From assembly GCA_012295275.1 (NCBI GenBank), contig CM022675.1, forward strand, positions 4,278,001 to 4,342,000: a DNA stretch of 64,000 bases, in the 5' to 3' direction. Both the position numbers and the translations under genes were made by a program. The DNA is from Chrysomallon squamiferum (Eukaryota; Animalia; Mollusca). Position 1 is the first letter of the stretch, and each line of letters opens with the position of its first letter. The notes beneath the pieces are model-generated. The model searched no databases. It worked only from the letters and a program-made list of their open reading frames with translations, and was not told the DNA's origin. Shown here in pieces: positions 1 to 64,000 of the stretch.

Positions 1-347
1 CAGCAACTACAATTACTACATAAAAAAAAAATGTTAATTATATTTCTCCAGTGATTTCATAATTTTCACATACTTTAAAAAAAAAAAAAAATAATAATAA
101 ACAAAAAATATTGAACTGTAAACTGAGAATAAAATTAATAAAAATTACTTTAAGAATAATAAATAAATTAAATTTAAATTATGTTCTAAAAAGTCTTACA
201 AGCAATATACAACAGCAGTTAATAAAATTTAGAAATATATTAATAAATATAACAACGAACAACAACAACAAACAAAAATAATAATAAAAATATTAATAAT
301 ATTAATAATAATAATAACAATAACAATAGTAGTAATAATAATAATAA

Positions 348-397
<50 letters not shown>

Positions 398-1355
398 TAA
401 TAATAAAACAAAAAACAAAACAATAAGAAAAAAGAAACCAAACTAAATTATCATATTTTTTGAGGGAGGTTACATCAGAAAGAATTTATGTGTGATATTA
501 TTATCTGTTACCAAATTAATTATCTTGGCTCTGTGCCAAACTAATTTTCTCTGCTTACATCAGATAACTTGTCTAATGTTTCATACAAATCTGGTTTTCT
601 TCACTCACTTATCTCCCCTGTAACCACTCTTCATTGCCAGAAATTAAAGAAGTACAGAAGAAACATGGAGAATTAATTATCAAGTTTAATTAATTAATTT
701 TTATTGAATCATGGTGTAAGTTATTTTTGTTATTTGGAGGTTTTGGTTTTTTTTTTTATTGATAATTTTATTTATTATGATTAAAATAACAATTTAAAAT
801 GAATGTAATAATTTTAAAGAAAATATTTAAAATGTAAATATAAAAATAATGGATGTATTTGTAACTAAGGATGTAATGCATGAAAAACAATGAAATAAAA
901 GGAACAACTTAAGTAAAAAACTGATCTTACTTTTAAATGTTTATTGTTAACTGTATGAAATGGGTTTTTTTCTCAAATGTTAGTTTGTAACTGATCAAAC
1001 ATTTAAACATTTTTAGATTGATTTTGCTTAAAGTTACAGATTTGTGTATATTAAAATTATACTCATTATATACATACACTCAAAAATACCATTACACACA
1101 CACATACACAAACCATTTCATATTTTGAGTATTTGTATTTCACTGTTTTTAGTGTACAGATAAAGTGAAAATCTTTGTTACATTAAATATTACATTTTAA
1201 CAATAATGAAAATATCTTAATACCTTTTAGTATTTCTTACTTTTTATTATTATATGTATGTTTTTTTTTATAATTATTTAATTTTTTTATTATTAATTTT
1301 TAGTTTTATTTTTTTTCCTCTATGACAGCTGCTTACCAGTAGCAGTTGATAACAG

Positions 1356-1368
1356 GTTGCTAGGCAAC
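1356..1368. promoter_or_regulatory. RFX X-box GTTGCTAGGCAAC
   Basis: Matches the RFX palindromic consensus GTTRCY-N1-3-RGYAAC; identical copy at 16070. Confidence 0.55.
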
Positions 1369-1769
1369 GCAAATATTTATGGAAGATGTTGAAATGTTTT
1401 TTATCATTTCAGAGAGAGACTGATAATGAAAAAAGATAACAAATGATTTTTTTCTTTCTTTCATCACCAAATTTTTATCTCAAAAACATAAAAACGCATT
1501 TTGTTAATCACAGTTTCTCATTATCTATTTCTCTCTGTATGTGTGTCTGTGTGTGTGCGTGTATTTATGTGTGTTACTATTTATTTTTCTGCTTATATAT
1601 CATATTCTTTACATTTAGAATATTCCAAGCATAAAATAACTTTGTTGTTTAGGATTTGTTAATTTTCATATTAACATTATTTATTTTATTATATTAATTT
1701 TTAATTTTTTTTATTATTTTATTTTTACTTTATTCTTTTATGTTTTAATTTTTTTGTTAATTATTATTA

Positions 1770-2347
1770 TTATTATTATTATCTTTGTTGTTGTTACTGC
1801 TATCATTACTGTTATTGTTATTATTACTACTCTGTTATTTATTATTATCATACAACAGCTGGGAACTTGTCTTACAGTAGAAAGATAAAATAAATATTTT
1901 ACATGTCCACTGTTAGCTGAATATTTATTTCTTGTTTAATAATTTTTGTGAAAATGAACAATATTTTATTACAATTAAACTGTATATAATTTATAACACA
2001 ACTGTTTTAACAGATCTCTCATTTTACACAGAAGTATTTTCATTTACAGTATAAGGCAAACTGTTTAAATATGAGAGTGATCAAAAGTGAAAATAACAAT
2101 TAGATAATTACAATTAAAGCAGTTATTTAGTAACATTAAAAAAGCTTTTAATTAAAGGAAATCTTAGGAAGTAGAACTACATAATCATGTTTAATATCAT
2201 TAATATATGAAGAATACATACAGAAATGTTTATTTAACAAAGTTTGAAATGGAGGACATGCACTAATTACATTACATTTTCTGTCAGATAAAACAAAGAC
2301 ATCATCTGCTACCATATCACTCAGTTTACAAATTTTGGTTAAATTTT
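1770..2347 (-). repeat. ~580-bp repeat, inverted copy of 39969-40562
   Basis: Long colinear reverse-complement match, e.g. caacagctgggaacttgtcttacagtagaaag vs ctttctactgtaagacaagttcccagctgttg. Confidence 0.95.
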
Positions 2348-2398
2348 TATTTTATTTTATTTTATTTTATTTTTTTCCCCCATTAAACTGTGTTTCAG

Positions 2399-2439
2399 GT
2401 ACAGGAAATTCAATATGATGCCCCCCTCCCAGCACAAAG
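2399..2439 (+). CDS. Probable first coding exon of tau-like gene (ATG at 2415, MMPPSQHK)
   Basis: tgtttcag acceptor ends at 2398. The AAG|gtgtca donor is phase 1, matching the phase-1 start of the 3784 exon. The donor is weak. Confidence 0.5.
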
Positions 2440-2486
2440 GTGTCAATTATTTTGATAGACTCCAGTTATTATTTTTATTTATTTTA

Positions 2487-2562
<76 letters not shown>

Positions 2563-3114
2563 TATTTATTTATTTTATTATTATTATTTTGATTTAATTT
2601 ATATATTTATTTTATCTGTCATTTGCTTTTGTTGTTGTTGTTATTACATTTATATAATATTTTAATTATTTTATTTTAATTAATTACATTTTTTTGCTTT
2701 ATTTTATTTTAATATATGTCATTTTTACTTTATTTTACTTGACTTTATTTGTTATTCTATTGCTTTTATTATAATTATTTAATTATTATTCTAAAAATAT
2801 CTTTAATTCAGTTAGCCATTAAATTACACATTACCGGGCTGCTACTGTAGACTCAGGCTTTACACTATATTTAGCACACTGAATGACCTCTGAGCTAAAA
2901 TGATATCTAACAGACACTAATAGTCTACTGACGTTAGTTGTTTTGAAAACATTCAGTAAAACTTGTAACATACACAATTTAAAACACATGTTCCTGTATG
3001 TAATTATAGCAGTGATTGTTATAAAGAAAATCTGTTTCAAATTATGTAAATATTTTTACTTATGTTATTTTTAGATTTAAAGGAAATCATTAAAGAAATA
3101 AACTTTATTTCTTT

Positions 3115-3146
<32 letters not shown>

Positions 3147-3733
3147 CTTTATTTTTGTTTTTGTGTTTTGTTTTATTTAATTTTATTTTTTTTTTTTTTT
3201 TTTTTTTGTTTGTTTGTTTTTTTGTTTCATTTTACTTTACTTTAATTTAATACTATTTAATTTAAAAAAAAAACAGAAAGGAAAAAATAAGAAATATGCA
3301 AATAACCTCAGGAAAATAATATAATGGCCTTTGATTGAGCATGGATTTTTTATTTGTTTATGTTTCCATAGGAGCATTATTTTATTTGTATTTAACAAAT
3401 TATTAAGTTTGTTTCTTTTTTATGTCTTACTTCACAGTAAAATGTGTTATTAAATTATTATTATTATTATTTAGTTGTTGTTGTTGTTGTGATGATAATC
3501 ATTGTCAAATGACAACAGGCTTTCTTTTGTTTATATATTTAGATTTTTTTATTATTATTATTATTTTTACTTTTTAATATTAAAATTGTTTTCTTTGTAG
3601 TTATTTGTATTTTATTCTGAAACCTTGCTGCAGTTTTTACAGAAAAAAGCTGTGTCAGAACCTTTTTATAATATACACTTATTTATTCATTTTCTTTTAA
3701 TTAATTAATTTATTTGTTTGTTTATATTTTTGT

Positions 3734-3780
<47 letters not shown>

Positions 3781-5311
3781 CAGAAATGTCTGCTCAAGTG
3801 AATGGGGATTTGAACATGGATCCTGGAATGCAGATGGAAAATGGAATGGACACATACATGCAGCAACAACAACAACAACAACAACAACCGCAGCAGCAGC
3901 ACAAAGGTGACCCAATGCAGGCCTCTTTCCACCAGGACTCTTCATACTCCAACCCCTTCGCTGAACCCTACAGCAACAACATACCCATTCCAGAAGGCGT
4001 TCTCATTGATTTCGGTCAGCAGCAACAACAACAACAACAACAACAACAGCCTGACACGATGACAGTGCCGTCAAGCCCCCACCAGATGTCTGAGATGCTG
4101 CACCCTCAGAAGAATGAGATGGTGAAAGAAAACAGCTATCAGAACTCGCACAAACAGTCAGGGGTGGGGGGTGGCCAGCCAGGGGTGGAAACCGATCTGG
4201 ACACCTGCAGGAATGAAAACACGAACAGCGTGGTCGGCATGGCAACAGGTGTTTACGACGAGTGTCACGGAAACGAAACGTCGCGGATGACTGGTCGGGA
4301 TTACTCCACGCTGACACAGAGAGAGGTGAATGCAGCAGCAGCGTCTAACCAGCGAGATGAGCGGAACAATGAGACAAGTTCACTGAGCGCGCTCAGCGAT
4401 CAGCCGGGATTAGGGTCAGCAGTGGTGGGGGGCGGTGAGCGGACAGTCGGGATGGAGGCAGGCGACACGATGGAGGGAGAGGTTTCACGTGACGGACGTG
4501 AAAAAGTGAATTCCGATGACAGACGAACGCTGTACGGAACTGTGGACAGTGGGGGGATTCCGCAGAAGCTGGTTTCCCTCGAGAAGGGGACGGAGAACCG
4601 TGTGTTAGCAGCGAGCAAAGTGGAGGAGAGGAAGAGAGAAGAAACCAGCTGCAAAGACCAGTATGCTGGGTTGTCCCAGAGTGAAGTGGGATCTGTTCAG
4701 GCTGGGGGAAGCAAGTCACATTCTGAACAGGTTTCATCTGTGACCGTTAATGGACACACCACAACCACTGTGGTCAGGTCAGAGGACAAGGACAAGGATA
4801 AGGATAAGGATAAGGATAAACTGGCTGAAAGGCCAAGGGAGAAGAAAAGTGGATTACCGTCTCCGAAGAGGTCTGGATTACCAACTCGTTCCTCCAAGCC
4901 AGTTTCCACTGCTCCCACCATCTCGGCTAAAGGGTGGGACTCAACAGTGGTGATCCCACCCAAACCACGCCCACTCAGTGCTTTAATTACACCTAAAAAT
5001 ATGCAAGGTAATGTCTGCTTGTCTGTCTGTCGGTCGCTTATATGTCTGTTTGCCAGTCATAACTATGTCTGTATCATTTGTCTGTAATTTTGTCCATCTG
5101 TAACAAAACACAGCCTCTCAATACTTTAATAACATAGAGATATTTATTTATTTATTTATTTATTTATGTATTTATTTTTTTGTTTGTTTGTTTGTTTGTT
5201 TGTTTATGTTCTTATTTATTTATTTATTTATTCATAAATTTGTTTATTTGTTTGTTTATTTGTTTGTTTATTTGTTTATTTATCCATTATTTTATTTATT
5301 TATTTATTTTC

Positions 5312-5359
<48 letters not shown>

Positions 5360-5710
5360 ACACTCAGTTCCTCTGTTTGTGTGTAAATGTTTGAAGTGTT
5401 CAGAGACTTGTTACATCTGTTACTGAATATCTTCCCTGACCTATTTTTTACACCTGATGCAGGTAAAATTCAGGTAAATCTCGTTGAATGTGTTTATGTT
5501 TCACATATTTGTATTCATATGACTTTGTACTTAGGTAATTTTATACTGCTTCCGTGGTTCACTGAACAACATGGACAAACCTCTATATTTAGGACAAGCT
5601 AGGAAATTAAATGGATGTTATTGAATGTTTTTTGGTTATTTTATTATTTTATATATGTGTGTGTGTGTGTGTATTTTGTCTGTGTACGAGTGTGTGTGTG
5701 TGTGTATGAC

Positions 5711-5770
<60 letters not shown>

Positions 5771-6691
5771 TATACATATACAGATATAAAATGAATTTAC
5801 TTACTTATATTTCTCTATAACTTCTGTTAGTACTTCTATTTATACTACTGACTATTTTAAAACAGGTAAATAAAAGTTAAAGTAAATAATAATGATAATA
5901 ATAATTAAAAGAACAATAACAACAATAATAAATCTTCAAAACTGTCTTTCTGTGTTGATTTTTAAACATAATGTGTAGTTTAAAATTTAATTTTCTATAT
6001 ATATCAAAAAAGCATTTATTCTTTCATTCTTTTTCTTTCTTCTAATCTGTGATAAATTATATTTACTTAAAAGGTTTTATTTAAAATATTATATAAATTC
6101 ATTTACTGAATATACGAAACAAACCTATTAAAGGTAATTTTTTTAAAAATATATATTACAGTAGTGTTAATACTAATACCATATATTTTTGAAATAAATT
6201 TTTTTAAAACATTTTTTTAAATTTATTTTTCAGAAGAACCCCCACAAAGAACTCGGCCAAGTTCTGCGAAATCGGTGAGTTTAAAATTTTCATTTTTCAG
6301 TCTGTTGTGTCCAGTGACTGGACTTAACTCAATGATAAAACATTCAAGTGATGTTTAATTGATACAGGATCAATTCCCAACAGTAGACAGATTGAGATAT
6401 TTCTCATTCCAACAAGTGCTTCATATCTGGTATAAAGGGGTTATGGTAGGTTCTGTCCTGTTTGTGGGTTGGTGTGTAAATAGGTTTTGCTTGCTGCTGA
6501 TTGTAAAGAGTAGGATGTTGAATGTTGTTTCTTTTCTAAATCTACATGTGTGACTCATAATGATGTAAATTCTACATGTTGTGTGTGTCATTAATTAAAT
6601 ATTATCATCATCATCATCATCATTCTTTTATATTTCATGTTATTTAACTTTGTTCACATAATAGAGCATCATGAGACTGCAGTATTTCTAA

Positions 6692-6727
<36 letters not shown>

Positions 6728-7481
6728 ATGTGTGTGTGGGTGGTGTATGAATATGTTTTGTGTTTTGTAAATGTGTATATATGTGTTTGATGTGTTTGTG
6801 TAAATGTGTATATGTTTGGTGTGTATGTATAGCATGTATGTGTTTGACTTTGTGTGTGGGTCTGTATATGTGTTTGTGTGTGTACAGAGAGAGAGAAAAA
6901 AGTATGAATAGAAGAGACATAGATTAGTCATAATGAAACAAAGAAATCTGATATAAAAAAATATATATATATTTACATAGTTTTCTTCTTTGACTTTTTC
7001 TGTATCTATCTGTATTTTAATCTGTTTCTTGTAGCTTGTGATCTACATAAAAATAAAATTCCATTTAATGTCAGGCAGCATACAAATCAAAAGGGTATCA
7101 ACAGGAGATTATAAACAGTTCTGTGTAATAATAAAAACCTGTTAAAACAGTGAAGTAGCAGCTTCTTACACCTGAATTAAAGACTGAGTAACGTAACTGA
7201 AATCCTCCATCTCTGCTGAAGAGATACAGTCCAGGTTAATTTAACAAATATCTTATAAAGACTGAGTAATTTTTTAATTTTTATTTTGAGAATATTTTTA
7301 TTAATTTTACATTTTTATAATTCCATTTGTCTCTTATTTGATTTTAGCACATATTTAGATAAGCACTTACAAAATATAGAAGAAATAATTTTGCTTACAA
7401 AGAAAATATTTTTGTTGTTACATTTGTTTCATTGGCTTCGTTTACAAGTTTTCTAATAGTTACATATTTAGCTTTTTATTT

Positions 7482-7533
<52 letters not shown>

Positions 7534-8164
7534 GTATTTAATAATTATTTCATTTAATTTGCCTAAGACTCATTTGATCTAGGTTTTGCCTTATGAAATA
7601 CATATAATTACTTTTAATTCAACTGTTATGTTAAATCATAAGAAACTAAAGTAAAAAAAATATAATATATACCATTTTAAACAATTACTTTTATATTTAA
7701 ATTCTTTTCTCATTTTTATATTTATTCTTTCTTTCTTTTCTTTTGTTGCTCATACAAATATTAATATTTAATATTTTTTGATAGTAAAAAAATTTACTTT
7801 GTCTGAGATAAATAAAAATACCTGTCGCATGCTTTGATCTCTGTATCTGCCACTCAAGACTTAACCACTTTGTGTCACAGTAGCAGGTAGTCATGGTGAT
7901 TCAAGTTTTATTTTTGTATTGTTAGTGAACATTCTTGTCAAACCATGACAACAGAAACCTGGTCTGCTGACCTCCAAGTTTCTTTATCTTTTTTTCTTTG
8001 TTTACACAATACCTGTCCTTTACCTGTCCACCTTGTATCACCTGGGTTTACCTGGTTACCTGACATCACCTGTCAGTTTTACCTGTCTGCCTGATGTTAC
8101 CTGTTTCTTTTACCTGGACTATACATTTTATTTTAAAATGGAAGCTTTATGGAACTTTTTTTTT

Positions 8165-8195
<31 letters not shown>

Positions 8196-8567
8196 ATTAT
8201 TATTATTTTCATCATCTTCATCATTATTAATTATTTACTTAATTATTTATTAACTAAAATATCAATATTTTATCTTTAGATAAAAAATCCCAATTAATTT
8301 TTATATAAAATGCCAATAATATCTTTAGTTGTTATGTTCTAATTTTCAGAAACAGTTGGTCAGTTAAATTACCTCCCTTTGAACACTCTTTATGTAAAAC
8401 GTACACACTCCTTGAGGTTCATTACTTTATAGAACCCAGCAAAGACCATTAATTGTGTGTTTCTTCTCTGTTGTACTTGTATATGTTTCTCTATATAAAA
8501 ATGATTATATTTGCAAGATATCTTTTATTATTTTGATTCTTTCATTTTTTTCCTATATTTTTTAAAT

Positions 8568-8602
<35 letters not shown>

Positions 8603-11242
8603 CATTGTACTTTTGTTTATTTATTTATGTATCTTTTTTATTTTTTTTTTTTTTTTTTTTTTCCTTTTTTCTTTCAATGTGTCAATCTGAAGATTTTTGG
8701 GTTTTGTTTTTTAATCTTTCTTCGTTTTTACTCTTTTTTTGTCTTTTTCTTTCGGTAATCTTTCTCTTTATCTCTTCTTGTTTTTTTCTTTCTTTATTTC
8801 TGTCTAGATTTATGGCTGGTTCAGTTACACAACAGGGTATTAAACAGAACACAGAGTAAACTGACAATAATATTAAACACTTAAACAAGTCTTCTTGTAT
8901 CAACTAGAATATCTGTTTATCAATAAATCAAGTGTTAAACCCCACCAGGGCCCCACTCTACACCAGACATCCTACTGTAAATTGTAATTTATGTTATCAT
9001 TACTGTCATTAAATCTACTTTTTAAAATCTTATTTTATTTTATTTTAATCTCTTACTTGACATTTAAGTTTTTTTATATTTTTTTTTTTTTTGTTTTAAT
9101 TATTTATTTTTGATTATTATCTCATATTTATTTCAGATTGTTTTTAATTATTGTTGTTGTTATTATTATTCTTATTATTACTGTTACTATTGTTTCTTCT
9201 AGTACTTCTGCTACTACTACTATACTATTACTACTATTACTACTCTATTACCACTACTACTATTACAACTATTGCCACTACTACAACTGTTATTATATTA
9301 TTACTACTATACTATTACAATTACTACTAATACAACTATTATTATTGTATTATTACTATTATACTATTACAATTACTACTACTGCTACTACTACTGTTTT
9401 TATTATTATTATTATTATTTTAGTAGTAGTACTACTGCTACTGTTACTACTGGAAAACAGTCATATGGAAATCATCCTCAACAGGGCCCCACTATTACCT
9501 GAAACATTCCACTGAGGAGCCATAATTTTATTTGACCAAACCTCAACAAGGCCCCTCTGACATGTAAAATGTGGACATACAAGTTATAGTTTTGTATTAA
9601 ACAAACCCAAATAAGGCCTCACAGTCAGGACAGTTAAAAGTTGTACTAAATTGTAACTGTGTCATTTTTGTTCATTTTTTTCGAGAACATCTTTCAGGAT
9701 TAAGAAAGTTCTTCATGTTACTGGTTTATTTTGCAGTTTTGTTTATTAATTAATTGGATTATCTGCACAACTCAGGTGTAATTACAATGTCACAGGTAAA
9801 AAAAATTAAATTAATTTTAATTGTTTAAAACTTGTTATTGGTATTTACTTTTTAACTTTACTTCTCACCTTTTTTGTTAATCTCTTTTCCTTCGTTTTTA
9901 AATTTATTTAATAATTATTTCTTAGTAACTTCTTATTGTAAAAATATTTCATGTTATTATACAATTAATATGAATTTCATAGGTAATAATTATTTTAAAA
10001 CATACGAAAAATGATATATATATTTCATCTTTCTTTTTTCTTTCATTCTAATGTATTTTGTGTTGGTTCTTTTGCTGTTTTATTTTTTATTTTTTTTATT
10101 TACTTTTTTTTTTATTCATGTTTTTCTAAAACGTTTTTTAAAATTGCAGTTTATTATTTATTTATTAATTTATTTAATTATGTATGTTTTATTTATATTC
10201 TACTTAGAAATTTAAAAAATAAAATTATTCATTTTAAAGAGTATTCATTTAAACATCCTATCACGTACCTTCTGTAGTATTTGCACATTGCAATTATTTT
10301 AAATATAAGTAAAAACAGTTCTGATGTACACAACAATCTAAATCAGACACACAGACACAAACAATACACACATGCATGTGTTCATACTTCTATTATCATA
10401 CATACATTCACATAAAGAATGACACACATACATATATTCAGACATATACATACACACAAGAAGCACCAACCATACATATATATATATATATATATGACAC
10501 ACACATATAACACACAGAAAAATGCACCTGTAAATACAAACTCACAATTTTATCAGAAAAACACACACACACACATAAACACATATATACCCAGAGACAT
10601 ACAGATTCACACTGACACAGGCATAAACACATATATACACCCACAGACATACCCACACACACACAACACACACACACACACACACACATATACACTGACA
10701 CACAGACACACACACACAGAGAGACACCCAGAGACAGACACACACACACACAGAGAAAGACATACACTCAAAGACAAACACAGACACACAAATGTACACA
10801 CATTCAGATGTCAACAGTTTCACCTGTATATCTATCTATACCTCAGACATTTATCTCGAGATTTCACTAGTGTCAAACCTGCCATTTTAACCCTTCTACA
10901 TCCACTTTCCCTGTTTACATCTTGTTAACAGACATTTCCTTCGTGGCTATCTCTAATCTGAGTCTATAGACTCAGCAGGTTTCCCTCCACCTGTCAACCT
11001 CCGAGGGTGAGCTCCAATCAAACCTCTTCTCTCAAGAGAGCTCGTTAAATACAGGTGAAACAAGATGATAAAGGTGAACGGTTTGTCGTTTTTGTTTTAG
11101 AAATTGTTTTGAGGCTGGGGGGGTCTTGGGAGGGGTATTTTTGTATATAACTTTGCTGACCTCATGAGAAAATATTTATTAATTTTCTAATTCTCAATTT
11201 AAAAAATTGATAAAAGTACTAGATAAGGTTTTCTTGTTGGTT

Positions 11243-11281
<39 letters not shown>

Positions 11282-12162
11282 TCATTATTATTATCAGTGT
11301 TACTATTACTATTATTATTATTATTGTCCTATTCAAGAGCATGTTACATGTATGTGTCCAGTTTTTTGTGTGTAATTATATTTTAAAAAATGTTTAGCAA
11401 TATTATAAATATTTAAATTGCATCTTTATACAACTTGACTGCAAACGTCTCTATTATAACCCAGATGACCAATTTTTTAAATTAAAAAGCTTTTCCATGT
11501 TACAGATTAATGAATCTAATAACTTTAGTGAAAATAAAATGTAAATTGTGATTTAATGAAATGAAATATTCAGATAAAGTGGATATTTTGTTAGATAAAA
11601 TAAAATTAAGATAAAAGCATTTTCGTGTTAAAGAGTTAGATGTTTACTAGAAAACTCTCTTGATATGATTCTGTTAAATGTTTTTATAATTTTCTTCAGA
11701 AAAAGAAGGAAGCTGGGGACAAAAATTTAAGGAACTATATTGATAGGGGATTTATTTTGAAAATTACTGAGTTTAATACATGACGAACATCTGTTTATAA
11801 CTTTTTTTATTTATTTATTATTCTGTCTTTAGAAGTAAGGAGATATTCTATGTCTCTGGTCCCCATCCTGTCAGAAATGGTGGGGTGGGGTGGGGTAGGG
11901 TGGGGCAGGGATGAGGTTCCCCTCAAACCCATGTTCATTATTCTTACAATACTGTGTTTAGAGTGGGTAGTCATAGCAACCAAGTTTTGTTTCCTCTTCA
12001 TTTTTAAGAATACGAAATATTGAAAAATGTTTGATTAATAATAATCAAAAAGGCATATCTTGTTATAAGATTCACCTTATTTATTGTCATTTATTTCTTT
12101 TTTTTTAAATTATAAATATTCCTTTTATTTATTTTTTTATTGTTATTGTTATTTGTAATTAT

Positions 12163-12205
<43 letters not shown>

Positions 12206-15200
12206 GCTACTACTATTACTATTATTATTATTATCATTCAGGCTGCTATTATTTCTGTATTCATTACTCCAAAATCAGTGTTCAAGTATGCCTTACCTTG
12301 TGCATACATACAATATATATGTATATATGAATGTATGTTATGTATATGTAATGTGCATGTCTGTTTGTGTGTGTATGTGTGTGTATCTGTGTGTAGTTTC
12401 AAACATAATGTTAAAATAAAAAGAACAAAAACAAATCTATGAATTGTTTTAAAATATGTTAAAATAAAAAGATAAGCAAGTTTATGAATCTAAACAACAG
12501 AAAATGAAATTAACACCTTTTATAAAAATTCTAAATTCATAACAATCTTTGCTCAAATTTAAATTACAATATATACATATAAATAGTGGCAGGGATAAAA
12601 AATATAAATATTTAAATTTCCTGCTAAATTTGTTTTCTTTTTTTTCTTTTTTTTTTATAATTGTTTGTGTTTATAATAATATTTACATTTATTACTGAAC
12701 ATTTTTACTAACATTTAAATAATTTCTGTAACTTTTGCTCTCACAAAATGAAAAGTTTTATAAGCTGTCTGAAGACAGTTTATTATTAGAAATCATTTAT
12801 AACATGTCCTTGTATCTGCACAACTAAATCATCCAATATTTATTTCTTGAAATTTACTGCAGATATTATTGCATGTATAGTTATTGATCTCAGATATTTT
12901 TATCTTTATTGTTATTATCAGATATGTCATGGGGTCATTATTCTGTTATAAATTATGACTTTCATTAGAGGTTAACCTGTGTGTGAATATATGTCTGTCT
13001 GTCTGTGTATGTGAATATATGTATGATCTTATGTGTGTATGAACATACAGATATATGTATATGTGTATGTGTATGTTTGACAAGATCTGTGTGTGTGTGT
13101 GTGTGTGGGTGTGTGTTTGAGTGTGAGTGTGTGTGTGGGTGTGTGTGTGTGGGTGTGTGTGTTTGAGTGTGTTTTTGAGTGTGTGTGTGGGTGTGTGTTT
13201 GTGTGTGTGTGTGAGTGTGTGTTTGAGTGTGTGTTTGTTTGTGTGTGTGTTTGAGTGTGAGTGTGTGTGGGTGTGTGTGTTTGTGTGTGTGTGTGTGTGT
13301 GAGAGTGAGTTAGAGTGTGTGTGTTTGTGTGTGTGAGAGAGTTAGTGTGTGTTTGTGTGTGTGAGTGTGTGTGTGTTTGTGAGAGTGAGTTAGAGTGTGT
13401 GAGTGTGTGTGTGTTTGTGGGTGTGGGTGTGTGTATGTTATAGCAGGCATGTCAAAGATGTGGCCCACAGGCTAGCAAAAATTTCTACAAATACTTTTTT
13501 AAAAAAGCATTTCAATAGTTTGTATGACTTTTGTCAAATACTTTCTTTTAGTAAAACTACTTCATTACTTTTGTATTCATGAATGTTGCTAAGTTGCTAA
13601 AACATCTAAATGCACATCTGTATCACAGATTAAGCAAAGTGCAGATGCAATGAATATAAATTGACTATAGTACATTTTTTGTTTTTTAGTTCTGTTGGTG
13701 CGGACCCAAACATTCTCAAATTTTCTTAAGACTTGAGTTTGACACCCATGTTTTATAGCACATATATAATTGTGGATGTATTTTTCAATTCTGGTTCCAA
13801 GCCCAGTACTTTGTATCTGTCAAGTACTATTTATTTAATGCAAGAAAAAATAAATAAATATAAAAACCATAAAATATCATTTTCTAAATCGGGACTATCA
13901 TTCATTCTAGTTTGTAAAAAAAAAAAAAAGTAATAATAATAAAAAATATTTATATAATAAAATAAAACAGCCATAAAAGTGTAACCTTCGAGTAGTGTTC
14001 AGCTCATTTCTTTGTCAGCTCACAACGTTTGAAGATTTTGGTTATTGATGTTGTATGAAAACTGAATACAAATCAGGTTCATTGCTGTTGTAACTGTGAG
14101 AGAGAGAGAGAAATCTCTGTGAAGTGAGCAGTACAAAGTTTTACTAATCTTTTCTTGTGTGATGTGTAACACTGACATAGTTGTATGTGTGTATATGTGT
14201 GTGTGTATGTGTGTGTGTTTGAGTGTGTATGTGAGTGTGTGAGCATGAGAGAAATCTCTGTGACATTGTGAGCAGTACAAAGTTTTACTACTCTTTTCTT
14301 ATGTGATGTGTAACACTGACATAGTTGTGTGTGTGTGTGTGTTGTGTGTTTGTGTGTGTCTGTGTGTGTCTCTGTATGTGTGTGTGTGTGTTTGAGAGAG
14401 AAATCTCTGTGACGTGAGCAGTACAAAATTTTACTAATCTTTTCTTATGTGATGTGTAACAGTGACATAGTTGTGTGTGTGTGTGTGAGTGTGTGTATGT
14501 GTGTGTGTTTGTGTGTGTCTGTGTGTGTCTGTGTATGTGTGTGTGTTTGTGTGTGTGAGAGAGAAATCTCTGTGATGTTGTGAGCAGTACAAAGTTTTAC
14601 TAATCTTTTCTTATGTGATGTGTAACACTGACATAGTTGTGTGTGTGTGTGTGTTGTGTGTGTGAGTGTGTGTGTGTTTGTGTGTGTATGTCTGTGTGTG
14701 TGTCAGTGTGTGTGTGTGTATGTGTTTGTGCATGTGAGTGTGTGTTTGTGTGTCGGTGTGTGAGTGTGTGTCTGTATGTGTGTGTGTGTGTCTGAGTATG
14801 TGTTGTCTGTGTGTGAGTATGTGTGTGTGTGTGTGAGTATGTGTGTGTGTGTGAAAGTATGTGTGTGGATGTGTGAATGTGTGTGTGAGTATGTGTGTGT
14901 GTGTGCATGTGTGAGTGTGTGTCTGTGTGTGTGTGAGTGGTGAGAGAGAAATCTATGTGTGACATTATAAAATGAATGTGATTTGTATGTGTACATATAT
15001 AATTTCATTTACATTTATATATAGATATAGATACAGATATAGATGTGTATGTATGTATATATTATTTCATTTACTTTTCAATAATCCTCTAACAACTTTG
15101 GAAATGTAATTCAATATTTCTGACCTGTAGTAAACCTGAATTTTTCAATTAGCAGCAAAGGATGTTTTGTGTTTACTCCCTGCCATGGACAGGAAAAAAA

Positions 15201-15291
15201 AATCTATTTTTGATTTCACCAGTTATACAGAGACAGGTGGAAGATCCCAAACATAAATTTGACCACTGCATGATTTATCAGTTTTTTAATT

Positions 15292-15322
<31 letters not shown>

Positions 15323-18300
15323 TTTTATTTGAAAGGTTGATGTATGATTTTTTTTTGGCCTATGTAAGATTTATTTTATTAGATGCAGTAAAACTGTTAA
15401 GATTTGCTATAATCCGTCTGTTAGACATCACTGGTCCAAACTTAGCAGAGAGGAGGACAAGACTTTATTATATATTGTAACATTTTATTCTCAATCTTTT
15501 TTTGACAGTTTTTAGTTTCAAACATCTCTTTGACAAGAGAATATACCACAGCCTTTGTAACACAAACTGTGGAGTTTTGTCTAGAACAGGAAATAGGGAA
15601 TTTTGTGTAAAACAGTTTCATGATTTTAGTTGTGTATATTGTGTATATTAAAATATACTTGAGACAATGACAAATCTTGAAAACTGCTATCTTGAGAGAC
15701 ATTTCATTTCTAAAGCTAAGAACACATCTAGGAAAACAGAATTAAAACCAGATTCTACGATTTTTCTATGAGGTTTGATTGGATTCATATTACAAATTGA
15801 TTATTTTCATTTAGGGGTATGGTAGACTGGATAACTAAGTAGATTAATTTGAGAGGGATGCTGTATTCAGATTTTTTGTGGAATCCAGTACTAACTAGAA
15901 ATTTCTTGTACATTGTGCATATGAGCATTTGAACCCTGACTTACAAAACAAAATACACTATTTACATTTCCAGTCAATATCTAACGAAAATCAAACAGAA
16001 TTACTTTTGATTGTGCTCATTATATTCAGGTGACTTGCCAATGTTCACAAAACCTTCACCTATAATCCGGTTGCTAGGCAACACCAGAATTCTCTGAGAA
16101 TTTATGAATAATCATCTAACAGTAGCCAGCAGTTCTCGCCACTCGATGAAGTGTCGAAGTGCTGGGTCCTGGACAAATAATTGATTTTTCTCTTCGCCTA
16201 CACATCCTGGTCACTTCAGTTTTGTTTACATGTAGACGTTTAAAAATGACTTGAGAAAAGGAAAAAGATATAAGCAGTAATTAAAGGGATATAAGCAAGA
16301 GTAAAAGGATATTGGAAGGGATATTACTTAGCAGTATGAATCAGGTAATATATTGAGATAGAAATGTTTGGTTTTGTGTTGACAGTGTTGACATATTTCT
16401 CTGTTATGGAATCTCTTACAGAAGTATGTAATTTAAATAGCACATATGGATGTCACATTTGTTTCATTCTTAAAATATACATCAGATGATGCTGTCAAAT
16501 GTTCTAATACATGTTGTGTGTGTTTTTCAAGAGATGGTTTTGCTAATGGTTATTTGAGGTCATGTGAATAATCAATAACATTACATATTTTGTTTAGCAA
16601 TGTATACTCACTGCATTTCTTGTTTCACAGCACCTCAGTTAGCAGTAACTCTAAATACAAAGGTGACTTCCCATAAACAGTAAAACATTTGGAAGAGCCT
16701 TTGATAAGCCATGGTATGTACTGGCTATGAAATGTAAAAGATCCTTGCTGCTGGTTGTAAAAGAGTAACCTGTGAGTGATGGTTTGATCTTTCATCAGCT
16801 GTTTTTTTTTCTGTCTGACATTAGACAACATGTTGATTTCAGATGCTAACTGGTTTCCTTTCTGTCTGACATTAGACAACATGTTGATTTCAGATGCTAA
16901 CTGGTTTCCTTTCTGTCTGACATTAGACAACATGTTGATTTCAGATGGTAGCTGTTTTTCTTTCTGTCTGACATTAGACAACATGTTGATTTCAGACGGT
17001 AACTGTTTTTCTTTCTGACATTAGACAACATGTTGATTTCAGATGCTAACTGGTTTCCTTTCTGTCTGACATTAGACAACATGTTGATTTCAGATGCTAA
17101 CTGGTTTCCTTTCTGTCTGACATTAGACAACATGTTGATTTCAGATGCTAACTGGTTTCCTTTCTGTCTGACATTAGACAACATGTTATCTTCAGACGGT
17201 AACTGTTTTTCTTTCTGTCTGACATTAGACAACATGTTGATTTCAGATGGTAACTGTTTTTCTTTCTGTCTGACATTAGACAACATGTTGATTTCAGACA
17301 GTAACTGTTTTTCTTTCTGACATTAGACAACATGTTGATTTCAGATGCTAACTGGTTTCCTTTCTCAGAGAGGTTCTTAACCATTTGTTTAATAACAGCA
17401 GCGAATACTGAATACATTAACTATATTAATACAGTGGTACCTTGAGTTGTGAGTGCTCCAACTTACAAGAGTTTCGAGTTTTTGCTTTGAGTTGTGAGCC
17501 GAAATCCAAGTTATGAGCAAATTTCAGATAGGTCACAATGAACAACACAACATCTCAAAAGAATCCCATGTCTCACTCATTTACTTCACGTGGTTACCTC
17601 CCCATGGAAGCATCTCTGTTGTGTTGTGCTTGTGTTTTGTGCACTGTTTTGCCAAATTTCCATGGATCCTAAGAAACTGAATGCAAAGGACAGTGCAGAG
17701 AAGAAGAAGCAGATGATGTCCATTGAATTAAAGCGTGAAATCATAGAAAAACATGAGTGAGGTGTGCATATAGTCGACATGGCTAGTCAGTATGAGTGTA
17801 GTACTTCTAGGATATGTACCATACTGAAGCTAAAGGAGTTGATAAAGGCTATAACACCAACCAAAGGCGTTAATATAATTTTTCTGATCTCCAAGATAAA
17901 TACATTTTACAAAGCCAATTTATTTCTTTTCATTCTCATTTATTTTGTTTTTATAATATTTGTCATTTTTAAATACATTTTTCTTATTTAAAAATACATT
18001 ACAAAAAAAAAAAAAAAAAAATTATTAAAAAAAAATGGTGTGTTTTGGGGGAGCTGCAATGGATTAATGGTATTTCAGTTAATTTCAGAAAAAAAAAAGA
18101 AATTGTAATCAGTTTTAAAATATGTAGTATTTTTTATTTTGTTTGTGTACTAAGTATGCACTGCTGTAAGTTGTTCTGTTTAAAATCAAAGTTTAGTTTG
18201 TGTTATGTCAGTTTTTATTTACAAAAGAATTACTGGTTTCTTTCATTAACCGCAAGTTATGTGACTTCTGATTGTTGTCAAGAACCTGGTTTATGTTTGT

Positions 18301-18848
18301 TTGCAGTCAATGATTATGAACAGTGAAACGTCAAACAAATCAAAGTACCTGTTTGTGGTCAGTGACCATAAGTAATAAGGCCCCGTCTATAGTTGAAAAT
18401 AAATCCAGTTGTTTGTGTAGAGTTGTGTAACTTGATCTGGCTGTTAAATAAATATTTAAATTTTGTAATAGTCTTACAGACAGTGAAAAGGTAATGTTAA
18501 TATTTACAGGCAAAATAGAAACCTGATATGAAAATAACTGGGGTCTCAGTGCAAAATAAATAAATAAATAAATTTACATCAGAGAATAAATCAAGACTGT
18601 TATATTTATATAATTTCCTGGTGTTATAAATCAAATATCACAAACACACACACACACACACTCACACTCACACACCTTTATATGACTTTTTTATTATTAC
18701 AATTTCTTATTCTTTTTCTGTTTATTAAATGCAATTAATAAATATTTAAGTTACTTATTATCATCATCATCATCATCACTTTTATTATTATTACTATTAT
18801 TGTTATTATTTATTTTATTTTATTTTTATTGTTTTATTTTTATTATTT

Positions 18849-18879
<31 letters not shown>

Positions 18880-19215
18880 TTTTATTTATTTATTATTGTT
18901 TATTAAACACAGTTTTACTACTATGCTGGATAATTGATTTCCTGTTCCTGTCGTTGCTCCTAGATTTGTTTACCAGTTGACAGGATTCATTCACTTTTCT
19001 CTGTACTTCTGTCTGTCTGTCTGTTTATCTGTGTAACAAATATTTACTTTATTTTTACATTGCAGGGTTCAGAAACTAAGAAATATGGCACAAGTACAAA
19101 ACAGCCAGGCTACAAGCCAGGGGGAGGTAATGTGAAGATATTTGATGAAAAGAAAGACTACTCCGCATCACCAAAGATTGATGCAAAACTGTCACCTTGT
19201 AAGTCGAACTATGGA

Positions 19216-19246
<31 letters not shown>

Positions 19247-19318
19247 TTGTTATTATTTTTGTAATTATTTTTTAATGCAGTTATAACATGTAATTTATTA
19301 TGGTGTCAAAAGAAGAAA

Positions 19319-19372
<54 letters not shown>

Positions 19373-19410
19373 CAAACAACAACAGAAATGATAATAATAA
19401 TAATAATAAC

Positions 19411-19481
<71 letters not shown>

Positions 19482-20131
19482 TAATAATAATAACAAAAAC
19501 AATAATAATAATCAAAATAATGACAGTGATAAAAATAATTATATCACTAATAACAATAATAAGAAAAATTATAACAATAATAATGGTAAAAATTATAATG
19601 ACAATAAAAAATAATAAAAGTAATTACAACAACAAAAGTAAAAATCTGAAGATGATGCCACCTATAATAGAAATATATTAAATAAATTAATTAATTTTAA
19701 ATTATATTTGTGACACTAAATATAAAAAAAAATATGGTGAGTTGTGATATTAACTATTTCTTAATTGATTTAATTGATTTTTCTGTATTTCAGTTTATGG
19801 CAGCCATATTGAACAGAACATCAAAGACTCTTGCAGTCTTTGATGCAGGAAGTAATAAAAATTATTGATCTCACACCACAGTTTCTTTAGCCCCAGTTTG
19901 TGTACCAACTTTTCAAATGAAATGTATTTGCGCAGTTTTCAAGATTTTTTATTTTTATGCAGTAATTTCAGATTGTTTTTTTTTTTTTCTCATTTCTATT
20001 TTTTTACTTTTTATTTTCAGGTTTCTGTATTATTCACTGTTTCTGTTTTTGGTGATTTTCTGTATATGTGTGTGTTGAATGCATTTTATATCTAAATTTC
20101 TTTTTTTCCACATTAAAATTGTTGTTTGGTA

Positions 20132-20167
<36 letters not shown>

Positions 20168-20441
20168 TTTTTTTTTTTTTTTTTTAAACAGCTAAAGCTC
20201 CAAAAGCTGCCTCCCCCCGGACTCCCCCCGTGACCAGTCCCCCACCCAGAACATCATCAGCAAAATCCAAGATTGGATCCATGGATAAAATAACTCACAA
20301 ACCTGGTGGTGGAGATGTAAGTATGTTTTTGTTTTCTGTCTGTTCATGATTAAATACAGATAACTTTCCAGTATGTTTTTCCAAGTTTAGAAATCTGAAA
20401 ATATATGAAATTGCTTTTTATTTTTTAGTTTGTTTTCAATA

Positions 20442-20487
<46 letters not shown>

Positions 20488-20988
20488 ACATCAAATTAAT
20501 TTGAGTTATAACTTTTATTTAATTTTTTCACCTACTTAGTTTACCAAATACAGAAGCGTGTGTTTATGAAATGTAAATTACTCATTCATTGGAACTGCTG
20601 TAAAGAGTTCAAATCTGAAAACTCAGACACTGAGAAACTCAAATTTCAAATCTGAATACTCAAACACTCAGAAACTTTTAAATCTGAATACTCAAACACT
20701 GAGAAATACACACCATTTTACTGTCCCTTCCACTTCTTAATTTAATTTATTATTGTATTCATGATTTTTATTATTATTATTATTATTATTATGATGATCT
20801 TCATCATTATCATGATTATTATTATTACATCATCATCATCTTTATTATTTTTATTAGATCATTGAAATGTAATATTTATTTATTTATTTATTTATTTGTG
20901 TATTTATTATGTTATTCATTTATTTATTTGTTTATTTTGTTTTATTTTATATGTGTATATTTATTTGTTTATTTGTATATGTATTATG

Positions 20989-21035
<47 letters not shown>

Positions 21036-21334
21036 TATCTGCAGATAGCTATTGTAAACAAAAAGCCAGATGTGTCAAATGTAACCAAGCAAAGTGGGAT
21101 CCAAGGACAAGCTTACTCATAAACCAGGTTTGTCACTTCACTTCTTTACAATGTTTAATATTCTCTAAAAATATCAGTTAATATACAGAGAGGTGAGGTT
21201 TTCCTCTGATTTCCAGTTTTCATTAAATCAATCCATGTATTTTATTTTATTATTATTTTTATTATTATTAGCAATCCAGGTTAAATCCAAAAAGTTGTGC
21301 TTAGTGTTGTCCTGTTTCTCAGGGATTTATTCAT

Positions 21335-21369
<35 letters not shown>

Positions 21370-21753
21370 TTCATTCATTTATTTATTATTTTAAAATACA
21401 AAAATAAATATGCTACATGGAAAATAGTTTTGTGATCATGGATAACCAGACACTTGATTTGTCAGATTTAGATTTGGTGTCCAGACATGTTATTTTTCAA
21501 ACCTAAGATTTGAGAAATCTTCATGTTGTTGAATAATTTATTTATTTATTTATTTATTATTGTTGTTGTTTATTATTAAAAAATTATTTGTTTATTAAAT
21601 ACTTATTTATTTATTTTTTTATTTGTTTGTTTATATATATATATATATATTATTTATTTGTATATTTATTTATTTATTTACTTATTTATTTATTTATTTA
21701 CTTAATTATTTATTTACTTACTTATTTATTTACTTATTTATTTATTTATTTAC

Positions 21754-21788
<35 letters not shown>

Positions 21789-23806
21789 TATCAGGAGGAG
21801 GCAATGTGAAGATAGAGACAAAGAAGATTGATGTAGATAAAGTGACGTCAAAAGTGGGTTCCATGAACAACGCCCGCCACAGGCCTGGAGGTGGGGACAA
21901 GAAGGTAATATTTTCTAAACACCAGTTTTACAATCAACTCGTGTTTTCATTGGCTGCTGAATGGTGCTGCTTTCTGAATGTCATTTTTGTTAATAGTTAA
22001 AGATGTGTTACGTTTTCATTGGCTGGTTTAAAGATAATGTTTTCTAAATAATACATCTGTTTTAATAATTAATTTGGAACATGGCTTTTTGTTCATTGGC
22101 TGTTTAAAATAGTACTTTCTGAATGACAAATCTTTGTTAATAATTAATATTTGAATATATGAATCATATTCATTGTTATTTTTATATAATACTTTCAAAG
22201 TGACATGTCATTATTAATATTTCTGTTTCAAAATTAAAATATCTGTTAATTGAGTGTCTTATTTAGAAATAATATTCTTTCTTAATCAAATATTATTAAT
22301 ATTAAAATTAAATAAGTTAAATGTTTGGCTATTCAGATTTGTAATACTTCATTATTCTAAACTTTTTTTTTTTTCTTTTTTTTAAACACATTTTTCAGTC
22401 AATAAATAACTTGAGATCTAGAAATAATGTTTTCTAAATAAAATATCTTTATTAACAATTATTAATACATAGTATGCTTTAGTATCACATTTGTTAGTTT
22501 TGCACCAATGAATTAATCTTTTAAAAATTAGTTATTACAGTTTTTTTGTTTAAATCACATAAAAAATAAAGACAAAAATCAAATGACAACAGACAAACAA
22601 AAACAAACAAATTAATTTTTTTAATAAAAATAGTAAAATAAGATAATAATAATTTTGTTTCATAATAATTTAAAATATAATAATTTTGCAGTATGAACAA
22701 TAAATTAATACCATAATTTAAAAAATAAATAGTAATTACAGTTTAAAAATTTTTTAATAATTTATGGTAATTATATATTAAAATTTTCACATTTCTTTTT
22801 TTTTAATTATAAAATTTACAAATAAAAGCAAAATAAAATTAATTTGATTTGTATATTTAACCATTCAACATTTTTATAAAACCAAATTTGAAATTTAGTT
22901 AATACTATTTTAATAAAAAGTAGGCAGAGTGATGAAACCTCACTGAAATTTTGTCTAAAGGAATTTTCTATCATTGCATTGCATTAGTGGATGGTGCCCC
23001 AGAGCTAAATAAAATCAATTCCATAATGGGACATACCATTTCAATATGGTCCGTTAAGACTTTTATCAGTCAATCACATGAATATGAAGTAAATAAAGAA
23101 ATATCCATCACATTCAAGACAAAATTACCTTTATTAGTGAGTTTGCAGGTCTTTGTTTAGCTTCACAAAGAATGTAATTCCTAGTGATGTTAACCACATG
23201 AATAGTTAATGAGTTAAAACTGAGACCAAACTGAGAGTTGATAATGTAAAACCAGGAGATGTGTTTACAGTGTAATTAAATTATTTGTGTGACAGCTTCT
23301 TCATTATCTCCATGTTATATCTTTGATCTTAATTATAATCTGTATTTATTGACCAGTACTAAAAAAAATTAAAAAAAAAAAAAAATTAAAAAAAGACTGA
23401 ACCCCACCAAAAAGAAAAAAAAAAAAATCCCACCAAACCAAACAAAACAAACATTAAAATATAAATAAATAGTCCAAACAAAAATCACATTTTCAGTTTT
23501 AATCAATAAATATTTTTCCTATTTTATACAAGCTCTGTGAAGGTACTTATTTACCTGTTTGTTTATTTATTTATTTATTTATTTATTTATTTTGTTTTAA
23601 CTGCATTATTTGTAGTTAAAACAGAGAACAACACACATAAAGATATACATATATAAGTACGCATACATACAGACACACACAGAAATGTACAGTACACAGA
23701 AACACAACAGACACAAACACACACAGATTATAAAGACAAAAGAATTAGTAAGTATGGCCAACCACTAATACAGAACAAATAAATAAAAAATATGTGTGTG
23801 TGTGAA

Positions 23807-23882
<76 letters not shown>

Positions 23883-25455
23883 GAAGAATTAATAGTCATA
23901 CAGAAAATAAACAAAGATGTATATATAGAACATCATTAAAGATATAACTAACTGTAAAAAGTGTTTTGTCAAACTGAATGTATCAGATGTTGTGTTAACA
24001 GATTGAGTGTTTAGTGAGACTCAGTGTATAAGACTTAACAGATTGAGTGTTTAGTGAGACTCAGTGTATAAGACTTGTTAACAGATTGAGTGTTTAGTAG
24101 ACTCAATGTATCAGATATGTTAACAGATTGAGTGTTTAGTGAGGCTCAATGTATCAGACGTGTTAACAGACTGAGTGTTTTGTGAGACTCAATGTATCAG
24201 ACGTTTTAACAGACTGAGTGTTTTGTGAGACTCAATGTATCAGATGTGTTGACAGATTGAGTGTTTAGTGAGACTCAATGTATCAGATGTTGTGTTGACA
24301 GACTGAGTGTTTAGTGAGACTCAATGTATCAGACGTGTTAACAGACTGAGTGTTTTGTGAGACTCAATGTATCAGATGTGTTGACAGATTGAGTGTTTAG
24401 TGAGACTCAGTGTATCAGATGTGTTGACAGATTGAGTGTTTTGTGAGACTCAATGTATCAGATGTGTTGACAGATTGAGTGTATAGTGAGACTCAAATTA
24501 TCAGACGTTGTGTTGACAGATTGAGACAAAGAAGCTAGAGTGGAAGGTCCAGTCTAAAGTTGGCTCTCTGGACAATGCTAAGCATAGCCCAGGGGGTGGG
24601 GATAAGAAGGTATGGTACACCGTTCAGGTAACTGTTGTATCTCTCTGTATACACCTTCCAGATACTCTGTTGTATTCACCTGTATACATTTAACAGGTAT
24701 TCTGTAGTTGGTGGTGTATTTTTGATTTTTTATTATTTCTAGATATCTGTGTAAAAAAGTATTTTCCTTGTTTTCTTTTTATTATTTTTATTTATTATAA
24801 AATATAGAGTAATAATAGTGATGTTGTTGTTATTGTTACTGTTATTGTTATTATTATAAAGCAGTTAAAAGTAAATATATATTTTTTATAATATTTTTAT
24901 TATTTTTATTTATAAAAAATATAGAATAATATTATTGTTGTTGTTATTATTATTATTATTATAAAGAAATTAAAAGTAAGCAATTTTTTTTAACGTCCTG
25001 ATAACATTAAACATTGACATTTTAAATTCCTGTTGTCTTTGTTTTGCAGTAAACAACACTTTTGTTTATTTTTATTTATATATACTTTATTATTTATTCT
25101 TAAATTATTAGTATTTTGTATTGTCCCAGTTCTTTTAATAATTGAATTTTAAAAACATTTTAAAAGTCAAAAATGCAATGAAAATTATGAAAATACTTTT
25201 ATTTATTTATTTATTTTATTTATGTAAATGAATTTTAGAGTTAACACCACTATATACAATAAAGAATGTAATATCCTTTTATGAAATAAAATATATATCT
25301 GGTTTATATGAATGACATAATGCTGTTAATCTTTATCAATATAGCATGTTTGCATTAATAATATTTTTTTAATCTCTAAGTATATATATCTTTCCATTGC
25401 TACTTATTATCAACATACATAATATAATCTAAACTGAATGCTTTGGAATGGGGGT

Positions 25456-25490
<35 letters not shown>

Positions 25491-25792
25491 TTTTAAACTC
25501 AAAACCATCTAAATAAACAACAATCAAAAATCATTTTAAATATTTTTATTTTATTTTGTATTTATATATTTCTTTTTAATTTTTGTTGGAAGTAAAAAAA
25601 ACATTTTTTATTTATTTTTTGACTTAATTTTAAAATCTTATGTTAATTTTAGTATTTGTTTATTTAGCTCAGTGGAATGGTTACCATAGTTACAGTGGTA
25701 GAGTAAATGTTTTTGGTAAAGTTGATTATTGTTACAAAATGTCTTTTTAGTTGCAGACTTTATTCTATGATTAGGAATTTTCATCTTGAAAA

Positions 25793-25882
<90 letters not shown>

Positions 25883-28800
25883 GTTATTATTATTATTAAT
25901 GTTATTAAGCTTTTCTTTTATTTCAAGTTAGAACTATTTTCAGATTACAAAATCTTCCAATGTTTTATTTTATTTATAATATTTTTTTTTATCAATTTGT
26001 ATTTTAATTATTTTCCAGTATCTTAAATTAAAGCTATTTTCAATTTATTAATTTTTCAGTGAGTACTATTTGACTAAAAAATATTTTCTTTTGCAAGTTG
26101 TAATTTTCAATAATTAATACCAAATATAACTTTATAAAAATAAAAAATTCTAAACTAAACATTTTTTAATTATCATTCTAATTTATTACTTTTTAGTTGC
26201 TGTTACTTTGTTAGGTAAAAAAAAAAATTAATAAATAAATAAAAAATTAATTCTGTTTCAGAATATTCGTACTGGATCAAACAATAAAATTTGTTTCATT
26301 TCTATAATAATAACCAGCTCATTGATGACACCCCCCCCCTTTACTGAAACACTGGCCCAACCCTTAAAAATTTCAACCTGAGTTAATTACTAGTAATGGC
26401 CTGGCAACAACTACTACAGTTATTTAACAAAAACTGTTTAATACTTATTAATATAGCTTGCTAGATTACTAACATATGAAAAGCTTGGTAAAACTAATTT
26501 TAGAAACAACTGTGAGAAATGATATTTTGTATATTACAGATATTTACTTTGTGTCATTATCATATGTCATTATCTGCATTATTAATGTATTATTAATATT
26601 TGTATTCTTATTGCATAAATAGTATTTAAATCAATTTTACATGTTTGTAAATGTTTGATTTAAAGGTTATTTTTATTAATATTGTTTATTTTGTTTCGTT
26701 ATTGTATTGTCATTATTATTATAATGTTACTAGCATTAGTTTTTTTTACTGTCATTATTATTATTATTGTTGGGTTTTTTTTTGTTGTTTTTTTGTAATT
26801 TAATTTAATATCACTTATTTATTTTATTATTTTTTTTTTTTTAAATTTTATTATTATTGTTAATTTAAAAAAAAATATATTTACCATTTTAGATTCACAA
26901 AAAAATACTGTACAAACAAGGTTATTTTTTTATTTTTATAAATGAGGATTGCAAATAATTAAAAGCAAGATAACAAAATACACAGCTATAATTATTTAAT
27001 TTTTAAAAAGTAATAATAAAAATAATTTTACATATTAAACTTTAAAAATATTTGTTACAAAGCATGATTTCTTAAACACAACCAAATTCATATTATTAGA
27101 CTTTAAAATGTTATAATTTGTGATTGATGATATTTATTTATTTACTTACAATTTTAAGTTGAGAACAAATGATTTTTTGATTTCTCTCTCCTAGTTTTTC
27201 TTGTGAAATAAAAACAGAAATACTTAAAATTTACTTTTACAGGACTGCGTTCAAAGTAAACAACAATATGTCAACATTTCTTTGTTTTGTTTATTTTTAA
27301 TATTTTAATTTCAGTGTTTCTCAATTTCAGTTTTCTCACACATCGTCTGTTCGATAGTAAATTTGTTTTACACAGATTCAAAATGCAGCACATTTCCCTG
27401 CATGGTCATTTTGTATATATTGTTAAGTTTTGTTAAATATCTTCTGTCCACAGTTTTAATTTCTTTGATTCATTCTGTAGTGTCAAAATAGTTTTAAAAA
27501 AAGAAAGAAAAATAGAGATTTAATGTGTATGTGTGTGTGTTTAAATACATCATAGCTATTTGTTGCATTAGTCTATACCAGTACTTGTTAGATTTAATTT
27601 TTTAATATAAATCAACTAATTAAATACATTTTTATATGTATTACATTTATTAACTGTTACTTTCTCTTGGTATAATTAAATTGCTTTGTTCTTATTTAGT
27701 TAAAAGAAATTATAAAAAATCTACAGGTAGCCAGTATTTTTACAGATTAAGAAAAATTTTACTAATTTTCAAAATAATAATTATTGTTGTTATTATAAAT
27801 TAATACTTTTACTTTATATTAGCATATAATAAAATGTGCATATTTAATGTTAATTATTATAAATGTTTGAATTTCAAGGATGAAAGTTAGTAATGCATTT
27901 ATAATAAAAAAAAATTAGTTAATAAAATGTTTGTGTCTCTTGTAGATCTGTTATATTCTATATTATTTTAATATCCATTTGATTTTAATAAATATTTAAC
28001 ATTTTAGAAATTTTCTCTTTTTAAAAAATTAATGATAAATGATAAATTAATAATAATAATAATAATAATAACAATAATAATAATAACTATTTATAACTTA
28101 TTAAGATCTTACAGTAATAAGAATACACTAACAATTTAAAAAGAAACTATCCCACTCATCATTCTTTACAATTTTAAATATTTCAGAAAAAAATAATTAA
28201 AAAAATTACCAACTAACCCTAAAGAAAATAGGTTAAAGAATTAGTTTTGTTATTTATTTAGTTTTGCAAACATTCCTGTTTTAAATGTCAACAGATTGAA
28301 TCACAGAAAGTAACTTGGAATGCGCAATCAAAGATTGGTTCTTTGGAAAACGCTAGCCATGTGCCAGGGGGCGGTGACAAGAAGGTAAGACAAGGGCAGG
28401 TAACTCTGGACACTAAGACAACTCTGGTAACAGGAAATGGTTTTTGTTGAGTATAATGAAACTAATTTTCTTTCTTTGATTTTAAATGTTTTTGTAAAGC
28501 TTTATCTTTTCTGCTCTTCAGGGAGGAGATATGACTTATACTATTTTTACTTTTTTTATTGATATTTTGTTTGTTATTATTATTATTATAGTTGGTTATT
28601 ATTTATTTTATGAAATTAAGAAAACAGATGTTCTTCAAACAGAATAATAATACATTTTTAATTTTTAAATTAAAAAAATATATATACTAAAAAAACTACT
28701 TTTTTCTTATTATATATCCGTTTTATTAAAAAGTTTATTATTATTATTATTATTATTATTATTGTTGTTATTATATTTTATATTTGTATTTTTGTTTAAA

Positions 28801-31800
28801 TTCCAGTCTTTACTTATAAATATTCTTCCTTTTACCAAACATTTAAATCAATAATTTTAATACTCTGTGAATAATGTCTGTTTTGTTATCATCATCATCA
28901 TCTGGTTTTTTTGCATGATCACTTTTTTCACTGAGTGAAATTAATGCTTAAGTGTTTTGCTTCTAGAAAAGTTTAAACACTAACTTAAGAAGATGATAGG
29001 CATGTCCTTCTGTTAATATATATATTTTTTATTTTGTACTTTCTCAAAAATAAACTGAAGTTTTGTTTTTTGGTTACAGATTGAAAGTAAAAAGTTAGAG
29101 TGGAAGACGGAATCAAAAGTTGGATCCCTAGAAAATGCTAAACATGTTCCTGGAGGAGGCACAAAAAAGGTATATTTTATCTGAAAATATGCAAACATGA
29201 TCTAGAATGAAGAATAAATAGTTTTAAGTTTTTTTTGATTTATTAATATGAATATTTATATACTGAACAGTGAGAACATTTTATATATATATATATATCT
29301 AAGTTGTTTTTATGATAATGTTATTATTATTATCATAATTGTTGTTGTTATTATTAACATTATTATCACTGTTGTTATTATTGTTACTGCTATATTTATT
29401 TATTTATTTATTTATTTATTTCAGATTGAGAGCAAGAAACTGGAATGGAAAACTGAACCCAAAGTTGGTTCCCTGGACAAAGTACACCACACACCTGGGG
29501 GAGGCAATAAAAAGGTAAGAAAAACTGCCCCACCCCACTGTCCTGTAATTAAATAATCTACATTGTATAATTTAAAAAAACAACAAAAAAACATTTATTT
29601 ACTTAAATATACATTTGTAACTGTCTGTGTGTACATGTGTGATGATTATTTTTTACATATTTAACATTATATTTAAATTACAGTTTTTATTTTTTTTAAA
29701 AAGAAGATAATTTATGGGGTTGGGGAATTTACTAAATGTTGGTAACCTGAACTTGCGTGTTTTAAATGTAGAAGAAAATGTCATTATTTACTTACCAACT
29801 ACTGGTCTCTAGTGTGTGCTTGTCTGTGTGTATCTGTGTATGTCTGTGTGTGTGTGTGTATGTGAGTTTGTGTTTAGCCGTGTGTTTGTTTTATGAAAAT
29901 GAGAAATCCAGTGAAAGCAGAAAAAGGAGTTAAAAAGTATTTATCTCTTAATCAGTTATTAAACAAAAACAAACATAAAGAAAATGTTCTACAGAGACTA
30001 ATAAATAGGTTGAGATTATTTAAAAACATTTCTTTCTCATTCAGAGTTCACATCTTTCAGTTTAATCATTTCTCTGTTTACATCATACTTTCTGTAAAAA
30101 AACAGCCTGCTTATACTGAATGCTTCTACTTTATTGTTTAGTTGTCATACCAACCTTTACTACTAATAAAGTAATGCAATAAGTATTTTTAAAATGTTGT
30201 AGCCATTATGAATATAAAATGATTTTCCTTTCCTCTTGTTAAAAGAAAAGAAAAGAATACAAAATATATATATATGTATGTATGTATGTATGCATATTTT
30301 TATTTTATTTTATCTGTATGCATGTGGTATGCCTCTACATTATTATTTGGAAACTGAATATGCAACAATGTGGCTAATAAGGGGAAAACCAAAAATAATA
30401 ATAAAAATAATAATTACAATGGTTCATGTAACAAATTAAACTAGATTTATTTTTCTGATTCTTTGTTATTCTACAACTGTCAATTTAAATAAATAAATAA
30501 ATTCAAAGACCAGAGTTTAGAATTAAACTAATCTTAATTTTCATTTTACTAAAAAAATAAAAAAAGTAAATAAATAAATAAATGGCCAATGCTTATAATT
30601 ATATATTTTTGTCTTTTAATAAAATTATAAAATAAAAATAAGTAAATAAATAAATACAATGGTCAATGTTTAGAATTACACAGTAAATTTAATTTTCAAT
30701 GGAATTTCTTTTTTTTTTGGTATCTGTTAATAAAATTTAAAATAAATAAATAAATTAATAAATAAATACAGTGGTCCTGTGGTTTGAAATACAAAGTAGA
30801 TTTAATTTTCAATTTAATTTTTTGTTTTTCTGTAAAGATTGAAAAGCATAAAGTTGAATGGAAGGTGGATAGTAAGGTGGGGTCATTAGACAATGTCCAC
30901 CATGAGCCCCAGGGGGGGAACAGAAAGGTAATCAGGTGTTGTGATTTTTTGAATTGTGATATTGTGATTTTGGAGAGATATTTTTATAGTGTGATAGTGA
31001 CAAGATTAATGTGTTGTTAGTGATGTGATCATTACATTTTAATTTGTTATTTTAGTGATTTTGTGACAAGTTGGATATTTTAAAATGTGAGAAATTTTTG
31101 AAATGGAATATTGTAATAATAGCAACAATTCATGTTTGGGTTTTTTCAGTATTTTTAAATATGATTTTGTTAAACTTCTTTCAAATTTGATGTTGTATTA
31201 ATAGTGACGTGATTTATTTTTCAAATGTGACATGTAGTGACACCTGGAATATTTCAAATGTTTACATGTTTTTAAAGTAGTAACAAGTAGATTGTTTTTG
31301 ATATGGTGGTTGTTTTAGTTTGTTTGTTAAGTGAAGTTTTGATAACAGTGACAAGAGAGATTTTTATTTGAACTGTGATTATATGTTAGTGCTAAGGTAT
31401 GAAGATTTGAAATATTTTTAAAAGTTATTGTGTCTGTGTGATTTTGGAATTTCTTATGCTTTGAGAAGTTTTAAACTGTGATATTGTAGAAGTAAAATAT
31501 TTTTTAAAATAAAGCATTTTTATTTTTTTGTATTAATGTATATTTTTAATAAACAACAAAACAAAACTTTTCTTCGTAATATTTTCCAAAGTTTTGTCAG
31601 TTGTTTTCATTTATCCTATGAGTTAAATTTTTCTTCTTCTTCTTCTTCTTCTTCTTATTATTATTATTATTATTTAATTCTTCTTTATTAAATTTGGATT
31701 AAAATTAGTATTTGAAATTGTGTTAATATTTTAAAATATCAGAATAACAATATGATTAAATTTTTTTAAGAATAAGTACAATAACAGTAAAATTAATGAT

Positions 31801-32955
31801 ACAAGGAGATAACCAATTAAATACAAAATTATTGTCGGTTTATTTTATTAAACATCATTTCACAACTTAAAACAAATATCTAAGCATGAACTGTACACTT
31901 CTATAATATTAATAATAATAATAAATAAATAATATTAATAAAATAACAACAGTAATAACTAAAAATAATAATGCTAAAATTATCAATATCAAATGAAAAG
32001 AAAGAGTAAATGAAGACTGAATTTACAAATATTTAATTTTTTTTTAAAATCAAGTATTGTTACAGTACCTATAAGAATTTTTTTTTTCTCTGTTTGAATT
32101 CTCATGGTGACAAAGTGTGTTATAAAAAAGTGGTTTAAACTAATCCTTGTGTTTTTAAAAACATCATTAAACATTTCAGTATCTTGATACATTTATATAA
32201 ACAGACACTTATTACATTTTTTAGTCTTTAATTTTTAATTTTTGTTATTGTTATTATTATGCTTATGATTATACTTAATATTATTATTATTAATTTTTTA
32301 ATTTGTATTTGTGTTTATGTTATTATTATCATTGTTATTATTACTTTTTTATTATTATTATTATTGTTTTTATTATCATTATTATTATTATCATCATTAT
32401 TACTAATATTGTTATTGTCATTATTATTATTATTATCATCATCATCATCATCATCATCATTATTATTTACTATTAATATTATTATTGTTATTTATTTCAT
32501 TATTATCATTATTATTACCACAACCACACACAAACAAAAAATGTATATTTACTCTCCTCAAACAAAAATCAGGATTCCTTTCAGCCAACTTATTCTCCCT
32601 TACCCAACTGTACTCGACACCTTTTATGATAATTAAATATAACTGATCTTTATTTATGGAAGAAAAAGAAATCTATTCATAATCAATAACGCTTCACATG
32701 TTCAGGGTACTTGAAAGAAGTAATAAATATGTGCACTGTGACTTCAGCATTCCAGCTGTAAAAAGTCTCAGATCTCAAGCAATGGGTTTAGTGTTTGAGA
32801 GAAAAAGAACAACAAACAGGGCTGGTATTTGTGGTGTTTTCACATTAAAAGTATTTACCTAGGAAATTCTTATTAGTAGAACTAGCAGGCAAATAGAAAT
32901 CAGTTTTGTTATTTCACAAATTGGTTCCTTTATATAACTTATTAAATATAGAGGA

Positions 32956-32993
<38 letters not shown>

Positions 32994-33099
32994 ATTTTAT
33001 AGTGTTTATGCCTGCATATGTATGTGTTCATATTTTGTATGTATTTATGTATAAATGTGTATTTATGTACCATTACTATATATTTACTATATATGTTTG

Positions 33100-33138
<39 letters not shown>

Positions 33139-36039
33139 CATGTATTATGTTTATACATACTTACACATATATATATATACATACAAACATGCATATATAC
33201 ATATTTACATAAGTACACTCACACACATAAATACACACACACACACACACACACACATTCACACACAGATATGGATATAGACATAAACATTTACTTAAAT
33301 AAACACCCACTTAAATGTACAGGTAAATGTATTCAGTTCGTACATTAGTTCTCATGTTGTCAAGGTGTGTTTTAACACCTGAGACAGAGTCGTCAGCCGC
33401 TACAGGTGAAATGAATGAAGTTCTACACCTTTATCTCTACTTTGATTGCCGTGAATAAAGGAAAGGAAAAATTGATTGCCTGGAACAAGGATTTGAGTAG
33501 TGAACTGATAAACCGCTGTTGTGCTTTGTCCATGTAACAGGATAATCCAGACACAAAGTGAATATAAAGTTTAACAGTCTCTTGAGAAATGGAAAATGTC
33601 AGTGACAGAAGAAATTAGTTTCGGTGATTTGAATTTGAAAATGAGTTGAATGGTGACTGAGTTATTTTTATTTATTTTTTTTTTTTTTTGAACAATGGAA
33701 AGATGATGAATTTGCAGATTTTCTAAATGAGGAGGAATGTGATGATTTTTTCTGAACAAGGGACTGTGTTGTTTCCTAATTAACAGAATTTACAACTTTT
33801 AAAAAAGAACAACAGTTTACAGTTTCTAAATGAGAAAGATGATTTTTCAGAAGAAGAAGAAATGCACTGACTTTGTAAACAGGAAAGAAATATTCAGAGT
33901 TTTTAAGTAGCAGGTAAAGTGCTGTCTTTGTTTTCTGGAGTATTTACTTATTTTCTCAATGGCAGCGAAAGTTCACTTTCTAAATAACACACAAACTTCT
34001 CGGTTTTCATTTAAAAATCATCTCACTTTGCGACTGATTATTATTTCAAAATAGCGGATACACTTACTCTCAATCTCCACTGAAGAATAATCTGAAGACA
34101 TGAGACATCAGTGATAAGATTTATTGATTTTCAGGTGTTTCTGTTTTTGTCTCCATGACAACGATCTTGTTAGTTTGACAATTTTCAGTATTTGTACATC
34201 TACACATGTAGATAGAAGCAGGATGTGTATTCTGAGGATACCATGTTTTTTCATTCACATGTGATAGTGCTGGTGTTTCTAATTCTGAGGAAGAAACTAG
34301 TTTTATTAGAATTATTTTTATTTGGTGCAAAGTTTTAGATGTGATAACAATCATAGTAATGTTGTGTTTGGAGAGATGAAGTTTTAAAGGTTACGTTATT
34401 TCTAGAAATTAAATTTGGATTAAAACTAAGATTTTTATATATATATATAGAATTAACTTATTGTTACTGATGTCGTGATTTACAAAACTAATAACTAGCA
34501 GTTGGTTAAATATTTTCAAATCTAAGAAAGATTAAAGAAAGACAAGAAACATTTTTAAGAAAAGAAAGAAACAAAAAGGTTTTTGAAATCAAAGTCTGTA
34601 CTGTTTGCAGTTTAATAATGATAGTAACTGTTAAAATTTTCTTTAGATAAATTGTCTTTAAAAATCTTTTTTTAAACGGACTGATCAGTATTGAAGTAGA
34701 AAACCATTCTTTCTAAAAAAAAATATTAAAAGTAATAAATAAAGTATTTTTAAAACTGAACTTGTTTTAAGAAAAGAATATAAAATAAAAATCTCCATCC
34801 ATCAAAATGTCAGAAACTGAGCAAAATCGAAACTTAATTCCTTATGGGAGGACAACTCATCCTGGAGGTCAGCTGAAGTTCAGTCCCTTGGACAGATATG
34901 ATTATTCAAAGCACAGTCCAGACGGGAAACCTCTTCCGTTTGTTATTCCTTACGTCACAGTGAAAAAACGGAGTGACGGAAAATACATCGTCATCGAGAA
35001 ATATCCTCGCAAACTTCAGCCTGTTGCCCCGGTAACCCAGGAGCATTCTCCGTGGAACCTAATGAAGTTGAAAAACTCCTCGGAGGTGAAGTTCCGGTCA
35101 GTAAGACCTCAGTGGAAGTATTCTATGTGCGTCAGTTCGCTGACCAAGCGAGGCGGTCAGAGCAGGGAGTTGCCCAGCTGCACCCTGCCCTGGAACGCCC
35201 GTCCGAAGATCGGATCCCTGGACAACTACGACCACCAGCCGGGCGGAGGGCAGAAGAGAATATTCTCGGAGAAAGTCGCGTGGACAGCGAGCTCGAAGAT
35301 TGGTTCGTTTGACAACATCGACCACCCAGTGAAACACTGGCGAAGTCAGAGCGAACCACTGAAACAGGGCAACAACACCACGATGACGTTTCCCAAGCTG
35401 AAAAGTCGTTACGGTGCTGCGGCCAACATCGGCATGCTCGACAATGTTCATTACACACCAGGGGGCGCCACTGTGGTGAAACGGAAACAGAACTTCGAGC
35501 ACGTCAGGTCAAAGGTTGGATCTTTGGACGCCATTGACCACATTCCTCAGGGCGGAAACAAAAAGATTCCGACGTTCAAGTGTCGCTGGAACGCGAAGTC
35601 GAGAATCGGGTCGTTTGACAACATCAGCTACAGCCCCTCGGGTGGGGACGTGCTCTTCCTGCAGGAGAAACTCAGCTGGGACGGAAAATCAAAAATCGGT
35701 TCTTTGCAAAACATTTCCTACCAGCCGAGAGGGGGGCGAGTGAAAATCCCGCACTTCAAAACAAACTGGCGGGCGAGGCCCAAAGTGGACTCGCTGGAAA
35801 ACATCCACCACACTCCAAGGGGAGGTAACTATGTTATTCCGAGTAAGAGAGTGAAGTGGAATGTGAAATCAAAAGTGGATTCGTTGCCGAGTAAGAACAA
35901 ATCAAATTCTCTGTCGCCTGACAACTCTGATTACTACGTGATGCGCGACTGTAAGTTTTAGTAGCTTTGTCTTTACAATAGTCAGTAACAGAATGTCTAC
36001 TTTTGTAGTTTTACATACATAGATACACAGAGAAATACA

Positions 36040-36089
<50 letters not shown>

Positions 36090-36720
36090 TACACACATAC
36101 ATACATAAATACACAGAGAAATACACTCACACACACAGATACATACATACATACATAAATACACAGAGAAATACACTCACACACACAGATACACACATAC
36201 ATACATACATATATAAATACACAGAGAAATACTCACACACACACACATACATACATACATACATAAATACACAGAGAAATACACTCACACACACAGATAC
36301 ACACATACATACATATTTACATAAATACACAGAGAAATACACTCATACACACACACACACATACATACATACATACATACCTACATAAATACACAGGGAA
36401 ATACACACACACATACAGATACACATATACATACATAAATACACAGAGAAATACACACACACACACAGATACACACACACATACATACATACATACACAC
36501 ATACATACATACATACATAAATACACAGAGAAATGCACTCTCACACACACACACATACATACAAAGATCCACACACATATACATACACACATACATACAT
36601 ATTATATGGCAAGGTTTGTGAGGTCATGTTTAGACCTTGTTCTGCACCAGTTGGATCCTGAATATTGTCTGTGTGCAGAGTCTAATCAGACATATGAAAG
36701 ACAGAATATTCAAAATCCTA

Positions 36721-36812
<92 letters not shown>

Positions 36813-37569
36813 TCATATACAGATTTACATATGTATAATGTAATTTATTTATAAAGTTCACTTTGACTAGTTTCTACATAAATGAGTATGTGTATAATGT
36901 GGGTATAAGTTTTTCTATTTGTTTATGTTCATGTATAAATATGTGAACTGTTCTTTTTTCTCTGTGTGTGTGTCTTAGAAGAAAGAATGCAAAATGAAGA
37001 CAGAAATGATTTGTGTGTGTGTCTATGTATATGTGTGATTGTGTGTGTGTGTATGTATATGTGTGATTGTGTGTGAGTATGTGCATATGTTTTTGTGTGA
37101 TTAGCTCTGTTAGTGTGTGACAGTGTTGTGTGTGTGATTTTGTGACAAGAAATATTCTAAAAACATTTGTATCATACTATTCTTAGAGTTCAATCAATAC
37201 AAAATGTTTGTACGTGATTAATTTATGTAGAATTAATGTGTTTCTTACTTCTAAGTAAGGTTTGATGTGGTATTTATGTGAGGTTTTTTTTTTGTCAGTG
37301 AATATGTTTGTGTGTTTTTTGTGTGTGATTATGTTTATATGAGTATTTGTGTGTCATTAGAATAACCTGTGTTGTGATACTGTCAAAACCTGAAGGTAAT
37401 TGTATTTTCTGAAGGCTCAGTCTTTTTAGTTTTTGTAGTTACAGTCCATCAGGGTTGCTGAATTTTGAATCTTTGTTTTGTGTTTCTGATGACAGCAGAT
37501 TTTAATCCGTGAATAATATAAAGTATTTACTTATTTATTTACACTAGTTACAGTTATATAAAATGGGTT

Positions 37570-37611
<42 letters not shown>

Positions 37612-38576
37612 AATTACTTTCTTATTATCTAATCTTAATTCTTTAGTTCAAAAGTACTTTGAGGCAAAAGGTAAAAATATAAACATAAAAAATTGAAGAA
37701 ATTAGTAAATGTTTTTCTCTTCATAAATTAATAAGTAGACTGGAATTTAGAATATTAAAACAAAAAAAAATGGTTTCAGTTGTAATAAAAAGTAAACTGA
37801 TAGATGTAGTTTTAGAAATTGTGTAACAGACAAGCAGTGTGTAAGTTTTTACACTTTGTCATACAAAATGGTAAACACTCTCTTCTGTAGCTGTAATCTT
37901 TGCATGTACTTGGTACTTCTGGTGCAAAGGATGTTGGGATATTTAGTTAGTGGTCAGTTCAAAAGAGTGGACACAATGATATTATTTGTATTTCTTATTT
38001 GAGATTCTTCTATAAAGAAAGATTTAAAATATATATTTTCTAAATTTTTATATATTTGTGAAATTTAAAATATAATTTTAATTTTTATATTTGATTATTA
38101 TTTTTGATTTATTGAAAATTGATTCTCTATTCCATAATATTCATAAAATCTTTATAATTCTAAATATTTAAAAATTTTATTATTTCATATTTGTTACTGT
38201 GATATTGAGTATTTCAGTGTTGTCTACAATTAAATCACAAATTTTTAAATAAAACATATTTTAGATTTGGCCTATATGCTATAATATTGAGTAATATATA
38301 TACATATATATTTAAATTTAGTATAATATGAAGAAGCAATTTCTCAAAATTCTAAAAATTACATAATTGTTGCTAAATATACTGAGCACAATTCTCTTCA
38401 TATTTTAAAATATTTAATTGTAAATTTAAAATTTTTAAATGTTTCAGATTGAGTCTCAGAAACTTTCTTTCAAGGAAACTGCGAAGGCAAAAACAGACCA
38501 CGGAGTCAGCCCCTCTGGTCAGCACCCCCCCAGGTCCAGCACCAGCAGTACCAGCGAGATGAGCAATGAAGTGTGA
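2415..38576 (+). CDS. MAPT: MAP2/MAP4/tau-family microtubule-associated protein, ~772 aa; join(2415-2439,3784-5007,6234-6274,19066-19198,20192-20316,21045-21127[+1 frameshift],21795-21904,24520-24609,28295-28384,29080-29169,29425-29514,30838-30927,38448-38576)
   Basis: All exons are bounded by AG/GT and their phases chain if one base is removed at ~21085-21088. Eight SK[I/V]GS-x-[D/E/N]-[N/K]-xx-H-x-P[G/Q]GG repeats, a Pro/Ser/Thr-rich region, and a last exon [19 protein letters not shown] matching human tau [19 protein letters not shown]. The symbol denotes the family; orthology among MAPT/MAP2/MAP4 is not resolved. Confidence 0.9.
3784..5007 (+). CDS. Large N-terminal projection-domain exon (polyQ tracts, DK repeat, start of Pro-rich region)
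   Basis: ttacag|AAATGTCT acceptor and CAAG|gtaatg donor; 1224-nt open frame, phase 1-1, visibly GC-richer than its flanks. Confidence 0.85.
6234..6274 (+). CDS. Tau-like gene micro-exon [14 protein letters not shown]
   Basis: ttttcag acceptor and TCG|gtgagt donor; phase 1->0 links the 3784 and 19066 exons. Confidence 0.8.
13444..13750. mobile_element. Non-autonomous hAT (Charlie-like) MITE, 307 bp
   Basis: Imperfect TIRs caggcatgtcaaa / tttgacacccatg; 8-bp flanks tgttatag / ttttatag (7/8 match) fit a hAT TSD. Confidence 0.6.
14100..14965. repeat. Compound tandem repeat: ~75-bp core x4 plus a partial copy, separated by variable (TG)n-derived tracts
   Basis: gagagaaatctctgtga...gagcagtacaaagttttactaatcttttcttatgtgatgtgtaacactgacatagttgt recurs. 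Confidence 0.9.
16038..16344 (+). promoter_or_regulatory. Candidate internal promoter and alternative first exon (CCAAT 16038, TATAAT 16061, X-box 16070-16082, ATG AAT CAG|gtaata 16336-16344)
   Basis: Clustered motifs in non-repetitive sequence. The ATG has an upstream in-frame stop, and the phase-0 donor is compatible with exon 19066. Confidence 0.45.
16800..17366. repeat. 51-bp minisatellite, ~11 copies
   Basis: ttctgtctgacattagacaacatgttgatttcagatgctaactggtttcct; two copies are 4 bp shorter. Confidence 0.95.
17432..18087 (+). mobile_element. Tigger/pogo-like non-autonomous element, 3'-truncated
   Basis: ta|CAGTGGTACCTTGA end; decayed N-terminal HTH ([32 protein letters not shown]...); colinear with 61998-62771. 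Confidence 0.85.
19066..19198 (+). CDS. Tau-like exon with a degenerate repeat ([32 protein letters not shown]...)
   Basis: ttgcag acceptor, T|gtaagt donor, PGGG motif, phase 0->1. Confidence 0.9.
20192..20316 (+). CDS. Pro-rich region plus repeat 1 (...[12 protein letters not shown]...[17 protein letters not shown])
   Basis: Poly-T aaacag acceptor and GAT|gtaagt donor; resembles the 3' part of vertebrate tau exon 9. Confidence 0.95.
21045..21127 (+). CDS. Repeat exon [28 protein letters not shown] with apparent 1-nt insertion
   Basis: ctgcag acceptor and CAG|gtttgt donor; 83 nt. The repeat motif is split across two frames at GTAACCAAGCAAAGTG. Confidence 0.85.
21795..21904 (+). CDS. Repeat exon [36 protein letters not shown]
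   Basis: atcag acceptor, AAG|gtaata donor, phase 1->0. Confidence 0.95.
23975..24525. repeat. ~43-bp minisatellite, ~13 copies; the last copy supplies the splice acceptor of exon 24520
   Basis: cagattgagtgtttagtgagactcaatgtatcagatgtgttga repeated. Confidence 0.95.
24520..24609 (+). CDS. 90-nt repeat exon [30 protein letters not shown]
   Basis: gacag acceptor, AAG|gtatgg donor, phase 0-0. Confidence 0.95.
28295..28384 (+). CDS. 90-nt repeat exon [30 protein letters not shown]
   Basis: aacag acceptor, AAG|gtaaga donor. Confidence 0.95.
29080..29169 (+). CDS. 90-nt repeat exon [30 protein letters not shown]
   Basis: ttacag acceptor, AAG|gtatat donor. Confidence 0.95.
29425..29514 (+). CDS. 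90-nt repeat exon [30 protein letters not shown]
   Basis: tttcag acceptor, AAG|gtaaga donor. Confidence 0.95.
30838..30927 (+). CDS. 90-nt repeat exon [30 protein letters not shown]
   Basis: tgtaaag acceptor, AAG|gtaatc donor. Confidence 0.95.
34149..34162. promoter_or_regulatory. RFX X-box GTCTCCATGACAAC upstream of the nested gene
   Basis: Canonical 14-bp X-box ~650 bp 5' of ATG 34807; a second box GTTGCCCCGGTAAC lies at 35023-35036. Confidence 0.5.
34807..35961 (+). CDS. Intronless tau-repeat protein (384 aa, ~8 repeats) nested in the last intron of the main tau-like gene
   Basis: Intact ORF with CAAAATG start and an in-frame TAA at 34786. Repeats KIGSLDN, KIGSFDN, NIGMLDN, KVGSLDA, RIGSFDN, KIGSLQN, KVDSLEN, KVDSL with PxGG motifs. 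GC/CpG-rich relative to the intron. Confidence 0.9.
   Translation: MSETEQNRNLIPYGRTTHPGGQLKFSPLDRYDYSKHSPDGKPLPFVIPYVTVKKRSDGKYIVIEKYPRKLQPVAPVTQEHSPWNLMKLKNSSEVKFRSVRPQWKYSMCVSSLTKRGGQSRELPSCTLPWNARPKIGSLDNYDHQPGGGQKRIFSEKVAWTASSKIGSFDNIDHPVKHWRSQSEPLKQGNNTTMTFPKLKSRYGAAANIGMLDNVHYTPGGATVVKRKQNFEHVRSKVGSLDAIDHIPQGGNKKIPTFKCRWNAKSRIGSFDNISYSPSGGDVLFLQEKLSWDGKSKIGSLQNISYQPRGGRVKIPHFKTNWRARPKVDSLENIHHTPRGGNYVIPSKRVKWNVKSKVDSLPSKNKSNSLSPDNSDYYVMRDCKF
36010..36600. repeat. Compound (CA)n/(CATA)n repeat with an aaatacacagagaaatac core
   Basis: Core recurs about 8 times immediately after the nested ORF. Confidence 0.85.
38448..38576 (+). CDS. Terminal coding exon [42 protein letters not shown]
   Basis: gtttcag acceptor; conserved AKAKTDHG motif; TGA at 38574-38576. 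Confidence 0.95.
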   Translation: MESQKLSFKETAKAKTDHGVSPSGQHPPRSSTSSTSEMSNEV

Positions 38577-39968
38577 CAGGGGAGACAACTACAATATGAT
38601 GGGCAGACAACTAAACTTAACATGGCAGACATCTTTAATCTTCAACAGAATTATATTTAACTTTCAGAAAATTTTATCTGTTTTTGTTGTTGAATTGTCT
38701 TAGCTGTTTCACTAAAAAAAAAAAAAAAAAAAATTAAAATTCTTTTTCTTTTTTGTTGTGACAAAAGTGTCATATGGACAAAAATTTAAAAAAATTTTAT
38801 TTCATTATTTTATTTCTTAATCAAACTTTTTTCTTTTTGGAATTTAAGAATTTTACACAAAAATAAACTACATTCTACTGATTCCTTTTATGTGAATATT
38901 TTTGAGTAAAATTTATACATATATGTTAAATCATTAAATTTTCTCATCAGTTTTTATCTGTTTTATAGAAATAATATTTACTATCTTTTTATTAATATCA
39001 TTACTGTTTGTATGGCTTTGTGGCCATATATAAACATCAAATCAAGTACATTAACATTTTAAATTTAATTTTTTGAAAAACTATTTAAACAATAGTAATA
39101 AGAGCAATTATGTTTTTCATTTTTCTTTATAAAACAAATATTTTCAAAACTGATTTGATATTCTCTCTAAGAGTTTATAAAATTTTTAAATTTTACAAAA
39201 TATTTCACAATAATTATTGTAATAATGTTGCTCACATTTTTATGAATATTAGTAAAACTGTTCTGACATTATTTGCATAATGTAAATTTATGCTGTTGTG
39301 CCTCCAAAACTTGGAAATACCAAAAATTTAAAAATTCCTTCCTTTTTCAATATTTAAAAAAAATATATATTATTGTATGTTACGTTATATGTTTATTTTA
39401 CCTTTGTTAGGTTTGTTTTTATATTCGTCTTCTTTTCTGTCTTTCTAAAGAAAAAAGAAAAAAAATTAAAAAATATTAATAACACATTCACATAGTACTT
39501 CTATTTGTACTTCTTTAGAATTTTTGGTTTTATTTTATTTTTACTTAATTTTATTAAGTCACTCAATTGATACAGTCTACCTCTGAAAAACATCTATTCA
39601 TTTTTCTTTTAACTTTTTAATTTATTTACAATTAGAAGCATTTTTATTTAATTTATATTTCACGTTTTAAAATAGATAATAACTGGGTATAATATGAATA
39701 ATAAGAATTTGTTTTTACTGTAGGTAAACATATACAAGTGCTGAGCTTTAGAATGCAGAGTAAATTCAGTACAGGCCAAAGATAAAACTAGAAAACTAAA
39801 ATTTGGTGAATATGTTAACTAGAGATGTTTAGATGAAATACAGAGACAATTTTCTTTCATCTTAAAAACTATTTTTAAGTTATTAATTTTAAAATAAAAA
39901 ATTTGACGTAAAATTTTACTCTATTTTAATTTTTTCAACATAATTTGGAATTATTTAAATTCTAAAAC

Positions 39969-40562
39969 AAAATTTAACCAAAATTTGTAAACTGAGTGAT
40001 ATGGTAGCAGATGACGTCTTTGTTTTATCTGACAGAAAATGTAATGTAATTAGTGCATGTCCTCCATTTCAAACTTTGTTATATAAACATTTCTGTATAT
40101 ATTGCTTACTCATCACATATTAATGATATTAAACATGCTTTTGTAGTTCTATGTCCTAAGATTTCCTTTAATTAAAAGCTTTTTTAATGCTACTAAATAA
40201 CTGCTTTAATTGTAATTATCTAATTGTTATTTTCACTTTTGATCACTCTCATATTTAAACAGTTTGCCTTATACTGTAAATGAAAATACTTCTGTGTAAA
40301 ATGAGAGATCTGTTAAAACAGTTGTTTTATAAATCAATTAATTGTAATAAAATATTGTTCATTTTCACAACAGCTCAAGAATTATTAAACAAGAAATAAC
40401 TATTCAGCTAACACAGTGGATGTGTAAAATATTTATTTTTACTTTCTACTGTAAGACAAGTTCCCAGCTGTTGTTAATATAATAATAAATAACAGAGTAA
40501 TAATAATAACAATAACAGTAATGATAACAGTAACAACAACAAAGATAACAATAATAATAATA
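39969..40562 (+). repeat. ~590-bp repeat with (TAA/CAA)n tail, inverted copy of 1770-2347
   Basis: Reverse-complement alignment by eye along the full length, with scattered substitutions and small indels. Confidence 0.95.
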
Positions 40563-43500
40563 AAGAATATAAATTAATTACAAGTGTGTCTCCTAAACTA
40601 ACAAAATACCTAAACTAAACATATTCATTTAAATCTCTTTTTATTATTATTTTAAATTGTTTTTATTATTTTTAAATGTTGCCTGATACAACAACAACAA
40701 TATCATTAATAAGAAAGAAAAAGAAAAAAGTTAGTCTTTCCTGTTCACTTGAAATAATAATATATTTTGATGGAATTTGGTTTATTTTTATTTATTTATT
40801 TATATTTATTTATTCATTTATTTATTTATTTTTATTAATTTTTTCAGCCAAAATTATTGAATTTATTGTTTCGTTAATATAGTAAAAAAATTCAGACTAG
40901 AAACAATTTTTTTAATTCTTTTTTTCCCTTTCCTTTTTTTTCTTTTTTCTTTTGTAACCTTTTCACTTTCATGATAAAATACCTATATTATTATCCATCT
41001 AAGTGACATATAAGTATTTATATTATATATGTGGTTGACATGTAAACCTGTTTTGGTTGACTTGTAAGCATATTATGGTTGTAGGTACATAACATAAATC
41101 AAAAATATTAATTTTAATGTTTGTAAATTGAAAGATGATTTTTGTTGTTTATTAATAACATTTTTATATCAAAGCTTAAACGTGATGGTTTAATTTTTAA
41201 AGATATAATTTTGTGTGCATCTTTTTGTAGAGCCATTCCATACAGCATATTTTATTTCATACTGCAAGATATTCACCTTATTAAATGGCTACAAAACAAA
41301 CCCTCAGTTTAATTGGCTAGCTGTAGAAAATATCAACCAATCATAAATCTTGTTACAAATTAAAAACTTATTTCAAATCCAATATTAAGTCTGATTTGAT
41401 GGGTCAGTGATGATGTAATGTAAGTCACATTATCACTGTTTAAAGTTGTGTTTTATTTACAGTTTACAGTGATTTAGGAACAGTTTTATTTAAGTACAGT
41501 TAAATGTTTGAAGTGCTGTATACTTACATGGAATGGATAATTTACTTTAAAAAGATGATATATGTACATTCTTAAAACAAATAAAACTTTTGTAAATATG
41601 TATTTTACATGATTTTTGCATTTCTTTTGTATTTCATAAATGTATGTAAACAAAATTTGTTGATGTTTTTATCCTTTTACATCAATTTTACATTTCATGT
41701 TTGATCTTTTACAACTTTACATGTTACTGTAATGTTATCAGATGAATGTTCATAGTAAATAAATAAATAAATAACTGAATAAATAAATACCTGAATGAAT
41801 AAATAAATGAATAACTGAATAAATAAATAAATAACTCAATGAATAAATAATTAAATAAATAAGTAAAAAAGCAAGCTAGCAAATGAGACAAAACTAAATC
41901 ATTATGTTTTATTAAATAGCTGAAATAAACATGAATGAATATAAGCTTTTTAAAATCATAGATTTTTGTTTAAGACAAAAAGAAACACCCAGATACAGTA
42001 CAATCTATATATTCTTTTTTTTCTTTTCATTACCTGTAAATTATCTTATTATACACACCCTGAATTACAATGTTTTTAAAATTAATGTTTTACATCCACC
42101 TGTTTGAATTTGCACTGTTGAAAATCATTACAAACATGGAATATTCAAATTTAATAAATTTATGTCCGATTTATAAAATAATTTTATCATTTTCATTTTG
42201 AAAATTGAACTGATGATTTTGGCTTCTTTTTTTTGTTTTGTACTTAGGCAGACTGCCTGTGACAAACAGAAATTAAATTTAATTTAAGCTTTTGCTTTCT
42301 GTGTGCACATCATTATTATGATATATTTGTTTTAGAAATCTTTGTATTTACATTACTTTGTATTTACATTTTTATTATTGTTAAATATTTCTTCTGGTCT
42401 TGTCTCGTTTAAGTTTTTATAATTATTTTCAAATATAATCAGCATAATGTTTGTTTACAATATTTATTATTGTAAATATAAAACTAACTCGGATACCAAT
42501 TAATATGTACCAGTATTGGTACTATTCAGATAGCATATTAAGCTTTTTTTGTAAAGTTCTAAATCGGTATTTTAATTCGCTGTTAATGAAATTGTGTTAA
42601 AAAGTAGCATAAAAACATTTTATGTGCTTGAAAATCATTGTTTTGTTTGTTCTTGAAGTATAATCATGTTAATCCTGATAATAAGCAATTAATTTTGTAT
42701 ATTTCAAATTATTTCATTTATTTATTTTTACATTAATGTTAAATAAATAATATCATCAAGTTTACGATGAGGATTTGGTTATAAATTGATATTAATAAAG
42801 CTTAATCTTTGTTGATAATAAAGTAAACACCACTAAACCAAGATCTGCAATCCTGTCTCTATCATGTTTTCATAGCCTCATTGTTTTAAACACTTACAAA
42901 AACAAAATTAAATATTAAAATAATAATAATAATAATAAACAGGTCAAAATCTGTTATTTAACACCAAAGAGAAGTAAAAGTAAGTTTAAAACATGGTAAA
43001 TGCTGTTTTGTACCATTTACATTTTATACCATACATTTTGTTTTTTAATCAAATACATCAAAGCATGGACAGTTTGTGAGGTTTTTTTTCACTGAAATCA
43101 AAAGAAAAGTAAATACAGGAATTAAAACAGAATTTTCAAAATCATAATATTTTAAACATCTAAAGATTTACAAATTTTTGCTATCTCAATATTTACCATT
43201 TCAGACTATTTAACTACTGAATTTATTTAGATATATTTTGTATACTTTATATGAATCGTTTTAAACTATTATCTACTTTTTATTCATGTTTTACAATGTG
43301 ACTGGAATTAATATGAAACTTCAAATATTCCATTATGTAATTTTCACCTGACAGCTGTTTTTAACGATTTTGCACCTGAGAAAATACATTTTATATAACA
43401 ACTTTCATTAAGTATTTGTTTTTAGATGTTTTACTTCTGTAATGTTTTATCAGTCAAGATGGGTGGATACCCCCCACCCCATCTCCTTTTCAGTGAACTC

Positions 43501-43705
43501 TGATGTTTGTATCTTTAGTTTTATTTTATTTTATTTTAATTTTTTGAATTTATTTTGAAAAATGATTTTACTGAATTAATATTTTGAAACTCACTACACA
43601 GATTATACATATAATATAATCAGTTATTTTATTTTATTTTTTTAAGATTTATTTATTTATTTCATTATAACTTTTTTTTTTTTTTTTTTTTTTTTTTGCT
43701 TTCTG

Positions 43706-43711
43706 AATAAA
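43706..43711 (+). other. Candidate poly(A) signal of the main tau-like gene (~5-kb 3'UTR)
   Basis: AATAAA with a U-rich upstream run and a GT/T-rich downstream element, near the switch in T/A strand skew. Confidence 0.35.
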
Positions 43712-44473
43712 GAGATGACTGTTTCAGTTCCTCGTTTTCCTTGTTTAATAAATTAATTAATTCTACACACAGAAAATTTATATACATGGTTATTTCTGAT
43801 ATTGTTCATTTAAGACAAAATGTACCAGAGCTGGAAATGGTAGATTATGTCTATCCATAAACTTGGTTAAAAGATAAACTTACCTTCTAGCTGAAGAGTG
43901 AAATTACTTGGTTATGTCCCTTTACAGTTTTAACAAGAAAGCAAAACAATGCACCTTCAAGTTGAAAAGTGAAATTTTGGCTTATATCCGTTAAAGTAAC
44001 TTCCAAGCTAAAGAGTGAATTAGTTGATTATTTCCCCTGAACAATATTAAGCAAGAAACCTTTATGTACATAACTGAGTAGTAAATAATCTGAAAAGTAG
44101 AATTAATTAACAGATGACAAGAATCATTTGTATCTGAGACACTGGACATTGGAAATAAAACTTTACATGAAATTGAAAAACAAGTCTTGTTATTATTTCT
44201 GTGAAATTTAAAAATAAATAAAACAGTAAGAGTAAGAAAAGAAAAAATTAATATTTGTTATAAATTATTATTATTAGCAGTATTATTATTACTGTTTATA
44301 TATACAAACACACACATATACATATGGATATAAAACAAAGGATTCTGGGTATTTGTGTTGTTTCTGAAATGTCTGTAGTTCATTTTATATTGTTTGGATT
44401 TGTTAGGTTAGCCAGGTATTACTATTTTATACTTGTTTGTATTTGTTAGTTTTTAATAGGTTTATTGTTTATT

Positions 44474-44519
<46 letters not shown>

Positions 44520-44584
44520 TTTTCTAACTGAAACAGGCTATTATTAAATTATATAAAAACAAACAACATGTTGACAAAATAAAT

Positions 44585-44590
44585 TTTATT
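44585..44590 (-). other. Candidate poly(A) signal of mini-tau
   Basis: tttatt on + (AATAAA on -), followed on - by tgttgtttgtttt. Confidence 0.3.
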
Positions 44591-45847
44591 GTCATAACAA
44601 CTCTTACATTATAAATAAATTCATAAAAAATAATAAATTAAAAAGGTAAACTAAGTATATCTACATCTGTAACAAGAAAGTGCAATTAAATATAACTTAT
44701 ACAAAGCATGTTGCAGATACACAAACACACAGACACATGGACAACAACAAAATATATAAATATAAAATGTATTGATTATTAAATAAATGGAAACCAGATT
44801 TTATGAGAATAAAAAGTGTTACATACAAAATCTAAACATTTCTAAAATAGAAAAATAAATTTATGTCTAAATATGACAAACAAAATAATTCTTTCACTTA
44901 GGTTTTCAAAAGAAATAATTTCTAAACATTGTAAATTGTTTTTATTACATAAAAAATAAATGTCAGGAAAACATACATGCAAACATACGTACATATATAA
45001 TAATTATAATAATAATAACAAAATTATCTAATGTTTGAAGAATAAAAACATTAAAAAAAAGACTTTTCTACACAAAAATAAAAAGTTAAAACAGCCCATG
45101 AGTTTACGTATAATATTTTGTGTAGAATTAAACAAATTTACATATATTTCACAAATCACAATAACACCATGATATTTTTATTTTGTAGTACATATTACTT
45201 AGAAGAGTGATAAATATGTTTGTAACTTTTGTTTTTTTATTATCAGCAGGGAAAAATTTATTTAAAAACCAACATTTACGAGAATATAAACATTTCTGGT
45301 ACATGTATGTAAATATTTCTTATATGATCTGCAATTAATTAATTTAAAAAAAACAAAGTCTAATTTTTAACAATATTTATAAAATGCACTATTCTGTCAT
45401 ATTGTAAAGATCTGTAATACATTTTGTAAAAGCTTACACTGCCAAACAATAAGTAGATTCTATTGTTATTAAATAATAAATAGCATTTAATAAACAATTC
45501 ATATTTAAAAACTACACAATATAACAGTATCACTGCCACTATACTACACAACATGTTGTAACAAATAACACTACATTCCATATAACATGCTGGTTTATAT
45601 AAAATAATGTTACACTGGTTTTGTACATAAAGTTACATGTAACGTTTGTAAGGATATGAAATAACCAGTTTTCTTACAATTCTATGTATAATGCATCTGA
45701 ATAAATAAGCGTAATATGACAATGCTGTATACACATGTTTGTAAACTAGTTAAAGCAATATGGAATATCTGTAATAACTTAAACCAAAATGCCTTGTCAC
45801 CATGTTCTGTTCCTGTTATACCTGTACACAAAAACAAAACAAATAAC

Positions 45848-45879
<32 letters not shown>

Positions 45880-46451
45880 GTATAATATTAAAAAAGGAAA
45901 AGAAAAACAAGAAGAAGATATTTATGTTGGTCTTAACATAAATATATCTTTTTTCAAGTGATTTGATTTTTTTAAATTTATACTATCCTATTTGTACGTT
46001 TTCAAATATCAGTTATTAAACCCATGTAAAAACTGCAGGGCAGCACTTTCCACAATTTTAATGCATAAACCTGTAAAATATGCTGTTATTTACACAGTTC
46101 AGAAATACTGACATACTAGATAATAAAATCATTTTATTTTTAACACTGACTCTGTGTTAATATTATATTATTAACCTTTTTAATTTATTACATGTATGTA
46201 TCACATCATATCATGTCACATCATATATGAAATCATATCATATATTATATCACATCATATATATTTGATTCTATTGCATAAAATAATGTTTATATTGTAT
46301 CCATTTTATTTCATTATTATTATTATTATTTTTTTTTTTATTATTATTTAATTAATTATAATTTCCATTACTTTTAAAATTTATTTTATTTCTTTACAAA
46401 TATATTTAAACTAAAATAATAATGTGGCAGACTGAGCCATATAAAACTTAC

Positions 46452-46492
46452 CTGTAAACTGATTACCAGTCATCAAGTTTGTGACTCTCAAT
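46452..46492 (-). CDS. Mini-tau last coding exon IESHKLDDW*, followed by a probable 3'UTR intron
   Basis: attcag acceptor; IESHKL resembles tau IETHKL; TAA, then CAG|gtaagt 11 nt later; candidate next acceptor ttttacag at 46071-46078. Confidence 0.8.
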
Positions 46493-49163
46493 CTGAATAA
46501 CAATAACAATAACAATAACAACAACAATAACAACAATAATAGGAATAATTGTAACGATAATTTTTTTAATATTAATAATAACAAAAATATTTAAAAAAAA
46601 TTAAAAAGAAAACAATAATGATGGTAATAATGAAAATAATAATAATAATTTAATAATAATGATAATGATGATAATAATACTGATGATGATGGTGGTGATG
46701 ATATTAATAATAATAATAATGATAATGATGATGATGATAATAATAATAATGATATTAATAATAATTGCAATAAATAAATAATAACAATGGCAACTATGAT
46801 GACACAGCAACAAAGAGAAATGATTCACACAAACATTTCAGTATAACGTACATTTCAGTATCACACAAACATTTCAGTGTAACACAAACATTTCAGTACA
46901 ACACAAACATTTCATTGTAGCACAAACATTTCAGTATAACATACATTTCAGTATAACACAAACATTTCAGTGTAACACAAACATTTCGGTATAACACAAA
47001 CATTTCAGTATAACACAAACATTTCAGTATAACACAAACATTTCAGTGTAACACAAACATTTCAGCGTAACAAACATTTCAGTACAACACAAACATTTCA
47101 GTATAACACAAACATTTCAGTACAACACAAACATTTCAGTATAACATATACATTTCAGAACAACACATACATTTTAGTATGACACAAACATTTCAGTATT
47201 ACACAAACATTTCAGTTTAGCACCTACATTTCAGTATAACACCTACATTTCAGTATGACACAAACATTTCAGTATGACACAAACATTTCAGTATAACACA
47301 TACATTTCAGTATGACACAAACATTTCAGTACAACACAAACATTTCAGTATAACACAAACATTTCAGTATCACACAAACATTTCAGTATCACACAAACAT
47401 TTTAGTATAACACATACACATACATTTCAGTGTAACACAAACATTTCAGTGTAACACATACATTTCAGTATAACACATACATTTCAGTGTAACACATACA
47501 TTTCAGTGTAACACATACATTTCAGTGTAACACATATGTTTCAGTATAACACAAACATTTCAGTATAACAAACATTTCAGTATAACACAAACATTTCAGT
47601 GTAATACAAACATTTCAGTACAACACAAACATTTCAGTACAACACAAACATTTCAGTACAACAGAAACATTTCAGTGTAACACAAACATTTCAGTCTGAC
47701 ACAAACATTTCAGTGTAACACATACATTTCAGTATGACACAAACATTTCAGTATGACACAAACATTTCAGTATATCACATACATTTCAGTATGACACATA
47801 CATTTCAGTGTAACACATACATTTCAGTATGACACAAACATTTCAGTATGACACAAACATTTCAGTATAACACATACATTTCAGTATGACACACATTTCA
47901 GTATGACACATACATTTCAGTATGACACCTACATTTCAGTATAACACCTACATTTCAGTATGACACAAACATTTCAGTATGACACATACATTTCAGTATG
48001 ACACAAACATTTCAGTATAACACAAACATTTCAGTATAACACATACATTTCAGTATGACACACACATTTCAGTATGACACACACATTTCAGTACGACACA
48101 AACATTTCAGTATGACACATACATTTCAGTATGACACCTACATTTCAGTATGACACCTACATTTCAGTATGACACATACCTTGGTCTGACCACCACCAGC
48201 TACGTGGGCTGCATTGTCCAGAGATCCAACTTTAGACTTTGCATCAACTTTCACTTTCTCATCAAACACCTGAAATGGTTAACTCACATCTTCAACAACA
48301 TAATTATTCCAAATTATATCACTGCACATTAATACATTCAAAACTTTGAATTCCACAAGATACTTTTACTGCAGAGAGTGAAATTAATATAAAATAATTA
48401 TTTTAAATAGATTTAAATTAAACCTATCGCTGTTGGGAAATTTAGATAAATGTTAAAGTTTTAAACTATAAATAAATAAATAAATAAATTAATTAATTAA
48501 TAATCACCTTTTCCTGACCACCACCAGCTACATGGGCTGCATTGTCCAGAGATCCAACTTTAGACTTTGCATCAACTTTCACTTTCTCATCAAACACCTA
48601 ATAAATAATTTAAAAATAAAAAAGTTAATTAAATAATGATAAAAACAACAACAATAATAATGACAAACAAGAACAAAAACAATAATAATAATATTTTCAT
48701 TTTAAATATTTCAGAAAATAAATAACAAAATTAATAAATTAAAAACTACAAAAGTATTACTAAAATAAAATAAAATAAAATAAAATAAAATAAAATAATG
48801 ACTTTTTCTTGTCCACCACCAGCTACATGGGCTGCATTGTCCAGAGATCCAACTTTAGACTTTGCATCAACTTTCACTTTCTCATCAAACACCTAATTAA
48901 TAATGAAAAAGACAAATAAATAAATAAACTAACAATTTTTTTTAAAGAATTTAAAACATAATAATAAAAATTAAAATATAATAAGCAAAAAAAAACCAAA
49001 CAAAACCCAACAACAACAAATAAATTAATAAATAAATATAAAATAATAATTATATGTTTTTATAATTTGTAATTTATTATAAATGACATCATAATCTGTA
49101 ATATTATATTATCATAATATTATTATTTTTTAAATTATTCAAGGCACAAAAAACCCTAATAAT

Positions 49164-49198
<35 letters not shown>

Positions 49199-49546
49199 AT
49201 AATAATAATATTACTAATGATAATAGCAATTATTTTAAATAAGTTAAATAAAATAAAATAAAATAAAATAAAATAATGACTTTATCTTGTCCACCACCAG
49301 CTACATGAGCTGCATTGTCCAGAGATCCAACTTTAGACTTTGCATCAACTTTCACTTTCTCATCAAACACCTGAAATGTTTAACTCACATCTTCAACAAC
49401 ATAATTATTCCAAATTATATCACTGCACATTAATACATTCAAAACTTTGAATTCCACAAGATACTTTTACTGCAGAGAGTGAAATTAATATAAAATAATT
49501 ATTTTAAAAATATTTAAATTAAACCTGATGTTAAAGTTTTAAACTA

Positions 49547-49589
<43 letters not shown>

Positions 49590-51514
49590 ATTAATTAATT
49601 AATTAATTAATTAATTAATTAATAAATTAATAAATAAATAAATAATTAATAACCTTTTCCTGACCACCACCAGCTACATGGGCTGCATTGTCCATAGATC
49701 CAACTTTAGACTTTGCATCAACTTTCACTTTCTCATCAAACACCTAATTAATAATAAATATATAAATAAATAAATAAATAAATAAAAGATAGATAAAAAA
49801 AATAAACAAATAAATAAATAAAATAATATTAAATAAAATAAAATTAAATTAAATTTTAAAAGAAAATAACAGTAATAAGTAAAATATAAGATAAACAAAT
49901 ATGAATAAACAACCAAAAAACAATAAATAAATATTTTTATAATTTATTATAATTTATTAGTTCCAGTAAATCTACATCATAATAAAAATAAATTTTACAA
50001 ATTATCCATAAAATAATGTTTTTTTTTTTTTTTATCCACATCATCAAAATTATCAGCATACAGAACCAAACAAAAATAAAATAAAGAAAAATAAAATAAA
50101 ATAAAATAAAACAATACAAAATAAAATAAAATAAAATAAAATAAAATAAAATAAAACAATACAAAATAAAATAAAATAAAATAAAATAAAATAAAATAAA
50201 ACAATACAAAATAAAATAAAATAAAATAAAATAAAATAATGACTTTCTCTTTTCCACCAGCAGCTACATGTGCTGCATTGTCCAGAGATCCAACTTTAGA
50301 CTTTGCTTCAACTTTCACTTTCTCATCAAACACCTAATTAAATGATAAATATAAAAGTGTTATAAAATCAGTCTTCTCCTTCTCCCCACTCAAATAATAA
50401 TAATAATAAAAAAAAGGCAATTATTTTAACTGAATTTGATTACAAATAAAAATGTATGAATAATGTTTAACTGCAAATTGAAAAATGAAGCTAAAGCCAA
50501 AAAAGAAAAAGAAAAAGAAATTGTTATATGAATTTGAAAATGTGGAATTAAATTGTATATTTTTTTCAAAGGTTGTAGTTATTATTTTTAAATTGTATAT
50601 TTTGTTCAAAGGTTGTAGTTATTATTATTAAATTGTATATTTTTTTCAAAGGTTGTAGTTATTGTTATTAAATTGTATATTTTTTTCAAAGGTTGTAGTT
50701 ATTGTTATTAAATTGTATATTTTTTTCAAAGGTTGTAGTTATTATTATTAAACTGTATATTTTTTTCAAAGGTTGTAGTTATTGTTATTAAATTGTGTTA
50801 TAAGGCAAACATCATCAGTCCTCATTATTAGTTTATTTATTCTAAATATACATTATCACAAATACTGAAAGAAAAAATAACAATAATAATAATAATAAAG
50901 AAGGACAGAAAGACAGACAGACATATACAGATTGAAACAGACAAGCAGACAGCCTGGAGATAGACAGAGAGACAGACAGACAGATCAGACACAGACACAT
51001 ACAGACAGACACACAGACACACACACACATATATATATATACAGAAAAAGACAGACAGCCACATGGACAGAGACTTAAAGAAATACAGACAGAAACTGAC
51101 AAATATACACAGAACTCCAGACAGATCAGAAAGAGACACAGACAGACAGACAGACATAGAAACATACAGCCAGACAGACATAGATACAGAGACTTACTGA
51201 CAGACAGATAAACAGGCAGGCAGACAGAGAGCCAGAGAGACAAACCAGAGAGACAGAGACAGAGAGAGACATATATTTAGAGAGAGAGAGAGAAAGATAG
51301 AGAAAGACATGTTATTATTTAATTGGTTTTCTATAACAAACAGAAGAAGACGCACTAACAGACAGTTGGACACCCACTCATTAAAAAACTACCTTGGTTT
51401 TTCCTCCACCTGCAACATGTTTTGCATTGTCCAGTGATCCAATCTTTGACTCAATCTAAACACAACAAAACAGTTTTAGCAAAGTATGCACACATCAGTC
51501 TCTTACAGCTCCTC

Positions 51515-51555
<41 letters not shown>

Positions 51556-51816
51556 ATGTGACAGCTGAGAAGTACACGAAATGCATACATATATGTACAA
51601 AACAATCATATATACATACACACACATGTACAAAGATACATATGTAAATACATACACACTTGTATATATATACAGACACATACATAAATATATACATATA
51701 TTCATATATACACATTTACACAGACACACTCACACACACACACACACATATGCAAACACATAGACATGTGTAGGGTACAAAATAAATTTAGGTTATATTA
51801 CCTTCTTCTTTGACAT
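46463..51816 (-). CDS. Minimal tau-like protein (~215 aa, 7 repeats); complement(join(46463-46492,48180-48269,48508-48597,48803-48892,49281-49370,49654-49743,50244-50333,51393-51455,51802-51816))
   Basis: MSKKK | [21 protein letters not shown] | 6 x VFDEKVKV[D/E]AKSKVGS[L/M]DNAAHVA[G/A]GG[Q/K][E/D/T]K | IESHKLDDW*. All junctions are AG/GT and phase 0, with an in-frame TAA just upstream of the ATG. Confidence 0.85.
46826..48179. repeat. 19-bp satellite, ~70 copies; its first minus-strand unit starts at the donor of exon 48180-48269
   Basis: acacaaacatttcagtat[a/g] repeated. Confidence 0.95.
48180..50333 (-). CDS. Array of six near-identical 90-nt tau-repeat exons (50244-50333, 49654-49743, 49281-49370, 48803-48892, 48508-48597, 48180-48269)
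   Basis: Each begins ag|GTGTTTGATGAGAAAGTG. Donors in transcript order are gtcatt, gttatt, gtcatt, gtcatt, gtgatt, gtatgt. Confidence 0.9.
50551..50797. repeat. 40-bp tandem repeat, ~6 copies
   Basis: aattgtatatttttttcaaaggttgtagttattgttatta repeated. Confidence 0.9.
51393..51455 (-). CDS. Mini-tau repeat exon [21 protein letters not shown]
   Basis: tgtttag acceptor, AAG|gtagtt donor, 63 nt. Confidence 0.9.
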
Positions 51817-51842
51817 TATTTCAGTTTAATGTATGGATTCAC
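51802..51842 (-). CDS. Mini-tau start exon (5'UTR + ATG TCA AAG AAG AAG)
   Basis: tttctag acceptor, AAG|gtaata donor, ATA-ATG context; phase 0 joins 51455. Confidence 0.7.
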
Positions 51843-51981
51843 CTAGAAATTAATTAACAATATATTTATATTAAGAAAAATACAATGATAATGAATTTCA
51901 TTGCTTTATTAATTTTGTATTATAATTATGATAACAGTAACAAAACAAAAAAAGCAAAACCAATCAATAAATCAATCAATC

Positions 51982-52026
<45 letters not shown>

Positions 52027-52037
52027 TATTATTATTA

Positions 52038-52068
<31 letters not shown>

Positions 52069-52415
52069 TTTATTTACTTATTAACACCTTTTTCTTCTTT
52101 TCTTTTTTTCGATCATCTAATAAATATCTCACTTCGATTTTTCAAGCTAACAAAATCAATCAGATATAACAGAGGACTAAATACGTTATGTCATTACTTT
52201 TCAGATAACAAAGTTTTTGTTATTTAAATGCACAAAACAGCAATGATTTTATGTGACCAAGAATTTGATATAAGGCATTTCGTAGGAAAAATATCTACCT
52301 AACCTGCATCTGTACTTTTTCGGACTAACCTTTTTATTTTCGTGGACAAAATGGGAGTGAAAAGACCAAAAACACTTACTGACGTTTATTTTACAACGTA
52401 ACCAGTGTCTTCCAG

Positions 52416-52469
52416 TGACGTCAGTAGACTGGTTCTCAGCGAAAAGTAAAACATAATAATTATATACAT

Positions 52470-52533
<64 letters not shown>

Positions 52534-52827
52534 ATACACACACAATGCATACACAGGAAAATGAAATGAGCTATTTTTAAGATAAATAATTAAATAAATA
52601 AAATGTAAAATAATAGCTGTTGTCGGCCCTGATCCCAATCAAATTTGAAACCAAATCGCCATTTCTTTCATTTGTTTTTATAAAATGTGTTACAGGAAAT
52701 ATGCAAAATCTTCAAATTTTCAGAACATATTTCTAATGTTTGATTCAGTCAGGAAAAAAGATAATGCCATCTCCGCAGATAGATCATCCTCTTATTGCAA
52801 TGGATGATAAAATTTAAAGATGGCGGC
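52416..52827. promoter_or_regulatory. Promoter-like region between divergent genes: CRE TGACGTCA (52416-52423) and YY1-type AAGATGGCGGC (52817-52827)
   Basis: Exact motifs in CpG-containing sequence between the mini-tau and lectin-receptor starts. Confidence 0.4.
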
Positions 52828-53074
52828 TAGATGACGACAGTCTGGTGCGAGCTCCTGAACACAATCATCATGATTGATATTAAAAATATAAAATAAGAGA
52901 AATCTAGCGATAAACTGTGTTTATTACCAAACATATTTTTTATCCTTTATATTTTTATTTTTTTAAAGTTATATTTTCTTAAAGTATGTAAATGCATTTT
53001 GATAAATGAACCACCAATTGCAAAATTAGTTCTCAGAACAAAGAATAATAATAAAATTAACAATAACTGTAACA

Positions 53075-53107
<33 letters not shown>

Positions 53108-53125
53108 GAGAGAGAGAGAGAGAGA

Positions 53126-53209
<84 letters not shown>

Positions 53210-53825
53210 CACTAAGACTGATATGTTGCGTGAAAAAGGTCAAAGGTTGTATTTTGAAATAAGACACTATGTCATTATATCCAAATCTTCACATAATTTA
53301 TCAGCTTTGAGACATCCTCAAGTCTCAAAATAAAGTGACCATAAGTGTGCCTGTGAAATTAAACTGTGTACGTATTTATATTTTGGTGTGTTTGTATGAG
53401 GGTATCTTTAGAAGTATGTATGTATGCCTGTATGTATTATGTAAGTATGCATGTGTACATGTATATATTTATGTATTTATGTACAAAGACAGACTCATAT
53501 AAATACATACAAATAAAGTAAGCTATTATTTAAATAAATTCAAGCTACTTACATTAGTAAAATGGATGTATCACTTATAATTATACCAACACAAAATTAC
53601 AAACAGTGTATTCTGTAATACACGTATCCATTCATTGATAAACTTGTGTTGTAAGGTTGCTAGGTGTGTAGGCTGAACGTTTCAGTGACGAATGTCATCT
53701 CGTGACCTGTTTTCCTCTTTCTATTAATATCTACTTCCTGGTTGCTTTAAACAAACCTGTTTTTACATCGTCTTGTGTAAGAAGTTTCGTATATAAAAAT
53801 AAAGAGAAGAAAACAAAAAGAAATA

Positions 53826-56800
53826 ATGAATTTACTAACAGCAGTGATTATATTTACGATCTACAATCAGGTTACAGGTACAGAAAGACTAAGTAAGTTT
53901 ATTATTTATTTAAAATTAATTTATTTGTTGTACTTCAAGTCATTTGAAATATGTGTAAGGCTAGGGGAGATAACTTAAAATGTTAAATTTTATTTAAGTT
54001 TTATTTATTGATTAATAGGGATTTTAGAATTTTTATTTCTTATACATGACGATCATATTTCAACGTTAAAAAGCAGACTTTTTTAAAAATCATGTCTAAT
54101 GAATGTTTAATGGATTTTTAACATGAAATACTGGTAACATAGTTAATAACAACAACAACAAAAACAAATAACAATAATGAGGACATTGATGAAAACAGTT
54201 TAACTCAGAGTTTCGATTTAAGATAACATGTTTTAATATAACAGTAAAACTTTACATAATAGAATAAACTAGCACGTTATAACATCGTTTAAAAATTAAA
54301 TATTTACTATAAATTCTATATTACATAATGTACGCTAACATAACTTAATTATAACTTGTAGTATAACATAACATAACATAATATAACTAAAATAATAACA
54401 TAGCAATATTACATATTACAATATAACATAACTTGATTAAAGCATACCATAACATAAAAAAGTAAGTATTTATAAATTTCTACAACATATTTCAAAATAA
54501 ATAATTAAGATAAATATTAATAAATGAACACAGGTCCGTGGTCTGACAGAAAACAAGAAGAAATGTTAGAAGAATATTTTACACTGGATAAAAAACAAAC
54601 TTGGTGGGAGGCAGCGTATTCTGGCTGTGAGGAGGCAGGAGGCAGACTCGTTGTTCATCATTCTGGTTTAGACTATGACAAACTTTTTTCTCAGATGAAA
54701 TACAACACAGACTATTGGGTAGGAGCTTTAGAGACGTTTACACCTTGGATGTGGACTGGTAGGTATTCTTTTATTATTAATCTCAATGTCGTTTACAAAA
54801 TAAATAATAGTTTACTGTTTTATTAAAGTTTTACTTTATAATTTAATCATTATCAACGATTGTGTGTTTTCAACATTTTCCGAGCTAAGACACATTTGTT
54901 TTACATTAAAAAAGTCGTGAATCACACCACCAACGAAAACAGTTACAAAATGACACATACGCAAAGACAATTTAGTCTCTCAGTTTATTTACACTCACTC
55001 AGTGTGAAACCTGGGACTGTTGAACACAAAGCTGATATCCTAGCAGGAATTGAAGAAAGGCACGTGCGAAGCTCTTCAACAGCTCTCAGTCGCTCTCAGT
55101 TTTTAGTTTTTATTGCAGTTATGAGCTCACACAGATAAGTTGTGGAAAATGGGGGCAATGTCGAAATAGCTCAGTTTGCCACAATGGGGAAGTCCTTGTC
55201 AGCAGACAACAAAAAATGATCAGCCAAGCTTAGCTTTAAACGACGGTCTTGTCTCAGTTCAGTTAGTACCTCCTGCTCTTGTAAAGTCTTGTCTCAGTTC
55301 AGTTAGTTCCTCCTGCTCTTGTAAAATCTTGTCTCAGTTCAGTTAGTTCCTCCTGCTCTTGTAAAGTCTTGTCTCAGTTCAGTTAGTTCCTCCTGCTCTT
55401 GTAAAGTCACGTCCATTCTGAAAACTGCTGCTGAGTTACATGGGTCTCTAACCCAGTCAAGGCTTTCAGTGGAAGTTGAGGTGAAATAGAATGACAACTT
55501 ATCCCTCAAACTTTTACCTATTATCTCACACAGTACAGCAGTGTTGACATCTCCCAGTTATTTCTGTGTGAGTGGGAACGCGTCCAGGTTGGTACTTTAC
55601 AGATGTTGTTGCGACAGGCAGACCTTTAAACGGAATCCATTTATTGTATCTGTGTTTATGAGCAGGTTTTCATTTCGGCCTTGCATTCGTATGTGTTCAG
55701 TTCAGTCAGACGCTGAAATATATCTGCCATGTATGCCAGCCTTGCACACCACTCATCTCTTACAAGCAGCTTTGTTAACTTCTCATCAGTGAAAAACTCT
55801 TTTAGTTCGTACACGCAGCCAGCACGTTTCCGCACGACAACCATTTGTCCTCCATTTGGAGCTGTGAGGCTTGATGCTTTGTTCTCATTTCTTCTTCTGT
55901 TGTTTCTCGTGGCGTTGCCTTGGAAAAGAGGAAGTTTTTTCTGATGACGTCGCCAGCCACAAAACACACATTGGCCAGGAGCTGAACATGTCCACTGACG
56001 TCAGTAGACTCATCAAGTTGCAGTGCGTATCTTTTCCAAAACAACCTTTTCTGTGTCTGCGGACACGTCATCAATTCGTCTGGCAGTTGTGTTAGCTCAC
56101 AGAGGACTTTGACTACTTCTTTAACCGCGTCAGGGCTGAACATCTCATTTACAACGGCTTTGAGGTCAGGTAGTTTTAATGTCTCTGCCTGTGTGCGACT
56201 TTTTCCAATTTGGCTACAAGTTCAGCTACTAAGTAACTAGCTTTGAGAGCTCTCACAGACACCGTTGTAGTTTTTCTCCTAAAGCCTGCTGTTCCTCCGT
56301 GTTTTTTCGCAGGAAACGAAATTAGTTTGTGTTCTTGCTTTGAAGTGACGAATATTTCGTTTGGAGATGGTGTTTAAGCATGTTTCTGACCATGCACTGT
56401 TGTTAGCCTTTTGTCCACACACCAAGCCAACAGTTAGTGCAGCAGGATTCCAATAAAAGTAAATGGAAACGAAAGATAACTTTCACTGTTTTGTTGAAAT
56501 CAGCGAGTTTGCTTTCTTTTGACCAGCACCAACATATTACGCTTTTCACCTGGGTTACAGTTTTGTCCAGGATCCAGTTCGGAGTCTTCATTTTTTCAAA
56601 AATTCGTCTATCGCTGTACGTCTTCTCGACGTCACCTCTCAAATACATCACTAATTCTACTGTCTTAACTTAACAACGTCATTATTGCGGCTCTGATGCA
56701 GCCTGAAGGTCAATACATGGAAGAGTATTTAATTACTTCGCCAGACACAGACGCACAACCATGGCAGTTTACCTGCAGTAACTCAATCATTTCTTTCTTT

Positions 56801-56914
56801 TCTGGACTAATTAAGTTAAGTTGGATAATTTCCCACGGCACAGTCGTCTGCAGCGGCACAGTGTTTGAAAATCACTAATCTACGAAACCACTAATAAGAG
56901 CTATACACATCAAA

Positions 56915-56945
<31 letters not shown>

Positions 56946-57486
56946 ATAGTTGCTTTATTTTTTTTTTTTTTTTTTTTTTTTTTCTTATTTCTTATTTTTT
57001 TTTACTTATTTATTATTAATTAATTTTTTTGTTTTGTATATGTGTTGTTCTTGTTTTCAGAGACCAACGACAAATTATTCCAGTATGTTGGCGATATCGA
57101 CGTTGGGAGTTTGAGTAGTAAATACACAATACAAGACAATGATGCTTTTAAATGCTTCCAGCAATGTAAACCGAGCAATGGAAAAATTGGTTTACAGGTT
57201 GGTAAATTCTTCTCCTCATAAAGACTAATTTTAAAAGAAAAAGTGTTAAATATATACTTGTTTGATGTTACCTGAATCACACACAGACAAATGGGACACA
57301 CAGACAGGCATACTTCTAGTATTAAACTGTCACTGCGGCAACCTATACCACTACTTCATCTACTACTACTATTACCACTTCTACCACTACTACTACAAAT
57401 AATCCTTCTTTTTATTATTATTATTATTGTTGTTATTATTATTATTATTATTATTGTTATTATTATTATTATTATTGTTATTGTTA

Positions 57487-57562
<76 letters not shown>

Positions 57563-60500
57563 TCCTCTTGTTGTTATTGTTGTTGTTGTCGTTGTTGTTG
57601 TTGTGTTCATACTTTAATTGTAAATTTATTTCCACATTTATTCCAGGTTATTTTTTGTTATTATTGTTATTTAGTTCGTGTTTTGTAGGGAAAGCAGTGT
57701 TACTGTAAAATCTCTGACACAGCAAGTCCTGTGAAGTCAACTACAAAACGAGTTCGATGTGCAGGGACATATGAAGAATTCTGTGGAGGACGAAATACAA
57801 TTTCTATTTATAGAACAGGTGACACTAATAACTTTAACAATTTTTAAAATATTTTGGTTTTTTATATTATTTTATTAACATCAGTAGAGCAAACGAATGT
57901 GTGAATATTTGAACAAACGAATGAATGAATGAACGAATGCCCGAAAGGAAGAACAGATCAATACATGAATGAATGTATAGAGTCTGGAATCAATATGCAT
58001 CGATATAGTGATAATTATAACAATATATAAATTACTTCATTACAGATCTTCCGTCTTCAGTTACAATCGACGACAGCGCTGACGGAATCAACCGCTGCGG
58101 CTACGTCAAGCTCAATTCTGACAATTTTACAATTGGTTTTCAAAACTGTGACAGCTACAAAGCATATACACTTTATACAAGTAATAGTTTTCACAAAGTT
58201 CAAATATCTAATCAATAAATAAATAAATAATCTGATAATGATTATTATTATTATTATTATTATTATTAAAGAACGATGTAATATCAAAAATGAAATAAAA
58301 TGAAATCTTCCTTCATTGCAACATCATATTCATTATCTCTTTTTAGATTACTGCTGGAATTCTGAAACTTGTATTTCACGGTGGAGGATGACATGGAACT
58401 ATGCAAACAGATTTTTTGACATGTTTAAAGTAAGCAGCAGTACAGTCTCATCACTGCAGAATCTGCTACAAACAAATCTTTACTACTGGATTGGACTCCA
58501 CAGAGATGTCAAACTGCTGTGGATTGATGGTAATGTGTATACATCTTGTGTTGTTTTTGGGTCTTTGTTGTTAGTTATATTTATTTTTTCATTGTTGTTG
58601 ATAATCTTTATTTAATTGATGTTTGTGTTGCTCCTGAAAGCGACAAAGAATAGATATTCAGTATTTGTTGTTACTTCTTCCTCTGTGTAAAACAAAATTC
58701 TAACGTACTTGTTTTAAATCTTGCAGGTAGTGTGGTATCGTTTCAGAAACCAGTTTCAGAAGGTGATCTTAAAAGGATGGTATGGTTAACAAAAAATAAC
58801 AAATTATATTACAATTACAAATCAGACCAAACAAATCCAGCTATTTGTCAGAAATGTAAGTATAAAACAACACAGTAAAACAAATTGTTAAAAAGTCGAT
58901 TTGTTTATTAATTAAAAATAATCACAGAAAAATCGACCCATTTACAAATATCTATATCTCTAGCTATGTGCTTGTGTATTTGTATGTTTGTATGTACTTA
59001 TTTATGTAAAATGTAAAAGTATTATGTATTATAGCATGTATGTGTGTATGTGTTGTGAAATAATAACTATATATAATTTAAACTACTACTACTATAACTA
59101 CTAATACTAATACTACAATTATTACTACTACTACTACAACTACTACTACTACTACTAATAATAATAATAATAAAGTTAAAATATGACATACAATCTTTTA
59201 ATAAAACAAAAACAAAACAACAAACATCTTCTTGAGATAGTCTTTTATGTATTTACAGATAATGTAACTACACCAGTAACAACGTCCACATCAGTGGCAA
59301 CACCTGCGAAACAAACACAGAAAACAGCAGCAACTACGCCAAAATTGTCAACTTCCAAACTTTTCTCCAATCCGTCTTTTTCTTCTGATTTTGAACCAAC
59401 AACATCAGGGGAGATAATTCCAAGGCAACAATCCGCTGAGACACAACATCCATCAAACAAATCAGGTTAGTTTTAATTTTACTATTTTGTTTTACTGGTT
59501 ATAACTAATTTTATTTCACTAATTTTAAGTTACTAGGTACATTTCTTTTTAGATTTTATTCTTATTTATTTATTTATTTATTTACTATATTTATTCTGCT
59601 AACTTATTAACATTATTTAAATATATTTTCATTTTTGTATTCCTTTAATTATTCTTTTCTTTTTTTCTTCTTCTTTATTTAACTCTCCAGATTTCTTTTA
59701 TTTTAATATTTTTAGTAATTTGTTATATAATTTATGTGAAAAGGGGAAAATAATCCGTTATATTTGTGTCAAAATTAAAAATATACATATTTGGACAATA
59801 AGCGACGAAATTAAAAAAAAAAATAATAATAATAATTAATAAATAAAATAAAATAAAATAAAATAAAACAATCAAACATTTACATAGATAACTGTACTTA
59901 GATTAAAATCAATGTTATTATGTAATTATTTTCAGCATCTATTGGTGGTGGTGTCGCAGCTGCTGTAGTGCTGTTGGTTGTCATTGTTGTCGTCGTAGTT
60001 TGGACTAAACGGTGAGAATTTGTTAAAACCAGTCACTGAATACAATTATGAAATTCATGAACCAGAAAAATAGGAGACAAATAGGCTGAAATATGAAAGA
60101 AAAAACAGAAGAAAAAAATAATGGATGAATTAAAAAGAAATAAAAAAGTTTTCTTTATCATGTTTGTTAGAAAAGTTAAGATAAAATTAAAACATGGCGA
60201 AGGAAAAAGAAAGATAAGAATGAAAGATTGAAGGATACGAAAGAATAAAAGAAAGAGAAAGAATAGAGGTAGGAAAGAACAAGAAAGACATGAATAAAAA
60301 TAATAAAGTCAGATACAAAGGAATGAAAGAAAGTGAAAGAAAAGGATATGAATGAAAGTAAAAAAAAATAAATCTACGTATTTCACTGTTACTCTTTTTA
60401 GTTAATCGTCAGTTTAATTTGAAATGTAAAATAGTTTTTCCTTTGAATTATCAGAGTCGTCACGACAGAAACTCATATAATAAAACTAACTTAGTATTTC

Positions 60501-61439
60501 ACAGTTTAAATTTAAATAATGTCTTCATTTTTCAGAAAAGGTCAATTTTGTTTTAAAACTCAGAAGTTACCAGAATCAAGAATTAATTTTAACAACAGAA
60601 ACAATGAAATCAGCTCTGCTGAAGATTTACAACGTGGTCACACAAATTCGAGTTATGAGGTTACAACGACATCGACGTCGGCAGATTATGAATTTGAATC
60701 AGAAAATCAAGGAAACCACAGTGTTTACTACAACGTCCCAAACGGAGTTACAGTCAACATGGAAAACAGAAACGATAACGACTACGACATCGCAGATGTT
60801 AAAGCACTTCCCATTAACAGATCTACTGCTGACGACAACGATGGAGACAACGACACACCGTATATCAACACGGCAACGACTACGACATCTAAAGTGGACA
60901 AACACGTTTCAAGCAGTCATGAAGGCGACTACGACAGCACAGACTCAACAAATACAACAACTCATAGATCTAACATCTACAACCACCTTGCTGGGGACAA
61001 CGACGGTGACTACGATACATGTGATAAGAAAAAGAAAACAACTACGTCTGATGTCTACAACCGGCTTGGTGTTGACAATGACAGCGACTACGACAGCACA
61101 AATAGAGAAAAGACAACTGCAACTGTATCCGACGTCTACAACCACCTCGTTGATTCTGAAGACTACGACAGAATGGACAGGATACCTCCAACATCAACAA
61201 CAACATCAGAACTGTATAACCATCTTGATCAACCTGACAGTGACCTCTACGACATCGCTGATGCTGTTACATCCGATTTACCACACCCCAGTCTGTGTAG
61301 ACATACTGCCTCGTCTAGCAATCATATTCCCACTAGGAAATCAGAAATCTCTGATAACGTCCACGACGATTCCTACAACAACGACAACGTTTCTGAAGGC
61401 AGCGGAAATTTTTATTTTGTTCTGGAAAATTCTGATTGA
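53826..61439 (+). CDS. Type I membrane receptor, ~730 aa: signal peptide, C-type-lectin-like + WSC + C-type-lectin-like, S/T stalk, TM, Tyr-rich tail; join(53826-53892,54534-54758,57061-57197,57689-57818,58046-58180,58347-58529,58727-58855,59259-59465,59936-60011,60536-61439)
   Basis: Phases chain without stops. Hydrophobic N-terminus MNLLTAVIIFTIY; CTLD motifs TWWEAA..C...GGRL, YWVG, W.W and YWIGL..WIDG..ICQK; WSC motifs C...C, GLQGKQCYC, C.G..EEFCGG....IY; TM IGGGVAAAVVLLVVIVVVVVW followed by TKRK. The exon 1 donor could alternatively lie after 53877 (same phase). Confidence 0.85.
54862..56876 (-). mobile_element. Decayed hAT (Buster/Charlie, ZBED5/ZBED8/FAM200-like) transposon in intron 2 of the lectin receptor
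   Basis: Fragments YALQLDESTDVSGHVQLL, LAYMADIF, PFSTTYLCE...TAIKTK and QVSH* (stop ~54999), with frameshifts. Degenerate terminal sequences gtgtgttttcaac / gtttgaaaatcact. Confidence 0.85.
55247..55408. repeat. 39-bp tandem repeat x4 inside the hAT relic
   Basis: gtcttgtctcagttcagttagttcctcctgctcttgtaaa recurring at 39-bp spacing. Confidence 0.9.
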
Positions 61440-61546
61440 AAAAAAAATGTCGCAAGTTACTCGATCGATATTTTCATACAAAATTTGTCGTCTGCTATGA
61501 AGTGTCTTTTGAAATCCATCTTAAAAGTGTCTCATACCACTTTTTA

Positions 61547-61595
<49 letters not shown>

Positions 61596-61997
61596 TATAT
61601 ATAAGTGCTTCGTACCATTTTTTAATTTATAATTTTTTTGTTATTTTCTTATTTATTTTCTTATTTATTTGGATCTTGTTGTTGTTCTTGTTGTTATTTC
61701 TGTTATTTTTTATTTTTCTATTGTTATCATTTGTTATTTTTCTTATTTATTTATGTTTTGTTTGTTTATTATTATTATTTTTTTCTTCTTATTATAAAAG
61801 GTGAAGGAAGGTTTGTTCAAAATTCAGAAATCCTAAATTCCAGTTTGTGATGTGTTATAGTTTTCCAATAGATGAAGCAATCACAAGCCTTACTTTATTC
61901 ACAAATGTATTACAAATATTAAAATACCTCAAGACCATCTGTATATTTTTGCACGTGTATGTATGTCTTTAAGTGTCTATGTATGTTTGAATATATA

Positions 61998-62771
61998 CAG
62001 TGGTACCTCGACTTAGGAATGCCTAACTTACGAGTTTTTCGAATTACTTCGAGTTACAAGCAGTCGACATGCAATTATTTGCTTTGAGTGGCGAGCCAAA
62101 ATCCGAGTTACGAGCGAGTTAAAGATATGCTGCCGCTAGTTGGCGCAACGAACAACACAACATCCGCCCAGCATCCCGCGTCTGACTGGTTTACTTCAGG
62201 TGGTTACCTCGCCGCGGAAACATCTCTGTTGTGTTGTGTTCGCGTTTTGTGTAATTTTCACAAATTTCTTTTTCCTGACCATGGATTGTAAGAAAGTGGG
62301 TGCAAAGGACAGTGCTTAGAAGAAGAAGTGGATGATATCCATTGAACTAAAGCTTGAATTCATAGAAAAACAATAGCAAGGTGTGCATGTAGTCGACTTG
62401 CATAGGCAGTACGAGCGTAGTACTTGTACGATATGTACCATACTGAAGCAGAAGGAGTCGATAAAGGCTGTAACTTCAGCCAAAGGCGTTAAAATAATTT
62501 GTCTGATCGCCAAGATAAATACATTTTACAAAACCAAGTTATTTCTTTTCATTCTCTTTTATTTTGTTTTTATACAATATTTTCCATTTATAAATACATT
62601 TTTGTTATTTAAAAGCACGTTACAAAAATTTAGTGTGTTTTAAGCGGGGGCTGGAACGGATTAATGGTATTTCAATTAATTTCATTTAGGAAAATTGATT
62701 TGATATACGAGCAAATTGAGATACGAGCTAGGTCGCGGAACGAATTAAACTCATAAGTCAAGGTACCACTG
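61998..62771 (+). mobile_element. Tigger/pogo-like non-autonomous element, 774 bp, both TIRs present
   Basis: TIRs CAGTGGTACCTCGACTTA / TAAGTCAAGGTACCACTG with TA on both sides; stop-riddled CENP-B-type HTH fragment. Confidence 0.9.
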
Positions 62772-64000
62772 TATGTCTATATATAGTAAAATAAAAAATG
62801 AAAAACATCAACGTAGAAATGACTATATATATCTTTATATTACATTACTTCATATATACCTATTCTATATAATCAGCTAAGGATATTTTAATAATTTTTC
62901 ATATACGTTTTGCATTTTCTGTTTCTAGTCGAAGTCTGTTTTATACTAACATTTTTACTATTACTCTAAATTTATTGAGATACAGTAAACCTCGTGACTA
63001 TTCAAATGGATCATCCGGTAAATTAATATATATTTTCACTTTCGAACGATTGATTTATTCTCTTATTCAAGTGTTATTTGAATAAAGCATTGAAAAATGG
63101 AAAATTTGAATTCTTATCTTTGTGTTTATTGCACGAGTATTACTTTCTGAAGAAAAAGGTTTAATTTCAGTTCGAAGTACTTTGGCATAGCGGCCATTTT
63201 GTTATGTTTCTCTGAACGTATATCACTAACATCGTTCATACTCTACTTGTTTCGTTCTCGAGGTTTTGTCTACGAGTTTTCTTCTTATAAACAACCTCGA
63301 ACAAACACAAATTAAATATTTTAGCTTCATCTGATTGTACAGTATAAAAGATTTTGTCACCCGAAAGTAGTAGAAAAAACCTTATGAAACTTTCTGTAAT
63401 GTCTGTTAACTATTTTCCAGAGAAAATGTCGGTTTAGAACGAGCCCTTAAATTTGAACATTAGAAATTACATCGCCACACACACACACACACCCACACGC
63501 ACACATGAACACACACACACACACACATGCACACACACTCACACTTTTTCTCTCTGACAAACACATTCACACACACACTCTCTCACGCACACATAAACGC
63601 ACACACATAGTCTTTCTCTCACACACACACACGCACGATGTCTTTCTACAGGTATATTCGTGTTTATGTGGTTTATATTATTTTACATTTCAACATCTGA
63701 ACATTCTAAAAGTTGATTTTCAAGAACCTAGGTTTACTACAGCTTTGTTTTTATTTCTCACAAAATAAATTCAGACCCAAACATTTCTAGCTGCATTCAG
63801 TGAAGTGAGACTTTGAGAGTGACGAGCTCTCTAAGTGAGGGAAATACAATTGTGAAACTTAGTATAGTGTAATATATTAATTTTATTCTAACTGTAAAAC
63901 TTAGTGTAATGTAATCATTTTATTTGAACTGTTTTGTGAGAAAATTGTCCTTGATGTTTCACCATATTGGTATGATTGCTACTGAGGCTTCACAGACTGG

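What the first reader, a model, noticed from the sequence alone, without database searches (positions are those of the whole stretch)
2415..51842. Three architecturally different tau-family genes in one ~50-kb cluster
Seen: a long multi-exon MAP2/tau-like gene, an intronless tau-repeat gene inside its last intron, and a convergent repeat-only mini-tau. All three use 30-aa repeats but differ strongly in sequence and charge. Established: Drosophila (tau) and C. elegans (ptl-1) each have a single family member, and vertebrate MAPT/MAP2/MAP4 are unlinked. Inference: a lineage-specific local diversification of tau into long, basic-intronless and minimal forms, possibly for different microtubule systems such as axons versus cilia or sperm.
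Basis: partly seen in the sequence, partly recalled or inferred. Interest (0 to 1): 0.85.

Follow-up and report, generated by a model that had tools for sequence, protein, structure and literature searches.

The report
Mollusc tau locus hides second tau
This snail's tau gene carries, inside its last intron, a second and very different tau-like coding sequence that snails and clams share and that likely borrows the host gene's last exon to end, possibly for sperm or cilia, while a third, likely young, repeat-only copy sits next door facing the other way.

Summary
All three tau-repeat units are real, but the cluster is mostly old. A is the ordinary mollusc tau (52% identical to Gigantopelta aegis tau) and has a 1-nt frameshift in one exon, possibly an assembly error. 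B, the 384-aa basic ORF in A's last intron, has orthologs in 13 named gastropod and 6 named bivalve species. RefSeq lists it next to tau in Haliotis rubra and Mya arenaria, and a Batillaria gene model joins it to tau's last exon. B is probably not free-standing: its ORF ends in a splice donor whose read-through signature recurs in 11 of 21 ortholog clusters, and splicing to A's last exon would give Tyr-stop, as two orthologs end. C, the convergent 215-aa mini-tau, has no ortholog in the searches. Its six near-identical repeats are charge-neutral and proline-free, so it is predicted to bind microtubules weakly. Transcription is weakly hinted for B only; tissue and function are untested. 'Lineage-specific diversification' fails for A and B and may hold for C. 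Verdict: a mollusc-wide variant of the tau locus, not described in the papers searched.

The parts
2415..38576 (+). Gene A, canonical mollusc tau/MAP2/MAP4-family gene. Coding exons 2415-2439, 3784-5007, 6234-6274, 19066-19198, 20192-20316, 21045-21127, 21795-21904, 24520-24609, 28295-28384, 29080-29169, 29425-29514, 30838-30927, 38448-38576; 772 aa, 8 repeats
   Evidence: Splice sites and frame; 52% identity over 800 columns to Gigantopelta aegis tau, C-terminal exons 66-91%
21045..21127 (+). Repeat exon of A, 83 nt, with a 1-nt frameshift in its middle (assembly error or real lesion; unresolved)
   Evidence: Frame 0 matches orthologs in the first half and frame +1 in the second; an alternative donor at 20305 could skip the exon in frame
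34149..34162 (+). RFX X-box-like motif about 650 bp upstream of B's ATG; candidate internal-promoter element
   Evidence: Pattern scan. Weak: patterns recalled and chosen after seeing the sites; no match upstream of B in L001 or L002
34807..35961 (+). Unit B: single 384-aa ORF in A's last intron; conserved N-terminal motif (about residues 49-105), about 7 Trp-linker tau repeats, no acidic projection domain
   Evidence: present in independent data, with 21 of 27 substitutions synonymous
35951..35956 (+). GTAAGT 5' splice site (phase 1) inside the Cys-Lys codons at the end of B; predicted to splice to 38448
   Evidence: One of 2 GTAAGT in the 7.5-kb intron; Cys-Lys/Glu read-through in 11 of 21 ortholog clusters and Tyr-stop in 2
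38448..38576 (+). A's terminal exon (pseudo-repeat and tail); predicted to give B its stop codon and 3' UTR in another frame
   Evidence: Only acceptor between 35951 and 38460 that yields Tyr plus stop; the Batillaria B model ends in this exon's peptide
46452..51842 (-). Gene C, convergent repeat-only mini-tau. ATG 51816; exons 51842-51802, 51455-51393, 50333-50244, 49743-49654, 49370-49281, 48892-48803, 48597-48508, 48269-48180, 46492-46452 (stop ends 46463); 215 aa
   Evidence: the six repeat exons are about 94-99% identical where aligned, arranged as a duplicated triplet
44590..45821 (-). Predicted 3' UTR exon of C (end approximate, at one of several AATAAA)
   Evidence: Strong donor at 46452, 11 nt after the stop; acceptor at 45822

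Best explanation
This is the ordinary mollusc tau gene (A), whose last intron holds an old second tau coding exon (B) shared by gastropods and bivalves that is likely transcribed from its own internal promoter and, in gastropods, likely spliced onto A's last exon for its stop codon and 3' UTR, beside a likely young inverted duplicate of A's repeat exons (C) predicted to bind microtubules weakly. Shown: the anatomy, B's orthologs, B's neighbourhood to tau in other molluscs, and purifying selection on B. Inferred: the B splice (about 0.7), an internal promoter, and expression of C (about 0.6). Predicted function: A works like tau/MAP2, binding the lattice through basic repeats and a proline-rich flank while its acidic projection spaces microtubules. 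B keeps basic repeats but has no acidic projection, so it would stabilise and tightly pack microtubules, most likely in spermatids or ciliated cells (about 0.45). C has KxGS repeats but no flanks, no proline and about zero net charge per repeat, like an isolated repeat domain, so it would act as a weak modulator or decoy rather than a stabiliser.
For: Age of B. 62 fetched proteins besides window B carry its N-terminal motif (63 hits of 491; 18 of the 62 were in the seed). The named ones cover 13 gastropod and 6 bivalve species. The 14 B rows form one group, SH-aLRT 80. Linkage. H. rubra tau isoforms are XP_046580151-164 and B is XP_046580165, all on a 1,009,815-bp contig; Mya tau is XP_052803362-371 and B is XP_052803372; tau and B share the longest-contig length in Mercenaria and H. 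asinina. Nesting. Batillaria model P0007 maps with residues 34-384 to B and residues 377-398 to A's last exon at 73%. Contig L003 shows directly a tau repeat exon, a 523-codon Trp-rich tau ORF, then the tau last exon. Splice. Cys-Lys/Glu, the translation of T|GTAAG or T|GTGAG, ends 11 of 21 clusters of non-bivalve-type B and Tyr-stop ends 2. It occurs 0 times in 9,484 body residues and in the last 40 residues of 4 of 407 other tau proteins. No AATAAA/ATTAAA follows B's stop for 1.8 kb, against 22 in the 3.9 kb of intron before B. Selection. 21 of 27 substitutions in run X5 are synonymous against 0.22 expected (p about 1e-9), and its one indel is in frame. C. Its repeats are 47-58% identical in DNA to A's and use the same 90-nt phase-0 exon; it falls among A-type rows; nothing fetched matches a C repeat better than 20 of 30 residues. 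Function by analogy: repeats alone bind and stiffen weakly, and projection size sets spacing (PMC2136754, PMC6692637, passages); two of three planarian tau homologs are testis-enriched (PMC6743461, passages).
Against: No read crosses the predicted B splice. RNA contigs on B are short (226-275 nt, depth 3.5-6.4), lie in 2 of 3 RNA runs laid, and may be DNA. RefSeq models in three Haliotis species, and a Logan protein, read through the donor as single-exon genes. Limpet B models end without the signature, as do all 29 bivalve-type B; L001 and L002 have their own stops. By my crude matrix the donor ranks only 25th of 483 GT sites. Nucella tau and B lie on contigs of different length, though that tau model lacks the terminal-exon peptide. 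The nested ORF of L003 lacks B's N-terminal motif and falls outside the B group. The X-box is not seen upstream of B in L001 or L002, and a single X-box is not predictive (PMC2375033). Knock-down of the planarian testis paralogs gave no spermatogenesis defect (PMC6743461). There are no expression data for C or A, and A has a frameshift as assembled.
Confidence: 0.6

Rival explanations
1. B is a free-standing single-exon nested gene (an old retrocopy of tau mRNA) with its own stop and poly(A) site; the donor at its end is unused or minor.
For: RefSeq names B as a separate gene in H. rubra, H. asinina, H. cracherodii and Mya. Bivalve ORFs in L001 and L002 are uninterrupted and have their own stops. 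B has many repeats in one exon whereas A has about one per exon.
Against: Cys-Lys/Glu at the aligned end in 11 of 21 clusters and Tyr-stop in 2; tails after that point are unconserved and intron-like; Batillaria model joined to the last exon. Retroposition as the origin is compatible with either reading and was not tested.
Confidence: 0.25
2. C is a non-expressed or decaying duplicate, or its six-exon array is inflated by assembly.
For: No ortholog among 678 candidates or 1.84 billion representatives. Three of six donors score -0.1 against 4.7-10.6 for A's 12 donors. Only 7 of 12 variable sites are third positions, and introns 2 and 5 are 97% identical. No RNA evidence.
Against: Nine exons with AG/GT sites, no stop or frameshift, an ATG exon with an upstream in-frame stop, and a spliced 3' UTR with the junction 11 nt after the stop. 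The introns differ in length (205-500 nt), which argues against a plain duplicated haplotype.
Confidence: 0.3
3. All three genes arose by recent local duplication in this lineage.
For: Three units within 50 kb; C looks young.
Against: B orthologs in 19 named species of two classes, adjacent to tau in abalone and clam.
Confidence: 0.05
4. B is a giant cassette exon spliced into the long tau protein.
For: Same strand, inside the gene; the Batillaria model reaches the last exon in frame; phase-0 AG sites exist inside B.
Against: In-frame stop 6 codons before B's ATG, and the N-terminus aligns from residue 1 with P0001. Internal phase-0 acceptors have T content of at most 0.35 against 0.40-0.85 for A's 12. 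The long isoforms I read from H. rubra, Mya and Gigantopelta hold no B block, and none of the fetched tau isoforms hits the B motif profile. The end donor is phase 1, out of frame with the last exon.
Confidence: 0.05

Closest known systems
MAPT/MAP2/MAP4 family (Pfam PF00418; human tau, PDB 6CVN and 7PQC among the hits)
   Same: Tandem KxGS repeats; B hits human tau at E 8e-22 and the C profile at E 2e-20; A has projection, proline-rich region, repeats and pseudo-repeat.
   Different: B has no acidic projection, is aromatic-rich (9.4% against 2.8% in A) and has its own N-terminal motif; C has no proline, no flanks and neutral repeats.
Planarian Smed-MAPT-L1, -L2, -L3 (PMC6743461)
   Same: Three tau-family genes in a spiralian, duplicated independently of vertebrates; two are testis-enriched.
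   Different: No nesting or clustering in the passages read; 3-4 repeats each; orthology to B not tested.
RefSeq 'tau-like' genes beside tau in Haliotis rubra (XP_046580165) and Mya arenaria (XP_052803372)
   Same: Orthologs of B with consecutive accessions on the same scaffold as tau.
   Different: Automatic annotations only; the Haliotis models read through the predicted donor; no paper found for six such identifiers.
Saitohin (STH) in human MAPT intron 11 (PMC4815063)
   Same: A single-exon ORF nested in a tau intron.
   Different: STH overlaps repeat elements, its intact ORF is confined to great apes, and it is not described as a tau-repeat protein; B is a tau paralog shared by two mollusc classes.
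Isolated four-repeat tau construct K18 (PMC2136754)
   Same: Repeat-only architecture like C; stiffens microtubules only slightly.
   Different: K18 is artificial, basic and keeps PGGG (recalled); C is natural, neutral and has Ala in place of that Pro in 6 of 6 repeats.

Membership tests
tau/MAP2/MAP4 family (A) | C-terminal tandem PF00418 repeats with KxGS and PGGG | tested here: met
   8 of 8 KxGS, 7 of 8 PGGG; Pfam hit above the cut-off on one exon
tau/MAP2/MAP4 family (A) | Acidic N-terminal projection, basic proline-rich flank, terminal pseudo-repeat | tested here: met
   Net -20 for residues 1-330 and +40 after; last exon matches orthologs
tau/MAP2/MAP4 family (A) | Intact reading frame | tested here: inconclusive
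   1-nt shift in exon 21045-21127; no reads laid there
tau/MAP2/MAP4 family (B) | PF00418 repeats | tested here: met
   205.8 bits, 6 stretches; 5 of 7 KxGS, 5 of 7 PxGG
tau/MAP2/MAP4 family (B) | Acidic projection domain | tested here: not met
   384 aa, net +35, basic throughout; a member by its repeats, not by the full architecture
tau/MAP2/MAP4 family (B) | Intrinsic disorder | tested here: inconclusive
   AlphaFold2 mean pLDDT 44.8, pTM 0.16 with 20 sequences; consistent with disorder but also with a shallow alignment
tau/MAP2/MAP4 family (C) | PF00418 repeats with KxGS | tested here: met
   39.6 bits on one exon against a cut-off of 27; 6 of 6 KxGS
tau/MAP2/MAP4 family (C) | PGGG motif, basic repeats, flanking regions | tested here: not met
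   0 of 6 PGGG, 0% proline, net 0 to +1 per repeat; only 141 of 2,542 fetched repeats are at or below 0
tau/MAP2/MAP4 family (all three) | Microtubule binding and stabilisation | not testable with these tools
   Needs co-sedimentation or TIRF
Processed retrogene (B) | No intron in the transcript, own poly(A) site | tested here: inconclusive
   The ORF is uninterrupted, but a conserved terminal donor is inferred and there is no poly(A) signal for 1.8 kb
RFX target gene (B) | Conserved X-box near the transcription start | tested here: inconclusive
   Motif at 34149; none in 1.07 kb upstream in L002 or 0.2 kb in L001

The most novel reading that the evidence does not exclude
Since before gastropods and bivalves split, the mollusc tau gene has made a second, sequence-distinct MAP from a promoter in its last intron: a projection-less, Trp-rich, basic tau for sperm or cilia that takes its stop codon from tau's own last exon read out of frame. 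That intron is a long-lived nursery for such exons (a second intronless 11-repeat tau follows B in L002; a different one sits there in L003). This snail has added an expressed, natural repeat-only tau with neutral, proline-free repeats that may self-assemble or titrate tau partners and kinases.
Probability: 0.3. Interest if true: 0.7.

Novelty: new variant of a known kind. Interest (0 to 1): 0.47.

Why it matters
Reviews of tau evolution treat invertebrate homologs as similar in architecture (PMC4815063, section read). Molluscs instead keep at least two deeply diverged tau types in one locus. B and C are natural deletion experiments on the two open parts of the tau mechanism, the projection domain and the repeat flanks, so they make the spacing and 'jaws' models testable with evolved proteins. 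A shared last exon read in two frames would be an unusual constraint on tau's pseudo-repeat exon. In practice, work that uses Aplysia or other molluscs as tau models needs to tell tau from B, and the automatic B models probably end wrongly in gastropods.

Tried and rejected
No whole genome is held, so neighbours beyond the window could not be searched. Reads were obtained for B only; A's frameshift, the B junction and C remain unread. AlphaFold2 of B gave no usable fold beyond a possible hairpin at residues 49-65, so no fold search was run. The ESM Atlas on B residues 15-130 gave only tau clusters at 0.78-0.80, below the trust level. Searches for a C ortholog found only multi-repeat tau proteins (141 hits of 678 candidates; 672 hits, best 150 seen). 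The idea that C is the 3' end of a longer gene was rejected because of an in-frame stop upstream of its ATG. The idea that C is a duplicated haplotype of A was rejected because exon DNA identity is only 47-58%. The long N-terminal extension of Haliotis tau models has no match in the window. Three look-ups of earlier findings returned nothing. Ten paper searches listed no paper on a nested mollusc tau paralog. The library lacks most subscription papers and supplements are not searched, so mollusc gonad expression tables could hold B unseen. No complex prediction was run, since no binding between these proteins is claimed.
Full report
Source and anatomy. The window is AT-rich animal DNA. No genome is held for it. 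Six-frame scanning found tau motifs in three places, and I built exon models from splice sites and frame. The closest named tau is that of the gastropod Gigantopelta aegis, 52% identical over 800 columns, with C-terminal exons at 66-91%. The window is therefore probably from a related snail (inference).

Gene A. Thirteen coding exons give 772 aa: an acidic N-half (net -20), a basic proline-rich part and 8 repeats. Exon 21045-21127 is 83 nt; its first half matches orthologs in one frame and its second half in the next. An 82-nt exon ending in phase 1 inside the PGGG motif is also what I recall for human MAPT exon 11 (recalled, not checked). An assembly error is the simplest reading. An in-frame skip from a donor at 20305 is possible. 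I have no reads there.

Unit B is old. The search with B gave 335 hits among 1,170 candidates, of which 120 were listed. A profile of B's N-terminal motif hit 63 of 491 sequences: window B and 62 others, 18 of which were in the seed. The named ones are Haliotis (3 species), Elysia (3), Patella (2), Plakobranchus, Batillaria, Nucella, Lottia, Pomacea, Mercenaria, Mya, Dreissena, Pinctada and Saccostrea (2). No named cephalopod or non-mollusc was among them. In a quick tree of 35 repeat blocks (140 columns) the 14 B rows form one side of a branch with SH-aLRT 80, an unstarred value. B is under selection: 21 of 27 substitutions in run X5 are silent against 0.22 expected, p about 1e-9 (7e-6 at 0.35), and the single indel is 3 nt. 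X5 looks like diploid DNA (inference from paired contigs at half depth), so B is not an assembly artefact. RNA support is weak: three short contigs in 2 of 3 RNA runs laid, depth 3.5-6.4, possibly DNA.

B sits with tau in other molluscs. In H. rubra, the 12 tau isoform proteins carry accessions XP_046580151-164 and B is XP_046580165, all on a 1,009,815-bp contig. In Mya arenaria they are XP_052803362-371 and XP_052803372. Tau and B share a chromosome length in Mercenaria and H. asinina. That RefSeq numbers follow gene order is my own knowledge. The Batillaria model P0007 is B followed by the peptide of tau's last exon (73% to window 38439-38504), which requires B upstream of that exon on the same strand. 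Of 24 metagenome loci, two carry the B motif, both as uninterrupted ORFs (L001, L002). L002 has a second intronless 11-repeat tau ORF 3.2 kb downstream, 54-55% identical to P0011 and P0017. L003, whose host exon best matches scallop tau, shows exon, long ORF and last exon directly, but its ORF is not B-type. One result points the other way: Nucella tau and B are on contigs of different length. That tau model lacks the last-exon peptide, so a contig break in the last intron would explain it.

B probably shares A's last exon. B's ORF ends with Cys-Lys codons that contain a GTAAGT donor at 35951, one of two in the 7.5-kb intron, though only 25th of 483 GT sites by a crude recalled matrix. Splicing in phase 1 to 38448 gives Tyr and a stop, and this is the only acceptor in between that does so. 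I grouped the 33 of 62 B-type proteins that lack the bivalve signature into 21 clusters at 80% identity. Eleven end in Cys-Lys or Cys-Glu at the aligned place, two end in Tyr-stop (Nucella and one Logan protein), and eight show neither: Batillaria, two limpet clusters, three oyster-like ones, one without an anchor, and the P0001 cluster, which has Ser-Lys aligned to the window's Cys-Lys. Controls: 0 such dipeptides in 9,484 body residues, 4 of 407 other tau tails and 0 of 29 bivalve-type tails. Clusters are related, so these are not independent events. No poly(A) signal follows B's stop for 1.8 kb. Against: no junction read, RefSeq Haliotis models read through, and bivalves appear to stop within the exon.

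Gene C. Nine exons give 215 aa, starting at its own ATG with a stop upstream, and the 3' UTR is spliced 11 nt after the stop. The six repeat exons differ at 12 of 90 positions, 7 of them third positions; introns 2 and 5 are 97% identical, indicating a recent triplet duplication. Three donors are weak, so some exons may be skipped, which keeps the frame. No ortholog was found; the best single repeat among 488 fetched proteins matched 20 of 30 residues. Exon size, phase and the tree place C with A-type repeats (C's composition was flagged as atypical). An inverted duplication of A's repeat exons is the likely origin.

How it likely works. Passages of PMC2136754 and PMC6692637 state that repeats alone bind and stiffen microtubules weakly, that the flanks are needed, and that projection size sets spacing. 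A has all parts. B has basic, Trp-linker repeats and no acidic projection, and AlphaFold2 finds no confident fold, so it would pack microtubules closely. For the tissue I rely on analogy with the testis-enriched planarian paralogs (PMC6743461) and on an X-box-like motif about 650 bp upstream. One pattern found 6 sites in the window against null means of 0.67 and 0.27, but the patterns were recalled and chosen after seeing sites, the motif is absent upstream in L001 and L002, and PMC2375033 warns that one X-box predicts little. RFX2 sites lie close to start sites in mouse spermatid genes (PMC4498915). C's repeats are net 0 to +1 against a mean of +2.86 for 2,542 fetched repeats, and C has no proline, so weak binding is predicted. 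Self-assembly is speculation.

What is known. I read passages of PMC4815063 (plus its phylogeny section), PMC8840921, PMC6743461, PMC4498915, PMC2375033, PMC2136754 and PMC6692637; other papers were seen only as search listings, and no supplements were read. Several tau-family genes in one spiralian are in print (planarian three, Aplysia two). Ten searches listed nothing on a nested mollusc paralog or a shared last exon.

Verdict. What remains is a conserved mollusc variant of the tau locus that I did not find described, with one inferred splicing twist and one young mini-tau of unknown expression. Interest 0.47.

Noticed in passing
window 1852-2342 and 39974-40474: Inverted duplicate of about 500 bp, 91.5% identical, bracketing A's coding exons; a mobile element or a relic of local rearrangement.
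   Followed up: no
window 1356-1368 and 16070-16082: Two identical near-palindromic X-box-like 13-mers, one about 1 kb upstream of A's first coding exon and one in intron 3; the second could mark a promoter for a short tau isoform.
   Followed up: partly
window 4848-4887 (A residues about 364-375): Two Ser-x-Leu-Pro motifs in A's basic region; Ser/Thr-x-Ile/Leu-Pro recurs at a similar place in several mollusc orthologs and is absent from window B and C. It resembles the SxIP EB-binding motif (recalled).
   Followed up: partly
L002 5845-7203: Second intronless tau-repeat ORF (453 codons, 11-12 repeats) 3.2 kb downstream of B in a bivalve contig, related to P0011 and P0017; a further tau type absent from this window.
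   Followed up: partly
L003 3406-4977: A different long Trp-rich tau ORF nested in the last intron of tau, without B's N-terminal motif.
   Followed up: partly
window about 57060-61439, + strand: Multi-exon single-pass membrane protein gene: Thr/Ser-rich stalk, transmembrane stretch near 59940-60010, cytoplasmic tail with repeated Tyr-Asp and Tyr-Asn-x-Leu motifs, receptor-like; no Pfam family above cut-off for the tail.
   Followed up: partly
window about 55000-56700, - strand: Fragmented transposase-like reading frames, probably a hAT-type remnant (resemblance recalled; no Pfam hit above cut-off).
   Followed up: no
window 17481-17903 and 62078-62522: Two 78%-identical copies of a Tigger/pogo-like DNA-transposon remnant (family name recalled).
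   Followed up: no
window 16811-17365, 23960-24525, 46825-48182: Minisatellite arrays; the last two abut repeat exons of A and C.
   Followed up: no
bivalve-type B proteins (e.g. L001 205-1704): 18 of 29 end in Thr-Val-stop, either a conserved C-terminal binding motif or a disguised splice donor.
   Followed up: no
proteins P0032, P0061, P0094, P0112: Multi-repeat tau-like proteins in named glomeromycete, mucoralean and chytrid fungi among the hits.
   Followed up: no

Follow-up and report, generated by a model that had tools for sequence, protein, structure and literature searches.

A repeat-only tau-family gene with a transcribed 3' end at a gastropod tau locus, and its predicted microtubule binding

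Tau repeats freed of the rest of the protein are familiar as laboratory constructs: K18 and K19 are the repeat domain without flanks, and R1x4 and R2x4 are tandem identical repeats (10.1101/267153). According to the portions of the sources available to us, repeats alone bind weakly (PMC2136754), loss of the R' pseudo-repeat raises the off-rate more than sixfold (PMC5221586), and a synthetic tau of four identical repeats binds in tandem, with PGGG invisible on the lattice and its purpose called unsolved (10.1101/267153). Two points of tau biology stand open: the role of PGGG, and how much repeats achieve without flanks, given that K18 is weak and that the strongest binder may be R'. Among natural proteins, molluscs are known for 7-10 repeats (PMC8985376), and in the teleost Notothenia the repeat count of MAPT (7 repeats) was raised by duplication of a phase-0 exon (PMC4815063). 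No description of a natural repeat-only or proline-free tau was found in the literature searched, of which the supplement tables of PMC8985376 and PMC4815063, sources available in part, might list short mollusc entries.

Here we describe a repeat-only tau-family gene in a window of 64,000 nucleotides, the whole stretch analysed, from Chrysomallon squamiferum (contig CM022675.1; positions below are those of the window). It resembles K18/K19 in lacking flanks, and differs from these and from R1x4/R2x4 in being a natural gene with 6-7 repeats of 30 aa, no VQIINK or VQIVYK, no Cys, no Pro and a much lower net charge. As in Notothenia, its repeats have multiplied by phase-0 exon duplication, but the teleost expansions stay inside a full-length tau.

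Gene anatomy and transcription

The gene comprises nine coding exons on the minus strand (51816-46463), whose joined frame predicts a product of 215 aa, in which 5 residues lead into a 21-aa repeat core and six near-identical repeats of 30 aa, with 9 aa at the end. All nine exons are open, and the eight coding introns are uniformly phase 0 and GT..AG. A natural repeat-only protein of ~215 aa, running from MSKKK to IESHKLDDW without projection domain, Pro-rich region or C-terminal tail, had been proposed in an earlier note on this DNA; at the genomic level the proposal stands, and a natural repeat-only tau-family gene is supported. The seven repeats of that note are present as seven repeat exons, to be precise six full repeats plus one core.

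The ATG exon (51802-51843, minus strand, as are all exons of this gene) has an AG acceptor, which makes it an internal exon, an ATG at 51816 with A at -3, the MSKKK codons (51816-51802) and the donor AAG/GTAATA. Repeat 1 (51393-51455) is a 63-nt exon holding the core only, nine codons shorter than the six 90-nt exons that follow: repeats 2 (50244-50333), 3 (49654-49743), 4 (49281-49370), 5 (48803-48892), 6 (48508-48597) and 7 (48180-48269). Three coding exons (3, 5 and 6, carrying repeats 2, 4 and 5) end in the weak donor AAA/GTCATT, so products with 4-7 repeats are possible. The stop exon (46452-46492; coding 46492-46463, TAA at 46465-46463) adds 11 nt of UTR and the donor CAG/GTAAGT. Its IESHKLDDW is not an unrelated end: it is a stub of the R' pseudo-repeat, comparable to IESQKL.. 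in the last exon (38448) of the neighbouring tau gene. A GT-AG intron of 630 nt (45822-46451) separates it from a 3' UTR exon (45550-45821, continuing below 45550). The possibility that the tandem exons are an assembly artefact was ruled out: the copies are 1-11 nt apart, and the introns are unlike in length and sequence.

Three RNA runs from one study were used. In one of them, X3, a contig skips the 630-nt intron and joins the stop exon, covered over 46449-46481, to the 3' UTR exon, which contigs of two of the three runs cover. This splice means that the 3' end is transcribed, and the gene is probably expressed; the 215-aa product is a prediction, the spliced intron having been observed only after the stop exon. 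X1 contigs do not cover the stop exon and X2 gave no contig on the stretch examined, gaps which carry no negative weight. Neither coding-exon junctions nor the 5' end were seen in contigs of the three runs, whose reads are not placeable on the repeat exons. The contigs are 90-99% alike to the window, which implies that they come from another individual or a close species. In the X3 contig, 36 letters upstream of the stop exon are unexplained. That length, 36, is what a de Bruijn simulation predicts when repeat 7 is joined to the stop exon, the RNA also contains a sister repeat exon and one synonymous allele is assumed; run on the alleles of the window itself, it gives 55. We take the match as an indirect hint of splicing between repeat 7 and the stop exon.

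Upstream, a candidate non-coding first exon, placed tentatively at 52380-52430, was read from the sequence by its GTAAGT donor, with TGACGTCA at 52416-52423. The 20 nt around TGACGTCA also match a transposon remnant at 55991-56010, and no promoter role is claimed for it.

Repeat sequence and tau-family relatives

All three repeat exons scanned score above the curated Pfam cut-off of 27 bits for PF00418 (repeat 1, 37.4 bits; repeat 2, 36.2 bits; repeat 6, 39.6 bits), so the match is not due to chance. The closest solved structure match is tau R4, and an ESM Atlas search returned PF00418 clusters only. Every repeat (7/7) has the KXGS core with the N and H contact residues (S-K-x-G-S..N..H), the counterparts of S258, K259, S262, N265 and H268, which are named as tubulin contacts in the available part of 10.1101/2020.11.10.376285; a further contact named there, Val two residues ahead of SK, is Ala. 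Missing from the predicted product are the N-terminal projection domain and Pro-rich region canonical for tau/MAP2/MAP4, as well as the complete R' and C-terminal tail, in whose place the 9-aa stub is followed by a stop in an exon present in RNA.

The composition is equally distinctive: 0 Pro, 0 Cys, 39 Lys and 34 Asp+Glu, a computed pI of 9.06 and charge on a third of the residues, from which intrinsic disorder is expected. The balance of 5 Lys and 5 Asp/Glu per repeat described earlier recurs in four of the six 90-nt exons, the other two having 6/5 and 5/4. Net charge per 30 aa is +1.0, against +2.2 in five exons of the main gene, +2.0 in Haliotis tau and +3.6 in three vertebrate family proteins. 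There are seven KXGS sites and zero SP/TP sites.

The earlier observations that PGGG is replaced throughout and that proline is absent were confirmed: AGGG occupies the position in six repeats and AAGG in one (repeat 2). That this loss is a special feature was not: Ala stands at the PGGG proline in 73 of 940 repeats from 245 family proteins, and in 6/7 scored repeats of the full-length Haliotis tau, where the motif reads AGGG. Such an Ala is common as a natural variant. With repeat expansion known in molluscs and exon duplication also familiar, each ingredient of the gene is of limited surprise.

A near counterpart is the full-length tau/MAP of Haliotis rufescens (LOC124115086, XP_048238298.1 / XP_046331874.1), which, like the plus-strand tau gene of the window, shares the KXGS cores. 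Its best repeat is identical at 18/30 positions, and its isoforms differ in length by multiples of 30 aa. Full-length mollusc tau has hundreds of projection and Pro-rich residues and a full R', against 5 residues ahead of the repeats and 9 behind them here. Short PF00418 proteins rich in repeats are on record from Mizuhopecten (XP_021368829.1, 88 aa), Clydaea (KAJ3203076.1, 186 aa, partial), Rhizophlyctis (P0074, 266 aa) and Lineus (P0057, 321 aa), in which repeats make up 57-84% of the length and the N-terminal part is short or absent. The Clydaea repeat is identical at 20/30 positions. Prolines are retained in these four, several of which are models that are partial or unverified, and none is an evident orthologue.

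Predicted lattice binding and alternative readings

We consider it probable, judging from sequence, that this repeat-only gene with its transcribed 3' end encodes a weak, fast-exchanging tether along the microtubule protofilament. The contact residues kept in all repeats make lattice binding plausible, as the earlier note had suggested, and the loss of both flanking 'jaws' (R' being a stub) together with the low charge makes a weak, fast-exchanging binder the most likely form of it. Starting from repeat exons whose frames and splice sites are intact, and from transcription and splicing documented at the 3' end, translation from MSKKK would yield a disordered protein with 4-7 repeats and 125-215 aa, the repeat number being set by inclusion or skipping of the phase-0 90-nt exons. 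By analogy with tau structures, the S-K-V-G-S..N..H core of each repeat would dock at the interface between dimers, with one repeat to each dimer, and the array would gain avidity. The missing Pro-rich region, the R' stub and a net charge near +1 in each repeat would give a high off-rate. Polymerisation might be promoted more than stiffening; microtubules could not be spaced, which would allow close packing; and the kinase sites suggest control by MARK/PAR-1-type kinases only.

We wondered whether the gene might instead be a transcribed relic, a decaying partial duplicate whose exons were recently duplicated under neutrality and which makes scarcely any protein or none, a reading we regard as quite unlikely. 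The truncated first repeat and R' and the three weak donors would fit it, as would the result that the 350 family proteins retrieved included no orthologue (their best repeat being identical at 20/30 positions), so that there is no cross-species conservation to show. A search by words, using one exon and 10 codons of intron, brought up 2 candidates and no relative, too weak a result to count. The exon copies are moreover very young (5 of 215 aligned sites differ in a duplicated intron pair), and their intact frames thus say little. Among the six 90-nt exons pairwise pN/pS is 0.23 for non-independent pairs and site counts give p 0.02-0.12, and selection among them is not demonstrated. Exon 2 against exon 8 gives pS 0.64 and pN 0.11 (p=0.0005), a signal which could predate the gene. 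Against decay stand synonymous sites that have diverged almost to saturation from the repeat exons of the main tau gene (0.5-0.9 per site) with frames and motifs intact, the open exons and regular introns, the A at -3, the spliced RNA, and a stop codon 11 nt before the last exon junction: by the 50-nt rule a stop so near the last junction escapes nonsense-mediated decay. That the true protein is longer, with upstream coding exons that bypass the MSKKK exon and add an N-terminal domain, is improbable, even though the ATG exon is internal by its acceptor and the 5' end was not seen. An in-frame TAA lies four codons upstream of the ATG, and the next gene, a C-type lectin receptor gene on the plus strand from about 53.8 kb, begins head-to-head about 2 kb upstream; together they leave little room for such exons. 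Other ATG-started frames reaching a phase-0 donor in 51456-53900 number six, each of an unconvincing 1-28 codons, and a minus-strand scan to 64000 found no coding-like exon beyond transposon remnant.

Two further readings concern the partner of the protein. Its main one may not be the lattice but soluble or curved tubulin oligomers, or actin, with the protein acting as a buffer or as a competitor of the full-length tau nearby. The tau site is kept in bent tubulin, unassembled tubulin or actin has been suggested as the partner of PGGG (10.1101/267153, in the part available), and near-neutral repeats weaken the pull to the acidic lattice surface. Yet it is PGGG that is tied to those partners, and here its proline is lost and the lattice-contact residues are kept in 7/7 repeats, which makes this reading unlikely. 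The protein might also partner itself, as a functional amyloid or filament; in-register stacking could be helped by the total lack of proline, by tandem repeats that are almost identical and by a nearly neutral charge, and self-assembly following from PGGG loss was the other half of the earlier suggestion. That half was not supported. The importance of the turn in human tau lies in its shielding of VQIVYK, a hexapeptide that amyloid formation requires (PMC6555816), and two or three residues at that position already separate tau from MAP2 (PMC5049617), both sources being available in part. At this position all repeats here have a charged hexapeptide of the EKVFDE type and no VQIxxK motif; this, with Ala so common and tolerated by abalone tau, makes self-assembly unlikely. 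The best hexapeptide score is 0.19 against 0.43-0.49 in three vertebrate family proteins (AGGRESCAN scale), and with a third of its residues charged we hold an assembling protein to be extremely unlikely.

Returning to the weak tether, a stronger form of it can be put forward only tentatively: a dedicated, translated tau of naked repeats, one of three differently built tau units at the locus, from which both jaws and every proline were removed and in which one repeat was multiplied in compensation. Avidity alone might then replace the flanks, PGGG would be dispensable for lattice binding, and the non-aggregating homo-repeat protein might pack microtubules without spacing. Nature here supplies a reagent for both open points of tau biology, a gene that has six near-identical repeats and neither flanks nor prolines: variants with Ala returned to Pro or with added flanks would test PGGG and flanks, and identical repeats remove the averaging problem in cryo-EM.

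The tau locus and the probable origin of the gene

The repeat-only gene lies tail-to-tail with a full-length tau-family gene on the plus strand (3783-38576), mapped by tblastn with Haliotis rufescens tau P0124 and by its repeats. That gene has PGGG-type repeats along with a projection domain and a Pro-rich region, and its R' exon, at 38448, is complete. The two share their exon plan, one repeat per 90-nt phase-0 exon, and the full-length gene is the likely parent. In a tree of 49 repeats the six full repeats of the repeat-only gene group together (100/96), their source not being resolved (27 of 42 forks open). The gene probably goes back to an old inverted copy of part of the adjoining tau gene, in which exons were then, recently, duplicated in tandem. 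With it this gastropod locus has three tau-family units, as compared with a literature which, in the parts available, treats invertebrates as mostly single-gene. The remaining unit is an intronless tau-repeat ORF of 384 aa (34807-35961, plus strand) inside the last intron of the full-length gene, which matches PF00418 at 205.8 bits over 6 stretches and has gastropod relatives at 36-68%.

Gene structure and splicing of mini-tau

Seven repeat exons of mini-tau, lying between 48180 and 51455 on the minus strand, were located by a six-frame motif scan together with a profile derived from the repeats of the window itself; elsewhere in the window that strand has no further repeat exons. The window is AT-rich (20-41% GC per 2 kb), intron-rich animal DNA. 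With the MSKKK exon (51816-51802, minus strand) and the stop exon (46492-46463, minus strand) joined in the predicted frame, the coding exons are connected by eight introns, all phase-0 GT-AG, to give a predicted protein of 215 residues (0 Pro, 0 Cys, 39 Lys, 34 Asp+Glu). At the level of genomic sequence this confirms the seven repeats, MSKKK start, IESHKLDDW end and absence of proline described in the earlier note. Repeat exon 1, of 63 nt, encodes the core only; the other six are 90 nt each and differ from one another by 1-11 nt. All three exons scanned exceed the cut-off of PF00418, the Pfam tau/MAP tubulin-binding repeat, and tau R4 is the closest stretch among solved structures. The last exon resembles the beginning of the neighbouring main tau gene's exon for the R' pseudo-repeat (38448), and ends after nine residues. 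Mini-tau is a PF00418 member outside the canonical tau/MAP2/MAP4 architecture. A ~1.3 kb minisatellite with a 20-nt unit (~46830-48175) occupies most of the last coding intron, and the second intron holds tandem copies of a 40-nt unit (~50550-50800).

The acceptor of the MSKKK exon lies at 51843, an in-frame TAA precedes its ATG by four codons, and a candidate non-coding exon on the 5' side has a GTAAGT donor at 52380 (minus strand). Upstream coding exons bypassing MSKKK could add a hidden N-terminal domain. Other ATG-to-donor frames up to 53900 comprise 1-28 codons of unconvincing sequence, a donor scan up to 64000 returned no coding-like minus-strand exon except a transposase remnant, and the plus strand from ~53.8 kb is occupied by a C-type lectin receptor gene (Lectin_C match; other exons by eye). 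Taken together, these scans make such a domain unlikely. The lectin receptor gene (~53800-61439, plus strand) lies head-to-head with mini-tau. Two of its exons are lectin-like (54524 and ~58330); a Ser/Thr-rich stalk is encoded near 59260, the transmembrane exon lies near 59940, and a long cytoplasmic exon carries many Tyr-Asp motifs. One of its introns holds the broken transposase-like remnant (~55490-56640, minus strand), putatively hAT-type by its motif.

Expression was examined on 45550-46520 in contigs of four runs, three of RNA from a single study (90-99% identity to the window) and one of unrecorded kind. In one RNA run, X3, a 163-nt contig spans the stop exon and jumps 630 nt to the next exon, the ends of the gap reading GT..AG on the minus strand. 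Coverage by RNA run X4 is confined to the 3' UTR exon, RNA run X2 has none, and the fourth run has no splice joint in this interval. Splicing is directly observed after the stop exon, but not at coding-exon junctions, since RNA reads are not placeable on the repeat exons. The initial 47 letters of the X3 contig are unplaced; the remainder of the stop exon would take 11, so that 36 need explaining. Simulation with a de Bruijn graph (k=31) predicted 55 such letters for the window's alleles, but 36 when a single synonymous site in the last repeat exon matches its sister exons, 195 without any expressed sister exon and 400 with intron retention. On the assumption of that one allele, this is a hint of splicing between repeat 7 and the stop exon, and of at least one sister exon in the RNA.

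Exons 3, 5 and 6 (MSKKK being exon 1) end in the donor AAA/GTCATT, which matches 6/9 consensus positions, compared with 7-9 in the other six mini-tau donors and 7-8 in six main tau gene donors. Because every repeat exon is phase 0, skipping would preserve the frame, and products with 4-7 repeats (125-215 residues) are conceivable. Haliotis tau isoforms (1469-1619 residues), whose lengths vary by 30-residue steps, provide a precedent.

Predicted microtubule binding and self-assembly

A tau repeat spans the inter-dimer interface along the protofilament, and four identical repeats bind in tandem with PGGG invisible (10.1101/267153); strong-region contacts with tubulin involve S258, K259, S262, N265 and H268 (10.1101/2020.11.10.376285). 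Counterparts of these residues occur in 7/7 mini-tau repeats, which makes the lattice binder proposed earlier plausible for the predicted protein; the preceding Val is replaced by Ala. Tau repeats alone bind weakly (PMC2136754), the strongest binder may be R' (PMC9299549), and the off-rate increases more than sixfold once R' is lost (PMC5221586). Unlike tau, mini-tau has no Pro-rich flank, and its R' is reduced to a stub. Its net charge per 30 residues is +1.0, as against +2.0 to +3.8 in six of seven comparison proteins and +1.4 in the remaining one, from Lingula. It carries seven KXGS sites and no SP/TP. MARK kinases are specific for KXGS sites. We consider it moderately probable that mini-tau would act as a weak, fast-exchanging lattice tether dependent on avidity, and would be unable to space microtubules.

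Self-assembly, the other function suggested earlier, is disfavoured. In human tau the PGGG turn owes its importance to shielding VQIVYK, a motif without which amyloid does not form (PMC6555816), and a few residues at this position set tau and MAP2 apart (PMC5049617). Mini-tau has EKVFDE there, and its best hexapeptide scores 0.19, compared with 0.43-0.49 in three vertebrate family proteins (AGGRESCAN-type scale). As judged from sequence, mini-tau amyloid is unlikely.

Relatives and the tau locus

Relatives were drawn from the best 120 of 335, 150 of 670 and 120 of 558 matches plus cluster members, giving 350 proteins. Among these there is no mini-tau orthologue, the top single repeat being 20/30 identical, and mini-tau alone is without proline. 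Its repeat cover is the highest of the set (0.95, then 0.84 and 0.79), a value favoured by a profile that contains its own repeats. Short entries rich in repeats, several of them partial, come from a scallop, from chytrid fungi and from a nemertean. The earlier emphasis on PGGG loss is not sustained: Ala at the proline position is common (73/940 repeats; 154/1359 repeats and 91/347 proteins with Haliotis and Lingula isoforms added), and occurs in 6/7 scored repeats of Haliotis tau. Mini-tau is unusual by its combination of features, not by the Ala substitution. High tau repeat numbers in molluscs (PMC8985376) and tau repeat-exon duplication (PMC4815063) have been described; no description of a natural repeat-only or proline-free tau was found in the literature searched. 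Multi-repeat PF00418 proteins of chytrid, glomeromycete and mucoralean fungi (P0125, P0074, P0094, P0032, P0061) include some almost without an N-terminal region, and P0011 and P0017 (445-458 residues, 11 repeats, flanks of just 15-40 residues) represent another repeat-dominated tau-family type.

The locus comprises three tau-family units: the main tau gene (3783-38576, plus strand; orthologous to Haliotis LOC124115086), an intronless 384-residue tau-repeat ORF in its last intron (34807-35961, same strand), and mini-tau, tail-to-tail with both. A synonymous distance of 0.5-0.9 per site separates mini-tau from main tau repeat exons, which indicates an old split, yet motifs are intact. The six 90-nt exons are young copies: one duplicated intron pair has 5 differences over 215 aligned sites. 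In a tree of 49 repeats the six cluster (100/96), though the tree does not settle their source, and site counts for selection among them give p=0.02-0.12. Exons 2 and 8 differ with pS 0.64 and pN 0.11, a selection signal that may be older than the gene.

The intronless ORF, possibly of equal interest to mini-tau, may be nested as a gene of its own or may serve as an alternative last exon yielding a many-repeat tau. Its best named relatives are from the gastropods Haliotis asinina (46%), Elysia (43%), Batillaria (40%) and Patella (39%), which makes a gastropod the most likely source of the window; relatives of 320-410 residues are spread over the gastropods, with more distant ones in bivalves. 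In Nucella, the repeat-rich ACOMHN_016956 carries a locus tag adjacent to that of main tau, ACOMHN_016955, which suggests that a repeat-rich unit beside main tau is a conserved arrangement. Repeats of the main tau gene are PGGG-type whereas most of those in its Haliotis orthologue have AGGG, which means that the Pro/Ala state changes between lineages. One main tau intron contains a tandem repeat (~16600-17320) with a period near 54 nt and several open frames.
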